Under the pieces are notes generated by a model that was not told where the DNA came from, ran no database searches, and was given only the letters and a program-made list of their open reading frames with translations. This document shows positions 1-64,000 of a DNA stretch of 64,000 nt, one piece after another. Numbering within the stretch: the stretch's first letter is position 1; every line of letters begins with the position of its first letter. Made by a program: the position numbers and the translations under genes. The stretch comes from Fistulifera solaris. Taxonomy: Eukaryota. The stretch spans positions 62,001-126,000 of the forward strand of contig AP026151.1 in the NCBI GenBank assembly GCA_030295235.1. The letters are read 5' to 3'.

Positions 1-28
1 TATCGTTTCCCCGACAATCCTATCGTAC

Positions 29-3000
29 CTTGACGATCCAGCTCGGATTTCCATCCGCGTTTGTGTCTTGTTGCACATTGGACACGTGAATGCGGTCGCC
101 GATATCGTACGGACGCTGCAAAGAATAAAGAGCCAGCCTTCGAACATTTTGCTCATAGCTGGGCCGATAATAAAGGCGAACGCCACTATGTTCGTCGACA
201 TGGCCACAAAGAGTGCTGTTGGGTTTACTCCCAACTGACTCAACACGGCAAACCCCAATATGAAATAAAAGGCAATGTTAATGACGTTCTCAAACGCACG
301 ATCCACTTTTTCACTGTTCTGTACGGCCGCTCGTAACAGTCGCGCTTCTTTGTAGACAACATCCACGCTCTTTTGAATTTGATTTTAATGTTGAAGTAAA
401 GCTGAGTGAACGCTTAAACAGACAAACAGAGTTCTCAAATATTGAATTTACCTTGACGAATTCAAGTAGCGTCAAATTGCCATCTCGATCGGGGCGAACT
501 AGTCGAATTAATTCCTTCAATTGCTTGGTATTGATTTCACCGTCTTCATCGACCGCCGCTAGTGTCATAATGTCAAAACGGAGTGTACTGGAGTCGGGAG
601 ACATAATGTTCAGCTTGTGAAAAACGTTTTGGGAAGCCATGATTGTGCTCTCTCGGGTTGATGTATCGCCCCAAGCAATGCTGAACAAGAAGCGATTGTC
701 CAAGAAACTGAGACTTTGACGGAACTGCAATATGGAGTCAATGGAAATATCTTCAGCAATGCCCATCTCCTTCTCCGGTTCTTCCCAGGCGCCAAGATAT
801 TCGTCGATACGGTTCCGCTCAGCTTGTGTTAACTGTAAAGGATCTTCGCTGTCAATGAGTTGTCCCGAGAATTCATTCAGATCTTCATGCACTGTTTCAT
901 CAGAGCTATGTTTAACCAGGTCGTCATCGGAATTGCTACGAAGTAAGCCATAGTATTGCTCCTCGCTGAATCCATATTTGTTGATGGAAAGACTTTTCAC
1001 GAGCTGTGCGTTGTGATAGGATGCCCGGCGAGCGACATCGCGTGCTACGAAGGCAACCTTTCCCAGTAAAAGTAGTTTCTTCATTAGTTTAGCCAAATCC
1101 TCCGAGTAGTTTCTGTAGATTTTCTTTCCCAACAAAAAGCCCAACCAAACACGTTTGATGGCTACCACCAATCCGACGACCATCATCAGAATTAAAACAC
1201 GTCTGTACAGCGGTTCATCCGGAATACCGCCGCTTGGATTGTGATAAGTGAATAGCGTCAAGTATGACTGCCAATAACCCCAGTGGTTGACAAACTCTGA
1301 ATCGCCTTGCAGCAAACCAAAATCTAGTGACGCCCATGTGAACATGAGAAAGGGCCATCCACGTGACTGAATCACAAATAAGGTGAACATTTGTCCAAAT
1401 ACATTGACAAACGTCCGATTACTGACACAGAAGAAATCAATGATAATGACTTGTAGCATTTTTGCCATGCTGAATGTTATGACGTGCCGCACACAAAGAA
1501 AAAAGAATCCACCAACTAGCTGATGCTTGGTTTGCGGCAAATTCTTCTCCATCCTCATTGATCAAGACGGTCGTATTTGTTTCGAAATCAAAAATCAGTT
1601 TCGTGGAGCTATTGATACGTCCCGTTGGTGGATTGTCGGCCCAATAAAATAATATAGCAGCAATGGTAATCGCTGGAGCGATCCAGAGTGCCACAGCGTA
1701 CAAATAACCCCGGAAGACTGACCAACGTTGTCGGGTGAATGCCCTTGCATCGCTGATAAGTCCCTGCCTCACTTGCGCCTGGAGAGAACGTCGCCGTCTA
1801 CGCATTTTGTTCCACCGACTCTGACGGAGACTCCCATTTTGCCTTGCCGATGGTGTTTTCTCATCCTCGCATTGGACAGCTATTTTCACCTTTCCTTCTT
1901 CCATTTCCGTGATAGGTGTATTCGCGCCAACGCTTGGCGTCGTCGCTTCCTCTGGATGCACGCCATGATCTTCATCGTCTTTACTATGTGTTCGGCCACT
2001 CGCTTTAATAGTCGTTGCTGTTTGTACTGTTTGTTTTAGAGCATTCCAGTTCTTCTGCGCCGAGACCTTTGCTGCAACGAGTTCGGCCGCTGTTTTCCCA
2101 CAATACACGGCATTGGCCGTTGCATCAAACACAGGATTAGTCGCAATAGGCGGATGTTCTTTTTCGTTCTCGTTGTCGCTGTCACTTGACATGTAGTTGT
2201 CATCTCCGTCTCGTCCTTCCTGGTGCATGGCGTTCATGGCTTGTGTCAAATCGAAGAGAGTATTGTCCATAGTTTTCGTATGCCGATGCTTATTGGCGTG
2301 AGATGCCGTGCTCATTTGTGGTATACTAATCATGGCTGGTCGTGCCACATTGGCGTTCGTCGCGGTACTTTTTTGTGGCTTGTTCATCATGGCGGGCCGG
2401 GCAATATGGTTCGAGTTGGTCGCCGTACTCTTTTGCGGCTTATTAATAATGGCGGGTCTGCCGAGAGGATTGGATTGCGTTGCAGTACTTTTTTGAGGCT
2501 TGCTGATCACATCTGGTTTGGAAGCGTCTGGCTTGGAAACATTTGTAGTGCTCGAAGTTGCTTTGGAATTCACTGACACGCCTTCAGCGACCGAAATATG
2601 ATCGGGGATATCTTTCCCGGCCAGCGCCCCGTCCCCTTTTTCATCATCATCGTCCTCATCATCGCTCAAAAATACATCGGTATCGGGAACATGCCGCAAA
2701 ATCGTGGAACCACTCCGACTGACATTATCAAAGGATTTCGTGCGTGCCCGTTGCTGCTGCTGCTGTTGTTGTTTCGCCAATCGTCGTTCGACGGCGACAA
2801 GAATTGCGTTTTCCGCTTCACTTTCCATACTACTCGGTCCGGTGACATCCTGCAATGTCACCAACATTGGTTGTAGATTTTTACTGGGTGGTAATAGTTG
2901 TGGCATGGCCAAGGACTCGGGTGCAGGAGCGCCAGCAAATTCATTTTCTTCCATCGAACCCGTAGTGAGCGGACTATAGGCAACACTATTTGTTGAATCA

Positions 3001-3747
3001 GCCACCATTGCCATCCACTTCTCGACGTCTGCATTCGAAAAGGCAGGTCGGCTGGTTTTGTTGGATGTCATAGGAACGGGTGGTCGAGGAGGTGAAAATG
3101 TGGGAGGAGGCAATCGATTGGCAGTTGGAAGACTCGTGGGCGGAGAATTCTGCGTTGGATTACTTTGCGTTGCTAAATCTTTACCGACCTGGTCACTCCA
3201 AGATAATTGTCGATTGGCTGCTTTGGGTTTAGGAAGCATCATTTTGTTGCTCGACAAGTCACTGATAGTGCTTTCTTCCTTCACAGAAGCAAGAGGAGGA
3301 GTGGATGGCGGAGTGGCATCGCGTGGTTGATTTTGTGTCGCGAGATCTTTTCCGAAATGATCACTCCATGAAAGTTGCCGATTCGCAGGCTTCGGTTTCG
3401 AAAGAGAAGGCTTACTCATGCTACTCGCAGCAGGCAACTCGCTTAACGTGTCGTAGACTGGCTGAATCGAAGTAGGCGTCGGAGGATGAAGAGGAGGGGG
3501 GCGAAGAAGGGACAGGAGGAGAATTTTGTGTTTGATCGGATGTTGTGAGACTATTTCCTAGCTGATCACTCCAAGACAGCTGTCTATCTTTCGCTGGTTT
3601 TGGTTTTAACAGGATCGGCGCGCTTGAATTATAGCTCGAAGTCAAATCGCTCGCAGTTTCGTCCTCATTATTTGAATTTGTTTCTTCTTTTTTAGGTTGC
3701 GCGGTCGGCGGCTTTCCGCTATTCGAAAGAGATTCGTCGCTATTCAT
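29..3747 (-). CDS. MscS-like mechanosensitive channel with long disordered N-terminus and EF-hand; runs off the left edge
   Basis: Joins ORFs 3421-3747, 1437-3437 and 311-1558 via frameshifts at a C-run (~3496-3501) and a T-run (~1499-1504). Intron 370-451 (FVK|SVD), then TM helices and, after a third frameshift at ~121, the MscS motif RPYDIGDRI. EF-hand-like RPDRDGNLTLLEFVK. Next intron donor at 28. Confidence 0.85.
2290..2530 (-). repeat. Four ~60-bp coding repeats (R/K-P-x3-KPQKSTAT-like) in the channel N-terminus
   Basis: Translation KPDVISKPQKSTATQSNPLG / RPAIINKPQKSTATNSNHIA / RPAMMNKPQKSTATNANVA / RPAMISIPQMSTAS. Confidence 0.8.
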
Positions 3748-4218
3748 TTTAATAATACTCGAAGCTCAATTCAATGTGCATATCTTGAAAGTGTTGGAAG
3801 TGTTATTGGATGCAATCGTTCGAAAGAAGCGACTGTTTATTGTTGTCGTCGTTATTTTTTGCCGTGAGCGGTTTGCGTGGGGCGGAAAAGTGACGTGACG
3901 TTCGCCTCGTGAATCAAGACCGAACAATGCAGTCGTGAAACGCAATACTTTGTATCTATAGTAATTCATTTTCCTAGATCTTCTTGCGTTTAGGTCAAAA
4001 AAAAATAACGTGGACTTGAGTCTCGGTCATTAGATGACATTTATCTAGATTAAAAGCTAACGAAATGGAATGGGAGCTTAGATTTTAAACTAAGTCTTCT
4101 ACAAATTTCTGCCTTGATCAATGGAAAATGCGGCAGAGGCTTGAATAAATTGTTCAAAAGATTCGACGGTCCTTCACGCAGAAGCAACCGTGGTGCTATC
4201 TCAGCGATGCCTTCATGT

Positions 4219-5360
4219 TTAAGGCAACATGACCTCATCAATTGAATGCAAAATTCCATTGCACGCGGATCCGTTAACGGTCAATATTTTTGGCATATTG
4301 CTTCGAGGGTTGCCAGCTCCCTTCTGGAAGACGGAAGCCCCACGACACACCGTTCTGCTGTCCTTCCCGTTGGCCATCTTCAATCGCTTCTTACACTTCA
4401 ATTCCGTCGAAAGAACTTCACCAGCCACGGCGTGGAAGAGAAGAATGTCCATCAACAATTCCTTGTCGGCCAAGACAGCATCTAGAGTATCACCAAGATT
4501 AGCGAACGCCTCGTTAGTTGGGGCAAACACGGTCCACGAGCCGCTGCTCAGGGCTTCACCGAGTCCAGCTTCAGTGACGGCAGTGCAGAGCGTTGAAAAA
4601 TCCTCTGTGCTGCAAGCAATTTCGGCTGCCAAAGGACGTGAGTGTTTTGTAATTACGAGCATCATCTAGCAATTAGTGTTGTCGTACCGATGGACATGCA
4701 ATCATCCGTAGGTGTGGCAATAGGTGTAGGAGCTGGAACCGGAGCCGGAACCGAAGCAGGAGCAGGAGCCGGAACTGAAACGGGAACAGAAGCTGGAGCT
4801 GAATTGAAAAGCATCACGCCACTAATTTCGTGCAGTACACTATTACATGCCTTGATATCTTTTGTTAAGATTTCCGGCATAGCGTCGCGGCTATTGCCTG
4901 CTCCCTTTTGAAAGATGGAATCGCCACGGCAGACAGTTCTACTGTCGGCACGGTTAGCCATTGTCACCGTTTCTCTGCATTTCAGATCTTTTGAGTAAAC
5001 TTCCCCCTCGACGGCATGAAAGAGCAAGATACTGGTCAACAAATCTTTGTCAGCCAATACAGCATCCAAGGTGTCCCCTAACTTTTCGAAAGCAGCGTTA
5101 TTCGGCGCAAATACAGTCCAAGATCCTTCGCTCAAAGCCTCCGCAAGCCCAGCTTCAGTAACGGCAGTACAAAGAGTCGAGAAATCTTCCGTACTGCAAG
5201 CGATCTCAGCTACAAGTCACAAGACTTGGTTAGGTTTCAAGCCTCGTACATGGGTTCGCAATTAGTTCATCAGAGAACACGTACCGATAGAGGAGCACTG
5301 AGCTCGCGCCGATTCAAGGATAGCGGCGACCAAGACGAGTTTCGAGAAACGTAGGAACAT
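4219..5360 (-). CDS. Secreted fasciclin protein with two FAS1 domains and a Pro/Ala linker
   Basis: Exons 5360-5285 (signal peptide), 5209-4688 and 4625-4219; GT-AG introns 5210-5284 and 4626-4687. FAS1 motifs WTVFAPxNxAF, LLFH and NG/SxLHxIxxV. Confidence 0.92.
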
Positions 5361-5862
5361 GTTAGATGTGTTTGTTTTCGGGCTTGTAAAAGATTCTTTT
5401 TCTTTTATGAAGTAAGGTGATTGCGATGGAAATGCAAAGACGTCGTGTGTTGTGCTTTTTTGTGCCTTGTTTTTTTTTGTGCTCTGATGCACATGACGTA
5501 TTGAGTACTTTAGAGTATCATTCCATAAGAGGTAAGACGTTTTGCAAATATGAAAAAGGTAATTTACAACGCCGGTTGGCAGAAAACATCTATCTAAATT
5601 CGAAATTTGGCGCGACACGAAGTAATTAGCGAAAGGCGAAAGGAGAAAGGAGGGCGAAAGTGTCGTTGGTTGGAGGTTGGAGGTACGTAGTAGAAGTTGT
5701 CGAGAGCCGTTCGGATGTCGCTGTCTACAGGTTAACACGAGTCTCGGAAGTACTATATGCTACAGACGTGGCGTCGTGATTGACAAGCAGTCGTGGAAAA
5801 AACTATGTTGAGCATTTTTTCAGACATCATCAAACTATTACGGTCTAACATGAATTGAAACT

Positions 5863-6603
5863 CTAAGGCAGCATCACTTCGCTAATAACGTGGATATAGC
5901 CGTTGCAAGCCTCAATATCCACGTCTGGGAGCCATTAACGTTAGAGAAAAATTGATTTGAATACTCAGTATTCAAACAATTGACTCACCTACAATCGCCG
6001 GCATGTCGCTACGCGGGTTGCCAGCTCCCTTTGATAGATGGTGTCCCCACGACACACTGTGCGACTATCTTTTTATTGGCCATTTCAACACGTTCCGTGC
6101 ACTTCAAATCCGTCGAAAGGACCTCCCCAGAAACGGCGTGGAAGAGGAGAACATCCGTCAACAAATCTTTGTCTGCCAAGACAGCATCCAAGGTGTCACC
6201 TAGGTTGGCGAACGCCTCATTGGTAGGCGCGAAAACCGTCCATGATCCTTCGCTGAGAGCTTCAGCGAGCCCAGCCTCGGTAACGGCAGTGCAGAGCGTC
6301 GAGAAATCGTCCGTGCTGCAAGCAATCTCGGCTGTAAAATGCAAAGACAAGTTTTAGAGTGAACTATCTCCAAAAGATGTCAACACTCCGGCGTCTTTGG
6401 CGCGAGCGCGGATCGTCGTTCGACCCTGGGCCCGGAATTCACCCAAGACACTGGTCGCTTGGGATGTCAATCCGACGCGTCCCATGACGGCGACACCGTC
6501 TTCTCATCCTTCACCACAAAAACTTACCGATAGAAGAGCACTGAGCACGCACCGATTCAACAAGGGCAGCAGCCAAAATGAGTTTTGAAAAGCGAAAGAA
6601 CAT
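5863..6603 (-). CDS. Secreted fasciclin protein with one FAS1 domain, tandem paralogue
   Basis: Signal exon 6603-6528, intron 6332-6527, FAS1 exon with two A-run frameshifts (~6070, ~6030), a second intron (~5926-5988), and last exon [20 protein letters not shown] (stop 5863-5865). Confidence 0.85.
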
Positions 6604-7408
6604 CTTTGATAGTGTATTGAGTGCTTTATGAAGAAGATTCTCGTCTGATCCAGTTTTTATGAAAGAATGATGATGGGTGGCAAAATTTTGGCATCATAAA
6701 AATTATTTGATCTCGTGCTTCTCGCGTGTTCGCAGAAACGATGAATGATGACGAATTACTGACTCAGATCTCGTTTCTGAGACTACTATGATATTTTGTG
6801 TATAGGCTTATTGAGAAATAAGGCCAAAAGGCGTTTCCGCCGCCTAAGTATCTTCGAATTTTGGCGTCTTTTCTTTTCTGCGAGCTGTGAAGTTGGAAGT
6901 GGACAAGACTTTGTTGTGGGTTGGGGGCATTTTCAATATTTACACACGATTGAACATTGAACACGTAAGCCGTGGCGAAGTGCATCATTATTTGGACAAG
7001 CCATCCTGGATCCTGGCTCCTGGATCCTCTAGATCCTGGAAGATTTTTCCTTCGCATCATGTAGACTAGAGACTACCATTGTGGATCTATACGAAGTGCC
7101 AAGGAGTGTATAGTACAAGTTTAGGCTCTTGGCTATCAAGCTAGAGGTATCATCATTCAAGTCTTAGACCTCGGTACCTTCATTTGATTGCTCTTCAAAT
7201 TCATTGAAGACCTTCGCGTTTAGTCTCTAGCGTTTGGGGTTGGAATTCTCGTCGACAATTACTCAAACTCGATTGAAAGAACGTGAGCTAGGCTAAAAAT
7301 AGAGCAAAGCAACAAATTAGAAAAACCAAGTATTATGCACCTGTTGTAGGCGTATGCTTGTACTTTTGCAGATCATGAGAGCGGGTCAGTAAAGTCATGA
7401 ATGAGCGG

Positions 7409-10400
7409 CTATTCTCTCTTCTCTGCGCTGCGAACAATCTTTTGGGCAATCTCAACAGCAACCGGCAACAATGACTTTTCTTCGGGAGGAAAATCCAGCT
7501 CGTCTTCAGATTGAGAGTGAAAATTGTCGCAAAAGCTTGGCAAAAGACAATCAGTCGGCTCAACTTCTCGATACTGGGTAAAGTCAGCGTCAGATTCAAC
7601 AACAAGGCTAGACCACGATACATGATCTCCAACCGTCCGGATTCTAAGATGGACTCCATGTGTTGCTCAAAGTGTTCCAGCTCAACAATTGATGGATTGA
7701 GTTTGTCCACGCTAAAGTCTTCTTGCGTTGCCATTGCCAGGCATCCCGCCGCGGCACGCGCACACTCGTACTTCTCGGGATCTTCGTAATCGGCAGCGAG
7801 CGCTAGCCATAAATTCGCATTTTCCTGTAAATGCTCCAACATCTTTTCGTGGGGGACCAGGTTACACAGCGCTTCGGTTGCGGCTCGTTGAACCATTGTA
7901 TGATCCGAGAATTGTGCGTAATGCAATGCAGCCAATCCCTTTTCTGAAACTACTCGATTCTGGGCATCTTGTCCAGAAGAAGCCAAATTTGTCAAGCTCA
8001 ACAAGGCTTCAAACTGTTGTAAATCTTTCGCATGAATGTCCCGAACGAGCGTAAGGAGAGGCTTGATGCTTCCAAGGCGTTGGGCAGCTGTCAACAGCGA
8101 AGGGTTGGTGGTGATCAGTAACTTAGCAATAACATGACGAGCTTTGCGAAGCGTGTTGATTAGCGTGGGTGATGGTTGATCGTTTGTTTTATCGAGAGCG
8201 ATGCACCGAGATAGTACGCCTTGCTGAATTAATAAGCCACGGACTGACGCTTCGTCTGCCATCCGCATCCATGTAGTCACAATTTGTTCCATCGTTGCTT
8301 CTGATGTGAGACTAGATTCGGATAAGCCAACTAGCGCGCGAGGCACTTGGGCCGAGGCACATTTGCGAATGCGTTCACGGCATGCCTCCGGTGTATCTGT
8401 ATCTTTCTGCATTTCTAATAAATCTTTCTCTTCTTCTGTCTTCCCCATTTTCTGTAATTCATCGTACTGCTCCATTGTCACCTCTTTACCTTCGAATGCT
8501 TCTTTGCGCATTTGTACTTGCGTCACACACACCAGCTGGAATAAGTTTGCCATGGCGAATGCGCTTGTTGTGTTCGTCGTATTCACGTTCTTATTGTTCG
8601 AAGCGAGCTGGTCGCAAAGTTGTACTAATCGTTCCAATGCAGGGCGCGATGCACCTGATGACTGAAAACCTGCAGCCAGTTCTTCTTTCATATCCGTGTG
8701 AGCCACTAGGTAAGAGATCATTTCAATGCCACGTTCCATTGTGGCAGTGGTCGGGGAAGCAGCTGTAGTCAAGGCCGTCAACGACTTTTTTCTTGTCGTT
8801 CCCGCTCTTTTCTTCCGCCTTCGTTCTTTCGTCCGGAATGTCTTCTAATAAATCGCACGCAGCCACAAGCAGTCCCATTCGTTCAAAATCTCCCGTTTCC
8901 TTATCACTCAGTCCCAATTTGGCTATGCACGCTGCTGCCCCTCCTTTGATTTCACGATACGGTGATTGCATGAGGATTGTCATCGTTCCTCCGTCGACCC
9001 ACTGCGCGATTTGGCCTCTTGCTGTTTCAATTGTCGATGCGCCACTGAGAACTTCGCTGGCGCAATGCATTGCCGCAACATGTTCTGACCGAATCATTGC
9101 CGGTATTTCTACATCCATCGCTTGCCAGGTGGACAGAGCCCAGGCACTTAGCTCTTTTATATTGACCATCAATATGGCGGCAGTCAATAACGCGTGCTGC
9201 ATGGCGAGATGCAAATCCTGAGTCGAGAAACTGTACGTATCGTCAACCTTTTCGTCTTCGACTACTTCTGTAATGGCTTGATTCTTTGGTGATTCTAGTA
9301 GCGGTGCCAAAATTTGTTGTGTGTTCTCGGTTTCAACCGCTTCCACAGCACGAATCCAGCGACCCACTACTACAATCAATTCTCGACGCAACGGAAATGC
9401 TGCCGGTTCGCAACACTCACGAAACAGCATTTGTCGCAATGGACTGTTCACATTTAGTAATTGACGACTGCGTTCATACGCCCACGCCTGATCACGTGTC
9501 TTGCGCTCCATTTCATGTTTACGATGGACCGCTAACTCTTGGGCGGTCATCGAGCGAGTATCTGGTTGTAAATTGGGAAGTGTTGGATCCGTATGATGAT
9601 CCAAAGATGATCGAATCCAAACATACCGCTCTGTTCCGCATGTCCAAATACTCAGTACATCCAACACCGCACGAACAATCAACTCGTGAGTTTCATCTGA
9701 CTTATTACTTTCCAACGATTCCAGCACGGCACGACAAGACTGTTCCAACAGATCTCGCTGAACATACGAATCCTTCAAAACAACTCGATTCGCTTCATCG
9801 TCCCGATCGACATGCAAACAAATACGTGACCATAACGCCAGACAACTGATCATGACGTCCGTTTGCTGAGCTGCCGCCGCTTCTTGCACACGTGCCTTCA
9901 ACCATTCCTGCGCGTCGGCTTCACGAAAGTGCTTTTGACAGAAGGCGGGATACTGTGCGGCACGACTGAGTACAAGAATGACACCATGACTGTCGTAATC
10001 GAGTTGTCGAAAGACATCGAACGGCAGTTCCATACTGACATGGACCAAATCGTCGTTGAGAAGAGCGAGTAGCTTTTGAAAGAGTACCGTCGCTTCCTTT
10101 TGCGAAGGTCGCTGTTGCAGTTCCTTCATAATCTTTGCCACTGGACTGTTGTTTTGATTCGCATTTTGTGTTTTGTGAATCATCCGTATGGTTTGAAGCA
10201 AATCCTGTGCCTGTTTGTTCGTCGACTCATACTGCAAAAGACGAAGCAAATCTTTCGCTGCATCTTGCAACAAATCGTGTTTCTTGCTGTCATCACTGGA
10301 ATCCTTCTGCTGGTCTTGTGTTGCAGATTGAATTGTAAAGGTCATCCAGAGCGCTTTAGCTCGTCGAAACCACAATTTGCACAAAAGAGACGTCGGCAGA

Positions 10401-10681
10401 TCTGCTTGAGGGTTCTCTTCGGTGATGCGAAATGCTTTCGTGCAATCGTCAATACAATTCTGATACTGCATTACATTAAGACAGCACATGGCTCGATTCG
10501 AAAGCAGAGTAGCTTGGATTGTGAAAGCATCTTTCGGTAAGCCGCCGACACATCGATCGAGTGCGACGAGACCTTGACCGTACGACGCGATGGCCGACGA
10601 CCAATCCTTGCTTTGAAAGTGCGCATTTCCGGTCGTTTTGGCTTGTTCGGCTTGCTCGATGTAACTTTGATCCGACGGCAT
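7409..10681 (-). CDS. UNC45: UNC-45/UCS-family myosin chaperone (N-terminal TPR + ARM/UCS domain)
   Basis: TPR motifs (KTTGNAHFQ, LLSNRAMCCL, KLWFRRAKA) and UCS motifs (RGLLIQQG, LQQFEALLSLTNLAS, VQRAATEALCNL, RAAAGCLAM). Frameshifts at ~8786-8791 and ~7531-7534; corrected end IVRSAEKRE*. Start taken at MPSDQ. Confidence 0.88.
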
Positions 10682-12050
10682 GAGTAAGGTGGAGAAGATT
10701 AATACTCGAGAGAATAATAACAGGGATACCAAGCAACTTCTTCGTGACTTTTGTGAAGTCTTCTAAAATGGCGCGAACGAGTGAGTCTTGAGTCTTGACA
10801 ACAAAAATGTCCCGATGACAAATGACCCGACGGACGGGAGTACGGACGAAACTGAAAAAATCATGACGTCATTACATTCCACGTGGACCCATTGACAGAC
10901 GTCCGATCGCGCGAAGTCTTCTTTCTGCACGACTGTGCTGGCATGCGCGAGTACATTTTACGATAGAGTAAAAGAAAGGTACGAGTGACAGGCCTTTTCG
11001 GCAAGATCGAGCCAATCAGAACCTTCGAATGAGCAATGACGCACTTGATTGGGTTCTGGGTGTCAACCAATGACTCTGTAAAAGTGTATAGCTAATTTTT
11101 TCTACTTTCTTTCGATTCTGGATCGCTTTCTGTACATCTCGTAGGAAAGTCTACGAGAAGATCCAAACCCACGCAGAGCCATCCAACGAAATCCTTTTTG
11201 TGACTCTTGCAAGGACGCTCGCTCTTTTTTCGGGGGAGTTTTGTGTGGCCTTCATTTTCTTTTCGGTGGTGCTCCGCACACCCTCGCGCACAAGATCAAA
11301 ATCATGGCGCCGCCGGAATTCCGTTCCACTTTATCACTCTAAAAATGTAAGTACTTTTCTATCTTTTACGCTTTATCAGAGTGAATTTCCTCGTCCACCA
11401 GTACCGTATCGCGTCCGCCGTATCAACCAGCGAGATCACCATGGCGGCTCGGAGGGAAACTGGGGCGGCGTGTTTTCTCGTTTCGTCGAAAGACAGCGTT
11501 TTAACAGTCCTCCAGCCACAACAGTGATGTCCTGTTGAAAAGGAAACTCGCAAATGTTTGTGCAAATCTGCCTCTTGGAGATGTTGCAAAAAGGGCGGGA
11601 ACTCTCGTCGAGCTCGTTTGACTGCTCCACACGATTGAATTGTATGTGCTCTAGAAAGGAAAGACATGCTTTATTTTTGTTGCGGTTGCTGTATTATTGT
11701 ATATTACGTTGCAGAGGAAGCTTTGGGACGCCATGGTGTCTTGATAGGAAGGATCGAGTCAGACAAATTCATTTGGAGACTTTTCTCGTTTGCTTTTGTA
11801 CTGCAAGGCACGTAGGGCTCCGATTGTCATCATTATGAGGATTATCGAGTGTTGGAGAGCGAAGATCGAAAGAATCGTGTTCTATTCCCTCTTCAAAAGC
11901 TATCGGTGGTCGACTTGTTCACTTTGTGAGCGATCTTTTCAATCTTTTACTCACGCTTTTTATTCTTCTCTTTCGACCTACACGATCTTTTATTAACAGA
12001 AACCATTCAATTAACTATTGATATAGATTCCCTACTTTCAAATAATCACC

Positions 12051-15000
12051 ATGACGGTGGGAACCGCTTCTGGTGGTCCTTCTGCGACTGCCGACGTTCG
12101 TATTACACGAAGAGTATCTTCGATTGTTTCTCATGGAGATGCCGATCCAGAGGACGATTCGAAGAACGAATATAAGCATGTTGCTCGTCCTGTACAACAA
12201 CAAGCACTCCGTCGACAAGTATCGAATGAGGCGCTCTCTTCTTGCGGAAGCGACGATGACAGTGTTACACTCAAGAAACCTCCTTCCCATAACTCCGCTT
12301 CCTCTTCTCCCGTGCACTGCTGTCATCCCGCGAACACGGAAAATGAATTCTTACCGCGCAAGCGTCTTTTCACCAATCCTCTTCATGATACGAAGATGTT
12401 TGAGCACCATAAGCGAGCCCTGCAGCTTGAGGCCGAACTGCAGCCTCTTCGTCTCATTCTTTCACGACTCATGGCTCATCCCATTCACAATCGGAAAGGG
12501 CTGTTTAATACACCAGTAGATCCTGTAGCTTTGGGTCTGCTGGACTATCACACGATCATAACAAGGCCCATGGACTTTGGGACGATTAAGGCGCGGTTGC
12601 ATGCTCTGGCCTTTTCGTCGCGCGAGCAAGTTGTACAAGATATTCGTCTCGTTCTTCAAAATGCGATGACATACAATCCTCCTCATCACATCGTGCATGC
12701 GTCTGCGATGAAGCTGATGGCCTTTTTCGAAGAGCAGTTGAGTGCCTTTTGTCCAGATATGGCGCTCGATCCGGATGCGGTGGGTGGAGCCGCTTCCGTT
12801 GCAGCGGTGGAACCCTCTGTATATAGTAATCAAGCCACCCGCTGCAATAGGGCTTCCGAAGAATTGTTGCGTGATGTACCGAGCAAACGCAAGAAACGAG
12901 GCACTCGTGTCATCACAGGACATGACTGTTTTTCTTGTCAAGGGCGCACGTGCGCTGTATGTCAACAAGGCTGCCTTCATCTGGAACCGACGCTCCTCAT
13001 TTGCAACGGTTTCGCCTGTGCCGGTGCTCGCATTCGCAAAGCTGCAACCTATTACATTGCACCGGACGGGAACCGACAGTATTGTCAGAAGTGTTACATC
13101 GGATTGCCGGCTGTTCTTCCCGATAACCGTTACAAGGCGGACTTACTTAAGCGGAAAAACGACGAAGAAACGGTGGAGCGTTGGTTGACATGTGTCAAGT
13201 GTCAACGGGGTGTTCACGCCGTGTGTGTCTTGCACAACGAGTATGTAGATGCTGCGGATACCTTCGAGTGTCCCGAGTGCGCATCGATGGAAGTTATTCA
13301 CGAGCCGTCAATCAAGTGCGTCGAATCATCGGATACAAGTTACACGTTTGCGAGTGGCGAGGATTTGCCAGTTCGAATGTCAGACCTCATGTATTCGTCG
13401 ATGCACAATTCCTCGTATAATGCCGACAGTTTGCCCGAAACGAGTGAATCCGTGTTCCTTCAGTCCAAAGTCCGAGAACGTATGATTCTTCCGGATTACC
13501 CGAACGCCGAGAAGACTGTAACGGTTCGCGTCATTTCAGATTGCGCCCGTGCCTTCAATGTCCCGGACGTGATCCGCAAGCACTTTTGCATGCCCACAAC
13601 GCAAGGAATGCCACCGCAACGTGTCCACTACCGATCGAAAGCCCTCGTCTTGTTCCAAAAGATTGACGGATTGGATGTCTGTATCTTTTGCATGTACGTT
13701 CAAGAATATGACGGCCGGGACGAGTACGAAGAAGCTTCGAGTCCAGTGGATACTAAGAAGCGCGTCTACATTGCTTACATTGATTCGGTTGAGCACTTCC
13801 AGCCTCGCTCTTGTCGCACCAAAGTTTACCAAGAACTGCTTGTGAGTTACCTTGCTTCAGCTCGCAAGCGCGGTTACGATACCGCTCATATCTGGGCGTG
13901 CCCGCCGTCTCGAGGAAACTCTTTTGTTTTCTGGAATCATCCTGCTTCTCAAAGAACACCTACACGTGAACGCCTGGTTGCGTGGTATCATGATGCGCTG
14001 AGTCGCGCTGTTGAGTGCGGCGTTGTCACTGATATTCAGAGCTTGTATGAAAGTGAGTTTCAGGGACGCTTGGAACCTTTGGAAAGCACCGATGCAGTCC
14101 TTGGCTCAAAAATGGAGTGTCCTCCGCTGCTAGACGGTGACTTTTGGGTCGAAGAAGCTGTGCGCGTACATCAACTTCATTCCCAACGCGTCCTCAGAAT
14201 CACCAAGATTGATTCTTGCGACAAGCGGCTTTGTCCAGCGACCGAAGTCGCTAATGTTTTGCGAGACAAGATTTTGGCCCATCCAGTCTCGACTTTCTTC
14301 CGCCGACCCGTGAACGCAGCGGCGCTCAAGTTGAAAGACTATCATGACATTATTTCGCGGCCCATGGATTTGGGCACGGTGTATTCTCAGCTTGTCCTTG
14401 GTGAATACATCACGCTGCGAGATGTTGTCCGAGATGTTGAACTTGTCGTATCAAATGCTACTACATACAATCCATCCGGTAATGTGGTGCATGCGAACGC
14501 TCTTGAGCTACATCAGCTATTTTTCACCGAGCTCGAATCACTTGTTTCTCAGTGGTCGGCAACGACTGTAACTTGGGAAGTATTTGCGTCGATGAGCATG
14601 AACTTGGATCACACCATGACCCTGCCGTGCACAAGTACGGAACCATTATTCAACGCAGTGGCACCGGATTCTCATGCTGAAAAGACAGAAAAGTGTTTGG
14701 AAAAGCCTCAAGTGCATCTTCTCTCCGGCGGCGCTGACGCTGTTCAGAGAAGGATGGTTGGCAACGACGTTTGGCTTTTAGACAAGCGCAACCAACTCAA
14801 GAATCCCCAGCCGAAGAGCAATCCTCGTCGAAGGAAGTCGGAACCTAATGAAATTAACGACGAGCCCTCGGCAAAGCGAAGGCGACAGTCCTGGCTAGCG
14901 GAAGAGGTCGGCGCTTCTGTTCGCTTGCATCGCACTTGCTTCTTCAGCTGTTCCCTCACACCTACAATTGAGCAAGAAACAACCTACGAACAATATACTC

Positions 15001-15403
15001 AAATCTACACACCTTCTACTATCGATCATCATGTCTCCTCGTCAACGATTGCAGACATGAGACATGCCTACTTGAATTCTCTCAATTTCGCAACTTGGAG
15101 TTTGACACTCTCCGCCACGCCAAATATAGCTCCGCGATTTTGCTGTTTCATCTTCACCACGATCGAGCACCTGGAACGATCCCTGAGTGCTCCTCGTGTT
15201 CGAAGCCCATTGTTGATGTCCGTTGGCATCGTCTGTCACGTGTCACGGAACGCCGATTGTTTCAGGCAGCGCGCCATCCTATTGGTCGGCGACCGAAACG
15301 CACGAAACCATATGAGCCGGAAGAACTGTGCGAGGCTTGCCACACCACGTGCTCCGATCCGGACGAGTTCATTCCAATACCGGTGTCGTTTCACGCGGCG
15401 TAG
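12051..15403 (+). CDS. CBP/p300-type (KAT11) histone acetyltransferase with two bromodomains, RING/PHD region and ZZ-like C-terminus
   Basis: Bromodomain (FNTPVDPVALGLLDYHTIITRPMDFGTI); HAT motifs (MYVQEY, RVYIAYIDSV, RTKVYQELLVSYL, AHIWACPP, RLVAWY, DGDFW); second bromodomain ~14245-14550. A frameshift at ~15068 restores LLEFSQFRNLEFDTLRHAKYSS..LH, ending in ORF 15095-15403. Confidence 0.93.
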
Positions 15404-15528
15404 CTTACGACACGCGTGCATTAGTTTAGAATTACTATTTAGCGAGTTGCGTCATAAATTTTTGATTTTCCAAGGGTGTCTCAGGAAATTATGTTAGGGC
15501 CTCTTCATCAGAGCAACGTATTCTTGAC

Positions 15529-17488
15529 ACAGAGATAAATTTCCTACGGCGGCTACGTAAAATACGCGTAGAAACTGGAAGCGTTGTATCTTTTTACAGT
15601 TGCATGTTTCATTGTCAAATGAAAGTCGATTATTGTTTCATGGCATGCATAAGCGATGTTGGGCAAAGCATGGTTGTCATTGGTGTCCAAAAGACGCGAA
15701 AAATGGTGTGATCGAAATTTACACAATATCCGGGTTTCCCCTCTGTCGATAAATTTCCCTACGAGAGCTACGTGAAATCACGTAGACTTTCGAAGCGTTG
15801 CATCATTCGTTCCATCAACGTTTTGTTTTCAAATAGAGGGCGGCTATTGCTTCCTGATACGAATCGGACACGGTGGATAGGGAAACGTTGACATATGTGC
15901 ACTGTAGATCGAAGAATTGGATGCTGGCGAAAAACATAATCTCCGGGTCCCCCTACAGAGATAAATTTCCCACGGCGGCTACGTAAAATACGCGTAGAAA
16001 CTGGAAGCGTTGTATCTTTTTACAGTTGCATGTTTCATTGTCAAATGAAAGTCGATTATTGTTTCATGGCATGCATAAGCGATGTTGGGCAAAGCATGGT
16101 TGTCATTGGTGTCCAAAAGACGCGAAAAATGGTGTGATCGAAATTTACACAATATCCGGGTTTCCCCTCTGTCGATAAATTTCCCTACGAGAGCTACGTG
16201 AAATCACGTAGACTTTCGAAGGGTTGCATCATTCGTTCCATCAACGTTTTGTTTTCAAATAGAGGGCGACTATTGCTTCCTGATACGAATCAGACACGGT
16301 GGATAAGGAAACGTTGACATATGTTCACTGTAGATCGAAGCATTGGATGCTGGCGAAAAACATAATCTCCGGGTCCCCCTACAGAGATAAATTTCCCACG
16401 GCGGCTACGTAAAATACGCGTAGAAACTGGAAGCGTTGTATCTTTTTACAGTTGCATGTTTCATTGTCAAATGAAAGTCGATTATTGTTTCATGGCATGC
16501 ATAAGCGATGTTGGGCAAAGCATGGTTGTCATTGGTGTCCAAAAGACGCGAAAAATGGTGTGATCGAAATTTACACAATATCCGGGTTTCCCCTCTGTCG
16601 ATAAATTTCCCTACGAGAGCTACGTGAAATCACGTAGACTTTCGAAGGGTTGCATCATTCGTTCCATCAACGTTTTGTTTTCAAATAGAGGGCGACTATT
16701 GCTTCCTGATACGAATCGGACACGGTGGATAGGGAAACGTTGACATATGTGCACTGTAGATCGAAGAATTGGATGCTGGCGAAAAACATAATCTCCGGGT
16801 CCCCCTACAGAGATAAATTTCGCACGGCGGCTACGTAAAATACGCGTAGAAACTGGAAGCGTTGTATCTTTTTACAGTTGCATGTTTCATTGTCAAATGA
16901 AAGTCGATTATTGTTTCATGGCATGCATAAGCGATGTTGGGCAAAGCATGGTTGTCATTGGTGTCCAAAAGACGCGAAAAATGGTGTGATCGAAATTTAC
17001 ACAATATCCGGGTTTCCCCTCTGTCGATAAATTTCCCTACGAGAGCTACGTGAAATCACGTAGACTTTCGAAGCGTTGCATCATTCGTTCCATCAACGTT
17101 TTGTTTTCAAATAGAGGGCGGCTATTGCTTCCTGATACGAATCGGACACGGTGGATAGGGAAACGTTGACATATGTGCACTGTAGATCGAAGAATTGGAT
17201 GCTGGCGAAAAACATAATCTCCGGGTCCCCCTACAGAGATAAATTTCGCACGGCGGCTACGTAAAATACGCGTAGAAACTGGAAGCGTTGTATCTTTTTA
17301 CAGTTGCATGTTTCATTGTCAAATGATTGTCGATTACTGTTTCATGGCATGCATAAGCGATGTTGGGCAAAGCATGGTTGTCATTGGTGTCCAAAAGACG
17401 CGAAAAATGGTGTGATCGAAATTACACAATATCCGGGTTTCCCCTCTGTCGATAAATTTCCCTACGAGAGCTACGTGAAATCACGTAG
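15529..17488. repeat. Tandem array, ~4.6 copies of a 426-bp unit made of two diverged ~213-bp subunits
   Basis: acagagataaattt recurs at 15529, 15955, 16381, 16807 and 17233 (period 426). Within a unit, gataaatttcc...ctacgt..cgtaga occurs twice, 214 and 212 bp apart. Confidence 0.97.
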
Positions 17489-17827
17489 CCATTCGTATCG
17501 CTGCATTTGGTCATGCGTTTCACGTATTGCAGTCTATCTTTGCAAATGATGCGAGCGTTGCTTGCCAATGAGAGATGGTCTCACCCATTTGATCATCATC
17601 ACGTCGGTTATACTTTTCGTTACTACGAGTTTTAATTCATTCGGTCATGAGTCATGAATCTTTTACCGTCTGTTTGGCGTCAGTCGCCGCCACAGTTTAT
17701 TCACCACGAAGAAAAGCAGCATTATTTTCATCCAACCGTCACAACAATATTCGATTGACAAAACATCAAGAAGGACACGAAGAAAAGGACATTAGCATCA
17801 ATTATCTTTTCTTCGATCACCATTACG

Positions 17828-18916
17828 ATGAGAGGCACATTATTTCCATTACTAATAAGTCTATTCTCGTTGGAAAGCGCCAATGGTTTTGTTGGGTTGA
17901 CGCCTTCTTCGCAAATAATCAAGAATAGTATTTCGCGTCCTGTGACATCACTGGGAGCCATTGCCGCTTTAGCCAAGAAAGCCAAACAAAATGAACTTCG
18001 ACATTATGTAGAAGCTGGTGTTCCTGATTCTGTCATGAAAATATATCAGGAAATGCAAAGCAAATACAAGACGATTGATTTGCTCGCAAACGACTTACCC
18101 AACAAACTGCAACAAGAACTGACACGCCGTCGAGGAACTCTGACGATCATCGCAGAATACAATCGTAAAACCCGATTCACAGATTCAGGGATCATTAAAG
18201 ATCTCTACGACCCAGAAATCGTCAGTCCTATTTTTCGGGAATACCTCGCGAGTGCGATTGCCGTGACGGCCGATGAACGCATGGGAGCTTGTGATTATTC
18301 GACCTTGGAAGCTTTTGTAAAAGAACAAAAACGAGCGCATATGGAAGTTCCTGGTCCAATCATGATTATTAATAATGATTTGATTTTGGATGAATTGCAA
18401 ATTGCGCGGACGGTTCATGTTGGAGCTGATGCGGTTGTTTTATCGGCGGCCGTCCTCGAAAAGGATGAACTTGAAAAGTTGCTCAAATGCACTGCCGCAG
18501 TCGACTTGGAAGCCATTGTTGCGGTCACGTCGGCGGAACAAGCTCAACAAGCCATTGATATGGGGGCACGCATGATCTCAGTGCAAGGAATTGGTGATAA
18601 TGAGGAGCGTGCGGCGTTATTGCAAAGCTTGAAAATGCCCGAGGGACGAATTGTCACCACCATCTGCAACTTGGGCGCAGCAAAAGGTAAAGGGGATTTA
18701 CAAGAAATTGAAGATGCCTGGTTTCTTAGAGACAAGGGTTACAACTCGATTATTGTGGGGGAAACTTTATATAAATCGGGTTCGCTAGAGATTGAACACC
18801 CCGGAGTCATCATTCGAAGTATGAAATCGAAGAGCAGTCTCAAGTTTGCATCGCCTAAAGCATCAAATGGCCGTGGAGAGGGTGCAAGAGAATATCTTGG
18901 TGATATTTTAATGTAA
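17828..18916 (+). CDS. Plastid-targeted indole-3-glycerol-phosphate-synthase-like (TrpC fold) protein, probably catalytically inactive
   Basis: Signal peptide followed by ANG|FV (ASAFAP-type Phe at +1). IGPS-like segments IIAEYNRK, NNDLILDELQI, GADAVVL, IIVGETL; several catalytic positions are substituted. Confidence 0.8.
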   Translation: MRGTLFPLLISLFSLESANGFVGLTPSSQIIKNSISRPVTSLGAIAALAKKAKQNELRHYVEAGVPDSVMKIYQEMQSKYKTIDLLANDLPNKLQQELTRRRGTLTIIAEYNRKTRFTDSGIIKDLYDPEIVSPIFREYLASAIAVTADERMGACDYSTLEAFVKEQKRAHMEVPGPIMIINNDLILDELQIARTVHVGADAVVLSAAVLEKDELEKLLKCTAAVDLEAIVAVTSAEQAQQAIDMGARMISVQGIGDNEERAALLQSLKMPEGRIVTTICNLGAAKGKGDLQEIEDAWFLRDKGYNSIIVGETLYKSGSLEIEHPGVIIRSMKSKSSLKFASPKASNGRGEGAREYLGDILM

Positions 18917-19067
18917 TGCGCAGTGCGTTGATGCAGTTATGACGGCATACGAATTTAGTAATCGTAGCATGTTGTCTATTGCTAATTGTTGAAGAGAACT
19001 TTGGAGCATAATTACTCTAGTATATCCACGTGAATGAGTTAATTTTGAATATTCTAATTACGTGTTA

Positions 19068-22000
19068 TTAATCGGAGTCGCTGTCGGAACTATCGTCGTC
19101 CGCGGTTGCAGCAGTCTTCTTTGCAGCTGGCGCCGACTTCGAAGGAGGTGATGATGCTGCTGCCGCTTTCTCTTTGGCGGCCTTGGCTTTCTTGGAAGCA
19201 CTTTCCAAAGCAGCACGTTCGGCCTTGGCTTCCGCCTCGCATTCAAGTGCCAGAATAACGACATCCTCCACCAGCTGAGCATCTCTGGATTTGTCTTGAA
19301 TGGCTCCAACAATTTGGGCCATGGTCTTCTGATACGCTAGACGAGCTTCTGCTTCCGCTAAGTAGTAAGCCTGGCGCGTTTTCAAGTCGTCTTTCAATTT
19401 CTCAAGCTGTGCCTTGTATGCTTCGACATTCTTGATCAGTTTCGCGTTGGTGGCATTTAACTGTTTAGCGTGATCGTTCAGAGCCTGGAATGATTGACCA
19501 GCTGAGGCATTGGCTTCCATGAGTCTTTGGTTATTCTCTTTCAACGCCTTGAAATCCTTTCGCATTGTGTCGTTTTGATTACGAAGCTTCTGATTTTCAC
19601 GACGCAAGTACTCGATAATCTTTCCACTCTCTTCGATCAACGACTGTTGCTGAGCGGCCTTCTTCTGCTTATCCTTATCGTTTGCCAGCTCCTCCTTAAT
19701 CTTCTTTCGGTACTCTTCCATTTCTTTCTCAGCTGCTTCGCGTGCATCTTGGACCTCTTTCATTCGCTTCATTTCGGCTTCGTGAACCGCGCTTTCGAGA
19801 GATTTGATCTTGTTCTTCAAAGCATCCTTTTCTCTCTGTGCCTTCAGCATCTCCTTGAATTTTGGACGCCACAAGAAAGTACGCACGTGCGCTTGGATTT
19901 TAATGGCGGCCTTAAGTTGCTTCTTCGCCTTCTTCTTGGCTCCTTTCTTTGCTTTTCTTCTCCTGTTAAGCTCTTTTCTGGCCATGTAGCATCGCCACGC
20001 ACACTGAATTGGAATGGCCAACTTGCCTCGAGACTGCATTTTCCTGCCTTGCGTTTTTCTTACGCACGAGCCAACCTCGTGACGTACGCTGCAAGTCCAA
20101 TGCCCACTGTTCCCAAGCTTCCATGCGCTTTCCCTCCAAAAATTCGAGGGCGCCCGTCTTGAAGTAAGCGCGCGTCTTACCGACAACAAAAGCCGGCTTT
20201 CCTGTTTCGTCCTGAAGTGGCGTCAACGCGGCCGTCAAAAGCTTAGTAACTTCATCTTTGTAGTCGACTTTGGACTTGTCTTTCTTATTCCCTTTCGTTT
20301 TATTGATGACCTTGAAACGCTCGACGCATGCTCGATGATCAAGTCGATTTGGGAAGGCGGAACGTGAAATCGTTACGGCTGCCACCACACCTGCACATCG
20401 AAGCTGTTCAACGGTTGTCATGTGGTACATGATATTGGGCTTCTTGATAGGATTTGGCTTGATGCATCGAATGTAACGTGATTGTGTCTCGTTGAGCTGC
20501 TTCATCAACGATGTCAACTGATTCTTGAACTTGTTCCACAGAGTGTCAGAAGCCATGTTACTTTTGCCGCGTTTAGGGCCAGCACGAACGGCAGCAGCAT
20601 CACCGTTTCCATCGTCTTTCGTCATACTATCGTTTTGCATATGGTTAGCAATGATGTCGTTGCTCGACTGCTTGGCGATCTCGATCAAGTCGGGAGCGAT
20701 AGTGTCTTGATTCACCTGCAAGAAACCATTGGCATGGTAAACAACCTTGCCAGCGTAGTGATGAATACCAAAGTCAAGCGGTCCGAGAAGTCGATCTTGG
20801 ACAAGACATGGGGATGTTTTGTTCGTATTACAAGCCTTGTAAACGAACTCTTTGTCACTACCCTTGGGTCGAACACATTCTTCGTTGAGCATGGCCAATA
20901 AACCGGTGCGGCCTTCAATTAGATCAAGCACGTCACTATTGTCGTCGTAAAGAATGTCATCCAAAGCAATGCCTTCGAATTTGTATTCCTCCTGAACCGC
21001 CTTGAAGATATCTTTCGTGAACTTTTGCTGCAGTTTCTCGTTCGCGTAGTTGATGGCCAACTGTTCGAACCCGTTTACAGGAAACGATTCGAAACCGAAA
21101 ATATCCAAAAGACCAATGGTGCAGAAATCAGATTTGCGCGCGCCCTTGTAGTTCTTTTCCGCCATAGTCGCATCGTTGATTTCTCGAACAAGCCAAAGGA
21201 AAATCTTGGAATAAATTTCTTTTCCAAAAGCTTCGCACGAGTCTTTGGCGGCATCGGGCTTCAAGGGAACTTTGAAGACTTCACCACGCGCGTTCATGGT
21301 TCGTTCCACCAAAGCCTTTTCAAGCTCGGTGGGGTTAATACCGATAAGCTCCGCGAGACTGTCGAACTCCGATTTGCTCGTCACACACGATTTCTCCGTA
21401 TCTCCTCCCGGCGGTCCGAATGTAATGTTTCCTAGTTGGAGCACACATGCGATAGCCCTCCACAGTGTCATTAATGAATCGCCTGTAACACCGACTTTGG
21501 CCAGACCTTCCACGGTTTCGTAGAAGTGATCACCATCACTCTTCCCTTCAATCGAGGTAGTGTCCGTATGACCGATAACTTTGAACGAGGCATTGGTAGT
21601 CCCCTTGAGTCCTTTCCAAATCTTTACCTTGTCGGCTTCCTTAGCGGCAATCATTTGGTAAAAGATGTGGTATGTTCGTTCGGACTCGTCGTGTGTCATG
21701 ATACGACTCTTTTCGAGAAGGTAAACCTCGCATTTACTTCCCGCGATTTTGCAGTGCGGGACGCGCTGACCTGGCGCAACATTCGCGTCACGATCGAACT
21801 GCAACATGATGTATTTTCCGAAACGCGAGGAGTTGTCGTTACGACGGGTCTTGGCGTTACCGAAGGCCTCCAAAAGAGGGTTGGACTCGACGACACGCTT
21901 GACGACCTCGTTGAGACCATCGCCCCCTTTCTCGCCCGTGGGTCCTTTTTGAACGGAGGCCATGTGGTTCATACAGATCTTGACAGTTTCCGTCTTACCA

Positions 22001-22718
22001 GCACCGGACTCACCGGACACGAGAATTGACTGGTTGCAGTCATCGACGGCGAGACCTTTGTAGGAAAGTGCCGATGTCTCGTAAATGTGCGGTTCGAGTT
22101 CTTTGCGAGGATCCGAATCGCCAGCCTTCCACACCATCTTGTTCGCATACTGATCTTGCATCTTATCGGTGTAGAGATGCGTCAACCATTGGTAAGGGTT
22201 AATTGCGATGACAATATCACCCGTACGAGTGTAAGGGAAACCTTGTCGATGACGTTCTTTTAAGTTATAGAGAATGGCAGCCTACGAGAAAGAGACGATG
22301 TGTGAGTAATATGCGTATGAATAAGAAACACAAGAGAGGCGTGTTAACGCCTTTGTATCGTCCTTGATATCTTCAAGCATACTTCTTTTCCGAGTGAACC
22401 GGCTAAATATGTACTCACCTCGTGCAAGAAAGGCAAGTCTACCATGTCTTCTTTGAGCGTGAGAACTCCTGCCTTGTCAACGTTCGCCATCGGCAAAGTT
22501 CCTCCTTCATATTCTTTGAGTTTCACGACCTTATCGGTCCATTTATTGGCATTCTTGCCTCCATCGTTGGCAATTGCCGCTTCGTCATCGTACGTCGGAA
22601 TCGATACCACCGCTTCTTTGTCGGTTTGCGATTTCAGACGCGCCGGCAACCACGCAAGGTCTTTGTCTTTCACGTAGACATTGTTACTTGTGGCTGCAGA
22701 GCCACCATCTTTGCCCAT
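19068..22718 (-). CDS. Myosin heavy chain: motor, IQ motifs, coiled-coil tail
   Basis: Exon 22718-22419, intron 22282-22418, then YTRTG..INPY, P-loop GESGAGKT, LEAFGNAKT.RNDNSSRFGK, GLLDIFGFE, YIRCIKPN. A frameshift at ~20010-20060 leads to IQ motifs (IQCAWRCY, IQAHVRTF) and a coiled coil ending SDSDSD. Confidence 0.96.
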
Positions 22719-23139
22719 TTTTCAAAAGATCTTCTTCTTTTGTGAAGGAACAACAAGACTTTTGTGTTGGAATGATGTTGTGAGAGATTTGAAGGCAAGA
22801 AAATAATAAAATGCCTTTTTTCCGTTTCAAGATCTCCCCGCACACGGCGCAAGAGCAGGTTTGTGACGATGACCCACTCTCTGTGGCTATAGTCTGCTTT
22901 ACAGAGTGTACAAGATGACGTGATCGAAATCAATTCACTAATGACTAATGACCCCCAGACTCAATGAGCTCACGGTGCGCCGAATGACCCTTCGCTACAC
23001 TCTTGTCTATAATAATGTGCGGCGTCTGTGCTTCTCCGACTTATTCTTTATTCCGTTCCCTACTGCAGTTCGTTGTGTGTTCTAGTGTCAAGTCTCTCTA
23101 GTCGCACCTTATTATTAGGTTCATTTTGCGCAAACATCG

Positions 23140-23516
23140 CAAGAAATCTCACCAACATCTATATTTCTCCAGCTTGAAAACGATATTGGAGAGGGTTAAT
23201 GAACGAAACGACGGAAAACTAAACAATTACTACATGGCTTCGATTTTCTACGTCATTTTTTAGTACCCGCAGTAGGAATTTTATCGATGAAGGTGTTCTT
23301 AACCTTTAGATGATTTGTCAGGTCCTTTTCGGGCCCGGATTTGCATAATCGTGCTGCCCACATCACCCAGAATTGGATTAACAGCTTATAGGCAGTATTC
23401 AACATTTTTCTTTTACTACAAACGTAAGATAAAGAAGAAAGAGGCGACGTTTCGAAAGTCTACGTAGCTTGCACGTAGGGCCACGTGGGGAATTTATCGA
23501 CAGAGGGGGTACCAGG
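23140..23516 (-). repeat. Diverged inverted two-subunit copy of the 426-bp repeat family
   Basis: Reverse complement of 23451-23515 matches subunit B (cctctgtcgataaatt..ctacgtg..acgtagactttcgaa). Reverse complement of ~23230-23290 matches subunit A. Spacing between the two is 213 bp. Confidence 0.75.
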
Positions 23517-23651
23517 ATGAAAATGGATATTTTCTTGGACAATTTGAAATTCTATTAAAACTAGATAAGGCAAGGAATGAGGGATGTTAAACTATGTAAT
23601 GTGGAATTAACATTTTTCATGGAAAAGTATGTGAATCATTTAGGTTTCTCT

Positions 23652-24101
23652 TTAGCCATCAAACATTCTCCATTGCAACCGCAGAAGCAAGAACGATATC
23701 GCTGATAAAATTGCGCTTCCAGTAAGCCATCCTGTAGTAAATGGTCTTCCCGCTTCATCGCGAATTTCTCGAGAGGTCTCTCCTTCGTTCTCGAGAGAGA
23801 TTGTCATGATGGCGACAACAATCTCCAATACACCTGTCGACAACAGAATAAGTAGTCCTTCGAGAACAGTGACCGACCAAAATCCCATGACGTAAAGGTG
23901 CTGCAGCTGAAGGATGATGCCGATGGAAGACACTTGAGAATATGCGCCAACGACAAATCCCAGAACAAACATAAGCTTGCGAATCGCACGATAGCGTCTC
24001 TTGTCGCTCCGATCCATTTCGCCATCTCCCCAAGGGATTGAATTTCGAGACTTCTCTGTCGTCGAAGAGCCATCGTGAAGCATATTTAGGAAGTGAAGCA
24101 T
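23652..24101 (-). CDS. Hypothetical small multi-pass membrane protein
   Basis: 149-aa ATG-initiated ORF with 3-4 hydrophobic segments; no family recognised. Confidence 0.45.
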   Translation of the reverse strand: MLHFLNMLHDGSSTTEKSRNSIPWGDGEMDRSDKRRYRAIRKLMFVLGFVVGAYSQVSSIGIILQLQHLYVMGFWSVTVLEGLLILLSTGVLEIVVAIMTISLENEGETSREIRDEAGRPFTTGWLTGSAILSAISFLLLRLQWRMFDG

Positions 24102-24901
24102 CTTGTGCAGCGGATGTTTAACAGGAGGAAAGAGGATGAATGAACTGATTCTGGTTGCGAATCTGAAAATAATGAGAGCGCTAGAAATCGCCTTTTATAT
24201 CAATCGAACTCCAAAAAACTTGTATTTATCAAGCTTGCACCGAATGCTCCTTTGACTAGCAGATAAATGATTCGAAGTCAAAACGTGCACGTTATTGAAC
24301 AAGATCGATCTTGCCAATCGAATTTATGCCTCATTCATCCTTCATGCCGTCTCTTCTCCTCTTCTCCGTGTGTCGCACGCCGTTCGTGGTTTGCTCTTTC
24401 CTTAAAATCTTCCACCCAAAGTTGTCACTGAAAAGCGAAATGCAGACGTTTCACGTAGCCCGCCCGTAGTACCTGGTACTTATACCGGAAGAATTCGGAA
24501 GTACAATAAGATCCATTTTAAAGTTCTGTGCTATTCAAATCTATCAACAGCTGCCATGGCTATAGCTATAATAGTAGGTAACGGACTAATGAAGCAAGCA
24601 TGGAGAAACCATTGACGAATTTTTTAGCACTTAACTTAGTATACTAAAGACAAATGACAATATTCATACGTGTTCTTCACTTCACTGTACTTCTTATCTG
24701 ACAACCGAACGTCACGGGTCACGGTCTCGGTCGCGGCAAAAAGTAAGTCGCGGGTCAGCTTCACATCTAAGTCTCTCTCTAGAGAGACTAAAGAGGATGA
24801 AAAACTAGACTGCAAACTAAGCCTGAACATCTCAAATACCTATTACTGTTAATTTTTAGAATGAAAAACATTTCTGCAAACAGGTGATGTCTTCTGCCCT
24901 T

Positions 24902-26201
24902 TCAGACAAATTGGGGGTCTTGGTGAGTGTGTTGAAAGCAATATTTTCCTTGCATCTCACAGCGCCGACAAGGTTGTCCATCGGCGCGGGTACCCAAACG
25001 AGAACAATTCTGATTTGGTGCTTTCCTTGCATTTTTATGCCCATTCATGCTCTCACCGTGCTCTTCTTTCTTATCATGAAAAGTCGGATCCTGATGAGCA
25101 TGTTGAAAGCAGAACTTGCCCTGCACCTGACAACGCTTGCACTGCTGTCCATCGGCGCGCGTACCAAAGACGTGTTGCTTACGAGCATTATTGGTGAAGG
25201 GCGATGCTTTTGATTTCTTGTTTGTAGATTCCTTTGCTCCTTTGTCTGCAAATTGCGGATCCTGATGCACATGTTGAAAACAAAACTTGCCTTGCATCTG
25301 ACATCGCTTGCACGGCTGCCCATCGGCGCGAGTGCCGAATGTGTGACGTTTACAAGATCCATAGCCAGCACTAGAGGGCGACGATTTGGAACGTTCCTTT
25401 TCGTTGCAGCGGGGAAAATCATCACGGCTCTCTTTTTGAAAACGCGAATCCTGATGGACATGTTGGAAGCAGAACTTTCCTTGTAACTGACAACGCTTAC
25501 ACGGCTGTCCATCGGCACGCTTACCAAACGCGTGTTCTTCGCTAGAATCACTGTCGGCGCCGGAGGGCGACGGTTTCTCGCGTTCCTTTTCGTCTTTGTT
25601 GCTTTCAGAATCCTTCGGACTTCTATTATAAAATCGCGGATCCTGATACTGGTGTTGGAAGCAAAATTTACCATACATCTGACAGCGCTTACAAGGCTGG
25701 CCATCCGCGCGAGTACCAAATGCGGGCTCTTGATCTCGCGAGCGCGGCGGTGTTTTCGGAGTCTTCTGTGGTTTTGCCCTCGATTGTTGCTTGCTGTCCG
25801 TCTTCTTGGCCCGAGCATTTGCATTTCTAGCATTCTCTTCTTTTTGAGTGTTTCCAGACGATGAGGCTTTTCTTTTTTGCGGATGAAGGCTGACTATCTT
25901 CCTTCTTTGCCTTACTGTAGTATGGGAAACCGGATTCTTGACGTGGTGTTTCTGAATGCGATTTAGCCCCGTAGAATCTTCGTTCGTAGTCGTAATCTTC
26001 TCGATGATCACGAAGAATCTCGTAGGCTTGATTAATGCGTTGAAACGCTTCCGTGAATTCCTTCTTTTCGGCAGGAGATGCCTGAGGATGTTTGTCGGGG
26101 TGAAACTTTCGCGACCACTCTAGGAACGCCCGGCGAATTTCCGATGCCGTAGCATCCTCGTCCACTCCCAGGATATCATAATAACTCTCTTCGTTCAACA
26201 T
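24902..26201 (-). CDS. J-domain (DnaJ type III) protein with five CX2CX6CX2H repeats
   Basis: YYDILGV...FHPDK J-domain (ORF 25827-26201). A frameshift in A-runs at ~25868-25879 joins ORF 24902-26011, which carries 5x (F/L)G(T/K)RADGQxCxRCxxxGK(F/Y)CFQH. Confidence 0.88.
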
Positions 26202-26489
26202 GGTAATGAGCGTGTCAAATGGGGAGATTGTGATCGTTTCAAGCTCGGGGAACGACGCACGGAAAAGTTATGCAACCTTGTATGACCCTTTTCTTTTGTT
26301 CCACCTCATCCGTTTGTTCCGTTTTTGTCGCTCTTCGCTTTCGTTTAAAACAGCTTCGATCCGTCAATCGCGAAGTATAAAACATGATAGAGGACAAAAC
26401 ACGTTGAAGGTTCCCCTAAAAACCAACGCAATAACATTCAGCGTGTCGCAGAATAAATTTCGGTCGACTTCATTCATTTCCGTGAAATA

Positions 26490-27653
26490 ATGTAGATGAA
26501 AACACACCTGGTCCAGAATTTCTGGACCAAAACAGAATTTCTGTATGAACACAACGCGTCTTCCAGAATTTCTGGAATTTATTCGGAGGCGCTGTTTGGT
26601 GAAAAAGACCGTTTCCAAATTTGCTGGAAATTGCACAGTTGTCGGCTGGGAATTATAACAACGAGGTCAAAAGGTTATTGTAGGTGCACATAATTTTTGT
26701 GAGATGAAAGCACCATGGTCCTGAATTTCTGGACCAAAACAGAATTTCTGTACGATGACAACGCGTCACCCAGAATTTCTGGAATTTACTCAGAGACGCT
26801 GTTTGGTGAAAAGACCGTTTCCAAATTAGCTGGAAAATGCACGGATGTCGGCTGGGATATATAACATCGAGGTCAGAAGGTTATTGTAGGTGCACATAAT
26901 ATCTGTGAGATGAAAGCACCTGGTCCAGAATTTTTTGGACTAAACCAGAATTTCTGTATGACGACATCGCGTCTTCCAGAATTTCTGGAATTTACTCGGA
27001 GACGCTGTTTGGTGAAAAGACCGTTTCCAAATTTGCTGAAAATAGCACAGATGTCGGCTGGGATCTATAACAACGAGGTCAGAAGGTTATTGTAGTTGCA
27101 CATAATTTCTGTGAGATGAAAGCACCTGGTCCAGGGAGACACGGGAACGCACCTCTGCTTGGTACATTTTTCTACGCAAGCCTACGTGAGTGTACACTTT
27201 TTCCCGAACCTTCCAGAATTTCTGGACCAAAACAGAATTTCTGTATGACGACAACGCGTCTTCCAGAATTTCTGGAATTTATTCGGAGGCGCTGTTTGGT
27301 GAAAAGACCGTTTCCAAATTAGCTGGAAATTGCACAGTTGTCGGCTGGGAATTATAACAACGAGGTCAAAAGGTTATTGTAGGTGCACATAATTTTTGTG
27401 AGATGAAAGCACCATGGTCCTGAATATCTGGACCAAAACAGAATCTCTGTATGACGACATCGCGTCTTCCAGAATTTCTGGAATTTACTCGGAGACGCTG
27501 TTTGGTGAAAAAGACCGTTTCCAAATTTCCTGGAAATTGCACGAATGTTGGATGTGATCTATAACAACGAGGTCAAAAGGTTTCTGGGCCAAAATAGTAT
27601 TTCTGTTTGATTATATCGCGTTTTCCAGAATTTCTGGAATTTTCTCGGAGACG
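26490..27653. repeat. Tandem array of ~5 copies of a ~206-bp unit rich in CAGAA-T-TTCTG palindromes
   Basis: gatgaaa anchor at 26495, 26703, 26909 and 27115, then shifted by an insertion. Palindromes ggtccagaatttctggacc, acagaatttctgt and ttccagaatttctggaa recur in the units. Confidence 0.95.
27135..27216 (+). mobile_element. 82-bp insertion in the 206-bp array, with TCCAG duplicated at both ends
   Basis: Other units read ggtccag|aattt; here ggtccag (27128-27134) is followed by 82 bp ending in tccag, then aatttctgg. The insert resembles the core of the 426-bp family. Confidence 0.6.
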
Positions 27654-27850
27654 ATTGCGAAACATTTGGATGCGTTCTCTAGTCTCATTGCACAAATGTG
27701 ACCTTCACTTTATCACCCACGTAGCAACCTTGTACCAATAAACAGTGAGTGACCGACATCAACTTGATCAAAAGCATAAACATGAGGAGAGGTACATCGC
27801 ATCGAAAGTCTACGTCTATTTCACGTAGGCCTCTTGGGAATTTTATCGAT
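27645..27850 (-). repeat. Diverged inverted monomer of the ~213-bp family abutting the 206-bp array
   Basis: Reverse complement reads gataaaattcccaagaggcctacgtgaaatagacgtagactttcga, then cacatttgtgcaatgaga, which resembles subunit-B gacatatgtgcactgtaga. Confidence 0.7.
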
Positions 27851-28125
27851 TTTCGTCCCAGACTACAGTATTTGTTATAGTAGATAGCGATTCTCGCTGC
27901 GATGATGCGACGATCTCGTCGTCGCGTCTGGTTTCATCTTTGCGCTTCTCATAAATCATTTTGATGTTGATGATAATGATGTTGTTTTTTATATATAAAT
28001 TTGTATTTTGATCCTACCTTGTTTTAGTCATCAATCCCGGTTTTGTCGGAGAGGCAAATGCGCCTGCAACGCATGCAATCCGTTCTGCGCCCTCATTCTT
28101 CCCATCTTCAGAAACAATGGGGATT

Positions 28126-29958
28126 TTAATTTATGTGTTGAAAGCAAAGTTTGCCTTGCTTTTCGCACCGCCGACAAGGTTGTCCATCGGCGCGAGTACC
28201 AAAACGAGCATGACTCTGTGACTTCTTTGCACTTTGGCGGCAGGACGCGCTCGCATCGTACTTCGTTTCCTGGGCACAAAAACTCGGAATTTGATTCACA
28301 TGTTGAAAGCAGAACGTGCCTTGCATTAGGCAACGCTGACACGGCTGTCCATCGGCGCGCGTACCAAACGAGCGTTCTTTACGAAAAGCATGACTAGTGT
28401 TGGAGGGTGACGGTCTCGAATGTTCCTTTTTGTTGGTAGTATGAGACTTGTTCAGGTTCTCCTTGTGAAATTGCGGATCCTGATCCGTATGCTGAAAACA
28501 AAATTTACCATACATCAAACAACGCTGACAAGGCTGACCATCAGCGCGCTTCCCAAAGACGGGTATTTGCCAGCACGGTGGTGTTTTCGCACTCTTCTGT
28601 GGTTTCTCACTCCATTGGCTGAAAGTCGGCTCATTCTGTGGTTTCTCAGTCCAACTCCACTGACTGTAAGTCGGCTCATTCTGTTGTTTTTGTGTCCGCT
28701 GGCCGAAGGTGAAAGTCGGCTCATTCTGTGGTTTCTCAGTCCAACTCCACTGACTGTAAGTCGTCTCATTCTGTTGTTTTTGTGTCCGCTGGCCGAAAGT
28801 GAAAGTCGGCTCATTCTGTGGTTTCTCAGTCCAACTCCACTGACTGTAAGTCGTCTCATTCTGTTGTTTTTGTGTCCGCTGGCCGAAAGTGAAAGTCGGC
28901 TCATTCTGTGGTTTCTCAGTCCAACTCCACTGACTGTAAGTCGGCTCATTCTGTTGTTTCTGTGTCCGCTGACCGAAAGTGAAAGTCGGCTCATTCTGTG
29001 GTTTCTCAGTCCAACTCCACTGACTGTAAGTCGGCTCATTCTGTTGTTTTTGTGTCCGCTGGCCGAAGGTGAAAGTCGGCTCATTCTGTGGTTTCTCAGT
29101 CCAACTCCACTGACTGTAAGTCGGCTCATTCTGTTGTTTTTGTGTCCGCTGGCCGAAAGTGAAAGTCGGCTCATTCTGTGGTTTCTCAGTCCAACTCCAC
29201 TGACTGTAAGTCGGCTCATTCTGTTGTTTTTGTGTCCGCTGGCCGAAGGTGAAAGTCGGCTCATTCTGTGGTTTCTCAGTCCAACTCCACTGACTGTAAG
29301 TCGGCTCATTCTGTTGTTTCTGTGTCCGCTGACCGAAAGTGAAAGTCGGCTCATTCTGTGGTTTCTCAGTCCAACTCCACTGACTGTAAGTCGGCTCATT
29401 CTGTTGTTTTTGTGTCCGCTGGCCGAAGGTGAAAGTCGGCTCATTCTGTGGTTTCTCAGTCCGGCTCCACTGGCTGTCAGTCTTCTGATTCTGCGGTTTC
29501 TCACTCGACTGGCTGCCAGTCTTCTCGTTGTGTGCTTGCTCACTCGACTGGCTCTCAGCTTTTTCAGCCCGAGCACTTGCATTTGCACTTGTCGAATTGT
29601 CGCTCGCTTTGGTACTATCTGATGAGGCATCTTTTGCAGACGAAGGCTGGCTGCTTTCCTTGTTTGCCTCATTGTAGAATGGGAAACTTGATTCTTGCGT
29701 TGGTGATTCTGAATGCGATTTAGCCCCGTGAAACTTTCGTTTCTCATCATATTCTGCTCGATGATCACGAAGATTTTGGTAGGCTTGATAGAAGCGCTGA
29801 AAGGCTTTCTCACGTTCTTTCTTTTCGGCAGGAGTTGCGTGAGGATGTTTGTCAGGATGCAATTTTCGCGACCCTTCTAAGAACGCTCGTCGAATTACCG
29901 ATGCCGTAGCATCTTCATCCACTCCCAAGATATCGTAATAACTCTCTTTGTTCAGCAT
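28126..29958 (-). CDS. J-domain protein paralogue with a 30-aa tandem repeat and three CX2CX6CX2H repeats
   Basis: ATG at 29958 (MLNKESYYDILGV..LHPDK), collinear with the 24902-26201 gene; uninterrupted ORF. Confidence 0.9.
   Translation of the reverse strand: MLNKESYYDILGVDEDATASVIRRAFLEGSRKLHPDKHPHATPAEKKEREKAFQRFYQAYQNLRDHRAEYDEKRKFHGAKSHSESPTQESSFPFYNEANKESSQPSSAKDASSDSTKASDNSTSANASARAEKAESQSSEQAHNEKTGSQSSEKPQNQKTDSQWSRTEKPQNEPTFTFGQRTQKQQNEPTYSQWSWTEKPQNEPTFTFGQRTQKQQNEPTYSQWSWTEKPQNEPTFTFGQRTQKQQNEPTYSQWSWTEKPQNEPTFTFGQRTQKQQNEPTYSQWSWTEKPQNEPTFTFGQRTQKQQNEPTYSQWSWTEKPQNEPTFTFGQRTQKQQNEPTYSQWSWTEKPQNEPTFTFGQRTQKQQNETTYSQWSWTEKPQNEPTFTFGQRTQKQQNETTYSQWSWTEKPQNEPTFTFGQRTQKQQNEPTYSQWSWTEKPQNEPTFSQWSEKPQKSAKTPPCWQIPVFGKRADGQPCQRCLMYGKFCFQHTDQDPQFHKENLNKSHTTNKKEHSRPSPSNTSHAFRKERSFGTRADGQPCQRCLMQGTFCFQHVNQIPSFCAQETKYDASASCRQSAKKSQSHARFGTRADGQPCRRCEKQGKLCFQHIN
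28620..29470 (-). repeat. In-frame 90-bp tandem repeat (~9.5 copies) built from two 45-bp halves
   Basis: tgtgtccgct recurs every 90 bp from 28691 to 29411; encodes QNEPTYSQWSWTEKP-QNEPTFTFGQRTQKQ. Confidence 0.97.
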
Positions 29959-30776
29959 GGTAATGTTTATGACAAATGAGGAGATTGTGATCGCTTCAAG
30001 CACAGGGAACGACTTTTTGAAAAAAAGCATTCAACAACACGAATGAAACGCAAAAGGATTTTTTCTCCTAAAAACTCACAGTTGTTCGTAATTGGTCCCA
30101 AGCTATTTCAAAAACGATAAGATGCTTATGGGACGCTTCCAACGTTTAGTCTTGGAGATCATCGTTAGGGCCCATTTATGGTAGATTACTAGTGACACAC
30201 TCCGTACTTGGACCTATTTTAGAATTCACTTACTCACTTCACTAACTCAATACGAGCGCAGATTTCAGATTATTTCATTTCCTCTCAAGCACCATGAATA
30301 ATCATGAGTGATGAGATCAACAATCATCAAGAGCTTTACGGTCTTTGATTTGTTGTAAAATGAAAAACGAAAGCCCAACTAGGTCTATCTAGTCAAGATC
30401 GATCATTCGATGTGTTTGCCTTTCTCATTTTGCTTTTTGTATCACATCAGTATTCTTAAGACCTACTCCGTACAAGAAAGCCTACGTAGCCACCCCCGAC
30501 TGAAAGAGCTTCAGTCACGATAGTGTGGTAATAAGAAAAAAGTCGTCTACACTTGAAACCATACATTATACCGGTGCGATAGGACGGGGACGCGGAGTCT
30601 CATCGAGACGCGTCCCCATCGCGAGCCGCATTGAAAAAAGAGAACACGAGAGTGCAAACAAATAATAAATGATTGCATGTCAAGTTGTTGAAAAAGCTAT
30701 AATTACTATCTTCACTCTCTCTTCCTTCTAAACAACACTACACTCTCTTCGTCGCTGTTTTTGCATTGACAAGAGA

Positions 30777-33700
30777 ATGCAAGAAAGCTTTCCGTTCGAT
30801 CATGTGGTGATTACATTTCCAGATACACGAGCCGCCGAAGCGGCCCGACAAGGTCCTTTTCTACACATTCGTCGAAAGTATCCTCATACACGTCTCGTTG
30901 CGACGACCGATCCTCACGATGCGCGCGTCGGGAGTGGAGGAGGTACGCTGGCTGCTTTGCCTGCGGAAGGAAGCACCGTTTTAATGTTGCATGCAGGAGG
31001 ACAGTCGAGTCGGTGTCCGACACAAATGGTGTTGGGAAAGGCCTGGACGTCACTGCCGACACGAGAACACCAGTTAATTACTCCTATCGAAGTCTGGATA
31101 CAACAATGTCATGATCTGTTTCAGGGAATACCGAAAGGAACGTTAGTTGTTGTGTCTTCTGATACTTTGTTGCAATTGCCGCATTCAATACGACCCCAAT
31201 GGTCATCGTACGAAGGCGTTCTGGGCTTAGCGGTACCAGCTCCTCTACACACGGCTCAGAATCATGGTGTTTTCTCTTTATCGATACAAGGCAACAATCA
31301 TCAGCACAACGGCGACGACAGCGAACCGTTTGTAGCGTCGTGTCAGGCTATCTATCAAAAACCATCTCTGGAGGTACTGGAAACTATTGCAGTTCGACGA
31401 CACGCCTGGATTGATACAGGGCTCATTGTTTTCTATCCATCCGTCGCACAATCCTTACGACGACTCGCACAAAGTACTTTGGCGGCTTGTACAGCCTCGG
31501 GTTTGGAGACCCTGTGGAAACGAGAATCGTCGGGAGAATCGCTAGTCCACTTTGCACGACGAGCGGCGCTTCCAGTGGATCTGTATACTCATTTCTTACA
31601 AGCATTTCGGTTAAAAGAAGGATATTCTACCATGTCGGAGAAGAAGCGGCGGTATTGCGAGAAATATCGTGCCGATGGAATCTCTTTGGGGACGTTAGCA
31701 TCCATCTTTGATACGCTTCATCGGCATACGTTGCGCGTTCTGGCATTTCCGAAGGGTCAATTTTTGCATTTGGGGACAACGCGTGAATTAGTGGAATTTT
31801 ACGCCATGGCACATCCCGCTTACGCGGGAAAAACGGAGAAAGGAGGACCACCTGCAGTTGTGCGCTAGTTTTTGCGAACATCTGGGGCTTACCCATCGTT
31901 TGCATGCACTGACAATTCTTCCGGAAGGAAGCGATTCGGACAGTAATGCAGTGGATCCGTCGGCTATTATTTACCATACTATCATTGAGAGCGCTTGTGA
32001 GGAGAGTTTCATTGGTGCCAACACAATCATTGAACATTGCTCCATCGAAACCGATCACGCCCTCAGAATAGGACGAAACTGTCTGATATCGGGGCTACGA
32101 TACTCTGCGAAAAACTCAACTGGTAACGGTGATATACCGTTCACGGTCCCCGATGGAACCATGATCCAAACACTTCCGTTGCGAGACAACAAGGGGAAGA
32201 CGATTCAGTTTGTTCATATGGTTTTAGGCATTGACGACGCGATTAAGCATAGAAGAATTCTCTATGGACTCGCATTTGAGCGATTTCTATCTTGGGCTTT
32301 CCTTTCGGACGAAGACGTGTGGCCAGACGAGGAAACAGAATCGAAGCAGACGTTATGGACAGCAGAGCTGCATCCCATGGTTGAAAGCGGTCTCTCTTGT
32401 GCCTCTGTTTTCTCCTGGCTATCTGCATACTCACAAGGAAAGAAAACGTCAGATTTGTTGGATTGGGAAAAGTAAGCTTGAGCCGATGGAAGTCGTGTCG
32501 ACGGCTTTCCTTAGCTCAAATTCGGGATATGGCAGACGCTTCCAAAGAGTTTTCTTACCGCCAGAACCTGATTGGGAGGGATCTCCCGAACGCCAAAAGA
32601 CTTTTGATCTCAAACATACGTAGTGCCTTGATGAACCGCGAACTCAGCCCTCTTAATCTGCAATTCATTTTGAATGATTTTGCCGCAAACGGGAAATTTG
32701 ACGACGTACAAAGGGTGCTATTAGTCTTAATTGAAGTCATCTCCAGATCTTTGCGAAATGAGGCTTACGATATTTGCGGACAAGCATGCGCAGTATCGAG
32801 CTCCTTTTTCAGTGACTTTAGCGTAATCGCTCCTTCCTGTGTCCAACAGCTGAATGAAACTTTTGGTCAAGTCACCTGGGAGGGTACGTCATTTCTTGAT
32901 ATTGTCCGAAAGGTCATCGAGGAATGCGACACAATTGAATTAAGCAAGGATTCTTTCAATGTTTTATCATTATCAACTGTATTGGAGCAAGTAAGTTTTG
33001 CGATGACCCGAAAATGCATTTGCGATGTGGCTAGTCAATGGCAACTCTCTTCTCCCTCAGAATCGATACAGGATCAGTGGGTTTTGGCAACTGCTCCTGC
33101 TCGGATCGATTTTGCGGGAGGCTGGTCAGATACTGCGCCGATTTGTTACCATGGTAGTTCGGTTGTGGGGGCCGCAGTGACACTAGGTGATAATGTTTTG
33201 CCACTCTCTTGTCGCTGCAGAATCGTGACGGGAGGCAGAGGGGTGTTCTTGTGCACGGAGCAAAGAAATCTCGTGTCGGGAGCACTTGAAACGTGCACCA
33301 GCCAAACCTTATTTTGCTTTAACGACCTACAAGATTTTCGCAACCCAGAGGCTTCATGTGCATTGCTCAAGTGTGCGCTCTATACACTGGGGATGATGCT
33401 TCCAGCAAATAATCTCGAAGATCTCCAGTTCAATACGAATGTATTTCAAGAGGCACTAAACTCATTTTGTGGCAGCAGCAAAGGCGACGTGATGCTCGAA
33501 ATTGTTTCTACTTCTCTTCTTCCTCATGGATCGGGGATGGGTACTTCAAGTATTCTTGGAGGTTGCGTTCTTGCTGCTATACTACGTTGCGTTGGAAAAG
33601 ACATCATTGACACTTGCGACTATCAACAATATTTGATTGAGCATGTATTTAGATTAGAGCAGCACCTTTCGACAGGAGGTGGTTTTCAGGATCAAGTGAA

Positions 33701-34325
33701 CGGGCTCGTCGGCGGTGTCAAGATCGTTCGATGTGAACCGCAAACCTTCCCTCCGCGTTTAAACATCGAACAGCTAGCCTTACCAGATGATTTCGAGGCA
33801 ACAATCAACAATCGGCTACACATCGCTTTCACGGGGCAAACAAGACTTGCAAAGAATATTCTTCAAGACGTTCTGCGACGTTGGTCAAAAAGAACGAGAG
33901 AGATCACAGAGACAGTCGAAAAGCTTATTCTTGGTGCTGAAAGCGTGCAAGAGGCTTTTCTTGACGGAGACATCGAGACAGTGGCGGATTGTGTCAACGA
34001 TTATTGGAATCTCAAGAAAGTAATGGCTGGGCCGGCAAGTGGTGTCGCCCCTCCTCAGGTGGAAAATGCCATCGACAAATTAATGGAAAAGGGACTAATA
34101 GCTGCGGCTAGCCTTTGCGGTGCCGGTGGCGGGGGATTTTTGGTTGCTTTAAGTACAGAAGGAAATGTGACAAAGGATGAGCTAGATGCAGCTTCCAATA
34201 GCCAAAACGGATGCAATTTCGTGTGGCATGATTGCAACATATGCTCACAAGGCCTATCAGTCCAAGTACTTGACAACAACGAGCGAGACTTCTTCGATAT
34301 CAAGTGGCTCAAAGTCGGATTGTGA
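30777..34325 (+). CDS. FKGP: Bifunctional L-fucokinase / fucose-1-phosphate guanylyltransferase-like protein
   Basis: N-terminal DP..RVGSGGGT, LHAGGQSSRCP..GKAW, FLHLGTT; GHMP kinase motifs PARIDFAGGWSDT, LPHGSGMGTSS, TGGGFQDQ, CGAGGGGF. Three ORFs are joined by frameshifts at ~31830-31845 and ~32468-32471. Confidence 0.9.
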
Positions 34326-34489
34326 AATTCTATAATTAGTTTAAGCACTGACACTCTCAAAAGAGATTTCACCGCGTAATAATTCAATCTAAACTAGGCA
34401 GCTTGATTTTTTTGGTCGCGCACATGGCGTCTCCAGTATCATTTCATAAATCCGGAGAGTGTTAGGAAAGCACCGACCATGCCAATAAA

Positions 34490-36927
34490 TTAAGTGGCAA
34501 AGGGATTCGTTGTCGGTGGAGGCGGATCGTCTTTGAAGATGCTCATCCAGAGTCCAGAGTCTAGTAATGAGGCTTCGTGAGCCCCGAAACCATCGTCATG
34601 ACCAAACAAATCATCACCAAGAATCATCGAATGTTTGGTTGTTTCAACATGGGCTGCTTCATGCGACACAGAAGTGCTAGGATGGTAAGTATCGGCAAAT
34701 GGATTTGTTGTCTGCATAAAGGCATCTCCAAACAAGCGATAAAGTGGCGGTTGTTGAACCGAATGGGCACGGGACGGTACCGAGTCATACAGCGGGTGCG
34801 ACGATCCATAGGCATCGGTATTCTGATTGAAACTCAGTGCATTCCGTTGGGTTGTAAGACCATCAAATCCGGGAGGAGGGTTCACTACAGCAACTCGCAA
34901 ACTGGACGACGCGAGAGGGTCCACGCGCTCTAGTTGACGAAGTGGTGGCCGGGGAACGTTCCTTGGCTTTTCGATGACTGGATCTGCATCGGACGTATCC
35001 ATGGGCGCAATTCGAGAGACTGAACCGTGCCCCTTTGCTCCAAGACATAACTAGGGAGAAGTAATTCCGGACCATCGTCAGACGACTTGTGATAGACCAC
35101 AGGGGCATTCGAAGCTTCCAGGGCAAGGGGAGCAGCATGATTATCGACACCATTGGCAGTATTGTCGAAGTCATCGTCATTACATAGTAGCATACCATCA
35201 TCAGAACTGCTATCTCCAACGTTTGATTCGGTATGAATGTAAACATTACGCCCTGCGTCAAACTGAATCGGCCGCGCGAAAGCAAAATCATGGTTATCAG
35301 CCCATTTGCGTCCTAGAGCGAGAAAGCGAAGCACCTTGATGCGATTTTGGTCAGCATTATCGGCGTTCGACTGCACACTAGCACCACTAGTAAGTGTAGA
35401 CGCTGACTCCTGAGCTTTCGCTTTTCCTTTTCGAAGCGAACAAAGCTCTCTGATCGCATCCTCGTCCGAAAGGCGCCCGCACGATGAAATTTCAGGCACA
35501 AACATAGCAAACGGAAGAAATCCACGCAACTCTAAATATTCTTTCAATAAAAGAGCAGTCTCAGTCATCGACTCCTGCCCCGAGTAGGTTGACAGCGTAT
35601 GAATATGGTTCAGAACATCCACAATAGCTATCCAAAATTCCTTTTCAGCTTCCGTATGTAAAGCAACGAGATTGGGCCCGGGGAGGTCATCCTCAAAGCT
35701 CTTCCACTCCGGAATAGGTCGTGTGGAAACGTATTCCGCGACAAGCATCATGGGAACCAAGCAGCGGTAAGACGAGTTCGTTTTCTTCTGCTCTTGACCC
35801 TTGTTTGCGAAGGTTCCCAAAACGCGTTGCACTAAAGCCGTCCCCAACCACAATGTAGACACACGACAGGCCCAAGCCGTTGCTTGCATCATTCGATGGC
35901 TATTCGCTACCGATCCGGAGCGTGCTCGCTCGGCGAGAGTTTCGGAAAATGCATGAATAGTGACCAGTTTACACAGCAGACTGTCACCCAAGGCGGAGTT
36001 TTGAAGGATCTTTGTGAAAAACGTACGGCAATCCTCCATGTGCTGTAAAATGCCAACTTCAGGAATTTCTTCGGGCAAAAAACCATTAAAAAAGATGGAG
36101 TGTAACTCACAAAATTTGGCTAGGAAGTACTTGCTGCTGGCGGACTTGGGATTCGATGAAGCTGACAGCTGCTGCTGCGTTTCATGCTGGTTAAGCCATT
36201 CCTGATTGCTTTCAAATAATCGCGCCAAGTTTTTCGCCGATGTCATGAACGGATCGGTCGTGACCGAGATACTGCGCGCATACCAGTAGAGAGTAACTAA
36301 GCACTGCCCTGTTGGATCTGCTTGTGATAGGACAACAGCCAGCTGATTCATGGCGTGTCCTATACCTGGTCCTAACTGAATGGCCCGATAGTAGGCTTCT
36401 TGAGCTTTTCTGGTGTCCCCATTGTATCGATACAAGTCACCAAGCTGTACGATCATCGGTATCAAGCATTTCATGACCCCTGCCGGTGATTTCGACGCAC
36501 GTGGACGATCTGTTTCATCATCATCGGGCTCATCTTCAGAAGCTTGCGTACCGGAAACTGCAGGGTACGCTTTCATCAACTTGTCCTCCAAAGATTCCAT
36601 CATGAATTTGTATAGACTGATCGCTTCTGACAAAGTCTTGATCAATGCTTTTTCAGCTGTCTCAAAATTTTCTCCTCTGCGCTTTAATTTGTCTCGCGAT
36701 GCACGGAGCGCTCGGATTCGATCGTAAAAACACAGACGCCACAAGCGATCGACAATACCATGCTCACAGGCGAAACTCGAGTCTGTGAGAATCAAATCGG
36801 TAAGATATTCACACACTTTTATACGAAGTTGCATTGCAGCTTTATCATTCGATTTTAGCTGTTTGAGATGGGCCTCAAATTTGAGGGAATCTTCGTGCCG
36901 CTTGGCCAGGTAATCTTCCCGCTGCAT
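34490..36927 (-). CDS. EST1/SMG5-7-like TPR (14-3-3-like) domain protein
   Basis: LWRLCFYDRI, LGDLYRY..A..YYRAIQLGPGIGHAMNQLAV and LYWYARS are typical of the EST1/SMG7 domain. A frameshift at ~35005-35045 links to the low-complexity ORF 34490-35002. Confidence 0.8.
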
Positions 36928-38199
36928 CGTTCTTGCACGCTCCGGCAGTACTATCTAACTTCAGTGTCTCAGCTCCTTTCAAAAATAAAATCGCTTGATG
37001 TTTGGATACGTATAAAAGGATCTAATCTCATGAGCCGGCGAAGAAGGAATCAAGATTCGAAGGCGCTTTCCGGAATAGAAAAAATGCGACGCGTTCAACT
37101 CTCCCTTAAAACAATCCTCGTAGCTTTTCGATCCACAACCAAATAAAGCAAGAACTCAAAGCAAATTGATAATAGATAAAGGAAACGGCGCCTCAAGGCA
37201 ATGACATGAGAATCACCTAATAATCGCATCATGGAGCGCGAACGAAGCGAAAACAAAAGGGAGAGAAAACGGTGTTGCGTCTTGCATCGTCTCTTATTCC
37301 CCATCGATGCAACGTCATGAAAGTCATCTACATAAACATTGACTCGAAAAAGCCACTGTAATGTGTTTAGTAATGAGCGGCTGGCAGCTGAAGAGTAAAG
37401 TCTACTACTCAGTAGTACGGGTGAAGGACAAACGAATAGGCAGCTTAACCTTAACCCTTAACGCTTGTCAAATAGGATTGACGCCGTAATAACAACTAAC
37501 TTGCGTTGTGCGTGTGTGTGTGGGAGTGGGAGGTCGGAGCATGAATGGTCGGAGTGTCGCAGGTACGGAGTATTTCTTTCTCAGTACTTACTGTAGACCT
37601 ACTTCTGTCTAAATTCGTAGAACAAATAAGACTAAACTACGTAGGCGTTGACTTTCAGAAAAATCGGAATAATGCAATAAATACAACGCGGTTATCCCGT
37701 TATCCCATATCCCATCGGAGATTGTATGCTTACGCCTTACGCCAGTGACAAGTGACTCAACCATTGTATTTTGTATTTTCCATTTTCCCGACAGAGACTA
37801 CTACGTACAGACATTATCAAGTCATCGAATGCTGTAAATACAGTAGTATTCAGACATTTACAAAGTTGCCTTCCTTAAGTCTATTGCCCCCAGATTACCG
37901 GGGTCACAGGTCACAGATCAGTTTCCGACAGTAAATTCTTCCTCCCAAGTCCTAAGGTCCTAAGGTTACATTCGACTTCGACCTTATACACGAGCGACAT
38001 GAGACAAAGGCATTAGTCTAGCCTTTCGCCTTTCGCATTCTGCCCTTTGCCGATCTACTGGTCTCCGCTTTCCGCTTTCCGCTTTCCGCTCCTTTGCTCG
38101 CACTTTTCACTTTTCACGCGGACCCCTCCAAAACTGAGAAAACAAAGCTTCTCAAAAGTCCGCATTTGTTTATTTGCATGTTTTACAACAAGTTGGTCG

Positions 38200-38580
38200 A
38201 TGAGTGAATCACTGTGTGCATGCACGAGTCCTTTCGTAATCCCCGCTGATGCTCAAATGGAACAAGAAATTAATTCTTTAAAAGGATCTGAACCGTCCTT
38301 GGCGAAACAATTCCGTGGGTCTTCGAACGATAATGATCGAAATGGTCTTTCATACACTTATGACCAAAGCAATGATGTTGAGCCACTTTCTCGTTCTCGT
38401 TGGAGCGTCCCGAGCAGCGACTTCTTGCCTCCCTTGTATGTTACACTTACTCGATGCGACTCACGAGCAAAGGGAAATCCGAATTGGAAACCCATGGCGT
38501 CACTAGATGTACCGCCTCTCAAGATCAACCGATCTATTTCAGTAGAAAAACCTGAGCGAAGCTCTCAGACCACAATGTAA
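38200..38580 (+). CDS. Small hypothetical protein, paralogue 1 (NPNWKPMASLD.PPL.INR.ISVEK motif)
   Basis: First in-frame ATG at 38200; its C-terminal motif is shared with 39386-39754. Confidence 0.65.
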   Translation: MSESLCACTSPFVIPADAQMEQEINSLKGSEPSLAKQFRGSSNDNDRNGLSYTYDQSNDVEPLSRSRWSVPSSDFLPPLYVTLTRCDSRAKGNPNWKPMASLDVPPLKINRSISVEKPERSSQTTM

Positions 38581-39385
38581 TGACTAATTAACTAAAGATA
38601 TCACTACTCCGTATTTCTCGTTCCACTGATTTTGTTAGGCTGTCAATCATCATTTGTCAAGGAGTCATGCCAAGTCAAAAATGAAGTGCCCCTATCTTTG
38701 GTCGTAAGTATATGGCGGAAAAATGAAGGAGCACTTCTTTTCAGTCAAACTTACAAACGTAGAAGATTTTGTTTGACGGCCAAACAGAGATAGGAAAACC
38801 GAAGGTCACAACAGTCAAGACAAAACCACCATAGGATTGCGCATCATTTTGCTGCCGTCAAGCGTTATCATGCGAACGGACGAGTTATTCTCTAAACTGC
38901 TTGAAAGCTAGCTAGTTTAGCGGTCCTCGCTCATCGCTCTCTCTAGTGTCTCGGTCTCGAAAGCTAAACATTTCACACGTTGTCACGAAGAAAGCGCTAT
39001 CATTCTGAAAAGTATAGAAGAGTGTTACTCCGTATTGCTTAACTTCATGACTACAGGCTGCTTTTCATTGGGTCGTAAAAACTTACACCACTTTAGGCCC
39101 AAAGAGATTTTTTTTTATTTAACAATTTTAACAGACTAAATATTTAATTCCTAATTTTCCTAAAATGCGGATGCATTTTTGACACTCAAGTGAATTTTCC
39201 ACTCCACAACCGTTAACTTCCGAGTATTCTGAGTTCCGAGTTTAAAGTTGGAAGTGTGCAGTGTGCAGTAGTGAAAGTTGAACATCGTCTTTCCCTTCCC
39301 AAAGATTGCATGGCCAATAAAGTCGATTTCGCTTCGAGCTCATTCCAAAAGTGACGAGGCAAATGGCAAACAAAAAAGTCCAACA

Positions 39386-39754
39386 ATGAATCCAACGCTG
39401 AACGAATATTCACGACCTTTCCCGATCATTTTGTCTCTCCACAATGATCGACAAATGAGTTCGCTCACACAGTTTTCGGATTTGTCGTTATCGGAGGAAT
39501 TTGAGGAGGTTTTCGAGAACGATGGACGACAGGGCCGTAACCGATGTGCATTGGGAGAACATTCGCAAGATAAGATTTCGACACGCTGGAATGTCGGACC
39601 AAAAAATTCTTTGCCTAGAGTTGTTGTAAAGCCAAGAGTTGCCGATCATACCTTGCAAGGAAAAAGCAATCCAAATTGGAAACCTATGGCATCGCTTGAC
39701 ATTCCTCCTCTTCGAATCAATCGCACTATTTCTGTCGAAAAATCCAAGAATTAA
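39386..39754 (+). CDS. Small hypothetical protein, paralogue 2
   Basis: First in-frame ATG at 39386; carries the same C-terminal motif plus a shared S.RW.V..LP segment. Confidence 0.65.
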   Translation: MNPTLNEYSRPFPIILSLHNDRQMSSLTQFSDLSLSEEFEEVFENDGRQGRNRCALGEHSQDKISTRWNVGPKNSLPRVVVKPRVADHTLQGKSNPNWKPMASLDIPPLRINRTISVEKSKN

Positions 39755-40576
39755 AAGATAGGAACCAATAGCCGATACTGAGATACTAGGTAACCTTCAC
39801 TCATCCGCTCATTCTTTCTACTCTGCGTGCGTATGAACGTTCGACTCGAGATTTATTTGAAACATGAGAAGTGCGACACAAAGAGGTGCGAGACACTCAT
39901 CTTCGCACTTCGAATCATCGTTGGCGTTGGCAATCCAAAGCAACTCGGAAGCACAATGACACTGGGCTTGTCACATCCTCTAGCTAACGTCTTAGCTTCA
40001 GTCGGTCGTAATTTGCAAGTTTCTCTTTCGTTAGCGAGTGAGTTGACGGTTGAAAGCAAGGGGCAAGATTTTTCGGCAATCGAAAATCGAAACGTGCCCC
40101 TGATATCATTCGTTCAGACATGGTTGAGAGTCATTTGTTTCTAAATATTGAATATTGATTTCGCAATTAATGTAGGAATCTATGGTAAACTTCGTACTAT
40201 TCGTGTCATAGCCCCATGAGGAATATGTGCACGTTTGAAATTTCCGTACTGTAAGTGTGACGTTCGCGGGGAGCGCGTCTCGCGTTCCATCGTAGAAATT
40301 CTAAAGAACGTGGTAGACAAAGATCCGACAGAAATATTCGCTATTTGCGTACAACAACAGCTTATAGATACGAACGATCGTGGGAAGTTGTCGCTGCTCT
40401 TCGTTCGCAAAATGCAAAACTTGTGAGTTTTGTTTGTTGATGTTATAAAAACAAAACGAGAAAATCAAATCAACTGATAAGACTGTTTAAAACATTAAGA
40501 GGGTAAGAATGAAGACACGGGAAAGCGAGAACATGGGAATGTTCCGCTTTGAACTGAATTTTATCCGCTAAGTCTA

Positions 40577-43310
40577 ATGAAATCTTTTTCTATCAGTCAT
40601 AACAGAACTAACAGAACAACAGCGATGACTACTCGAGACAAAGACTTGGACGTAGAGAAAGGAGGAAGTGATGTTCTTCCCGAAGGGCCTACAACAGCTT
40701 CCAGAGCTAGCCACAAATCCTTTCCGCTTTGGAAGATCGCAGCCGCCATTCTCGCGCTTGGACTCGTTGTCTTTGCGATTGCGTTCCCCGTGGCTCGTTC
40801 TCGCGATGATGACAATAACAACACGAACGGTATTTCCGGTACGATTGACACGGACAAGGAAGAGAATTCTCCCTCGACCAGCCAAGCGCGCGAATACACA
40901 TCCAATGGAGGTCCTTTCAATGTAACATTGGGTCTTTTCAGCAAAGAAATTGTCGGTGGATATAGTGATTCGGAGTCCTTGGAGAATGATTTGTCGAATG
41001 CTGCAATGTTTCTTCTCAATGGTCTCATCAAACGAAACACGGGGCAGATGGGAAGCGACAGCGGAACGGATATGCCAGTGGAAAGTGAGGGAGGTCCCAA
41101 GGAGGAATTTGCTGAAGGAGCTCCTGTAGCAGCAGATGGAGGAGCTGGAGATGATACCGCAGTCGGTGACTTGAACGACTTTGGTCAAAACAACCAAGAA
41201 GATGATGTGGAAGAAGGTGACATGATGGTCTCCAACGGCGCGGTCGGTACGTTCATTGAATCGAATTGAGAGCCGGCTTGCAAATCAACTCTCACTTGAT
41301 TGTATCGTGTAGTGTTTGCTGCGTACGGTGGCGAGATTGTGGCATGGGATGCAGCCGCTGGTACATTGTTGACACGTATTGAAATGCCGCCTGTTGAAGT
41401 AGAAGACACGACGGGTGCTGGTGCCGAACCAACAGATGGCACAGTCTCTTCAACAGCAAGATCATCCATGTTGCCAGGATACATGAGCTACACGCCATCG
41501 GTCCGTCACCTGCTGATTGAAGAAGGCAGATTGATGGTGATTGTTGAAGGCTACGGGCAAATGTTCCGCGATGAAATGTTGAAAGCGGACGGCGGATCTC
41601 CGGTCATGTATGACTACAAGGCCACCAACATTCGACTCTACGATATTGTTACACCGGAAGAAGGAGTCCTCAAGTTACACAGCGAAAAGCATGTCAACGG
41701 TCGCTTCATGAGCGTGCGCTCGATCAACGGCAACGCCCATATTGTAACACACTCTGGTTTGGATACTTACACGCACTTGATTGATCCGTACGAGAGTTAC
41801 CAATATCCGGAATTGACCACGGAAGAGTACGTTGCCTTGGTGAAAGAGAAAGCTGGAGAGGAAGCAATTCCGAAGTTCGTCTCTAGCCTGATGACAGAAT
41901 TGAAGGAACCGACTGGAACAATGCCTAGTCTCTTTCGTCTTGCTATGATGCAGTCAGAAGCATCCGATAGCAATGTCGAAGAGCAAATCTTTTCGAATGG
42001 TGTGGTCAACTCTGTGGCATTAGTCTATTCCTTCAACATGCTCGGCGACGATCCGCTCGGTGAACTTGCCATGACGTCTTCGGGGTCCTTTATGGACTCG
42101 TGGTACATTCGCGTGTATTCTTCGGACACCACCATGATCTTGGCGGGTGATGGATGGGAATATGATGCCGAGACTGGCGGATCCACGACATCAACTCATC
42201 TTCTCGGCATCAATCTCAATGGCGCTACTTCGAGTCCTGGTTCCATCGGAACGGTCGAGGGATACTTTTTGAACTCTCATTCGCTTGATGTCGTCAATAA
42301 CGTTCTTCGCATTGCCACGACGGTACAAGACATGATGTTCATTGAGCCGATGCCCTTGGTCATTGAGGAACCCGCTGTAGAAGAACCCGCTGTGGCAGAA
42401 TCGGAGAGCGGCAGTGACGGCAGTGCTAGACGTGTACAGAGTGACGAATCCAGCACCGAAAATTACATTATCAATCTTGATTTGACGGCCACCGACGGAG
42501 AAATGAAAGAACTCGGCCGCGTTCAATTGGGAAAGCCCAATGAAGTATTCACATCCGTGCGCTTTTTTTGACAATGTTGCCTACGCCGTCACCTTTGAGC
42601 AGAAAGATCCGCTGTACGCCCTGGACTTGTCGGACCCCAGCAATCCTTCCATTCTCTCGGAATTGAATGTGACGGGTTTCTCGAGCTACTTGCATTCGTT
42701 GAATCCTCCGGAAAATACTCTTTTGCTCGGCATGGGACAGGAAGCCAACGAAACCGGTTCGATTATAGGCTTTCAAATTTCCATCTTTGACTTGTCCGAC
42801 ACGAACGCGCCGAAACTTCTCCAGCGTCATGTTGTGGAGAATGAGGAGAACACGTATTCGTCCAGTGCTTCTGAATGGGATTTCATGGCGACTCGTGTTG
42901 TCAATGGCCGTCTCATCATTCCGCTCGACATTGATAATTGGGAAGACGAGACCAAGGCTTTCCACGGCTTTGCTGTCTTTACTGTCAGTGAGAATGGCAT
43001 TCAGGAAGAGTGCCGTATTGCTCATAAAGTTCAAACGATGATTTACCCCATGGTGGATGTAGCACCTGACAGCAGTGTTGCGGGTGACAGCGGAACAGGT
43101 GATGCGATCGCAGGTGATGTTATGCCGGGAATGTGCTTTTGTGGTTCTGAACTTCCGCGCCGTTCGATGATCTTTAACGGTAATTTGATGACAACGCAAG
43201 GATCGACCGTAAAGTCGACGGATATGGATACTTGCGCTGGAGTTTGGGAACTCGACGTCTCGAATGAAAATGCAACCAACACAAACTGCTGCGGTTACAT
43301 TGCTTATTAA
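40577..43310 (+). CDS. Membrane-anchored/secreted beta-propeller protein (PF09826/COG4880-like)
   Basis: N-terminal TM helix; NNQEDDVEEGD; LRIATT; GKPNE.FTSVRFFDNVAYAVTFEQKDPLYALDLSDPSNPSILSELNVTGFSSYLH. Intron 41247-41312 and a frameshift in T7 at 42563-42569. The start may be 40625. Confidence 0.85.
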
Positions 43311-43902
43311 GCACGGATAGCCCGGCTCAAAACATTTCTTTCTTTTATATCTTGCATGCATCCTTTTACATTCAATTACATGTGTCATTATCAAAAGATT
43401 AAGCTGTATCCTAGACTAATTCTTTTCAAAATTATTACGGAGTATTCAAGAACTTTTATTATTTGCAATGCGTTTTGCGCACCGACTCATGACTCATTCT
43501 CATTGCAGTCATGACAAAAGTAATCTTCACTTTGGCTCTATAGTGAAACGGAAACATATCTCTTTGTAAAGATTTTTCGGCTTAAAGAATCGAAGCATGC
43601 AACACAAATGATGATGAAAGCATGTAACATCGTGATTGCGACAATCAGTGCTTACAAAATGCAGATTAGATGATTAAATACGTAGGAGGTTAGCGAGAAT
43701 GAAATATTATTCATGACTGAAATGCAGTCGTGGTAGACTTGAAGAATCACTTTGAGCTTTTTGCAGGCATTTTCGAAGTAGTACAAGTAAAGCAGTTGCG
43801 AGACCTAGATCTGATTATAATGATAGACAACGAGACAAATTGGTGAAAAAGCAGATTAACTAGCGTTGCGGCAAAATTTGTTTAGGACTATTAATTCAAG
43901 AG

Positions 43903-45511
43903 CTAAGGTCGCGATGCGTTCTGTCGCGCGACGCGAATACACCCTTGAATGTTGAGAAACCAACAAATAATTTGATTCCATGGATTTCCACCGCTAGGAC
44001 ACGGACAGTCCTTCTCCGACACATTATCGATTGGTCGACAGCCTACTTGCGATTGTGTCCCTAGACCAGCCCAGGTATAAACCGCATCAAACATATCTTT
44101 GCTCATGACTGGGCCGACATTGGCTCCACCAGATCCCCCGGCGTGATTTCCCAATGCTATATTTTCTTTAGTCAACAATGCACTCCCGGACATGCCTCCC
44201 GCAGTATCGCAGTAATATCGCAGGTAATGCGCACCATTTGAGCGAGCTGAGAAAAAGATTAAAAAAATAAAATCTGGTTAGTCGGAGAGCTCATCCAAAA
44301 GATTTTTAAGGCAGCTGCACTTACCAGGTGGAGAGCATGGCCCGGAAGTCGTCATTTCACCTCGTCTAAAGTCGTATGGGTATCCGGTGATTGTAATATC
44401 GGCTATTCGAGGGTCAATGACACCGTTAGATGAGCTAACGATACTATCGATTGCAACGTAGCCCACAATATCCCCTGGCTTTGTTGGGAGAGAAATAATA
44501 GAGTTAGACGATGTCGAGATTCGCAACATATCTGTAAGGATCAAATGAAGAGATACGTACGTAAACTTCATCACAGCCCAAATCCGGTCGACTGATTGGC
44601 TTGTATGTGACCACCGCCATATCAAAATATCTGTTTCGCGTCTCTCTATACTCTCCAAAAGCCGTAGCATAATCCACCTCCCACATTCCGAATGGTTCGA
44701 GATGTTGATTAGACTCCGAGTCAAAGTACCGCCCCGGCGCTATCCGGGTGATGGGCATAGGTCTTCCTTCGTTGTAATTCCATACACAGTGCGCCGCCGT
44801 TAAAGCAGAAGTCCGTGAAATCATGGTTGCGGTGCACGAGTTGTTGCCCCACCTATAGTCGCTAGCACCAATGGCTCGAAAAGGGTAGAGAGTCGTATCG
44901 GGGACGGCTGAGCGTGTATCGTTCCCTATGATAATCAGGTTTCGGTTTTTGACAATAAACTCGTATCCATCCGCAAGACCTTTGTATAATGTGGTGGGTC
45001 CCAAAGTTTCGTTGAGTAAGGAATAGCGCGACGCATATTCATAGCCGTCGCTGGTAATCCGAACGTAATGCCGATCGATGCCCGTCTCCTCCACTTCGTA
45101 TTCGTCATCGAAAGCAGACATATTCTCCAAATTCTCTATCTTTTTGGCGTATCGTGTACGCTTTGTAACGAATCGAAACTCTTCATCGGCAAATCGGGTA
45201 ATAGTAGCTTCATCGATGACTTCCGAGTTCATGACAAAAGCCGATTCTTCCAAGAGACTTTCGCAAGGCCCCAGACTATCCAATTCGATGCCCTAAAAGC
45301 CGATGAGTAAGACGAAAAGGTGTGAAAGGCGAACTTCTGCTCGTGAACCTACCTGACACCAGGCCAAACATTCATTTGCGTACGTTAATCCGTCAGATCC
45401 GCAGACGGCCGGTCCCATTACAAGGGCGTCCAAACTACAACCGGCACTACAATTGTAGTCGGCTCGAGCGAGTGTGAATGAAGCGGCGAGTAATGACCCA
45501 ATTCGAATCAT
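43903..45511 (-). CDS. Kazal + glutamyl-endopeptidase-like S1 serine protease, copy A
   Basis: Four exons; introns 45293-45352, 44479-44560, 44247-44324. VCGSDGLTYANEC; RNL-IIIGNDTR; TAAHC, DMAV, CDTAGGMSGS. Confidence 0.9.
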
Positions 45512-46436
45512 GGCTTTCGTTTGTGTGTTGATTATGAGCAAGAGATTTATAAAAGATTAGATAATGAACGAGAAAAGGTTTCTTTCTTCTTTGCTTGTGA
45601 AAATAATGAGGACTTTCATTCCATTTTTGTTATATCTTATTGTCGTGTTTGTCAAGAATTGGCGACTGTCACTTGTTTAGTACACCATCGATATTTTTAG
45701 GTAGAAGGCGAATGTCGCAGACTCTCGCAGATCGCCAAAACCGTGTCGATCTTTTGTGTTGATCACAAAATAATCGGCCAAGGAAGAATACGACCATAAC
45801 AAACAAAATTTGAGATAGCAATGATATGTCATCGCGTCTCTCCGTATGACAGTGGCGTTTTCGTTGTATTTGCATCGTAGCGTCGCTCCTGTGACTTGGA
45901 GCAGAGAGGAATGGCAAACGCAAACCTCCGTATAGTTCTTTCCGAGTTGCACGCCTCATGAGCCAAAGTCATACGATGACGAGTCGTCCATCCTGTGGAC
46001 TGCACTCGTTATGAAATTGAGTCTCCCATACTGTGTTATCTCATTTTTGGAAGCTCGGAACCGCTGAAGGGCGCAGCATTGTGTTGACGTTGAGAGCTTG
46101 GAGTGAATGTGCGAATTAGAAGAATCGACGGACGACGTCGAGTTCTTGACTGACTCCTCGTCTGCTCAAACACAAAAGCAAGCCATCTCCCAGGCAACTA
46201 TTTTTTGGTTAATTTTCGTTATCATACTCAGTAAAAAAGGAGTAGAACTCTATTCGACGTCAACGAGTAATGGAGGAAAGAGCATGTTTTGGCGTCGACA
46301 AAAATTTCGCTTTACTGGTAAAACATCTCGTCAAAGCGACCAGTCTGTTTTCTGTTTCGGAAAATTCTAATCCGCTGGTATAAACACCGTTGTGAGAGTC
46401 ATCCCGGTGACTCAGCACGGTTCGCAATTCAGCACG

Positions 46437-48077
46437 CTACACCCTCGCTTGAAGGGACGCCAAACACGTTGCAAGGTTGCGGATCCAGCAACGAACGCGA
46501 CTTCTTCGATTGTTGGTGTATTGCGCGCAAGGACAGGAGGTGGGTCGCAACTGGCAATTGAGTGGTTCTTGATTGGCTAGTCCGGCAGTTTGATAAACAA
46601 AATCAAAGTTGATTCGGCTGAACATCACCGCACCATTGGAACTACCAAACCCCATATTGTGAACGCCTAAAATTTGATTTTTGAGTCGAAAGCACTGCAG
46701 ATCCGCTGCTCCCTCCTTCTGTATCACAGTAGTGGAGAATGTAGTTGGGACCATAGCTTTGAGCTTTGAAAAGTAACAAAGAACGTAAGCGAAAACAGCA
46801 GAGCGAGCTAAAAGCGAAGCGATGCTGTACGTACGGGGAGCCGAGCAAAGACCCGAAGTGACCATCTGTTGATTGAAATCGTAAGGATAACCCGTTAAAG
46901 TCATGGTTTGTAATCGCGTATCGGTTACTGATGTATCGGTTCCTGCAACTAGGTCAATGCCCAGGTAGCCGACAATGTCACCCGGCTGTCGTATCAACGA
47001 AAGATACAGTGGAAAAAGCGTCCAAGTGAGAAGAGGCGTTCCATTTAGTCATCCATCACTTGTGCTCAGGAGCAATTGATACTTACGTAAACCTGGGTAT
47101 TGTCACGGCAGGTATAACGTGTGTCGGTGCGCGGCTTGAAAGTAACGACGGCGAGATCCGCCGTCCTGGTCCTGCCATCGATGTATTCTTGCTTCACGGT
47201 GACGTAGTCGACGTCCCAGGTGCCAAACGGTTCCGCAGTGTTGTCGGCCTGCGTAGGATCGATGTAACGAGCCGGTGCTATCCGTGTCATGGGTCTCCAG
47301 CTCCTGGTACTATAATTGTAGGTACAGTGCCCTGCTGTGAGAGCCGATCGGCGCGAGATCATGGTTCCTGTGCATGACGATGGTTGGATGAGATCCAATG
47401 CTCCAATGGTGCGATAGGGAAAAACTGTAGTGTTTGTTATCACAGAGCGAGTGTCATCCCCGATGACGTCCAATGCCCTGTGTCGAAGATTGGTTGAAGT
47501 TTCTTGTGCAATACCCTGATATGGCTGAGTTGATGTCACCTTCGTAGGGGTGCTCGCCTTGGAAATAAATTTGTAGCCCTCGTGAGTCAAACGCACAAGA
47601 ATCTCTGTGGCGGGTACTTGAAGGGGAGAAAAGATATTGGACTCGTCCTCTTCCGATCCTTCTTCTATGATCGGTTCTGTCGAAAATTCGATTTCCTTTG
47701 TAACGAAACGAAAGTTTTCTTTCGCAAACCGATTCATTATTGCACGCGTAATAACTTCCGCGTTTCCAGAGAAATCAGGCATTGTTAATCTATCGGCATC
47801 TCCCGAGCACGGTCCAGAGGTAAATTTTTTGATGCCCTGAAGTTGACGACACGAGTGTTAGGACCGCTAACGACCGCATAGCCGTCACGAGACCACTTAC
47901 TTGACACGAGGCAACGCACCCGTTTACATAAGTAAGCAGGTCTTCGCCACACACTGGACCTCCCATAATAGCAGTATCCAAAGAGCATCCAGCATCGCAG
48001 TTGTATTGTGCAGCAACGCTGGCAAAACAAGAAGCGACGATAAGATATGATGCAATTATGTTCGAGAGTTTCAACAT
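46437..48077 (-). CDS. Kazal + glutamyl-endopeptidase-like S1 serine protease, copy B
   Basis: Introns 47837-47900, 46986-47086, 46764-46834. RAL-DVIGDDTR; TAGHC, DLAV, CDTEGGSSGS. One A-run frameshift at ~46680. Confidence 0.88.
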
Positions 48078-49003
48078 CTTCGGCGTTTCCTTTATGTTTC
48101 GAACTTTCTTTTGACTGAATTGTTGGCTTTCACTTTGCGGACAAAGCGCGTCCAAATCTTACGACAAGTACTCCGTAGTTCAAATGAGTGTTTTCGAGCG
48201 CCAATGACATGGCCTCGATAATGAGGACGAGAAAATTCACATTTTTGGTTTTTCCGTTGCGCTGTCATCACGAATAGATAGAAAATTTTGTACAGAAAGT
48301 CTTCCGAAGAATAATGATCCGGCATTCCAACGGCTTTCAAATAGAGAGAAACAGCGTTAAATATTGAATTACATAAAGTGTCTAATTGCTAAGTACACCA
48401 AGGAAATTACTCTAAGAGAGTTCGTGGTAAATAATGACTCAAAGTGACCCACAAAGTGGAACATCGGGTCACATCGTAATAACACAGGTGTCCAATCAGA
48501 TGCAACGTTTGCCTTTTCGTGCACCTTTTGATTTTTGATTTCGCGAACGCAAAAACATAATGAGAGAATTCATTCGGTCGTCTTTTGTTATTCAAGTGAG
48601 TCGGGAGAGGATAATAATCGTTTGAAATTCTCTAATAAAGCATTTGTAGGTTTGATGTCTCCTAGATGCGCTGCTGGCGTGACTTTTGCTAACGGTAGAA
48701 TCATCAAGACATCGATCACTTGTTGCTGTTGCCCAAGCTGAAGCTAGCAAGGGCCGATCCATACAAAAGTGACAGCTTTACTAAAGCGCAAAGCTATGGG
48801 AAGCAAAGCAGATAAAGCCAATTGACCACAGCATGTCTTTTTTGTTTCCATTACCCAGATACGGACTCAGAAGCGCAGGTCCGTGGTGTAGATTAAAAAT
48901 GTACCTACATTGTGGAGATTGCAAAGTATATTTTAAACGGGCTTAATGATGCTGATTATGAGTTATACACAAGCCTCGTTGGCCAGACGCATAAAGTTGA
49001 CTA

Positions 49004-50593
49004 CTAACGGGCCAAACAAGCACCAAAGTTGCGTAGATTACATAGCAGTCGTGCAATTCTTCTGCTGCCGAACTCTGAACATGTGCAAGTTTGGGGCGCT
49101 TGACTCGTTAGCCCAGCCCAACTGGAAACAATGTCGAAATATTCGGGAGTCAGAACCGTGGCTCCATTGATTGTGCCTGATTGTGTTATCGGATTGTTAT
49201 GCGCTCCATTGTGGACGCCCAACACTATGTTGTCACTCGTCAAAGTTACGGCGCCACTCATCCCGGGTGTCGTGTCACTTTAGAGGTTTCATAGGAACGG
49301 CAGTTGTGCTTTAATGAGAAGCCAGAAATAATCAAAGCTGTTTGGTCGAACCACCACTCCTCACTTACCATGTGTGATAGATATACTTTGGCTTGGTGGA
49401 AAATGCTGCGATAAGAACGAGTCAAAGTCTGAGTAACTTGGAAAATGACCAAGTAATGATGAATACCCTCTCAAAACTTACGTGCAGTGGAACAGAGGCC
49501 TGTTGTGATCATCTTATGTTTCATATCGTATGGGTATCCTGTGATGGTCATGGTCGAGAATCGCGCATCGGTGACGTTTGCATTATCTTCCCCTACACGG
49601 TCAATGGACAAGTATCCGACAAAATCCCCAGGATAGACCGAAAAAATACCCAGAAAACGTCTCCTTCGCTTCTTGAACGTAACCACTCCCATGTCATAAA
49701 TTTCATCGCCTGATTCCTCATATCCCTTAAAGTAATTTGTGTAGTCGACGTCCCAAGTCCCAAAGGGTTCCGTGGTGTTATCACTCTGCTCAGGATTATA
49801 ATAACGACCTGGTGCGAACCGAATAACGTCATAAGGCTTTTTGGCCGCTCTATCGTAAAGGCAATGCGCCGCGGTGATACCAGAGGTCGGACTAATCATG
49901 GTAATCGTGCACCCAGATTCCGAGAAATCGAAATCTAAGCCTCCCATGGTCCGATAGGGAAAGATCGTCGAGTCCGGAACCATCGTCCTCGTGTCTTCTC
50001 CAACCACCACTAATTTTCGCTTGCGAAGACCCGGTTGATTCTCCGCAATACGGCCCTCGTAAGAAGGCGTGGGGCCCTGGATTTTGGCAAATGACTTGAC
50101 TTGGGAAATGAATTTGTATCCCTCACTGGTGACGCGTACGGTATCGAATCCATCCGGCGATAGAGACGATGAAAAGACATTCGAGTTGTGTACGAAATCG
50201 CGAATTGGATTTCTTGAAAAATCGATCTCTTTTGTGACGAATCGGAAACTTTCTTTCGCAAATCGACTCATAATTTCTCGCGTAATTACTTCGGTTTGAC
50301 CCGTAAGGTCCATCTGCTCAACGCGGTCTCCTTCACCCCCACAAGAGCCCGCAGTAAATTTGATGCCCTACACGAACGCGTTAGTACTCGCACGGAAGAA
50401 GCCATGTAACGGCAATGACACTTACTTGACAAAGCGCGAGACATCCGTTGGCGTAACTGATTCCATCGGCTCCGCAAACAGGTTGCCCCATGACGGTTGG
50501 ATCGAGACTGCAACCCGCATCGCAATTGTATTGTGCCGCTGCACGAGCGATCGCAAGGAGGAGAAGAAGTAAAGCGTTCCACATGTTGCGCAT
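49004..50593 (-). CDS. Kazal + glutamyl-endopeptidase-like S1 serine protease, copy C
   Basis: Introns 50368-50425, 49406-49481, 49278-49368 (37-nt exon between the last two). RKL-VVVGEDTR; TAAHC, DMGV, CDTTPGMSGA. Confidence 0.88.
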
Positions 50594-51298
50594 TCGATTG
50601 GAAGATCTTGGCTTTCGAAAACGCAAACGCCTTTTGGAAATGACAGCACCTTCCGATGCAACGCTGAAGAACATTTCCAACTGAAGTCATTCGGCGGGGC
50701 GGGCTCGGAGCAATTCCGAGGGCTTTATACAAAACACGTCTAAAAAAATTCGTGTGGTCTTGTCTGTACTTGACCTTGTTATCTAAAAAGTCCGCAAAGA
50801 CACTAAACCATTTTTGGCAAGATCCGTAAGTACTAAGTACCTAAAATTATAGTAAATATAAAACGCGCTAACCGACCATTTCCCTTTAATAAAATGATCA
50901 ACGGCTGCAAAGTATCGAGCGGGGAGAGAGAAGCTTTTTTTCGCTATGACCTCATTTCATTTTTTTTCTGTTTTCAAACTGGAAACTAAAACCTCGTTCT
51001 ACTCCTCCGAAATCCATGTTCCGAGAAAAAAAATAGCCGTTACTTGGATCGATCATCATTCGAGCTTCGAACGCGTGCTTTGTATGTGCAATATGTGATG
51101 ACGGAGGAAAGGTTTGTTTGTCTCATGTGAAGAGGCGTGCAAAGGAGCCATTTGAAATCGACGATGTAAAACCAAAGATACGCTAAAGTTTTGAAGGTCT
51201 TTATTAAACGTGTACTTGTTAATTGGAAAACAAAAACAATGATGACGTTACTATAACACTCTCTACAATCGCGGATGTGAGACACACACACTAGCTAT

Positions 51299-51927
51299 GC
51301 CCACAATTTTCTGGACACGTGAAAAAAGCACCTCCCCACATTTTCTGGACACGTGAAAAAGCACCTCCCCACATTTTCTGGACACGTGAAAAAAGCACTT
51401 GCCCACATTTTCTGGAGAAGTGAAAAAAGCACATCCCCACATTTTCTGGACACGTGAAAAATCATTTCCCCACATTTTCTAGACACGTGAAAAAGCGCAT
51501 CTCCACATTTTTTGGCCACGTCAAACATGTACTTGCCCACATTTTCTGGAAAGTCAACAATGCACATGCCCACCTTTTTCTGGAGACGTGAAAAAAGCAC
51601 ATGCCCACATTTTCTGGACTCGTGAAAAACACATTCCCACATTTTCTGGAGAAGTGAAAAAGCACTTGCCCACATTTCCTGGACACGTGAAAATAACGCT
51701 TCCCCACATTTTCTGGAGACGTGAAAAAACACATCCCCACATTTTCTGGACACGTGAAAAACACCTCCCCACATTTTCTGGAAACGTGAAAACAACCCAC
51801 CCCCACATTTTCTAAAAGTGAAAAAAAACGCTCGCCCACATTTCCTGGACAAGTGAAAGTAACGCTTGCCCATATTTTCTGGATACGTGAAATAACCCTC
51901 GCCCACATTTTCTGGAGACGTGAAAAT
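51299..51927. repeat. Minisatellite, ~19 copies of ~32-34 bp (cccacattttctggacacgtgaaaaaagcac)
   Basis: Direct inspection; the short ORFs called here in several frames are repeat artefacts. Confidence 0.95.
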
Positions 51928-52165
51928 AAAACATTGTTAAGAATAGTCCTTTTCGTAAATTTTTTAGAAAAAAGTGTCTAATTCTGCTTCAAACGCTAGA
52001 GTAGAAGGTCGTTAGGTGCATATTGCAAATACGCTTTCTAGTTTTGATAGATGTTTTGGTGAATTAACGCGCGAATATCTCATGTGAGTCTAGTGTACTT
52101 GTACAGTTGCCACTTGAGGCTAGAGCTTCGAAGGGCATGATATGCAGCAAGATTTAGCGGATTTA

Positions 52166-53792
52166 TCAAATTCGGTTCGCGCTTTCCAGTGCCAGCCGCA
52201 AACAACCTCGAAAGTTTATAAACCAACAAATTGCTCGCTGTGACGGATTGGTTTGTGATGAACAGGGACACGCGTTTGATGCTGAGCATACGAATGCCCG
52301 TTGGTCTGCTAGTCCTGCCCAAGTATATACGGAATCAAAGAGTTGGTCCTTTAGAACAGCACCTCCATTGCGACTGGATACCCAATTTCCATGAGCATGG
52401 ACACCGACAGCAACATTGTTCGGGAGTAAGAAGCTACTTCCGCTCATCCCCGCAACCGTATCGCAAAAATGCCAAATATAGTGTGAACCGCCTGACAATG
52501 CTATCATATAATATGAAAGGATGAGCGTCATATATTCCGACATTATCTCGCATCTTGTCGCTAGCTTCCCACTTACCTTCGCGAGAACACGCGTTAGAGG
52601 TGACCATCTTTCCAAAATAGTCGTTCGGATAGCCAGTAACAGTGAGAGAGGCCAAGCGCGGATCATTCACGGCAGAACTTGTTCCTAAGACTCGATCGAT
52701 TCCAACAAATCCAACGACGTCGCCCGGCTTTTACCAGGAAGACAGAGCCAAATTGAGGCGACAGCACTTCATTGAATTGCGAAAGCACAGAGATATACTT
52801 ACGTAGACGTTGGAGCAACCGAGATCGGGGCGATTGGATGGCTTAAACGTGACGACAGCCATGTCAAACTGTTCGTCTTTTTCTTTGTAATTCTGGAATG
52901 TTGTCGTATAATCCACATCCCACGTTCCATAAGGATCTATCATACTACCAGTCGAAGCATCCACGTATCGTCCTGGAGCCACCTTCATCATCGGAAGCGG
53001 CTCGTTGGTGCTCGTTCGCCAAACACAATGACCGGCTGTTAACGCTGAAGTCCGAGAAATCATTGTAACTGTGCAGATGCTGGTCCCTTTGGTATAATTA
53101 TAGTCCGCGGAACCGATGGCACGAAAGGGAAAAGCGGTCGTATCTGGAACAATGCTACGAGTGTCTGTTCCGATGACAATTAAATTTCGATCACGAAGAA
53201 GCTTTCGGTCAACTTGACCAGCAAGACCCTCGTTCGCAGCACTGGAACCTGGAGTACCAGTTGATTGTGTGGATTCCAACGGAGCCATGAACTCGTAACC
53301 TTCGCTAGTAATACGCAAAAAGTGGGAACGAAGAGGGACGCCGAGACGATCCACCAAGTCGGATTCTACGACATCTTCGTAATCATCGAGCTGTGTAGCA
53401 AATTTGACTCGCTTTGTCACAAAACGAAAGCTCTCGTGCGCGAACCGATTCATCACATCCATTGTTATCACATCAGCACTTCCTGGAAAATCAAACCCAG
53501 ATAATCGGCTTTCATTCATTCCGTCACATGACCCGTAATTGAATTTAGTGACGCCCTGTACAACAGTCAGATCAACCAGTCGTTAGTCTCTTTGTCTGCT
53601 GCATCATGCAATGCAACACTTTTGTGCACTTACTTGACACCACGCCACACACGCATTTTGATAAGTAAAGCCCTCGTCGTCGCATACCGATGGACCCATT
53701 ATGCTTCCATCGAGAGAACATCCTACGTTACAATCATACTGCGACGCCACGCAGGTAAAGGACGACAGAATTAACACTAGTGTCTTTCGCAT
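52166..53792 (-). CDS. Kazal + glutamyl-endopeptidase-like S1 serine protease, copy D
   Basis: Introns 53556-53633, 52728-52802, 52501-52576. RNL-IVIGTDTR; TAGHC, DMAV, CDTVAGMSGS. Confidence 0.9.
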
Positions 53793-55002
53793 TTGTCTCT
53801 TCAGGATTTTTGAACGTTAAATGAAATCAATATAGACACAAAGTTGTTTCACCGATCGGCGGATGATAATGACGGCATTGTTGCGTACTGGTAGGGAATA
53901 AAGGTCTTTGCTTCCGCTTTTGAGACGTCGGCGCGGGCCGAAAATTTCTATTTATTGGTGACACGTCTTAAATACCCAAAATTACGAAATACAAAAGTGT
54001 TGAGTTATTTCGTTCGCGGTTCATCAACTTGTTTCCCAATTAAATTGTTCTGTGAAAATTGTGGACAGTATACTTTTTATTGTAGTCAATGTCCTTATTT
54101 ACTTTATTTATCTTTGTCGTCCGTCGTCCTGTCGTCCATCATCCATCATCCGTCATCCGTCATCCGCATTGAACATGGAGGATGGAGGGAGAATTTGACG
54201 TGCACCTTCCAATCCCAACGGAAATCTATCGGATGTCGTTCTAGAGCGGAGAACGAATGAAAGTCCACCATCATTGGTGGAGAAATTTTCAGGAACTGCA
54301 ATCCACTAGGGTGGCGTCCGTCATCAATCAGACAGCAAACATTTGAAAGACGAGAACGTTGCTTGCCGATTACAACGTCTAGATCGGCAAATGCACTTCT
54401 CTCGTGGCGAACTGCGCATTTTCCGATGATGACGGCAATAACAACAGAATCTAATCTCTAGAGAATCATAGACAAAAAGTCGAGTTCCACCTTCCTTGGG
54501 ATCGCATTTACCTCTCTGTGAGCCTTTATGAGAAAAATATTTCGTGAGAGGGAGAATCGAATCAAGTTTATTGGACGAACACACCAATGATAGTCGAAAG
54601 GTCTTTTCGCAAATTTAAGGAGAACAAAAGATACAGCTAAAATGATGTTGGTGGACCTTCACTTGTGTTTTTCTTCTTAAACATAAGGTATCACTTGCGA
54701 AGATGATGGCAACGAGGGCGACAACCATCGAGCATTCATAAAAGGTGCAGAAAATGCCCTTCAACGCAGTGGAAGTCGATGTAACAATTGAAATCAGTTG
54801 CTGTTATCTAAAATGTGCAAGTAGGTAAATGCTACTGAGAAGAGTTTAGGCTTTCCAGTTTAACTTTTTTTGATTGCGATGCGAGGTGGTAGGCATCTCT
54901 CGGGTAAGCTACTGGTCAATAGATATCCATGAAGTGAAAACACTTACCAGTATCGTTTGTGCGATAAAACGACACAAAAGTATCTTAGTTCGCAGATTAT
55001 TT

Positions 55003-57189
55003 TTACATCAGTCGTCTCTTCTTGCCACCTTTCCCACTTGAGCTTTTCTTGGAGCTACTACTATACTTTTTCTGTTTCTTCTTTTTGCCGCCCTTGCCTT
55101 TACCGGAATACGGTTGTGATACCGGAGCTGCGACTGGATTTGTCGGATTCCTGACAGGTTGGGTCGGAAGAATATCCGCAGTCGGCCCAACAAAAGTGGG
55201 TGATGTCACGGGGCTGCCGACGGGCAATGCTTGAGGCACTGTTGCAGGCGGCACAACGGGTCTCGGAACGGGGATGATCTCAGGCACGGGAGCAGGTAGA
55301 GCAACGGGAATGGCGACGGGCGCCGCCTGAGGCACTGGTGCGGGAGGCACAACGGGTCTGGGAACGGGCACGATCTCTGACACAGGAGGAGGAAGCAGAA
55401 CCGGGCTAGGAACGGGCACGATCTGAGGAACCGGAGCCGGGAGCACAATGGGGCTGATGACTTTCACTGGCTGGGCCACTGGAGCGGGCTGTGGCGCTGC
55501 GACTGGTAGAACGATAGGGCTGATGACTTTCACTGGCTGAGACACTGGAGCGGGTTCTGTTTCACGTGTTGGACCAGTAACCTGCGAAGGGGTTGGCGCC
55601 TGCAGAACAATTGGAGACAGTCCTGGTGAAGGTTGTCTTTGCGGAGCTGATACAGGTTTTTTGAACCGGAGGGGCAACTGGTTGTACAACCGGTGATAAT
55701 ACCTCAGTTCGAGAACACAAGCTTTGACCTTTCCCATGTCCAGCCCATTCATAGATAGATGCATACAAGCGAGTCGTCATCATCACAGCCCCATTCATGC
55801 TTGTTGTTGCGGTCTGAACTCCATGGGTATGAACTCCTAAAGCGATGTTTCCCTCCACGATGACACTAGATCCGGAATTTCCTCCGACGGTGTCACAGTA
55901 GTGATTTATATAGTTAGCCCTGCGACTTTCAGGAGCTAGAATGGAAATCGGAGGGTGTTTTTGTGAGTTTGTGGCGACAAGGAATAATTATAGTACATAG
56001 AGTTAGCGTTATTCGACTTACCTCGATCGCACGGACCGGAGGTCGCCATTTGTCGATTATAGTCGTACGGATAGCCGGTGATCACCATCGTGTTCAAGCG
56101 GCTATCCACAACTCGTCCATCCACTTCAGCCGGACGATCAAGTCCGATATGGCCTAAAGCGTCTCCGGGCTAAGATAGAAAGAGAGTCTGAGTGAGAGAG
56201 TGGTTTTGGACGTCCTTTGATAATCCAGAGGTACTTACGTATAGCTCCTTACAGGTAGAAAGATTGTTGCGGATACGTGGTTTATAGGTCACAACCGCAA
56301 TGTCGAAATTAGTTTGTCCAAGCTGCTGAAAGTTCCCAAACAACGAAACGTAATCCACTTCCCACGTTCCAAAGGGTTCCGCCGTCCCGTCTCTCTTTGT
56401 TGCATCACGAAATCTTGCCGGAGCAATCGCAGTCATATTCATAGGCCCCTTCCTGTTCGTATTCCAGACACAATGTCCTGCCGTCAGTGCCGAGGTTCGG
56501 CTGATGAGCGTTAGAGTACAGCCTCCTTCTCCCCACCAATAATCAGCATTAGCTATAGTACGGAACGGGTAACGAGTTGTATCCGCAACGGGAACTCTCG
56601 AGTCTTGTCCGATCAAGACCAACTCTCTACGAGTCGCATTGCCCTCGCCGTCGTCATCCAGTCCGTTTTCGCCTAAAAGCCCTAGTTGCGGCGCTACTGG
56701 CTGGAGGAGCGACTCCTCTTCAAACATCAATGTCGTTCGATACTCGTATCCTTCGGGCGTGAATCGATAATTGGGAATAAACTGGTCATCCATTTCCTCC
56801 AGGAAACCATCGTCCGTTTCATTGATCATTTGCTCCTCGAGCAGGTAGCGGATATCTTCTTCGAAATTAGTCGATGGTAGACGCTTTCCAACGAAACGAT
56901 AATCCGAAAAACGTGTCATGGTACTCATGGGAATAACTTGCGGATCCGACGAGACGAAGGACTCTTGGAAAGGATCTTCTCCTTCGCAGACACCCAAACT
57001 AGCAACGGTAATGTTTTGACATACCGCCAAACATTCGTTTAGATACGTGAGATTGTCATCTCCACACACTGGAGGTCCCATAAGGCTAGCATCCAAGCTG
57101 CAGCCGACGTTGCAATCATATGTTGTCTGTGACGCAACGATCGAAAGAACAGAGGCCAACGCCACGAGATGTAGGAGAGCTTCTTTCAT
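55003..57189 (-). CDS. Kazal + glutamyl-endopeptidase-like protease, copy E, with Pro/Val-rich stalk and Lys/Ser/Gly tail
   Basis: ATG 57189; introns 56170-56238 and 55936-56021. REL-VLIGQDSR; TAGHC, DIAV, CDTVGGNSGS. An A-run frameshift at ~55657-55662 enters ORF 55003-55764. Confidence 0.85.
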
Positions 57190-57672
57190 GATGCTCTTCA
57201 CTGGAATTCTGATTGTTCTTTTGCGTCTTTGCTTTTCTTGATGGTTGCTTTGGTTTATGTCTGTATTGTTGGAAATTGCTGACACTTCTTTCGAACGATC
57301 GGAGAAAGCATTTTCGAAAATGTGGACTTGAAATCTTTCTTTCGCACCGCCTAACGCTCCAAATTCTCGCCTCCATAAATGTGTATCCTATCAATTCAGT
57401 ACAAGTTAATCAGCATTTAGGAGATTTCCTTCAACCGCGAATATTCTTTTACGCAGTTAGCGATAAGCGTCTTCCGTTGTGTACCGCATGAGACATTTGT
57501 CTGTCCGTTGGCTCGATGGGAGGGTGAAAAAGCTCCGCCAAGGCGCCAAGGCTCGTCCGCCGTCGCGCGTGTGCACGAAAAGAACAACAACAACAACACG
57601 CAGCGACGAAAGGGCAACAATCCTTGGCAATCGTCCCATTCTTTAATTCTTCTTTCTATTATCGAGACTATA

Positions 57673-59138
57673 ATGCCTTTAAAAATCTTTCTGTCGATCT
57701 ATAGGCATTCAATTGTACTGCTTGTCTTCTTTCTGGCGCTCTCCAGCAGTCAATCTTCATCTTCTTATGACTGTGAAAACGAGGGATGCCCATGGACTGT
57801 TGCTCCTCCTGTTTGCGGTGTGAACGGCGTAACCTATGCAAATGAGTGTTTAGCTTTTGCCAAGTGAGTAGTTCCGCTTCCTTCACTAAGCCTGTCATGA
57901 TGCTCTTGCTGTATCGTGTGGAGGATGCTTTGTCATCGAAACAAGGATTTGCAGTTTTTTCTTTCTCTGCCCGTACTTAATCTTACTTCTTTTCCTCGCA
58001 GAATATACCAATTGCTTCCATCGGCCCTTGTTCCGGCGATGGCGATATTGCTTCTATTCCTTATGACGATGGCACGAATGCGACTATATCAATCATGCAG
58101 CGGTTTCGTAACGAGAATTTTATGCTGACAGGAAGAAGGAATCTAGATGATCTCGCACTTCCAGAAAACAATCCAACGTTTCATTTAGAGGAGCGAAAAG
58201 ACGATTCGATTCTCGAACAACAACCCTTGTTGTGGAGTCGTTTTACGTCAGATGGTTATGTCTATACGGCGGTTGTGACAGACGAGGATAACAGACGATT
58301 CTTACAAGAGTTGCAAAACATTTACGAGTCACGTAGCAATCGCTCCTTGATTGTCATAGGTCCTGACACACGAAAGGTTGTCACCGACAACCAGGATCGC
58401 TTGCCTTACTCTCCCATTGTTGAACTAGACTACGGGTTTGGGAATTCAGAGGGTGGATGTACTGGGACATTAATTGGGAAAAGTTCGGTTCTCACGGCGG
58501 CCCATTGTTTGTACAATTTCGTGGAGAAACAATTCACTAATCCCTTACGCATGGCTCCTGGTCGGTATCGTCAAGGAACCAATACAATTGAGCCTCACGG
58601 ACTCTTCGGCTTTCGCTATTCGACCTTTTTCACTACGTATCAATCGACAGGAGACGCACGCTACGATATGGGCGTCGCTACGTACAATGCAAACAGCCAA
58701 GGCAAATTTCCAGGTCAACTCGCAGGTACGCTTTGCTTGGCAGAAGCCGCGACACAAAAGCTTACGGCAGAAACTATTTTAGCTGGCTATCCGATGGATT
58801 TTCTTGACGGAAATCTAGCGGAATCTCGGGGTTGCAAGTGGAGTCTTGAGACTGGGATCATTTCACATGACTGTGATACAACAGGTGGACAATCCGGGGC
58901 CCCTATCGTCTCCTCGATGTCCGAAATGCTGGGAATTCACATCGGATATAATCCCAATACTTTTATCAACATTGCGCTCGGTTGGAACAATGCTACTTAC
59001 AGTTCGGTGTATGCATGGGCTCCCGATGCCAGGAGTTGTCCGGATCGAAGATTTTGTAGCAACTGCCCTGCCCTCGAGGGTCCTTTGAGGCGTACACTGT
59101 GTTCTCTGGTGTGCCTCTTGTTCGGTAATGCGGAATGA
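57673..59138 (+). CDS. Kazal + glutamyl-endopeptidase-like S1 serine protease, copy F (most divergent)
   Basis: Kazal exon needs one extra T at 57855-57858 to read AFCQ; intron 57864-58001. RSL-IVIGPDTR; CTGTLIG..VLTAAHC, DMGV, CDTTGGQSGAP. Confidence 0.88.
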
Positions 59139-59323
59139 TACTTCGAGTATGCTGTTGCATTCTTAACAACCTTGGATGAAGGAAATCAACGCACACCAGT
59201 AGAGAAACGCCGAATCAGTGGTCGTTTTATCGCGTGTTGAAGACTTTATTGATTACGCTAAACGCATCCTAGTGTTTAATCTCAAGAGAGATGATGGTGC
59301 AATAGATGGTTCACTGGAGCTGA

Positions 59324-60097
59324 TCATGCCAAGTCGTCACGATCTTTTCGCGTATCCTTTGGCTGAATCTTTTCGAGTAACTTGCTACAAAATTTCCAGG
59401 CTTGAACTGAGGCTGTTTGTAAGGAACCCACGGCTCGTTGTAGTTGCTGCTGCTGTCGGAGAGACTGGTCGTGTGAATAAAGCAATTGACGCAACGTATG
59501 TTGAAGTCGTTGCATCTCATGCTGCAGCATCATAACATGATTGTCTTGACGGTGCAACCGATCGTGTAGCAAGGCGATTTGGCTTTCCTGAGTATGATGA
59601 AGTTGAAGATATAGTTCGCGAAGCTGTGACTGAATGAGCTCCATTGCTTGAGCTTGACTTGCAGATGCAGCGTTGTTCAACGGCGCGAATCGATTCCCGG
59701 ACTCGTCGTGGCCCTGAGACCCATAGAATGGTTCAGCGATCCCTGTGCACATGCGACTTTGGTTTGAGATACTCTGGGACGGCACAGCGTATCTATGATG
59801 CGTGAACCTTTGCTGCAGTGGAATCGGACTGACAGTCACTTCTTCTTCAAGTTTGCTTTTGGGTGCATCAATACTTGCCGCGGAGTCTTTGTTCTTTGAT
59901 TCGCGGTTGACAATCTTTGCGCGGGAACGTTTGCCGGCTATCGCCGTTGCCCCTTGCGGCTCCTCATCGGATGATTCCAAGAGGTAAATTGTCGCTTTGC
60001 GCTTTCGTTGATTGTTCTCCGTCTCGTTCGCCTTTTTCTGCTCGGAAATGAAATCCAGATCTTTCTTGTTGTCAGCAATGCTGCGTGAAGTATTCAT
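59324..60097 (-). CDS. Hypothetical protein with basic (NLS-like) patches and a Gln-rich coiled coil
   Basis: 257-aa ATG ORF; QRKRK and GKRSR motifs; Q/L heptads in the C-terminal third. Confidence 0.55.
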   Translation of the reverse strand: MNTSRSIADNKKDLDFISEQKKANETENNQRKRKATIYLLESSDEEPQGATAIAGKRSRAKIVNRESKNKDSAASIDAPKSKLEEEVTVSPIPLQQRFTHHRYAVPSQSISNQSRMCTGIAEPFYGSQGHDESGNRFAPLNNAASASQAQAMELIQSQLRELYLQLHHTQESQIALLHDRLHRQDNHVMMLQHEMQRLQHTLRQLLYSHDQSLRQQQQLQRAVGSLQTASVQAWKFCSKLLEKIQPKDTRKDRDDLA

Positions 60098-60785
60098 GAT
60101 CGGCTTGTGCGGGTTTAATCAAATGACAGTGAGGAGATGTTATGCTGCAAACAAAAACTATTACGTAGCAACAAAAGTGAGGGAAAGGACACATGAGAAG
60201 CCCCCTGCAAGAATACACCGGATCGTATCATTCTTTTTTGCGCACGGAGGATTCTTCGACGCGATGTTGCAGAGAGGGTGATTGATTCGCCGAGTGTCAC
60301 GCAATCCCGCACGTATCAACATACCTGGACGTTTCGTCTCTTATTTCCTTTTCCTCTGTTTTGAAAAGGTATGTTAATATGAGTAACGGCGATATGGAAT
60401 GCAACAAACTTTTGTCGAGCGATCGTAGCGAACGAATAAAGATGACAATGAAAGAAGAAGGCGATCGAACTGATTGCGTACCAGGTATCCCGTTGACATG
60501 CATGCGTGTATGAACAAACTCGGTGCGACGATGATCTCGTTCCGTTATATCGGTTACCAGTACCATGCGCGACACACAAAGGTACTACGCACGCAAAAGA
60601 GCAACTAGAGAGGTCTCTAGAGTATGTAAACGCAAATGCTAGGCGTCATTGGGGAATAATTCGTTAAAAATTCTACTGTTTAATCTCTACAGAGGGACAG
60701 CGCGATGGACGATTAGGCCTATAATGCCTTCTCTTTCTCTGTGTCAAAGAGGCTTGCAGAAGGGAAAAATGATTTGTACCTGGTA

Positions 60786-62244
60786 GGGGACCTACGGATG
60801 TCCCCACTCATGACGATACGTGATCTGTCCTCCCATCGGTTATTTCTGTCCGTCCCACCGTCCGTACGCGCCAGCAGGACCATGAAACCGTTAACAACAG
60901 TACACAAAAAAGCACTGTTCTATCTTCATAGGTTTACCGCGAGAGTCATTCCAAGTCGGAGAACTCAAATTCTTTCGCATTATCGTATGTGGCAACTTTA
61001 TTAATCGTTCCTTTTCGCGAAAAATATGATGCAACACCCAACTTTCAATTCGACAAACAAAGTTAAGTATGTTTGAAGATCTTTCGATGGATCGCAAGTT
61101 TCGAAAACGACATCACAAAGCGGAAAACAGCGGTGGCAGACGTTCCTTCACGGTCGTTTAGACTGACTCTGGATGATTTATCTACAAAGTCATGTAATTC
61201 TGATCACCGTAAAGTCTAAACAATCACTTTTTCCCTTTCAATTTGGTCCTTTCCCAAGGAAGGACTCGTCGTTTACTAAGATAATTTTATTGAGAAATTA
61301 GCGTTCGTGACCGGACTCGTCCTTTACGTAGGGAAGATGTAGGGAAAATTTATTGAGAAAACCAGCGTTCGTGACCGGACTCGTCCTTTACGAAGGGAAA
61401 ATGTAGGGAAAAGTAATTGAGAAAACTAGCGTTCGTGACCGGACTCGTCCGTTACGAAGGGAAAATGTAGGGAAAATTAATTGAGAAATTAGCGTTCGTG
61501 ACCGGACTCGTCCTTTACGAAGGGTAAATAATGATTAAGGACGTATAAAAATGTAGGGAAAGTTTATTGAGAAAACTAGACTACTTGTACGTACATCGAA
61601 AAATAGTGAGAGAAGTAACTTTCGTTGTTGGATTCCTTAGAGTTTGGTCTCGTTACCGAAGCGAATATTGTTGCAAGCATCTCCTATAACAATTAAATAA
61701 CAATATCACTTTCATGAAGAAACGAGACTAATCCTCATCAACTTATTGCAACGAAATTATGTCGCTATATAAACTATTCTTTATTACCTCGCTCGCCTTG
61801 TTTCGTCGTCGGCAAGCCCGATTTGTTGCGCTTGACTGGGACGGCTTCCTAAAAGTACCAAGATTGATTTGGACTTTGAGATAAAGGCACATCGTAATTT
61901 GCGGTGTAATTAATTGAACGACTGACTACTCTTTTTTCGTTTTCGACGATGACAGAAATTGTGACATCATCTGGTAGCTTCATTGCTGCTTCAATATATG
62001 CTGGAACCGTTGCTTTTGGACTCTGATTAATTCCTTTTCGTGTTGCCCATACCGTCACGTTGGGCGGAGCATTGTCTCCGACTTCGCAAAAAAAAAAAGA
62101 TGTGTGCTATTGCACGGTGTGAAGGGAGAGCCGTTGAGAGGCCGGCTGGCGTGGCCGGCAGGCGTTTGCTTATTCGCTTTCGAGTTACACGTGGAAGTGA
62201 CGTCATGGGGGTATCGTCATGAGTGGGGACATCCGTAGGTCCCC
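60786..62244. mobile_element. Non-autonomous TIR DNA transposon (1459 bp) with 34-bp perfect TIRs and flanking TA
   Basis: 60786-60819 GGGGACCTACGGATGTCCCCACTCATGACGATAC is the exact reverse complement of 62211-62244; TA at 60784-60785 and 62245-62246; no recognisable transposase. Confidence 0.85.
61262..61579. repeat. ~64-bp tandem repeat (4 copies plus partials) inside the TIR element
   Basis: gcgttcgtgaccggactcgtcc at 61301, 61365, 61429 and 61492. Confidence 0.95.
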
Positions 62245-62699
62245 TAAAGTCGTTGCACGGTTGAGTGCTATTTGTTTGAAGAAAAATGAATGAACTCGGT
62301 GCGACGGTCATTCCTACGATGTGACACACACATTGTGGGCGTATGCGAAAAACTTAGACGTGGATACTGAAAGCCCAATGACAACACGAAAGAACACAAC
62401 TACGTACAGTATTTCTATATTTATCAATACCGTTTGACGCTGGATCGCTACTGGAAAATTGAAGTTTGATAAAGAAATAATAGGAAATAGTATCAGGTTT
62501 TTATCGGAAGAGTTTTCGTCACAGTAGACAGTTGTCGTGCGAATTTGTCCGAAGTCCGAAATTTTGAAACTCAACGGTCACAACGGCGCACCTCGGGGAC
62601 AAAAAGAAAAACGAAAAAATATTGCCACCCAAGAAGGAAAACACAACAACAATAGGATTCGAGAGCCTTGCTTTGCTAACAACCACTTCCTCAATCAAC

Positions 62700-64000
62700 A
62701 TGACTTGGTATTCGTTTCTCAGTATATCAATAGCTATAATAGCAGTGAGTTTGCTCGCACCAAGCAGTCTCACTGTGGTCGTTTCAGCACAAGAAGTACA
62801 ACAACCGACCTACGATTGTCGAACCGGCTGTAGTTTGGATGCCAACATCAATGGACCTCCTGTGTGCGGCATCGATCAACTGACTTATTTGAATGAATGT
62901 TTAGCGGTGTGTCAAAACGTGGCGATCGTACATTACGGTCCGTGCAATCAAGATGGTTCGATTTCCGAAAGTGAGCTCTCCACCGATTCAGAGGTAGTTA
63001 CGATGGAGCTCATGACACGATTTATATCACGAGGATATCGTTTCGTGTCGAAAAACACCAGATTTCTGAGTCAGCCGGAGAATATAGAAGAGTCGGTTGT
63101 TGTGAGTGCGGCCGAAAGCGCGAGTGTTGGGGCTGTGGAAGACATTGAGCCGTATTTCGTTTTATTCACTCCCGATGGATATGAATACGCTTATCGTGCC
63201 ACCGACTCGTTGCCTTCGTATCCTGGACCGACACCGTTGTATATGGGAATGCAACAGCTACGGGAACGTAACTTAGCTATCATCGGTGCCGACACGCGAA
63301 CGGCCATCACGAATACTCGAGCCTATCCGTATCGGACGATCGGCGAGGCCGACTTTGGTACGCTCGAAGGCGGCTGCACGTTAACCATGATTTCGCGCAA
63401 TGCAGCAATCACAGCTGGGCACTGTGTTTACAATTTTCAAAACAAAGTTCCTATTCAAATGAAACGCATTGCGCCAGGGAGATATAGAGACAGTTCCGGA
63501 AACACGGTAGAACCCTTTGGTACCTGGGAAGTGGAAACGATGCAAACTTTTGGGCAATTCAAAGCACAGGGAAATATGACATTCGATTTGGCAGTAGTGA
63601 CGTTTGCACCAGAGACACGCGACAACATGCAGAATTGTCCATACGTCTATCCTGGAGATGTCGTTGGGTTCCTTTCATTAGATAGAGCTCAAACCAGCGG
63701 AGGGCGCGTCAGTGATAGTCGACTCGCGTCTTCCACTATTACCGGATACCCTGCAGACTTTCCGAATGGTGTAATGGCAACATCAGGAACGTGCTCCAAA
63801 GGTAGGTCATATTTTCGGGGACGAGTACGTTTAGCTTTGACCGTAATACCGATATCCTCATTCTTCGCATTCTCTCAAGCATGGCATTCTGATCACGAAC
63901 ATTTTGCCTACCATTACTGCGATACGTTTGGTGGGAATTCCGGGTCAGCAGTGATCACGAGTGGAAATGTTGTAATAGGAGAGCACGCGTATGGCTTCTA
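62700..64000 (+). CDS. Kazal + glutamyl-endopeptidase-like S1 serine protease, copy G (3' truncated by the window; absent from the ORF track)
   Basis: Hand translation from ATG 62700: MTWYSFLSISIAII..YDCRTGCSLDANINGPPVCGIDQLTYLNECLAVCQ..RNL-AIIGADTR..TAGHC..DLAV; intron 63802-63879; CDTFGGNSGS..GEHAYG. Confidence 0.9.
   Translation, partial: MTWYSFLSISIAIIAVSLLAPSSLTVVVSAQEVQQPTYDCRTGCSLDANINGPPVCGIDQLTYLNECLAVCQNVAIVHYGPCNQDGSISESELSTDSEVVTMELMTRFISRGYRFVSKNTRFLSQPENIEESVVVSAAESASVGAVEDIEPYFVLFTPDGYEYAYRATDSLPSYPGPTPLYMGMQQLRERNLAIIGADTRTAITNTRAYPYRTIGEADFGTLEGGCTLTMISRNAAITAGHCVYNFQNKVPIQMKRIAPGRYRDSSGNTVEPFGTWEVETMQTFGQFKAQGNMTFDLAVVTFAPETRDNMQNCPYVYPGDVVGFLSLDRAQTSGGRVSDSRLASSTITGYPADFPNGVMATSGTCSKGRSYFRGRVRLALTVIPISSFFAFSQAWHSDHEHFAYHYCDTFGGNSGSAVITSGNVVIGEHAYGF

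Follow-up and report, generated by a model that had tools for sequence, protein, structure and literature searches.

A tandem array of seven Kazal and V8-type protease fusion genes in the diatom Fistulifera solaris

Known relatives and the distribution of the fusion

The closest described system is the Chlamydomonas reinhardtii 'V8 proteinase' Cre06.g267750. In its passage on this protein, a 2021 review notes a fusion of a Kazal domain to a V8-type protease, reports bacterial homologues without the Kazal domain and infers horizontal transfer (PMC8643629). The seven proteins analysed here (A to G) and Cre06.g267750 alike carry a Kazal domain at the N-terminus and a V8-type trypsin-like domain at the C-terminus, and look secreted; that passage mentions one locus, as against the seven-gene array of the diatom. 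Bacterial V8 and the glutamyl endopeptidase (GSE) of Bacillus intermedius (PDB 1p3c) share with A to G the fold, the order of the triad, the (V/I)-I-G-x-D-x-R motif, which begins the mature bacterial enzyme at residue 1, and the D-T and G-V-H pocket. Unlike A to G, however, they lack a Kazal domain, introns and a Cys-rich or Pro-rich tail, and identity between the family and bacterial GSE/V8 is only about 24-29%. The pro-region of the nearest bacterial group ends in Glu, whereas that of A to G ends in R-x-L.

Animal HTRA1, HTRA3 and HTRA4 (IGFBP/Kazal-like N-domain, trypsin-like protease and PDZ) also place a Kazal-like domain N-terminal to a secreted protease of the S1 clan, and Pfam Trypsin_2 matches both groups; no homology between the two fusions is implied. 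HtrA proteases belong to a different subfamily and form trimers with a PDZ domain. Among stramenopiles, the oomycete EPI-type proteins are secreted Kazal-like inhibitors that act outside the cell and stand alone, without a fused protease. By language-model features the clusters nearest to P0006, the homeologue of gene C, were animal PRSS23 and fungal 'glutamyl endopeptidase' (scores 0.95, 0.94 and 0.94), with no Kazal domain reported; this is a lead only, compared by features alone, with shared-feature counts (155-165) below the guide value of 170.

We found the Kazal and protease Pfam domains together in 24 of the 38 relatives scanned, and likewise in six of the seven named proteins from volvocine green algae (Astrephomene, C. 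schloesseri, Edaphochlamys, Volvox africanus, V. reticuliferus and C. eustigma). Hence, the fusion did not arise within the Fistulifera lineage. Some relatives also carry lectin (Ricin_B) or Hint modules, which are typical of extracellular proteins. In a tree of 58 rows, 27 rows formed a diatom-type group (support 99), 16 of the 18 named bacteria grouped together (support 99), and the green-algal members fell in a subclade separate from the diatom type; Cre06.g267750 itself was absent from the tree sequences. When all 40 Kazal-bearing rows were constrained to one group, the tree scored better (lnL +6.24) and was not rejected (p-AU 0.684). Our literature search for activity, N-terminal or localisation data on the fusion family found only the 2021 review (PMC8643629).

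The initial annotation of this locus had proposed that a horizontally acquired protease was fused to a eukaryotic inhibitor domain, and its author knew of no described family with this architecture. The bacterial type of the protease stands; a fusion within this lineage does not, and the claim of novelty gives way to the earlier description of Cre06.g267750. The architecture is widespread, and the protease phylogeny that the annotation proposed placed most named bacteria together and did not reject a single Kazal-bearing group. A to G are thus further members of a known fusion family, neither new nor specific to Fistulifera.

Gene structures and intactness of the array

The array occupies positions 43903-64000 of the 64,000-nucleotide stretch of F. 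solaris DNA that was analysed (the window; Table 1). Searching the whole window by tblastn with the products of genes A and F gave no further copy upstream of 43903, so there are exactly seven loci. A to G share one order: a signal peptide, a six-Cys non-classical Kazal module, a pro-region and a V8/glutamyl-endopeptidase-type (S1B-like) serine protease. The signal peptide is putative, a hydrophobic N-terminus judged by eye that suggests secretion; the pro-region carries the motifs RF..F.FV and (S/P)(D/E)GY. Pairwise identity is 36-48% among A to E and G and 31-34% between F and the rest, far above chance. Intron positions are common among the paralogues, and the genes were amplified in tandem.

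Table 1. Coordinates of the seven genes, their motifs and the frame breaks in the window
Feature	Position	Strand	Details
Gene A	45511-43903	-	4 exons: 45511-45353, 45292-44561, 44478-44325, 44246-43903; 462 aa
Gene A, Kazal Cys1-Cys4	45451-45368	-
Gene A, RNL junction	44944-44912	-
Gene A, His	44800-44786	-
Gene A, Asp	44626-44612	-
Gene A, CDT..SGS	44211-44182	-
Gene B	48077-46437	-	4 exons: 48077-47901, 47836-47087, 46985-46835, 46763-46437; 467 aa
Gene B, RAL junction	47479-47447	-
Gene B, frame break	46678		T5 run, past catalytic Ser; window has one base too many
Gene C	50593-49004	-	4 exons: 50593-50426, 50367-49482, 49405-49369, 49277-49004; 454 aa
Gene D	53792-52166	-	4 exons: 53792-53634, 53555-52803, 52727-52577, 52500-52166; 465 aa
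Gene D, RNL junction	53189-53157	-
Gene E	57189-55003	-	3 exons: 57189-56239, 56169-56022, 55935-55003; 676 aa; NCBI P0004, FisN_9Hh367
Gene E, frame break	55657		T6 run, before Pro-rich tail; window has one base too many
Gene F	57673-59138	+	exon 1 57673-57863, intron 57864-58001 (138 nt), exon 2 58002-59138; 442 aa; divergent member
Gene F, frame break	after 57854		T4 run, between Kazal Cys4 and Cys5; window has one T too few
Gene G	62700 onward past 64000	+	exon 1 62700-63801, in-frame intron 63802-63879, exon 2 from 63880
Gene G, RNL junction	63267-63299	+

Removing the GT-AG introns of gene A (60, 82 and 78 nt) and those of gene D (78, 75 and 76 nt, with GTAAGT donors) leaves an open frame in each. 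The sister of gene B is P0173 (FisN_9Lh370) in both trees. Gene C is without the intron before PGD and has an extra one that interrupts the Cys codon of C-D-T; its NCBI model, P0014, keeps introns in and misses the Kazal exon, and its homeologue P0006 (FisN_9Lh369) has the complete architecture. Exon 1 of gene F encodes the signal peptide and Kazal Cys1 to Cys5, and exon 2 encodes Cys6, the pro-region and the entire protease. Gene G is truncated by the window end, and its full length of 484 aa combines the window part with the C-terminus of P0001; that stored model (510 aa) keeps the 78-nt intron.

Kazal and protease are coded within one exon in E and G: exon 1 of E holds the Kazal module, the pro-region and the first half of the protease, and exon 1 of G holds the Kazal module, the pro-region and most of the protease. 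The C-terminal tail is short and Cys-rich in the array; in gene E the last exon has instead a Pro-rich repeat tail (about 55650-55100, with 48/96-bp tandem repeats), then a Lys/Ser-rich end closing in K-K-R-R-L-M. A Pfam scan of the gene E tail gave no match.

RNA-like contigs confirm four of the predicted introns; among those listed, the contigs lie over genes C, E and G only. In gene C, contig X3 joins 49405 to 49482 and skips 76 nt, and its 9-nt loose end at 49369 fits the start of the last exon. In gene E, X3 and X4 join 56169 to 56239 and 55935 to 56022, with coverage of 54951-55376 and 55459-55935. In gene G, the same two skip 78 nt with GT..AG ends at 63798/63877 (a cut three places rightward fits too) and cover 62644-63233 and 63320-63798. 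For the first intron of A to D and F, which separates the Kazal exon from exon 2, there was no splicing contig among the RNA-like contigs listed.

As given, the window sequence is frame-broken in three genes, B, E and F. Read contigs have one base fewer at 46678 in gene B (X1, depth 19.8 of 19.8; X2, 9.99 of 9.99), one base fewer at 55657 in gene E in all four runs (X1 to X4) and a T inserted after 57854 in gene F (X1, 17.8 of 17.8; X2, 10.9 of 10.9). Each one-base change reopens the frame: corrected B is open to its stop, and corrected F reads open and regains the Kazal Cys5, visible only after this read-supported correction, followed by Gln. Hence, the breaks are homopolymer assembly differences and all seven genes are intact. 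The initial annotation had not reported these breaks, and its seven paralogues of common domain order, joined Kazal and protease, introns and amplification were otherwise borne out, the motifs being present in all seven.

The protease domain and its R-x-L junction

As the initial annotation had recognised, A to G carry a bacterial-type protease of the V8/glutamyl-endopeptidase kind, which is distinct from the S1A trypsins. This kind is classed as S1B in MEROPS and as 'V8-like' in COG3591. Sequence matches in the PDB were V8 (1.2e-12), exfoliative toxin C (7e-12) and B. intermedius GSE 1p3c (5e-11); the profile match to a bacterial group had E 2.3e-55, and exon 2 of gene F scored 32.2 bits with both Pfam Trypsin and Trypsin_2. 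We found that the AlphaFold model of P0006 (mean pLDDT 83.3, pTM 0.84) matches 1p3c in Foldseek with E 1.9e-14, TM 0.88 and rmsd 2.4 over 251 columns, and V8 with TM 0.77-0.80.

The His/Asp/Ser triad claimed by the annotation is present in order in all seven proteins, as TA(A/G)HC, D(M/L/I)(A/G)V and CDT..G.SG(S/A), and in F it aligns to the V8 and 1p3c motifs. Likewise kept in 7/7 is the Thr/His pair it had linked to specificity, the Thr of C-D-T and the His of G-x-H, which we take to be residues 190 and 213; in F these align with I-D-T and G-V-H of 1p3c. The residues that line the pocket (D-T ahead of the Ser motif, G-x-H, and H-A-Y-G in G) are those of the bacterial group and of the Glu-specific 1p3c. 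From these conserved residues, Glu/Asp specificity is predicted for A to G.

In the Bacillus enzyme, the freed N-terminus contributes to the Glu-binding pocket. The junction of A to G reads R-x-L-x-(V/I/L)(I/V)G-x-D-(T/S)-R, with R-x-L directly before the predicted mature N-terminus in all seven; in gene F, the first residue of mature 1p3c is aligned with I-V-I-G immediately past R-S-L. R-x-L stands at the junction in 24 of the 34 Kazal-bearing relatives with a recognisable N-terminal motif, the corresponding site of the bacterial group is E|SVIG without exception, and a profile alignment sets the family Leu column opposite the bacterial Glu column. The junction linker is predicted to be disordered (pLDDT 36-49, residues 151-171 of P0006). 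Two papers describe 'RXL' as a processing motif of diatoms and give its protease as not known (PMC5525289; PMC4557024). Green-algal members also have R-x-L at the junction (e.g. R-S-L in P0088), and these algae have no silica, so the link to the diatom RXL may be coincidental or may extend to algae more widely.

The explanation that we favour, and to which we give about an even chance, is that A to G are secreted zymogens activated at R-x-L by a second protease, after which the Kazal module would act in trans or be structural only. Each would be made as a pre-pro-enzyme comprising signal peptide, folded prodomain (Kazal plus the two conserved beta elements RF..F.FV and (S/P)(D/E)GY), disordered linker to R-x-L, protease and tail, and would stay latent until a different protease cleaves after the Leu. 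In diatoms, the candidate activator would be the secretory-pathway activity that processes 'RXL' sites. Cleavage would expose an x-(V/I)-I-G N-terminus, the counterpart of residue 1 of the solved Bacillus enzyme.

Another reading lets the enzymes cut their own junctions: the eukaryotic branch would have moved from Glu to Leu (R-x-L) specificity, held in check by its own P1-Leu Kazal module, and in diatoms would be a candidate for the RXL endopeptidase acting in the maturation of silaffins, cingulins and other wall proteins. It draws on the bacterial junction having Glu at P1, as if self-processed, while Leu is found at P1 of the eukaryotic junction and is also the most frequent P1 of the Kazal module, and on the RXL protease being given as not known (PMC5525289; PMC4557024). 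The Pro-rich spacer and Lys/Ser-rich R-R-L-M end of gene E also recall silaffin repeats, whose ends are given as RRIL/RRNL where that second paper describes them (PMC4557024). If this were true, gene E would be a wall-bound form and the family the long-sought diatom RXL endopeptidase. We hold it to be very improbable: the pocket residues do not differ from those of the bacterial group and Glu-specific 1p3c, the Kazal P3 is Cys, so that the loop is unable to mimic R-x-L, and both the family and its R-x-L junction occur in silica-free green algae.

The Kazal module and its possible role

Across A to G the Kazal module, of the type classed as MEROPS I1, has the Cys pattern C-x3/4-C-x7/11-C-x6-Y-x3-C-x3-C-x9/10-C. 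Six genes have C-x3-C-x11-C-x6-Y-x3-C-x3-C-x9/10-C, with six Cys and the conserved Tyr, and the loop of F is x7. The volvocine P0088 and P0076 also have a x7 loop, with Lys at P1, as against x11 in the six window genes. Pfam was weak on single exon ORFs, with Kazal matches in 4 of 10 pieces, trypsin-type matches in 4 of 10 and none in four; Kazal_2 scored 31.6 bits for F exon 1, 28.0 for A, 22.2 for E and 18.1 for G (cut-off 22.8).

The Kazal fold is modelled confidently (pLDDT 94-96) in P0006 and in the isolated pro-region of gene G, which folded alone gave 94-96 for the Kazal part and 83-96 for two beta elements (pTM 0.69). Structure matches, which cover model residues 5-56 only, were Galleria SPI2 (Z 3.8), rhodniin (3.4) and infestin 1 (3.3; rmsd 1.6 over 40 residues). 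The top Foldseek rows for this part were the Kazal-type inhibitors LDTI, ovomucoid third domain and SPINK1, together with follistatin-type domains; owing to the small size of the domain, no match reached E <= 0.001.

Kazal P1 lies two residues after Cys2. By this rule, the predicted P1 is Leu in six window genes and Trp in F, and over 41 family members it is Leu in 20, Met in 4, Gly in 4, Lys in 3, Asp in 2 and Glu in none. P2-P1-P1' is S-L-D, identical in six paralogues of 36-48% overall identity, which fits a conserved endogenous partner that could be their own protease.

The initial annotation had raised a self-inhibited zymogen. In such a precursor, the Kazal reactive loop would occupy the catalytic cleft of its own protease until the prodomain was cut off or broken down. 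In favour of this are the prodomain, predicted compact and confident within a whole precursor of pTM 0.84, the S-L-D invariance, which points to a conserved partner and not an arms race, and the resemblance of the Kazal part to working inhibitors. However, a P1 of Leu, Met or Trp does not fit a Glu/Asp pocket: Glu occurs at P1 in 0/41 and Asp in only 2/41, while the pocket residues are those expected of Glu-specific enzymes. The P1-Leu third domain of turkey ovomucoid is reportedly inactive on the Glu-specific Streptomyces enzyme, and a P1 Glu variant is said to inhibit it. Such enzymes are also already latent before their N-terminus is released, so a plug is unneeded, and the Kazal-like domain of HTRA1, which is incomplete, is stated in the passage describing it not to inhibit (PMC11252331). 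The proposal is weakened by this, and we now consider self-inhibition distinctly unlikely.

Since the predicted P1 is unsuited to a Glu/Asp pocket, a structural or in-trans role is likelier than a plug of the protein's own active site. In the favoured explanation of activation at R-x-L by another protease, the Kazal module more probably belongs to the structure of the prodomain and, after release, may inhibit Leu-preferring proteases in trans.

Such inhibition could also be a purpose of export in itself, as the initial annotation had suggested as its second idea, one polypeptide delivering a Glu/Asp-specific extracellular protease and a free Kazal inhibitor against foreign Leu-preferring proteases (subtilisin, chymotrypsin and elastase types) of bacteria or grazers. 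The P1 is Leu or Met in 24/41 members, the disordered linker holds a conserved cut site, oomycetes deploy their stand-alone secreted Kazal inhibitors likewise, and the Ricin_B or Hint modules of relatives suit an extracellular role. We nevertheless think this use rather unlikely, as the paralogues keep their reactive-site residues, where an arms race would predict hypervariable ones.

The seven-gene array, its frame breaks and transcript cover

The initial annotation had proposed an array of seven genes that each join a Kazal module to a protease, and we confirmed it with corrections. The genes run from 43903 to the window end, five on one strand (A-E) and two on the other (F and G), and tblastn with two array products found no further copies in the first 43.9 kb of the window. 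Exon models required GT-AG introns that restore one frame and agreement among paralogues; G extends past the window end, so its C-terminal end was supplied from P0001, the stored protein model of G. Every product combines a hydrophobic N-terminus with a Kazal pattern of six Cys, a pair of conserved motifs in the pro-region, R-x-L-x-(V/I/L)(I/V)-G-x-D-(T/S)-R, and the catalytic motifs TA(A/G)HC, D(M/L/I)(A/G)V and G.SG(S/A). In pairwise comparison, A-E and G share 36-48% identity, and F shares 31-34% with the rest. Introns lie after Cys5-Gln in A, B, C, D and F, before P-G-D in A, B, D and E, and, in phase 1, upstream of C-D-T in every gene except F. Hence, positions common to paralogues indicate that the introns are older than the duplications. 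The window is eukaryotic, and named matches of its proteins come from Fistulifera solaris, the only species named in a search with a 31-row alignment; P0004 (FisN_9Hh367) is gene E, and P0006 (FisN_9Lh369) and P0173 (FisN_9Lh370) are the homeologues of C and B.

Features of the window
Feature	Position	Strand	Detail
Gene A		-	product 462 aa
Gene B		-	product 467 aa
Gene C		-	product 454 aa
Gene D		-	product 465 aa
Gene E		-	product 676 aa
Gene F		+	product 442 aa
Gene G		+	product 484 aa
Frame break, B	46678		one base fewer in X1 and X2
Frame break, E	55657		one base fewer in X1 and X2
Frame break, F	after 57854		one T more in X1 and X2
Further single-base indels	48838, 51025, 54193, 60234		window against contigs
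Further two-base indel	62088		window against contigs
Intron, C	49481-49406	-	confirmed by RNA-like contigs
Introns, E	56238-56170 and 56021-55936	-	confirmed by RNA-like contigs (X3/X4)
Intron, G	63802-63879	+	in frame; confirmed by RNA-like contigs (X3/X4)
Kazal/pro part, G	62644-63233	+	spanned by RNA-like contigs
Tail, E	55003-55650	-	Pro-rich repeats, then Lys/Ser-rich end
Tandem repeat between C and D	51300-51926		33/67 bp, about 19 copies
ORF upstream of array	42507-43310	+	C-terminal part of Beta_propel
ORF between F and G	59324-60118	-	264 aa, Gln/Ser-rich; X3 contigs at 59381-59681

In the window as given, the frame changes after the catalytic Ser in B and between Kazal Cys4 and Cys5 in F, and E shows a long Pro-rich ORF out of frame with its protease; all three breaks sit in runs of T on the plus strand. 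We compared contigs of four public sequencing runs (X1-X4) with the window over 43901-63900 in 30 bins. X1 covers 30/30 bins with no joints, as genomic DNA from the same organism would. X1 and X2 both depart from the window at the three breaks, X3 and X4 agree with them at the break in E, and each read-supported change restores the open frame of its gene. The three sites were checked for context, and all lie in homopolymer runs. Hence, the breaks are assembly errors; a reading of B and F as pseudogenes, with a short E, was rejected on the read contigs, and three apparent pseudogenes in the assembly are homopolymer errors. The window and the contigs also differ at five other indels. Indel errors in this assembly seem to be systematic, and apparent frameshifts elsewhere in the genome need care.

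X2 is a metagenome of another study in which 83% of the sampled words of a probe stretch (55500-59200) are present. Its contigs over 43901-63900 are 95-100% alike, which points to this Fistulifera strain, or one very close to it, in that environmental sample.

X3 covers 15/30 bins and X4 11/30, both with GT-AG joints; from this partial cover and these joints we read the two runs as RNA, which their record does not state. Such RNA-like contigs confirm introns in C, E and G; in C, a loose end of 9 nt also reaches over the following intron. They extend over the Pro-rich tail in E and, in G, over the Kazal/pro part. Among the contigs listed, none joins the Kazal to the protease part of G, none of X1-X4 has a joint at the first intron of A-D or F, and none of X3 or X4 falls on most of A, B, D and F. 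The stored models are wrong in places: P0001 retains an intron, and P0014 (a model of C) and P0013 lack the Kazal exon and retain introns. Seven such genes in one array of an oil-producing diatom, at least three of them with RNA-like cover, point to a genuine function outside the cell; protein scavenging, interaction with bacteria and wall maturation are candidates.

Protease type, origin and distribution of the fusion

Pfam Trypsin and Trypsin_2 gave modest scores only. Against solved structures, F matched V8 protease (1.2e-12), exfoliative toxin C (7e-12) and 1p3c, the glutamyl endopeptidase of B. intermedius (5e-11). In the alignment, mature residue 1 of 1p3c falls on the first residue after R-S-L of F, and C-D-T and G-I-H of F stand opposite I-D-T and G-V-H. 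The AlphaFold model of P0006 (75-row alignment; mean pLDDT 83.3, pTM 0.84) found 1p3c as its best Foldseek match (E 1.9e-14, TM 0.88, rmsd 2.4 A), followed by exfoliative toxins, E. coli YdgD, V8 and Spl proteases. Hence, the protease is of bacterial type and not S1A, as first proposed. PRSS23 and fungal relatives also arose as a lead, from language-model features only.

A locus scan with a seven-row bacterial alignment gave 249 confirmed named bacterial relatives, among them marine Alphaproteobacteria, Bdellovibrionota, Actinomycetota, Bacillota and cyanobacteria; a Kazal module was found in 0/35 of the named relatives used in the tree. Stored proteins and loci needed both the His and the Ser motif to enter the trees, which removed 45/80 loci; P0001, P0002, P0004, P0013 and P0014 were omitted as duplicates of window genes. 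IQ-TREE further leaves out every row that lacks a Kazal motif, together with 17 of the 35 bacterial rows. In FastTree (134 rows), 35/35 named bacteria lie inside a 56-row set without Kazal rows (support 91), and the window genes lie inside a 63-row set (support 96). In IQ-TREE (58 rows), the diatom-type group of 27 rows has support 99, and 16/18 bacteria are grouped, also with support 99. A constraint uniting all 40 Kazal-bearing rows gave a better likelihood (lnL +6.24, p-AU 0.684). These results are compatible with a single fusion that then spread, and do not prove it, in trees that fix neither the root nor the direction of transfer. BLASTP and hhalign align bacteria and algae over the protease plus a few preceding residues only, and showed no propeptide homology.

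B and C each pair with their own homeologue in the trees; hence, the array is older than the merger of the two subgenomes. The placement of F is unstable: it joins P0065, P0107 and P0067 in FastTree, and in IQ-TREE, from which these three are left out, it sits on a long branch with the other paralogues.

Searching 1.84 billion representatives with P0006 returned 1409 at E <= 0.001 and 33 at E <= 1e-30; many matches extend from the Kazal module to the protease end, and dozens of the 1409 clusters carry the Kazal fusion. A Pfam scan at E <= 0.001 placed a Kazal and a trypsin-type domain in 24/38 relatives. Both occur in P0088, from Astrephomene gubernaculifera, whose named relatives are from Chlamydomonas schloesseri, Edaphochlamys, Volvox africanus, V. 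reticuliferus, C. eustigma and Gonium; six of the seven named volvocine proteins have both domains on record. Five other relatives (P0041, P0062, P0046, P0090 and P0016) bear an extra C-terminal module, which is Hint (hedgehog/intein-type) in two of them and a Ricin_B lectin in three; hence, in other eukaryotes the protease cassette has been combined with several extracellular modules.

The fusion also has an earlier description. In an excerpt of a 2021 review (PMC8643629), the Chlamydomonas 'V8 proteinase' Cre06.g267750 has a Kazal domain at the N-terminal side and a V8-type domain at the C-terminal side. Its nearest bacterial homologues have the V8-type domain only, without Kazal, which is taken as pointing to horizontal transfer; inhibition by Kazal is left there for future tests. 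Literature searches returned no other paper for this locus name, and none on Fistulifera with Kazal or on V8-like with Kazal. In animal HTRA1, a Kazal-like module likewise stands ahead of an S1-clan protease, and in an excerpt of PMC11252331 that module is stated to be non-inhibitory. The initial interpretation thus stands in part. Its bacterial-type protease is upheld; the architecture is not undescribed, given that review excerpt and the relatives with both domains, and a fusion made in the Fistulifera lineage is excluded by the trees and by Kazal-protease forms in other eukaryotes. With this array, a diatom contributes a new and expanded member to a known, biochemically uncharacterised family, which is widespread and of which no member has had a bench study.

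The processing junction and the Kazal module

R-x-L lies directly before the aligned mature N-terminus in all seven window genes; of the Kazal-bearing relatives in which the motif can be recognised, 24 of 34 have R-x-L at this junction. In the nearest bacterial group the position is an invariant Glu, which faces the Leu column of R-x-L in a profile alignment. Excerpts of PMC5525289 and PMC4557024 describe R-x-L in diatoms as the motif at which silaffins, cingulins, silacidins and silicanin are processed 'by a yet unknown protease'. The pro/mature junction is thus the diatom motif whose protease has been sought since silaffins were described. The linker around it is predicted to be disordered in the P0006 model.

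In Kazal inhibitors, the reactive-site residue P1 is the second residue after Cys2. Predicted P1 is Leu in six of the window genes, with Trp in F. Among 41 members of the family, 20 have Leu there, 4 Met, 4 Gly, 3 Lys, 2 Asp and 0 Glu. As read from sequence, this P1 does not fit a pocket lining that matches Glu-specific enzymes, and the predicted mismatch between the inhibitor module and its own enzyme poses a clean question: why fuse an inhibitor to a protease? Folded alone, the pro-region of G was predicted with high confidence in its Kazal part and in the two beta elements (pTM 0.69). A fold search with the Kazal part and the rest together matched the former to working non-classical Kazal inhibitors and listed no match for the remainder. 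Hence, the prodomain as modelled appears to fold as a single unit that includes a genuine Kazal module.

We put at about one in two the chance that A-G would be secreted as zymogen precursors, that a separate R-x-L-cutting protease would switch the enzyme on, and that the Kazal module would act in trans or structurally. Self-inhibition by an enzyme's own Kazal module stays in contention: S-L-D is kept in six diverged paralogues, set against the predicted mismatch of P1 and pocket. Leu at both the junction and Kazal P1 gives a low probability to enzymes with R-x-L specificity of their own, against which stands the Glu-type pocket lining.

Further features of the window

The tail of E consists of Pro-rich repeats in 48/96-bp units and a Lys/Ser-rich end finishing in K-K-R-R-L-M, and matched no Pfam family. 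It resembles the Lys/Ser-rich silaffin peptides with RRIL/RRNL ends, and could be a cell-wall tether for E alone among the paralogues.

The tandem repeat between C and D has long spurious ORFs on both strands. In X1 and X2, contigs there are three to four times as deep as on the flanks and have many loose ends; hence, further copies of the unit probably lie elsewhere in the genome. The Gln/Ser-rich ORF between F and G, which carries RNA-like X3 contigs, had no convincing Pfam match (Rab11-FIP3 at E 0.006 only, below cut-off). The ORF just upstream of the array matches Pfam Beta_propel (PF09826) at E 2.6e-44; a neighbouring gene that encodes a secreted beta-propeller protein probably has its final exon here.

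Follow-up and report, generated by a model that had tools for sequence, protein, structure and literature searches.

Seven tandem protease genes (A to G) in a 64,000-nucleotide stretch of Fistulifera solaris DNA, here called the window, raise the question of whether a diatom switches on secreted enzymes with the same cleavage signal that it uses to process the proteins of its cell wall. Processing at RXL is described for silaffins, silacidins, cingulins, frustulins, silicanin-1, SAPs and SiMat7-like proteins in the available text of four papers (PMC4557024, PMC5525289, PMC5647440, PMC5501833). The protease responsible has been postulated from the first silaffin work on and, in the part of PMC5525289 available to us, was still called unknown in 2017; a literature search for a paper naming it found none. 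Its substrates so far are structural proteins with no easy read-out, and a zymogen that becomes active only after an exact RXL cut would supply an enzymatic assay for it. The original prediction for this locus listed one RXL in each of the seven proteases, placed it exactly at the expected activation site and proposed that activation had been wired to the host RXL convertase.

All seven genes follow one layout, with a predicted signal peptide (hydrophobic N-termini are visible by eye in all seven proteins), a Kazal-like domain, a propeptide and an S1B protease. Each listed motif could be located to its codons, 110–190 residues into the precursor and after folded domains. Genes A to E lie on the minus strand. 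Gene A (43903–45511), delimited from open reading frames, frames, tblastn spans and start and end peptides, closes with a Cys-rich tail and has its RxL codons at 44936–44944 (KNRNL/IIIG, the slash marking the junction); its introns are predicted, without RNA support. The same layout, tail included, recurs in gene B (46437–48077; RxL codons 47471–47479, RHRAL/DVIG), gene C (49004–50593; RxL codons 50011–50019, KRKL/VVVG; intron 49406–49481) and gene D (52166–53792; RxL codons 53181–53189, RDRNL/IVIG). Gene E (55003–57189; RxL codons 56620–56628, RREL/VLIG; introns 56170–56238 and 55936–56021) comprises Kazal, propeptide and protease parts, a Pro-rich linker and a Lys/Ser-rich tail ending RRLM (tail open reading frame 55003–55764), the sole cell-wall-like feature among the seven. 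The plus strand holds gene F (57673–59138; RxL codons 58341–58349, NRSL/IVIG), a divergent paralogue with a Cys-rich tail, and gene G (62700–64000, running off the window end; RxL codons 63267–63275, RERNL/AIIG; intron at about 63799–63876). In gene F an exon for signal peptide and Kazal-like domain is followed by an intron and then by propeptide and protease; the protein shares 84% identity with P0002 (named Fistulifera solaris), and its propeptide contains, near the start, a second conserved motif, RRNL.

The six-Cys Kazal pattern and the core PVCG..G.TY.N.C..C are present in every copy. Pfam scores gene E at 22.4 bits for Kazal_2 (cut-off 22.8) and 21.0 bits for Kazal_1 (cut-off 21), and gene G at 18.2 and 16.9 bits, respectively; in P0038, an RHL-bearing sequence, the Kazal-like domain is modelled at pLDDT above 90. 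The combination of Kazal-like domain, propeptide, S1B protease and Cys-rich tail is apparently an undescribed algal family, and a literature search for such a family found no paper.

None of the four runs X1–X4 is recorded as RNA, and X2–X4 are judged from their spliced contigs to hold transcripts. For gene C, a spliced X3 contig joins 49405 to 49482 across an intron with ends CT..AC, that is GT..AG on the minus strand; spliced contigs of gene E occur in X2 and X3, and the spliced joint of gene G is present in X2, X3 and X4. Genes C, E and G are expressed and spliced. Gene D is covered by short X2 and X4 contigs, and genes A, B and F have no transcript contigs listed, which is uninformative on their expression. 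All four runs omit one letter of gene E at 55657, and with this correction and splicing the gene becomes a single open frame of 676 amino acids. At position 46678 of gene B the window has an extra T in a homopolymer, where the X1 DNA contig is one letter shorter; removing the letter gives a single frame from HYCDT through the Cys-rich tail, and we therefore rejected the possibility that gene B is a pseudogene.

Foldseek matched the P0038 model best to 1p3c, the mature chain of the B. intermedius glutamyl endopeptidase (E = 1.9e-14, TM score by target 0.85), and after it to exfoliative toxins, V8 (TM 0.75 by target), Esp and Spl. In a sequence comparison, E-values were 1.8e-12 to V8 and 7.9e-11 to 1p3c. 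Gene F scores 32.5 bits each with Pfam Trypsin and Trypsin_2. The His, Asp and Ser motifs of the triad (TA[AG]HC, [FYA]D[MLI][AG]V and G.SG[SA]) are found in all seven copies, in gene B after the 46678 correction. In the alignment, residue 1 of 1p3c falls on the residue that immediately follows the RxL Leu of gene F, and the ungapped V8 alignment (chain residue 7 at query residue 92) puts residue 1 of V8 on the same position. RxL directly precedes the equivalent of mature residue 1 in 7/7 window copies, so the motif does fall exactly at the predicted activation site. The further statement that the Bacillus enzyme matures to S-V-I-G fits B. licheniformis glutamyl endopeptidase, which has this mature start, but not the solved B. 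intermedius chain, which starts VVIG.

Scanning the window for the pattern in all six frames returned 12 matches, namely the seven protease genes and five unrelated chance matches. Across 13 aligned sequences (the seven window copies and six homologues) R and L are invariant at a mean column identity of 35%, and the roughly 20 columns preceding RxL are unconserved, in agreement with the claim that the two residues are fixed while their surroundings vary. The seven copies encode the motif with five different Arg codons (CGA, AGG, AGA, CGC and CGT) and three Leu codons (CTG, TTG and TTA). The exon translations examined for the seven genes total 2103 residues and contain 7 more RxL triplets away from the junction. 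All eight of the nearest homologues from outside the window carry the motif as well (RSL in P0002–P0005, RNL in P0017 and P0020, RDL in P0018, RAL in P0019). Because R and L are invariant at this low mean identity and are written in varied codons, we conclude from the alignment that RxL at the junction is not a product of chance; it is also judged to be under selection.

To place the motif in a wider family we used a tree of 175 mature domains, in which a Kazal/propeptide half (119 rows) stands beside another, bacterial-type half (56 rows). Representatives were the best 150 of 10,753 matches, and because the search profile was derived from sequences with RxL, matches that carry the motif are slightly favoured among them. 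Among the 119 Kazal/propeptide rows, the junction reads RxL/ in 70, RxLx/ in 19 and RxLxx/ in 2, and the remaining rows have E/ (6), a basic-x-hydrophobic motif (2) or other residues (20); the exact RxL/ register is thus missing in 49. The logo of this clade has R at P3 in 64%, L at P1 in 61% and Arg at P4 in 27%, with unconstrained flanks at P2 and P4–P10. RxL occurs at a background rate of 0.0040 per position (196 in 49,562), and composition predicts 0.0034. Bacterial-type relatives lack the motif, so that the refuting condition named with the original prediction, RXL already present in the closest bacterial homologues, does not hold: RxL stands at the junction in 0/56 rows of the bacterial-type half and in 0/7 readable junctions of named bacterial genomes. 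P1 in that half is E in 25%, K in 19% and R in 16%, and many of these relatives have Glu there in the manner of AE/SVIG. Glu is also found at P1 of some Kazal-clade members, two of which (P0054 and P0172) read R-x-E, and P1 therefore alternates between Leu and Glu within one clade as expected of a cleavage site. In the algal family, a host-dependent signal appears to have taken the place of the self-cleavable Glu that bacterial relatives have as their activation residue.

The register is shifted to R-x-L-x/ in one well-supported subclade (15/20 rows), which is probably of green-algal origin; the commonest phylum of the nearest cluster in an Atlas look-up was Chlorophyta, which we treat as a lead only. 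The RxL trait probably reaches beyond diatoms. Since it is family-wide in the large Kazal/propeptide clade, it is not a diatom-specific rewiring at this locus, and the motif may be a general algal secretory protease signal rather than the signal of a silica-protein convertase.

Selection on R and L could also have a cause other than cleavage, such as linker docking, zymogen folding or a sorting signal, with the mature N-terminus made elsewhere or by unspecific trimming. P0020 speaks for this, as it retains RNL despite a Tyr in place of the catalytic His and the loss of its Ser motif, so that RxL can persist without catalysis. However, the motif adjoins the homologue of the mature N-terminus in solved relatives, its P1 Leu gives way in relatives to Glu, the residue suited to self-cleavage, and P2 and P4–P10 are free of constraint. 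It is also predicted to lie in a flexible, low-confidence linker and not in a packed element. In the AF2 model of P0038, pLDDT is below 50 at residues 168–180, RHL occupies 180–182 and order begins at about 181; in that of gene F, pLDDT is below 50 at 108–114, with RSL at 114–116 and order from about 121. We consider a non-cleavage role quite improbable.

If the linker is cut, the enzymes, or some of the paralogues, might themselves cleave after the Leu, so that the family would be an RXL endopeptidase with self or mutual activation. Non-Glu specificities are possible in S1B enzymes, the Spl proteases being an example, and seven diverged paralogues could have divided roles. The presumed reactive-site P1 of the Kazal-like domain is Leu in A–E and G (Trp in F), and Leu would suit the inhibition of a Leu-specific enzyme. 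The substrate pocket argues the other way. A Thr at Ser-5 and a His at Ser+15 are kept in all seven copies and have identical counterparts in the V8 and 1p3c alignments; in V8-type enzymes these S1 residues, together with the N-terminal amine, are tied to Glu specificity, which the aligned residues, and only these, suggest for the diatom enzymes. Kazal-clade members with Glu at P1 share the same S1 residues where a Ser motif was detected, in a crude regex scan that is of qualitative use only, many representatives giving no Ser motif (fragments or regex misses). Because the Glu-linked residues are kept, cleavage after Leu by the enzymes themselves is unlikely, and we give the whole proposal very little credence. 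The Kazal domain is likewise unlikely to act as a canonical self-inhibitor, because its presumed P1 is Leu or, in F, Trp and not Glu.

With a selected motif, a linker predicted to be flexible and Glu-type S1 residues retained, activation by a separate protease explains the observations most economically. The proposed dependence on a host convertase is partly supported in this form, although the idea of a rewiring particular to diatoms is not, the trait being family-wide. Our best reading, to which we assign a probability of roughly 0.55, is that the zymogens are activated by a host RXL-type endoprotease cutting after the Leu of RxL. Each secreted zymogen would enter the ER by its signal peptide, with the Kazal-like domain and the folded propeptide (about 100–150 residues) tethered by a flexible linker with R-x-L at its end. 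Activity of S1B enzymes (V8, Esp and the B. intermedius enzyme) requires the free alpha-amino group of residue 1, which helps to bind the Glu side chain of the substrate, and the enzyme would therefore gain activity only on a cut precisely behind the Leu. Bacterial relatives with Glu at P1 would be able to activate themselves; in the algal clade P1 would have turned to Leu and P3 to Arg, the signal of diatom secretory precursors. The silaffin-type RXL protease, or one of equal specificity, would most likely remove the Kazal/propeptide part and switch the enzyme on, making a cascade of two steps, either along the secretory route or outside the cell. Cleavage at RxL, its agent and its place are what we infer from sequence comparison and structural models. 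If true, the RXL motif extends beyond biosilica proteins to enzyme activation.

The agent could instead be a host protease other than the silaffin processor, for example a Golgi site-1-protease-type subtilase, a plasmepsin V/ASP5-type aspartic protease or an extracellular protease, and the likeness to RXL would be either a coincidence or a sign of broader specificity among algae. In support, the clade is large, probably with members from outside the diatoms, and its R-x-L-x/ subclade fits the site-1-protease consensus of Arg at P4 and a hydrophobic residue at P2, as does the share of P4 Arg in the clade. However, a basic P4 is found only in C and E among the seven window copies, and diatom-type members have R at P3 and L at P1, like the diatom sites described in the available text of PMC4557024 and PMC5525289. 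We regard such an enzyme as rather unlikely.

Activation by an RXL-type host protease can be extended to a larger scheme, in which the locus would encode the downstream part of a cascade that processes the cell wall, with the RXL convertase activating a set of Glu-specific endopeptidases along the secretory route or in the pathway of silica deposition. In at least paralogue E, the silaffin-like Lys/Ser tail, which has an RRL end of its own, would carry the enzyme into or onto the silica, and the register would follow the convertase of each lineage, with R-x-L/ in diatom-type members, R-x-L-x/ in the second subclade and Glu/ in bacterial self-activation. The link to the cell wall comes from the tail of paralogue E and nothing else, and the scheme is doubtful. 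If true, the zymogen would be a natural gain-of-signal reporter for purifying the RXL protease.

Among known systems, V8 (SspA), Esp and the Bacillus glutamyl endopeptidases have the fold, the triad, the Thr/His S1 residues and the xVIG.D.R motif, the predicted mature start of the diatom enzymes, in common with the latter. In V8-type zymogens, too, residue 1 has to be released by a precisely placed cut, and V8 is activated by aureolysin and Esp by SepA, a different protease in each case; activation by another protease is the logic proposed here. In contrast to the V8 type, the diatom enzymes have an unrelated and much longer propeptide, a Kazal-like domain in front and a Cys-rich C-terminal tail, their genes are eukaryotic nuclear and intron-bearing, and P3–P1 is R-x-L and not Glu, Lys or another residue. 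Precursors activated by convertases include metalloproteases with furin sites and, in plants, pectin methylesterases and RALF23 with S1P/SBT6.1 sites, and the RxL of PEXEL/TEXEL is cut after Leu by plasmepsin V/ASP5. In these systems, too, activation is left to a protease of the secretory pathway through a short basic/hydrophobic motif between the pro and mature parts, with no homology implied. P2' is Val or Ile in the diatom enzymes, as set by the protease fold, whereas PEXEL has Glu, Gln or Asp, and, the RxLx/ subclade excepted, Arg is at P3, whereas S1P sites have it at P4. Animal PRSS23 clusters were among the nearest to a clade member in a language-model feature search (score 0.94), an unaligned match that serves as a lead only.

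Within diatoms, the available text of two T. pseudonana studies reports a trypsin-like protease, Tp9434, co-expressed with TpSIL2, and two silica-proteome proteins with serine protease domains (PMC5501833, bioRxiv 10.1101/2021.09.18.460806). As far as the biosilica literature available to us describes them, RXL precursors combine an ER signal peptide, a pro-region ending in R-x-L and a functional part after the Leu, an arrangement that the proteases analysed here are predicted to share. The biosilica proteins of that literature are structural, mostly of low complexity and have a short pro-region (about 30 residues in Sin1), whereas an enzyme zymogen with a folded pro-region is found here. Known RXL sites follow soon after the signal peptide or lie among low-complexity repeats, and those of the seven proteases stand behind folded domains. 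Paralogue E has, as a further likeness, a Lys/Ser-rich tail of silaffin-like kind with an RRL end.

The window is eukaryotic nuclear DNA, and the product of gene F is 84% identical to a homologue, P0002, assigned by NCBI to the diatom Fistulifera solaris. From 43.9 kb to the window end lie seven paralogous S1B (V8/glutamyl-endopeptidase-like) protease genes, A–E on the minus strand and the other two, F and G, on the plus. Each product begins with a hydrophobic N-terminus and a Kazal-like domain of six cysteines; next come a propeptide, in which the motifs RF..E.F.FV and R.T..G.EY are conserved, an R-x-L junction and a trypsin-fold protease, followed in all genes except E by a Cys-rich C-terminal tail. 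Pfam matched Trypsin and Trypsin_2 in gene F (32.5 bits each), Kazal_2 in gene E scored 22.4 bits, slightly below the cut-off of 22.8, and three of the seven partial ORFs had no Pfam match at E 0.01. Against contigs from public runs of this organism, the window differs by single bases in T/A homopolymers at 46678, 48838, 55657, 60234, 62088 and other positions, the runs showing extra T's in its homopolymers. Two of these create false frameshifts: the extra base at 46678 accounts for the one seen in B, and once the base at 55657, a difference present in all four runs, is removed, the E protease continues into a Pro-rich linker and a Lys/Ser-rich tail in a frame of 676 residues. In contigs from three runs, GT..AG introns of C, E and G are spliced out with joints exactly at the inferred exon ends, and these genes are therefore transcribed. 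Between C and D is a 33-bp minisatellite (51300-51926, 18.7 copies, 79% matches). The DNA run covers it about four times as deeply as its neighbours, so further copies probably lie elsewhere in the genome.

The original prediction placed the diatom RXL processing motif at the activation site of all seven proteases, and the junctions read exactly as it gave them, from RNL|IIIG in A to RNL|AIIG in G (the bar marks the predicted cut). Homology agrees with this placement: the residue that directly follows the Leu of F is matched by mature residue 1 of the B. intermedius glutamyl endopeptidase (structure 1p3c), and in an ungapped alignment also by V8 residue 1. In an alignment that adds six homologues to the seven copies and has a mean column identity of 35%, R and L are invariant and the preceding 20 columns are not conserved; across the seven copies R is written with five different codons and L with three. 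The motif is also present in 8/8 of the nearest non-window homologues, and several results agree that RxL at the junction exceeds chance. In both AlphaFold2 models the motif closes a low-confidence linker that runs from the well-folded propeptide to the mature domain (P0038, a family member: pLDDT <50 at residues 168-180, RHL at 180-182; window F: pLDDT <50 at 108-114, RSL at 114-116). The homologue P0020, in which Tyr replaces the catalytic His and the Ser motif is lost, is likely a pseudo-protease; its junction RNL is kept. In the F lineage a second conserved motif, RRNL, occurs early in the propeptide of 5/5 sequences (F and P0002-P0005; window 58137-58148 region) and may mark a further cut, one that would separate the Kazal domain from the remaining propeptide.

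Among proteins of solved structure, the closest relatives are V8 protease (E 1.8e-12), exfoliative toxin C and 1p3c (E 7.9e-11), the last also being the best match of the P0038 model (TM 0.85 by target). The catalytic triad is intact in all of A–G, as are a Thr five residues before and a His fifteen after the catalytic Ser, both aligned with identical residues in V8 and 1p3c. In V8, Esp and the B. intermedius enzyme, according to structural work, the S1 site that binds Glu is built from this Thr, this His and the free N-terminal amine. The A–G enzymes should thus cut after Glu, not Leu. The presumed reactive-site P1 of the Kazal-like domains (e.g. 57040-57120 in E), two residues past the second Cys, is Leu in A–E and G (GCSLD) and Trp in F (GCPW); because none is Glu, the domain would not fit its own predicted Glu-specific protease as a canonical inhibitor. 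The Cys-rich tail (C.C ... C ... C) is conserved at the C-termini of A–D, F, G and homologues (e.g. 59060-59135), and in the P0038 model (residues 481-504, pLDDT about 90) it forms confident helices that pack against the protease.

An exhaustive profile search returned 10,753 proteins at E ≤0.001, from which the best 150 representatives (50%-identity clusters, not species) and earlier hits were examined. After removal of 12 rows with a mature part <150 residues, the midpoint of a tree of 175 mature domains split it into 56 and 119 rows. The 56-row half, termed bacterial-type from its few named members alone (Listeria and Enterococcus proteins) and with one EukProt transcript inside, also includes an AE|SVIG group; it has RxL at the junction in 0/56, a detected Kazal motif in 0/56 and a propeptide-motif regex match in 1/56. 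Named bacterial genomes gave 18 loci with seven readable junctions, none with RxL, so the bacterial-type relatives surveyed lack the motif here, the outcome that the original prediction requires. In the 119-row half, with the Kazal/propeptide features, the junctions are RxL| (70), RxLx| (19), RxLxx| (2), E| (6), basic-x-hydrophobic (2) and other (20), and the logo has R at 64% in P3 and L at 61% in P1, columns that were part of the search profile itself; elsewhere in these proteins RxL occurs at 0.0040 per position. Among the sequences surveyed the trait is family-wide, not specific to the window locus. The R-x-L-x| register, with the motif one residue further upstream, accounts for 15/20 rows of one well-supported subclade (P0100, P0110, P0113, P0174 and relatives), Ala/Gly-rich sequences that, from an Atlas lead, may be chlorophyte; the same lead gave animal PRSS23 as a look-alike, and P0110 is fused to a PA-domain/multi-pass membrane protein, perhaps a gene-model error. 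The site-1-protease consensus resembles this register.

Glu occupies P1 in many bacterial-type relatives, where it would allow self-activation, and in a few Kazal-clade members (two as R-x-E), so that P1 switches between two solutions, Leu and Glu. As the predicted Glu specificity makes self-cleavage after Leu unlikely, a separate protease would be needed to free mature residue 1 in A–G. The best explanation, to which we give slightly better than even odds, is activation by the diatom RXL protease, or one of like specificity, which would cut the predicted site after Leu. The host convertase originally proposed is partly supported, by the position of the motif, its conservation and its absence from bacterial-type relatives, but not as a trait of this locus. 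With RxL family-wide and a possibly chlorophyte subclade in a site-1-protease-like register, the motif may follow the secretory convertase particular to each lineage and not the silica machinery in itself.

R-x-L is a described diatom processing signal, attributed in four reports to an unidentified endopeptidase acting on silaffins, silacidins, cingulins, frustulins, silicanin-1, SAPs and SiMat7-like proteins (PMC4557024, PMC5525289, PMC5647440, PMC5501833); according to one of them, RXL sites had until then been found only in biosilica-associated proteins (PMC5647440). The literature covered, largely from outside the subscription journals, yielded neither a name for the diatom RXL protease nor a description of diatom glutamyl-endopeptidase-like or Kazal-linked proteases. 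The A–G zymogens would offer a possible assay handle on this protease. From sequence, A–G belong to an algal S1B family that is apparently undescribed, and their zymogen activation would be a variant of the convertase-dependent kind. The one direct hint at a cell-wall destination among A–G is the end of E (55003-55764, minus strand), where about 250 Pro-rich residues (about 23% Pro) precede a Lys/Ser/Gly-rich tail. In silaffins the repeat units are rich in Lys and Ser and terminate in RRIL or RRNL (PMC4557024); the E tail is likewise Lys/Ser-rich and ends in RRLM, and its KXXK-like clusters resemble silica-targeting lysine clusters.

Follow-up and report, generated by a model that had tools for sequence, protein, structure and literature searches.

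An intact Fistulifera solaris gene for a V8-like protease with a polycationic C-terminal tail, a candidate wall anchor

Silica targeting of secreted diatom proteins has been described through lysine motifs of differing stringency. A preprint (10.1101/2021.09.18.460806, after Poulsen 2013) states a loose rule: a region with two or more K..K motifs spaced by 10 residues or fewer can confer a degree of silica targeting. It also gives a strict pentalysine cluster as the expression K..K..K.{1,2}K..K. The lysine-enriched region of cingulins carries two or more K(S/G)2K motifs with gaps of 4 aa or fewer between them (PMC9650480), and a KXXK screen (PMC5501833) combined a signal peptide with repeated KXXK (X = S or G) having 1–6 residues between them. 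For silaffin R5, PMC12051205 names SKKS and RRIL as the two motifs said to drive R5 assembly, and mature silaffins (Sil1p) lose their RRIL or RRNL ends according to PMC4557024.

Proteases also appear in this literature. Silica-associated proteomes of Thalassiosira pseudonana include the serine proteases TpSSP7 and TpSSP35 (preprint 10.1101/2021.09.18.460806), and PMC5501833 describes secreted proteases co-expressed with silaffin genes, including the trypsin-like protease Tp9434. Silaffins, cingulins and silicanins are known to be processed by proteolysis at the diatom wall; PMC5525289 calls the protease ‘yet unknown’ and presents a pro-region ending in R-x-L as typical of biosilica-associated proteins. 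Fistulifera solaris is transformable, and GFP has been used in it to localise wall proteins (PMC4712521).

Here we describe copy E, a gene on the minus strand of a 64,000-nt stretch of F. solaris DNA (contig AP026151.1; hereafter the window), which also holds six paralogues. Public proteins identical to those encoded in the window bear the source name F. solaris, a diatom. The gene and the segments of its product are as follows, from the N-terminus.

55003–57189, minus strand: whole gene, copy E (public protein FisN_9Hh367, 676 aa), from spliced contigs and identity to P0024
57130–57189, minus strand: predicted signal peptide, aa 1–20, MKEALLHLVALASVLSIVAS, read from sequence
56983–57120, minus strand: Kazal-like domain, aa 24–69, six Cys, from profile scores near cutoff, a PDB match and Cys conservation
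56620–56628, minus strand: R-E-L (R-x-L motif), aa 188–190, directly before the predicted mature N-terminus VLIGQDSR
55715–56619, minus strand: V8-like (S1B) serine protease domain, aa 191–440, with both introns inside and the triad H239, D296, S387
55111–55705, minus strand: Pro/Val-rich spacer (‘stalk’), aa 444–641, 198 aa, from composition; predicted disordered
55208–55543, minus strand: in-frame tandem repeats in the spacer (48/96-nt array, 55208–55447; 66-nt duplication, 55412–55543)
55006–55110, minus strand: polycationic Lys/Ser/Gly tail, aa 642–676, 35 aa (13 K, 8 S, 7 G, 2 Y, 2 R, no D/E)
55009–55017, minus strand: terminal R-R-L, aa 673–675, followed only by Met and the stop

Copy E encodes a zymogen, predicted to be secreted, with a Kazal-like pro-domain and an acidic pro-region ending in R-E-L. 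Its N-terminus is a hydrophobic, signal-like segment, and the structure model has a helix at residues 2–15, within the predicted signal peptide. The exon-1 piece scored 21.2 bits for Kazal_1 (cutoff 21) and 22.7 for Kazal_2 (cutoff 22.8) in Pfam, both falling below cutoff when the whole protein was scanned. The Kazal-like domain matched the leech tryptase inhibitor (LDTI) in the PDB (2kmo; E 9.4e-4) and was modelled at a pLDDT of about 90–97, and each of its six Cys is kept in 26–32 of 38 aligned relatives, the rest showing mostly gaps. The R-E-L at the end of the pro-region lies exactly at the predicted mature N-terminus: in the alignment with Bacillus intermedius glutamyl endopeptidase (1p3c), aa 191 is the counterpart of the first residue of the mature enzyme. 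The loop ahead of this site (residues 170–189) is disordered (pLDDT <50). Of 104 relatives, 62 carry R-x-L precisely at the site of activation (P3 = R in 76/104, P1 = L in 64/104), compared with a background R.L frequency of 0.0048 per residue.

The protease domain is V8/glutamyl-endopeptidase-like (S1B), with a complete His-Asp-Ser triad: H239 (TAGHC), D296 and S387 (GNSGS) align with those of 1p3c and recur in 36, 38 and 34, respectively, of the 38 relatives aligned. Pfam on the whole protein returned Trypsin at 30 bits (cutoff 20.6) and Trypsin_2 at 25.9, below its cutoff of 27.6. The bacterial enzyme 1p3c was matched both by sequence (E 2.6e-11) and as the top structural match in Foldseek (E 8.8e-15, TM (target) 0.87), followed by exfoliative toxins, V8, Esp and Spl proteases; model pLDDT was about 84–97 over aa 190–440. 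The name ‘V8-like Glu-specific endopeptidase’ is no more than a source's label on relatives. S1B enzymes need a freed N-terminus for activity.

A long Pro-rich stalk of about 190 aa after the catalytic domain had been reported in a first-pass annotation of this DNA, and the spacer we delimited agrees with it in length and in the repeats quoted (QPVKVISPIVLP twice, PVPRPVVPPA twice). Its composition is 30% P and 20% V, and all of its repeat periods (48/96 and 66 nt) are multiples of three. Residues 441–676 showed no secondary structure in the model, with mean pLDDT of 39–56 in 10-residue blocks and values below 50 for most residues from aa 470 on, and Pfam found no family in the spacer (residues 459–641 scanned) or the tail. 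The same annotation's description of the stalk as glycosylated is not borne out by its 23 S+T in 198 residues, and no usable N-x-S/T sequon was seen in it by eye.

The tail (YSGKGKGGKKKKQKKYSSSSKKSSSGKGGKKRRLM, ending in RRLM) has 15 basic and 0 acidic residues among its 35 and a pLDDT <50. Across the 1058 stop-to-stop ORFs that reach 35 aa in any of the window's six frames (76,457 aa), no other 35-aa stretch is as rich in Lys, and no other combines K with S and G. Shuffling the tail placed RR[ILVM] within the last five residues once in 5000 trials. K..K motifs start at aa 647, 650, 652, 653 and 668, four of them within 7 residues; at least four such starts within 12 aa were found in none of the 165 other proteins compared, which were mostly relatives. 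The loose K..K rule captures the tail and is unspecific, because 20 of the 165 compared proteins satisfy it as well. The strict pentalysine expression has no match anywhere in the 676 aa; it is not specific either, since a K/A-rich ORF elsewhere in the window matches it. KGGK occurs solely at aa 647 and 668, 17 residues apart, which is wider than the lysine-enriched region of cingulins allows, and the spacing used in the KXXK screen was likewise not found in the tail. KSSSGK followed by KGGK (aa 663–671) fits the wider K(X)nK pattern (PMC9650480). Half of the tail lysines lie in a KKKKQKK run, whereas the targeting regions tabulated in PMC9650480 have regular K-(S/G)2-4-K spacing, and the best 100-aa window of copy E reaches only 11% S and 10% K.

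The first-pass annotation had called this tail silaffin-R5-like, quoting an R5 string that occurs in the same form in published papers. What stands is a Lys/Ser/Gly peptide that shares SKKS and an RR-(I/L)-hydrophobic end with R5 and whose last 17 residues align over all 19 residues of R5. Local alignment of the tail to R5 scored 46, compared with 34.3 +/- 4.9 for shuffles, of which 106/5000 reached 46, and the best ungapped identities were reached by 519/5000. The excess over shuffles is modest, the similarity largely compositional, and the tail at most a possible homologue of R5.

Searches for the tail in other proteins were negative within their scope. It was absent from the six other paralogues in the window and, in a phmmer search with the 676-aa query, from all of the best 150 of 911 relatives; no orthologue with the tail, as sought by the first-pass annotation, was seen among them. 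The 217-aa tail piece, compared with proteins of near lengths in the protein collection, gave nothing at E <= 0.01 with 8000 candidates scored, a weak negative because of the low complexity of the query; aa 630–676 gave no usable match in the ESM Atlas. An exon-1 query against longer proteins returned only copy E's own public protein and one unrelated 1071-aa protein. A homeologue-like copy (P0002, 347 aa) is 93% identical, its truncated gene model running into intron 1 before the tail region, and a metagenome scan with it gave only two weak, unrelated loci (L001 and L002; 48% over 29 aa). Relatives carry other C-terminal modules for attachment or processing at the same position, including Hint, PPC, Pro/Thr-rich stalks and a Ricin-B lectin module (in P0048 and, weakly, P0062). 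The locus tag FisN_9Hh367 appeared in no paper found, and no paper on diatom Kazal-protease fusions was found among the titles and abstract beginnings of the matches listed.

We propose, tentatively and with a little more doubt than belief, that copy E is a secreted protease zymogen fixed to the wall by a silaffin/cingulin-type tail through its disordered spacer. Once in the secretory pathway, the pro-region would be cut after R-x-L, and this cut would free the N-terminal Val required by S1B enzymes. The tail would anchor the enzyme electrostatically, in the manner of silaffins and cingulins, its Lys clusters binding negatively charged silica or its acidic organic coat; these lysines may be modified as in silaffins, and RRLM may be trimmed. 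The spacer would keep the catalytic domain tens of nanometres off the wall. With a tail anchor and a spacer of this kind, copy E would be a naturally wall-immobilised protease. Our analysis makes silica targeting by the tail plausible, and the frustule-tethered protease put forward in the first-pass annotation survives in part: the diatom host, the loose K..K rule and SKKS/RRL favour it, but the strict pentalysine and lysine-enriched-region patterns are absent.

The same features of the tail bear on a different anchor. The tail might be a general polyanion anchor and not a silica-targeting signal, holding the protease outside the silica itself, whether on extracellular polysaccharides that bear sulfate or carboxyl groups (mucilage, organic casing) or on a foreign surface, for instance that of bacteria. 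We consider this unlikely, yet a serious contender. In its favour, the tail is purely basic in its charged residues, has a KKKKQKK stretch that does not resemble the targeting regions in print, and falls outside the strict silica-targeting definitions. The carbohydrate-binding Ricin-B lectin at the same position in relatives suggests, moreover, that this protease family is generally tethered to extracellular matrices. Against it, the Ser, Gly and Tyr among the lysines, the SKKS and the terminal RRL are in silaffin/cingulin style and not those of a plain polybasic patch, and the tail falls within the loose K..K rule.

Less probable again is that spacer and tail are a recently gained stretch of low complexity that does little or nothing by itself, or that they are cut off at R-x-L or dibasic sites before the enzyme goes to work. 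In favour of this, neither the six paralogues in the window nor the best 150 relatives have the extension, it is made of recent in-frame tandem duplications and A/G-rich DNA, and it is disordered throughout; the tail also contains KK, RR and RRL sites. However, the extension is a transcribed open frame of 233 codons without stops (aa 444–676), every repeat period preserves the frame as a multiple of three, and C-terminal modules are a regular, functional theme among relatives. A long shot would assign diatom Kazal-S1B proteases to the R-x-L processing system of biosilica proteins, either as the R-x-L endopeptidase, which would activate itself at the R-x-L site it carries, or as its dedicated substrates; the tail of copy E would then bring the enzyme into the silica deposition vesicle together with cargo of the silaffin type, where it would end entombed in or tethered to silica.

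The tail belongs to the protease only if the reading frame is continuous between them. In the window sequence as given, the catalytic frame stops at 55562, and the Pro-rich/Lys-rich frame is a stop-to-stop ORF (55003–55776) offset by +1 from it. The gene model that joins the two is as follows.

57189, minus strand: ATG of copy E
56239–57189, minus strand: exon 1
56170–56238, minus strand: intron 1 (69 nt, GT..AG); joint 56169->56239 in runs X2 and X3, one contig each, shorter side 148 letters
56022–56169, minus strand: exon 2
55936–56021, minus strand: intron 2 (86 nt, GT..AG); joint 55935->56022 in X2 (side 148) and X3 (side 18)
55003–55935, minus strand: exon 3, including the stop TAA at 55003–55005
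55657–55662, minus strand: A-run, six A's in the window against five in each of the four runs; only in the window does the additional base break the frame

The first-pass annotation had made the tail conditional on correcting a frameshift in this run of six A's (minus strand, 55662–55657), and it was right about both the need and the place. When contigs were aligned to the window, one letter was missing at 55657 in 4/4 public runs with the locus, all from a single study and one of them possibly the assembled sample, with the depth carrying the change equal to the total in each (X1, 16/16; X2, 23.8/23.8; X3, 6.3/6.3; X4, 4.6/4.6). This was the sole indel or substitution reported across 54900–57300. 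None of the runs is recorded as RNA. X1 is DNA-like, carrying both introns; X2 and X3 were taken as RNA because their contigs are spliced, the ends at both intron joints reading CT..AC on the plus strand; X4, in which no splice joint was seen, may be RNA or DNA. With five A's the protease frame continues directly into the Pro-rich frame (...PPVQK|PVSAPQ...), giving a CDS of 2028 nt and a product of 676 aa that is, letter for letter, the F. solaris protein P0024 (FisN_9Hh367 at NCBI, labelled "hypothetical protein"). Mapping P0024 to the window placed the frame switch inside 55658–55662, and one contig each of X2, X3 and X4 (records 9, 13 and 18) spans the tail-coding bases 55006–55110 and matches them throughout. 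The apparent frameshift reflects one A too many in the assembled window; the DNA and mRNA of the organism lack it, and copy E is an intact, expressed gene.

That the window is correct and the gene truly frameshifted, so that the protein would end at 55562 and the tail be untranslated, is very improbable: the six A's of the window itself are outweighed by five A's at full depth in all four runs, DNA-like X1 and the RNA runs included, which contradict that stop, and by a deposited protein that reads through it. A 103-nt intron at 55600–55702 linking the frames, whose ends are GT..AG, whose acceptor is rich in pyrimidines and whose length is 3k+1 and close to those of the two real introns, can be dismissed with near certainty, as an X2 contig (record 10) with both real introns spliced out is colinear through 55459–55935, no run has a joint there and the public protein contains the residues that the stretch encodes.

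Even if the tail does not target silica, an apparent frameshift is explained as an assembly error, and a ‘hypothetical protein’ gains domain-level annotation. The R-x-L activation site conserved across the protease family is a concrete handle on the protease that processes wall proteins. If the tail does target silica, as our proposal of a wall-anchored zymogen holds, a defined protease would be placed at the diatom wall, where proteolytic processing is known.

Compared with the bacterial S1B glutamyl endopeptidases (1p3c, Staphylococcus V8, Esp), copy E has the same fold, triad and GNSGS, and its predicted mature N-terminus, V-x-I-G-x-D-x-R, lines up with the start of mature 1p3c; what sets it apart is its eukaryotic origin, the Kazal-like pro-domain, the R-x-L site, and the long spacer and tail at the C-terminus. 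Its pro-region, at 170 aa with a folded Kazal-like domain, differs from the RXL domain of Sin1, which is ~30 aa (PMC5525289). TpSSP7, TpSSP35 and Tp9434 are secreted serine proteases tied to biosilica by proteomics or co-expression, and are likened to copy E by description only. The pentalysine clusters of tpSil3 and the cingulin regions resemble the tail in having clustered K..K with S/G in a signal-peptide protein, although these rules come from T. pseudonana and the host of copy E is a raphid pennate. R5 of Cylindrotheca fusiformis Sil1p and the tail are both polycationic, Lys/Ser/Gly/Tyr-rich and part of a secreted diatom protein; Sil1p carries a repeat array in a structural precursor, whereas copy E carries a single copy at the C-terminus of an enzyme. 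A like arrangement is man-made: engineered silaffin- or R5-enzyme fusions, seen as a title in the reference list of PMC9650480 and as the title of PMC11818168, join an enzyme and a Lys-rich silica-binding peptide in one polypeptide. If its tail works as proposed, copy E would be their natural counterpart, an enzyme immobilised on biosilica by a silaffin-type peptide, and nature would match a design that biotechnologists build by hand with R5 and Sil3 fusions.

We found copy E, a protease gene of the window with a 676-aa product, to encode an expressed, intact, secretory-type S1B protease zymogen with a disordered spacer and a polycationic tail. It belongs to a cluster of seven Kazal-like plus V8-like protease genes within 20 kb (43993-63998), and its paralogues in the window are 30-42% identical to it:

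55003-57189, minus strand: copy E gene, three exons, ATG at 57189, spacer and tail in the 3' part
about 43993-45511, minus strand: paralogue of copy E, Kazal-like plus V8-like protease gene
about 46581-48038, minus strand: paralogue, same two domains
about 49453-50530, minus strand: paralogue, same two domains
about 52235-53780, minus strand: paralogue, same two domains
about 57718-59096, plus strand: paralogue, same two domains
62745-63998 (to the window's end), plus strand: paralogue, same two domains

Among collected proteins related to copy E (P-numbers), residues 355-465 of P0007 (FisN_9Hh368) have a 100% match in copy D, the neighbouring paralogue (the part listed at at least 90% identity), and residues 1-433 of P0005 show 100% identity to the last window copy, as far as the window reaches. 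Copy D and the 3' end of copy E are separated by a 1.2-kb spacer that contains an imperfect short tandem of CATCC/GTCATCC-type units (54110-54170, plus strand).

The product of copy E is arranged as follows:

aa 1-20: signal-like segment, hydrophobic, predicted from sequence
aa 24-69: Kazal-like domain, six Cys, borderline in Pfam
aa 70-190: acidic pro-region, with a disordered loop (170-189, pLDDT below 50) and then R-E-L at its end
aa 191-440: S1B protease, triad H239/D296/S387
aa 444-641: spacer, 198 residues, 30% Pro, 20% Val, only 23 Ser+Thr
aa 642-676: tail, 13 K, 8 S, 7 G, 2 Y, 2 R, zero acidic residues, RRLM end

The Pro-rich stalk and following Lys/Ser tail described after the catalytic domain in the first-pass annotation are thus present, as a 198-aa spacer and a 35-aa tail. 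Scanned as part of the exon-1 piece, the Kazal-like domain just passes Pfam (21.2, cutoff 21); scanned in the whole protein, it stays below the cutoff. Bacillus intermedius glutamyl endopeptidase (1p3c) is both the best solved relative by sequence (E 2.6e-11) and the best fold match (Foldseek E 8.8e-15, TM 0.87), and H239, D296 and S387 are conserved in 36/38, 38/38 and 34/38 relatives, respectively. The spacer is without secondary structure, with ten-residue block means of pLDDT of 39-56 over aa 441-676, and consists of repeats, 48/96 and 66 nt long, that keep the frame.

In the alignment with 1p3c, the first residue of the mature enzyme pairs with aa 191, which immediately follows R-E-L (56620-56628, minus strand). 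Of 104 relatives in which a mature N-terminus motif could be recognised, 62 have R-x-L at precisely P3-P1 of the predicted boundary between pro-region and mature enzyme (R at P3 in 76, L at P1 in 64; R.L background 0.0048 per residue), and the 38-sequence consensus there is RxLxVIGxDTR. According to PMC5525289, R-x-L ends the removable pro-region of many diatom biosilica-associated proteins, its protease being 'yet unknown'; it has also been proposed that diatoms use R-x-L generally as a site for endopeptidase cleavage. With its R-E-L pro-region and Lys/Ser/Gly cluster, copy E therefore bears two wall-protein hallmarks, of which R-x-L, to judge from these relatives, is shared across the family rather than peculiar to the copy with the tail.

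Within the translated protein the tail is both real and unusual. The six frames of the window yield 1058 stop-to-stop ORFs of 35 aa or more; within this set the tail is the 35-residue stretch richest in Lys and alone combines K with S and G. Its four K..K starts within 12 residues recur in 0 of 165 other collected proteins. Spacer and tail are confined to copy E among the seven window genes, and the tail, for which orthologues had been suggested as a check, was found in none of the best 150 of 911 family matches (E ≤ 1e-3). P0087 (1042 aa, 13 Kazal-like stretches) has a Lys/Gly-rich C-terminus with KKGGKK and KAKGGKK, faintly like this tail. P0002 (347 aa), encoded on another contig of 72,766 nt, shares 93% identity with copy E exon 1, and its gene may be a homeologous copy; the gene model runs into intron 1 and stops, and we therefore regard it as mis-annotated.

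Three paralogues with readable ends (P0005 and P0007, window-encoded, and P0010, from another contig) end in a segment containing Cys, about 40-50 residues past the protease domain. Longer relatives carry, at the position of the copy E extension, a Ricin-B lectin (P0048), Hint (P0038, P0067, P0071, P0088) or PPC (P0118) module, Pro/Thr-rich stalks (P0045, P0031) or a Cys- and basic-rich knot (P0063). The stalk of P0045, rich in Pro, Thr and Ser, is followed by a further domain, and the four protease-Hint fusions would be self-processing. Given these varied modules, an appended localisation or processing module is a family habit, which makes an anchoring role for the copy E extension reasonable and leaves the ligand unspecified.

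We propose that copy E would be activated by cleavage after R-E-L and that its tail would attach electrostatically to the wall, the negative charge being that of silica and/or its acidic coat, possibly once the tail's lysines and serines carry silaffin-type modifications and RRLM has been trimmed, with the spacer as a flexible tether. We give a wall or silica anchor slightly less than an even chance. Anchoring of the same acid-free tail to other polyanions is plausible but rather unlikely, and an extension that is functionless or removed is improbable.

In the window sequence as given, the catalytic frame stops at 55562, and the Pro-rich and Lys-rich text lies in the +1 frame (stop-to-stop ORF 55003-55776). 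The first-pass annotation had joined the two by correcting one frameshift in an A-run; the run is there (six A's, minus strand, 55662-55657), and the correction was borne out. We compared contigs from four public sequencing runs (X1-X4), all of one study, over 54900-57300 (2401 bases). One letter is missing at 55657 in all four at full depth (16/16, 23.8/23.8, 6.3/6.3, 4.6/4.6), the sole difference from the window; one run is possibly the assembled sample, and the evidence concerns assembly error, not independent strains. With one A removed, the catalytic frame enters the Pro-rich frame, ...PPVQK continuing as PVSAPQ... P0024, a 676-aa NCBI entry ('hypothetical protein FisN_9Hh367 [Fistulifera solaris]') that surfaced in the search for longer relatives, has exactly the five-A sequence; mapped to the window, it changes frame inside 55658-55662.

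X2 and X3 contigs lack two stretches with GT..AG ends, 55936-56021 (86 nt) and 56170-56238 (69 nt), which marks these runs as RNA and confirms both introns; X1 retains both in a single contig (55420-56434), a DNA-like behaviour. DNA-like and RNA contigs alike lack one A. Contigs of X2, X3 and X4 cover tail-coding 55006-55110 without differences, and the run contigs contain no splice joints in spacer or tail. Because the runs lack the extra A and P0024 matches the five-A reading, the extra A is an error of the window's assembly, and the tail shares the catalytic frame. A true frameshift in copy E, as the window sequence reads, is very improbable against four of four runs and a protein that reads through. 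A 103-nt GT..AG stretch (55600-55702, minus strand), with a good acceptor and frame-restoring if spliced, is a decoy, and we give its joining of the frames almost no credence because X2 record 10, spliced at both true introns, is unspliced through 55459-55935.

The protein is already public, unnamed, as FisN_9Hh367, a locus tag with no mention in the literature searched; in a search of titles and abstract openings, neither a diatom Kazal-S1B fusion nor a protease of diatoms ending in a silaffin-like tail was the subject of any paper listed. Silica proteomes are already known to include serine proteases (preprint 10.1101/2021.09.18.460806), and the novelty of the tail falls if they bear similar tails. 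What appears new is a peptide of the Lys-cluster wall-targeting type attached to an enzyme, with a putative function; the feature is well grounded as an observation and testable in a transformable host.

The same preprint reports the pentalysine cluster K..K..K.{1,2}K..K in 29% of silica-associated proteins versus 1.5% of background, and some silica targeting by regions in which two or more K..K motifs lie within 10 residues of each other. Lysine-enriched regions of cingulins contain two or more K(S/G)2K motifs with a gap of at most 4 residues (PMC9650480), and a KXXK screen required motifs 1-6 residues apart (PMC5501833). By the rules as given there, the tail follows the loose K..K rule only, as do 20/165 other collected proteins; it does not match the strict pentalysine regex, the lysine-enriched-region rule or the KXXK screen. 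The sole strict match in the window, KAKKGAKKKAKK, lies in a Lys/Ala-rich stretch (19854-19958, minus strand; 12 K in 35 aa) adjoining an IQ-like segment, and the strict regex therefore also picks unrelated basic regions.

The last 17 tail residues align over all 19 of R5, the repeat peptide of Cylindrotheca fusiformis silaffin, and 11 positions are identical. Shuffled tails score 34.3 ± 4.9 against the 46 observed, a value reached by 106/5000 of them, so the likeness seems mainly compositional. The first-pass description of the tail as silaffin-R5-like is partly supported, by SKKS, RR-L and the loose K..K rule, with the three stricter definitions against it. SKKS and the terminal RR-L are ordered details, RR-L being so placed in 1/5000 shuffles. 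Phosphate-bridged assembly of R5 is reported to be driven by its RRIL and SKKS motifs (PMC12051205), and RRIL/RRNL is lost from mature silaffins (PMC4557024). As a silaffin resemblance these details, chosen post hoc, are suggestive only.
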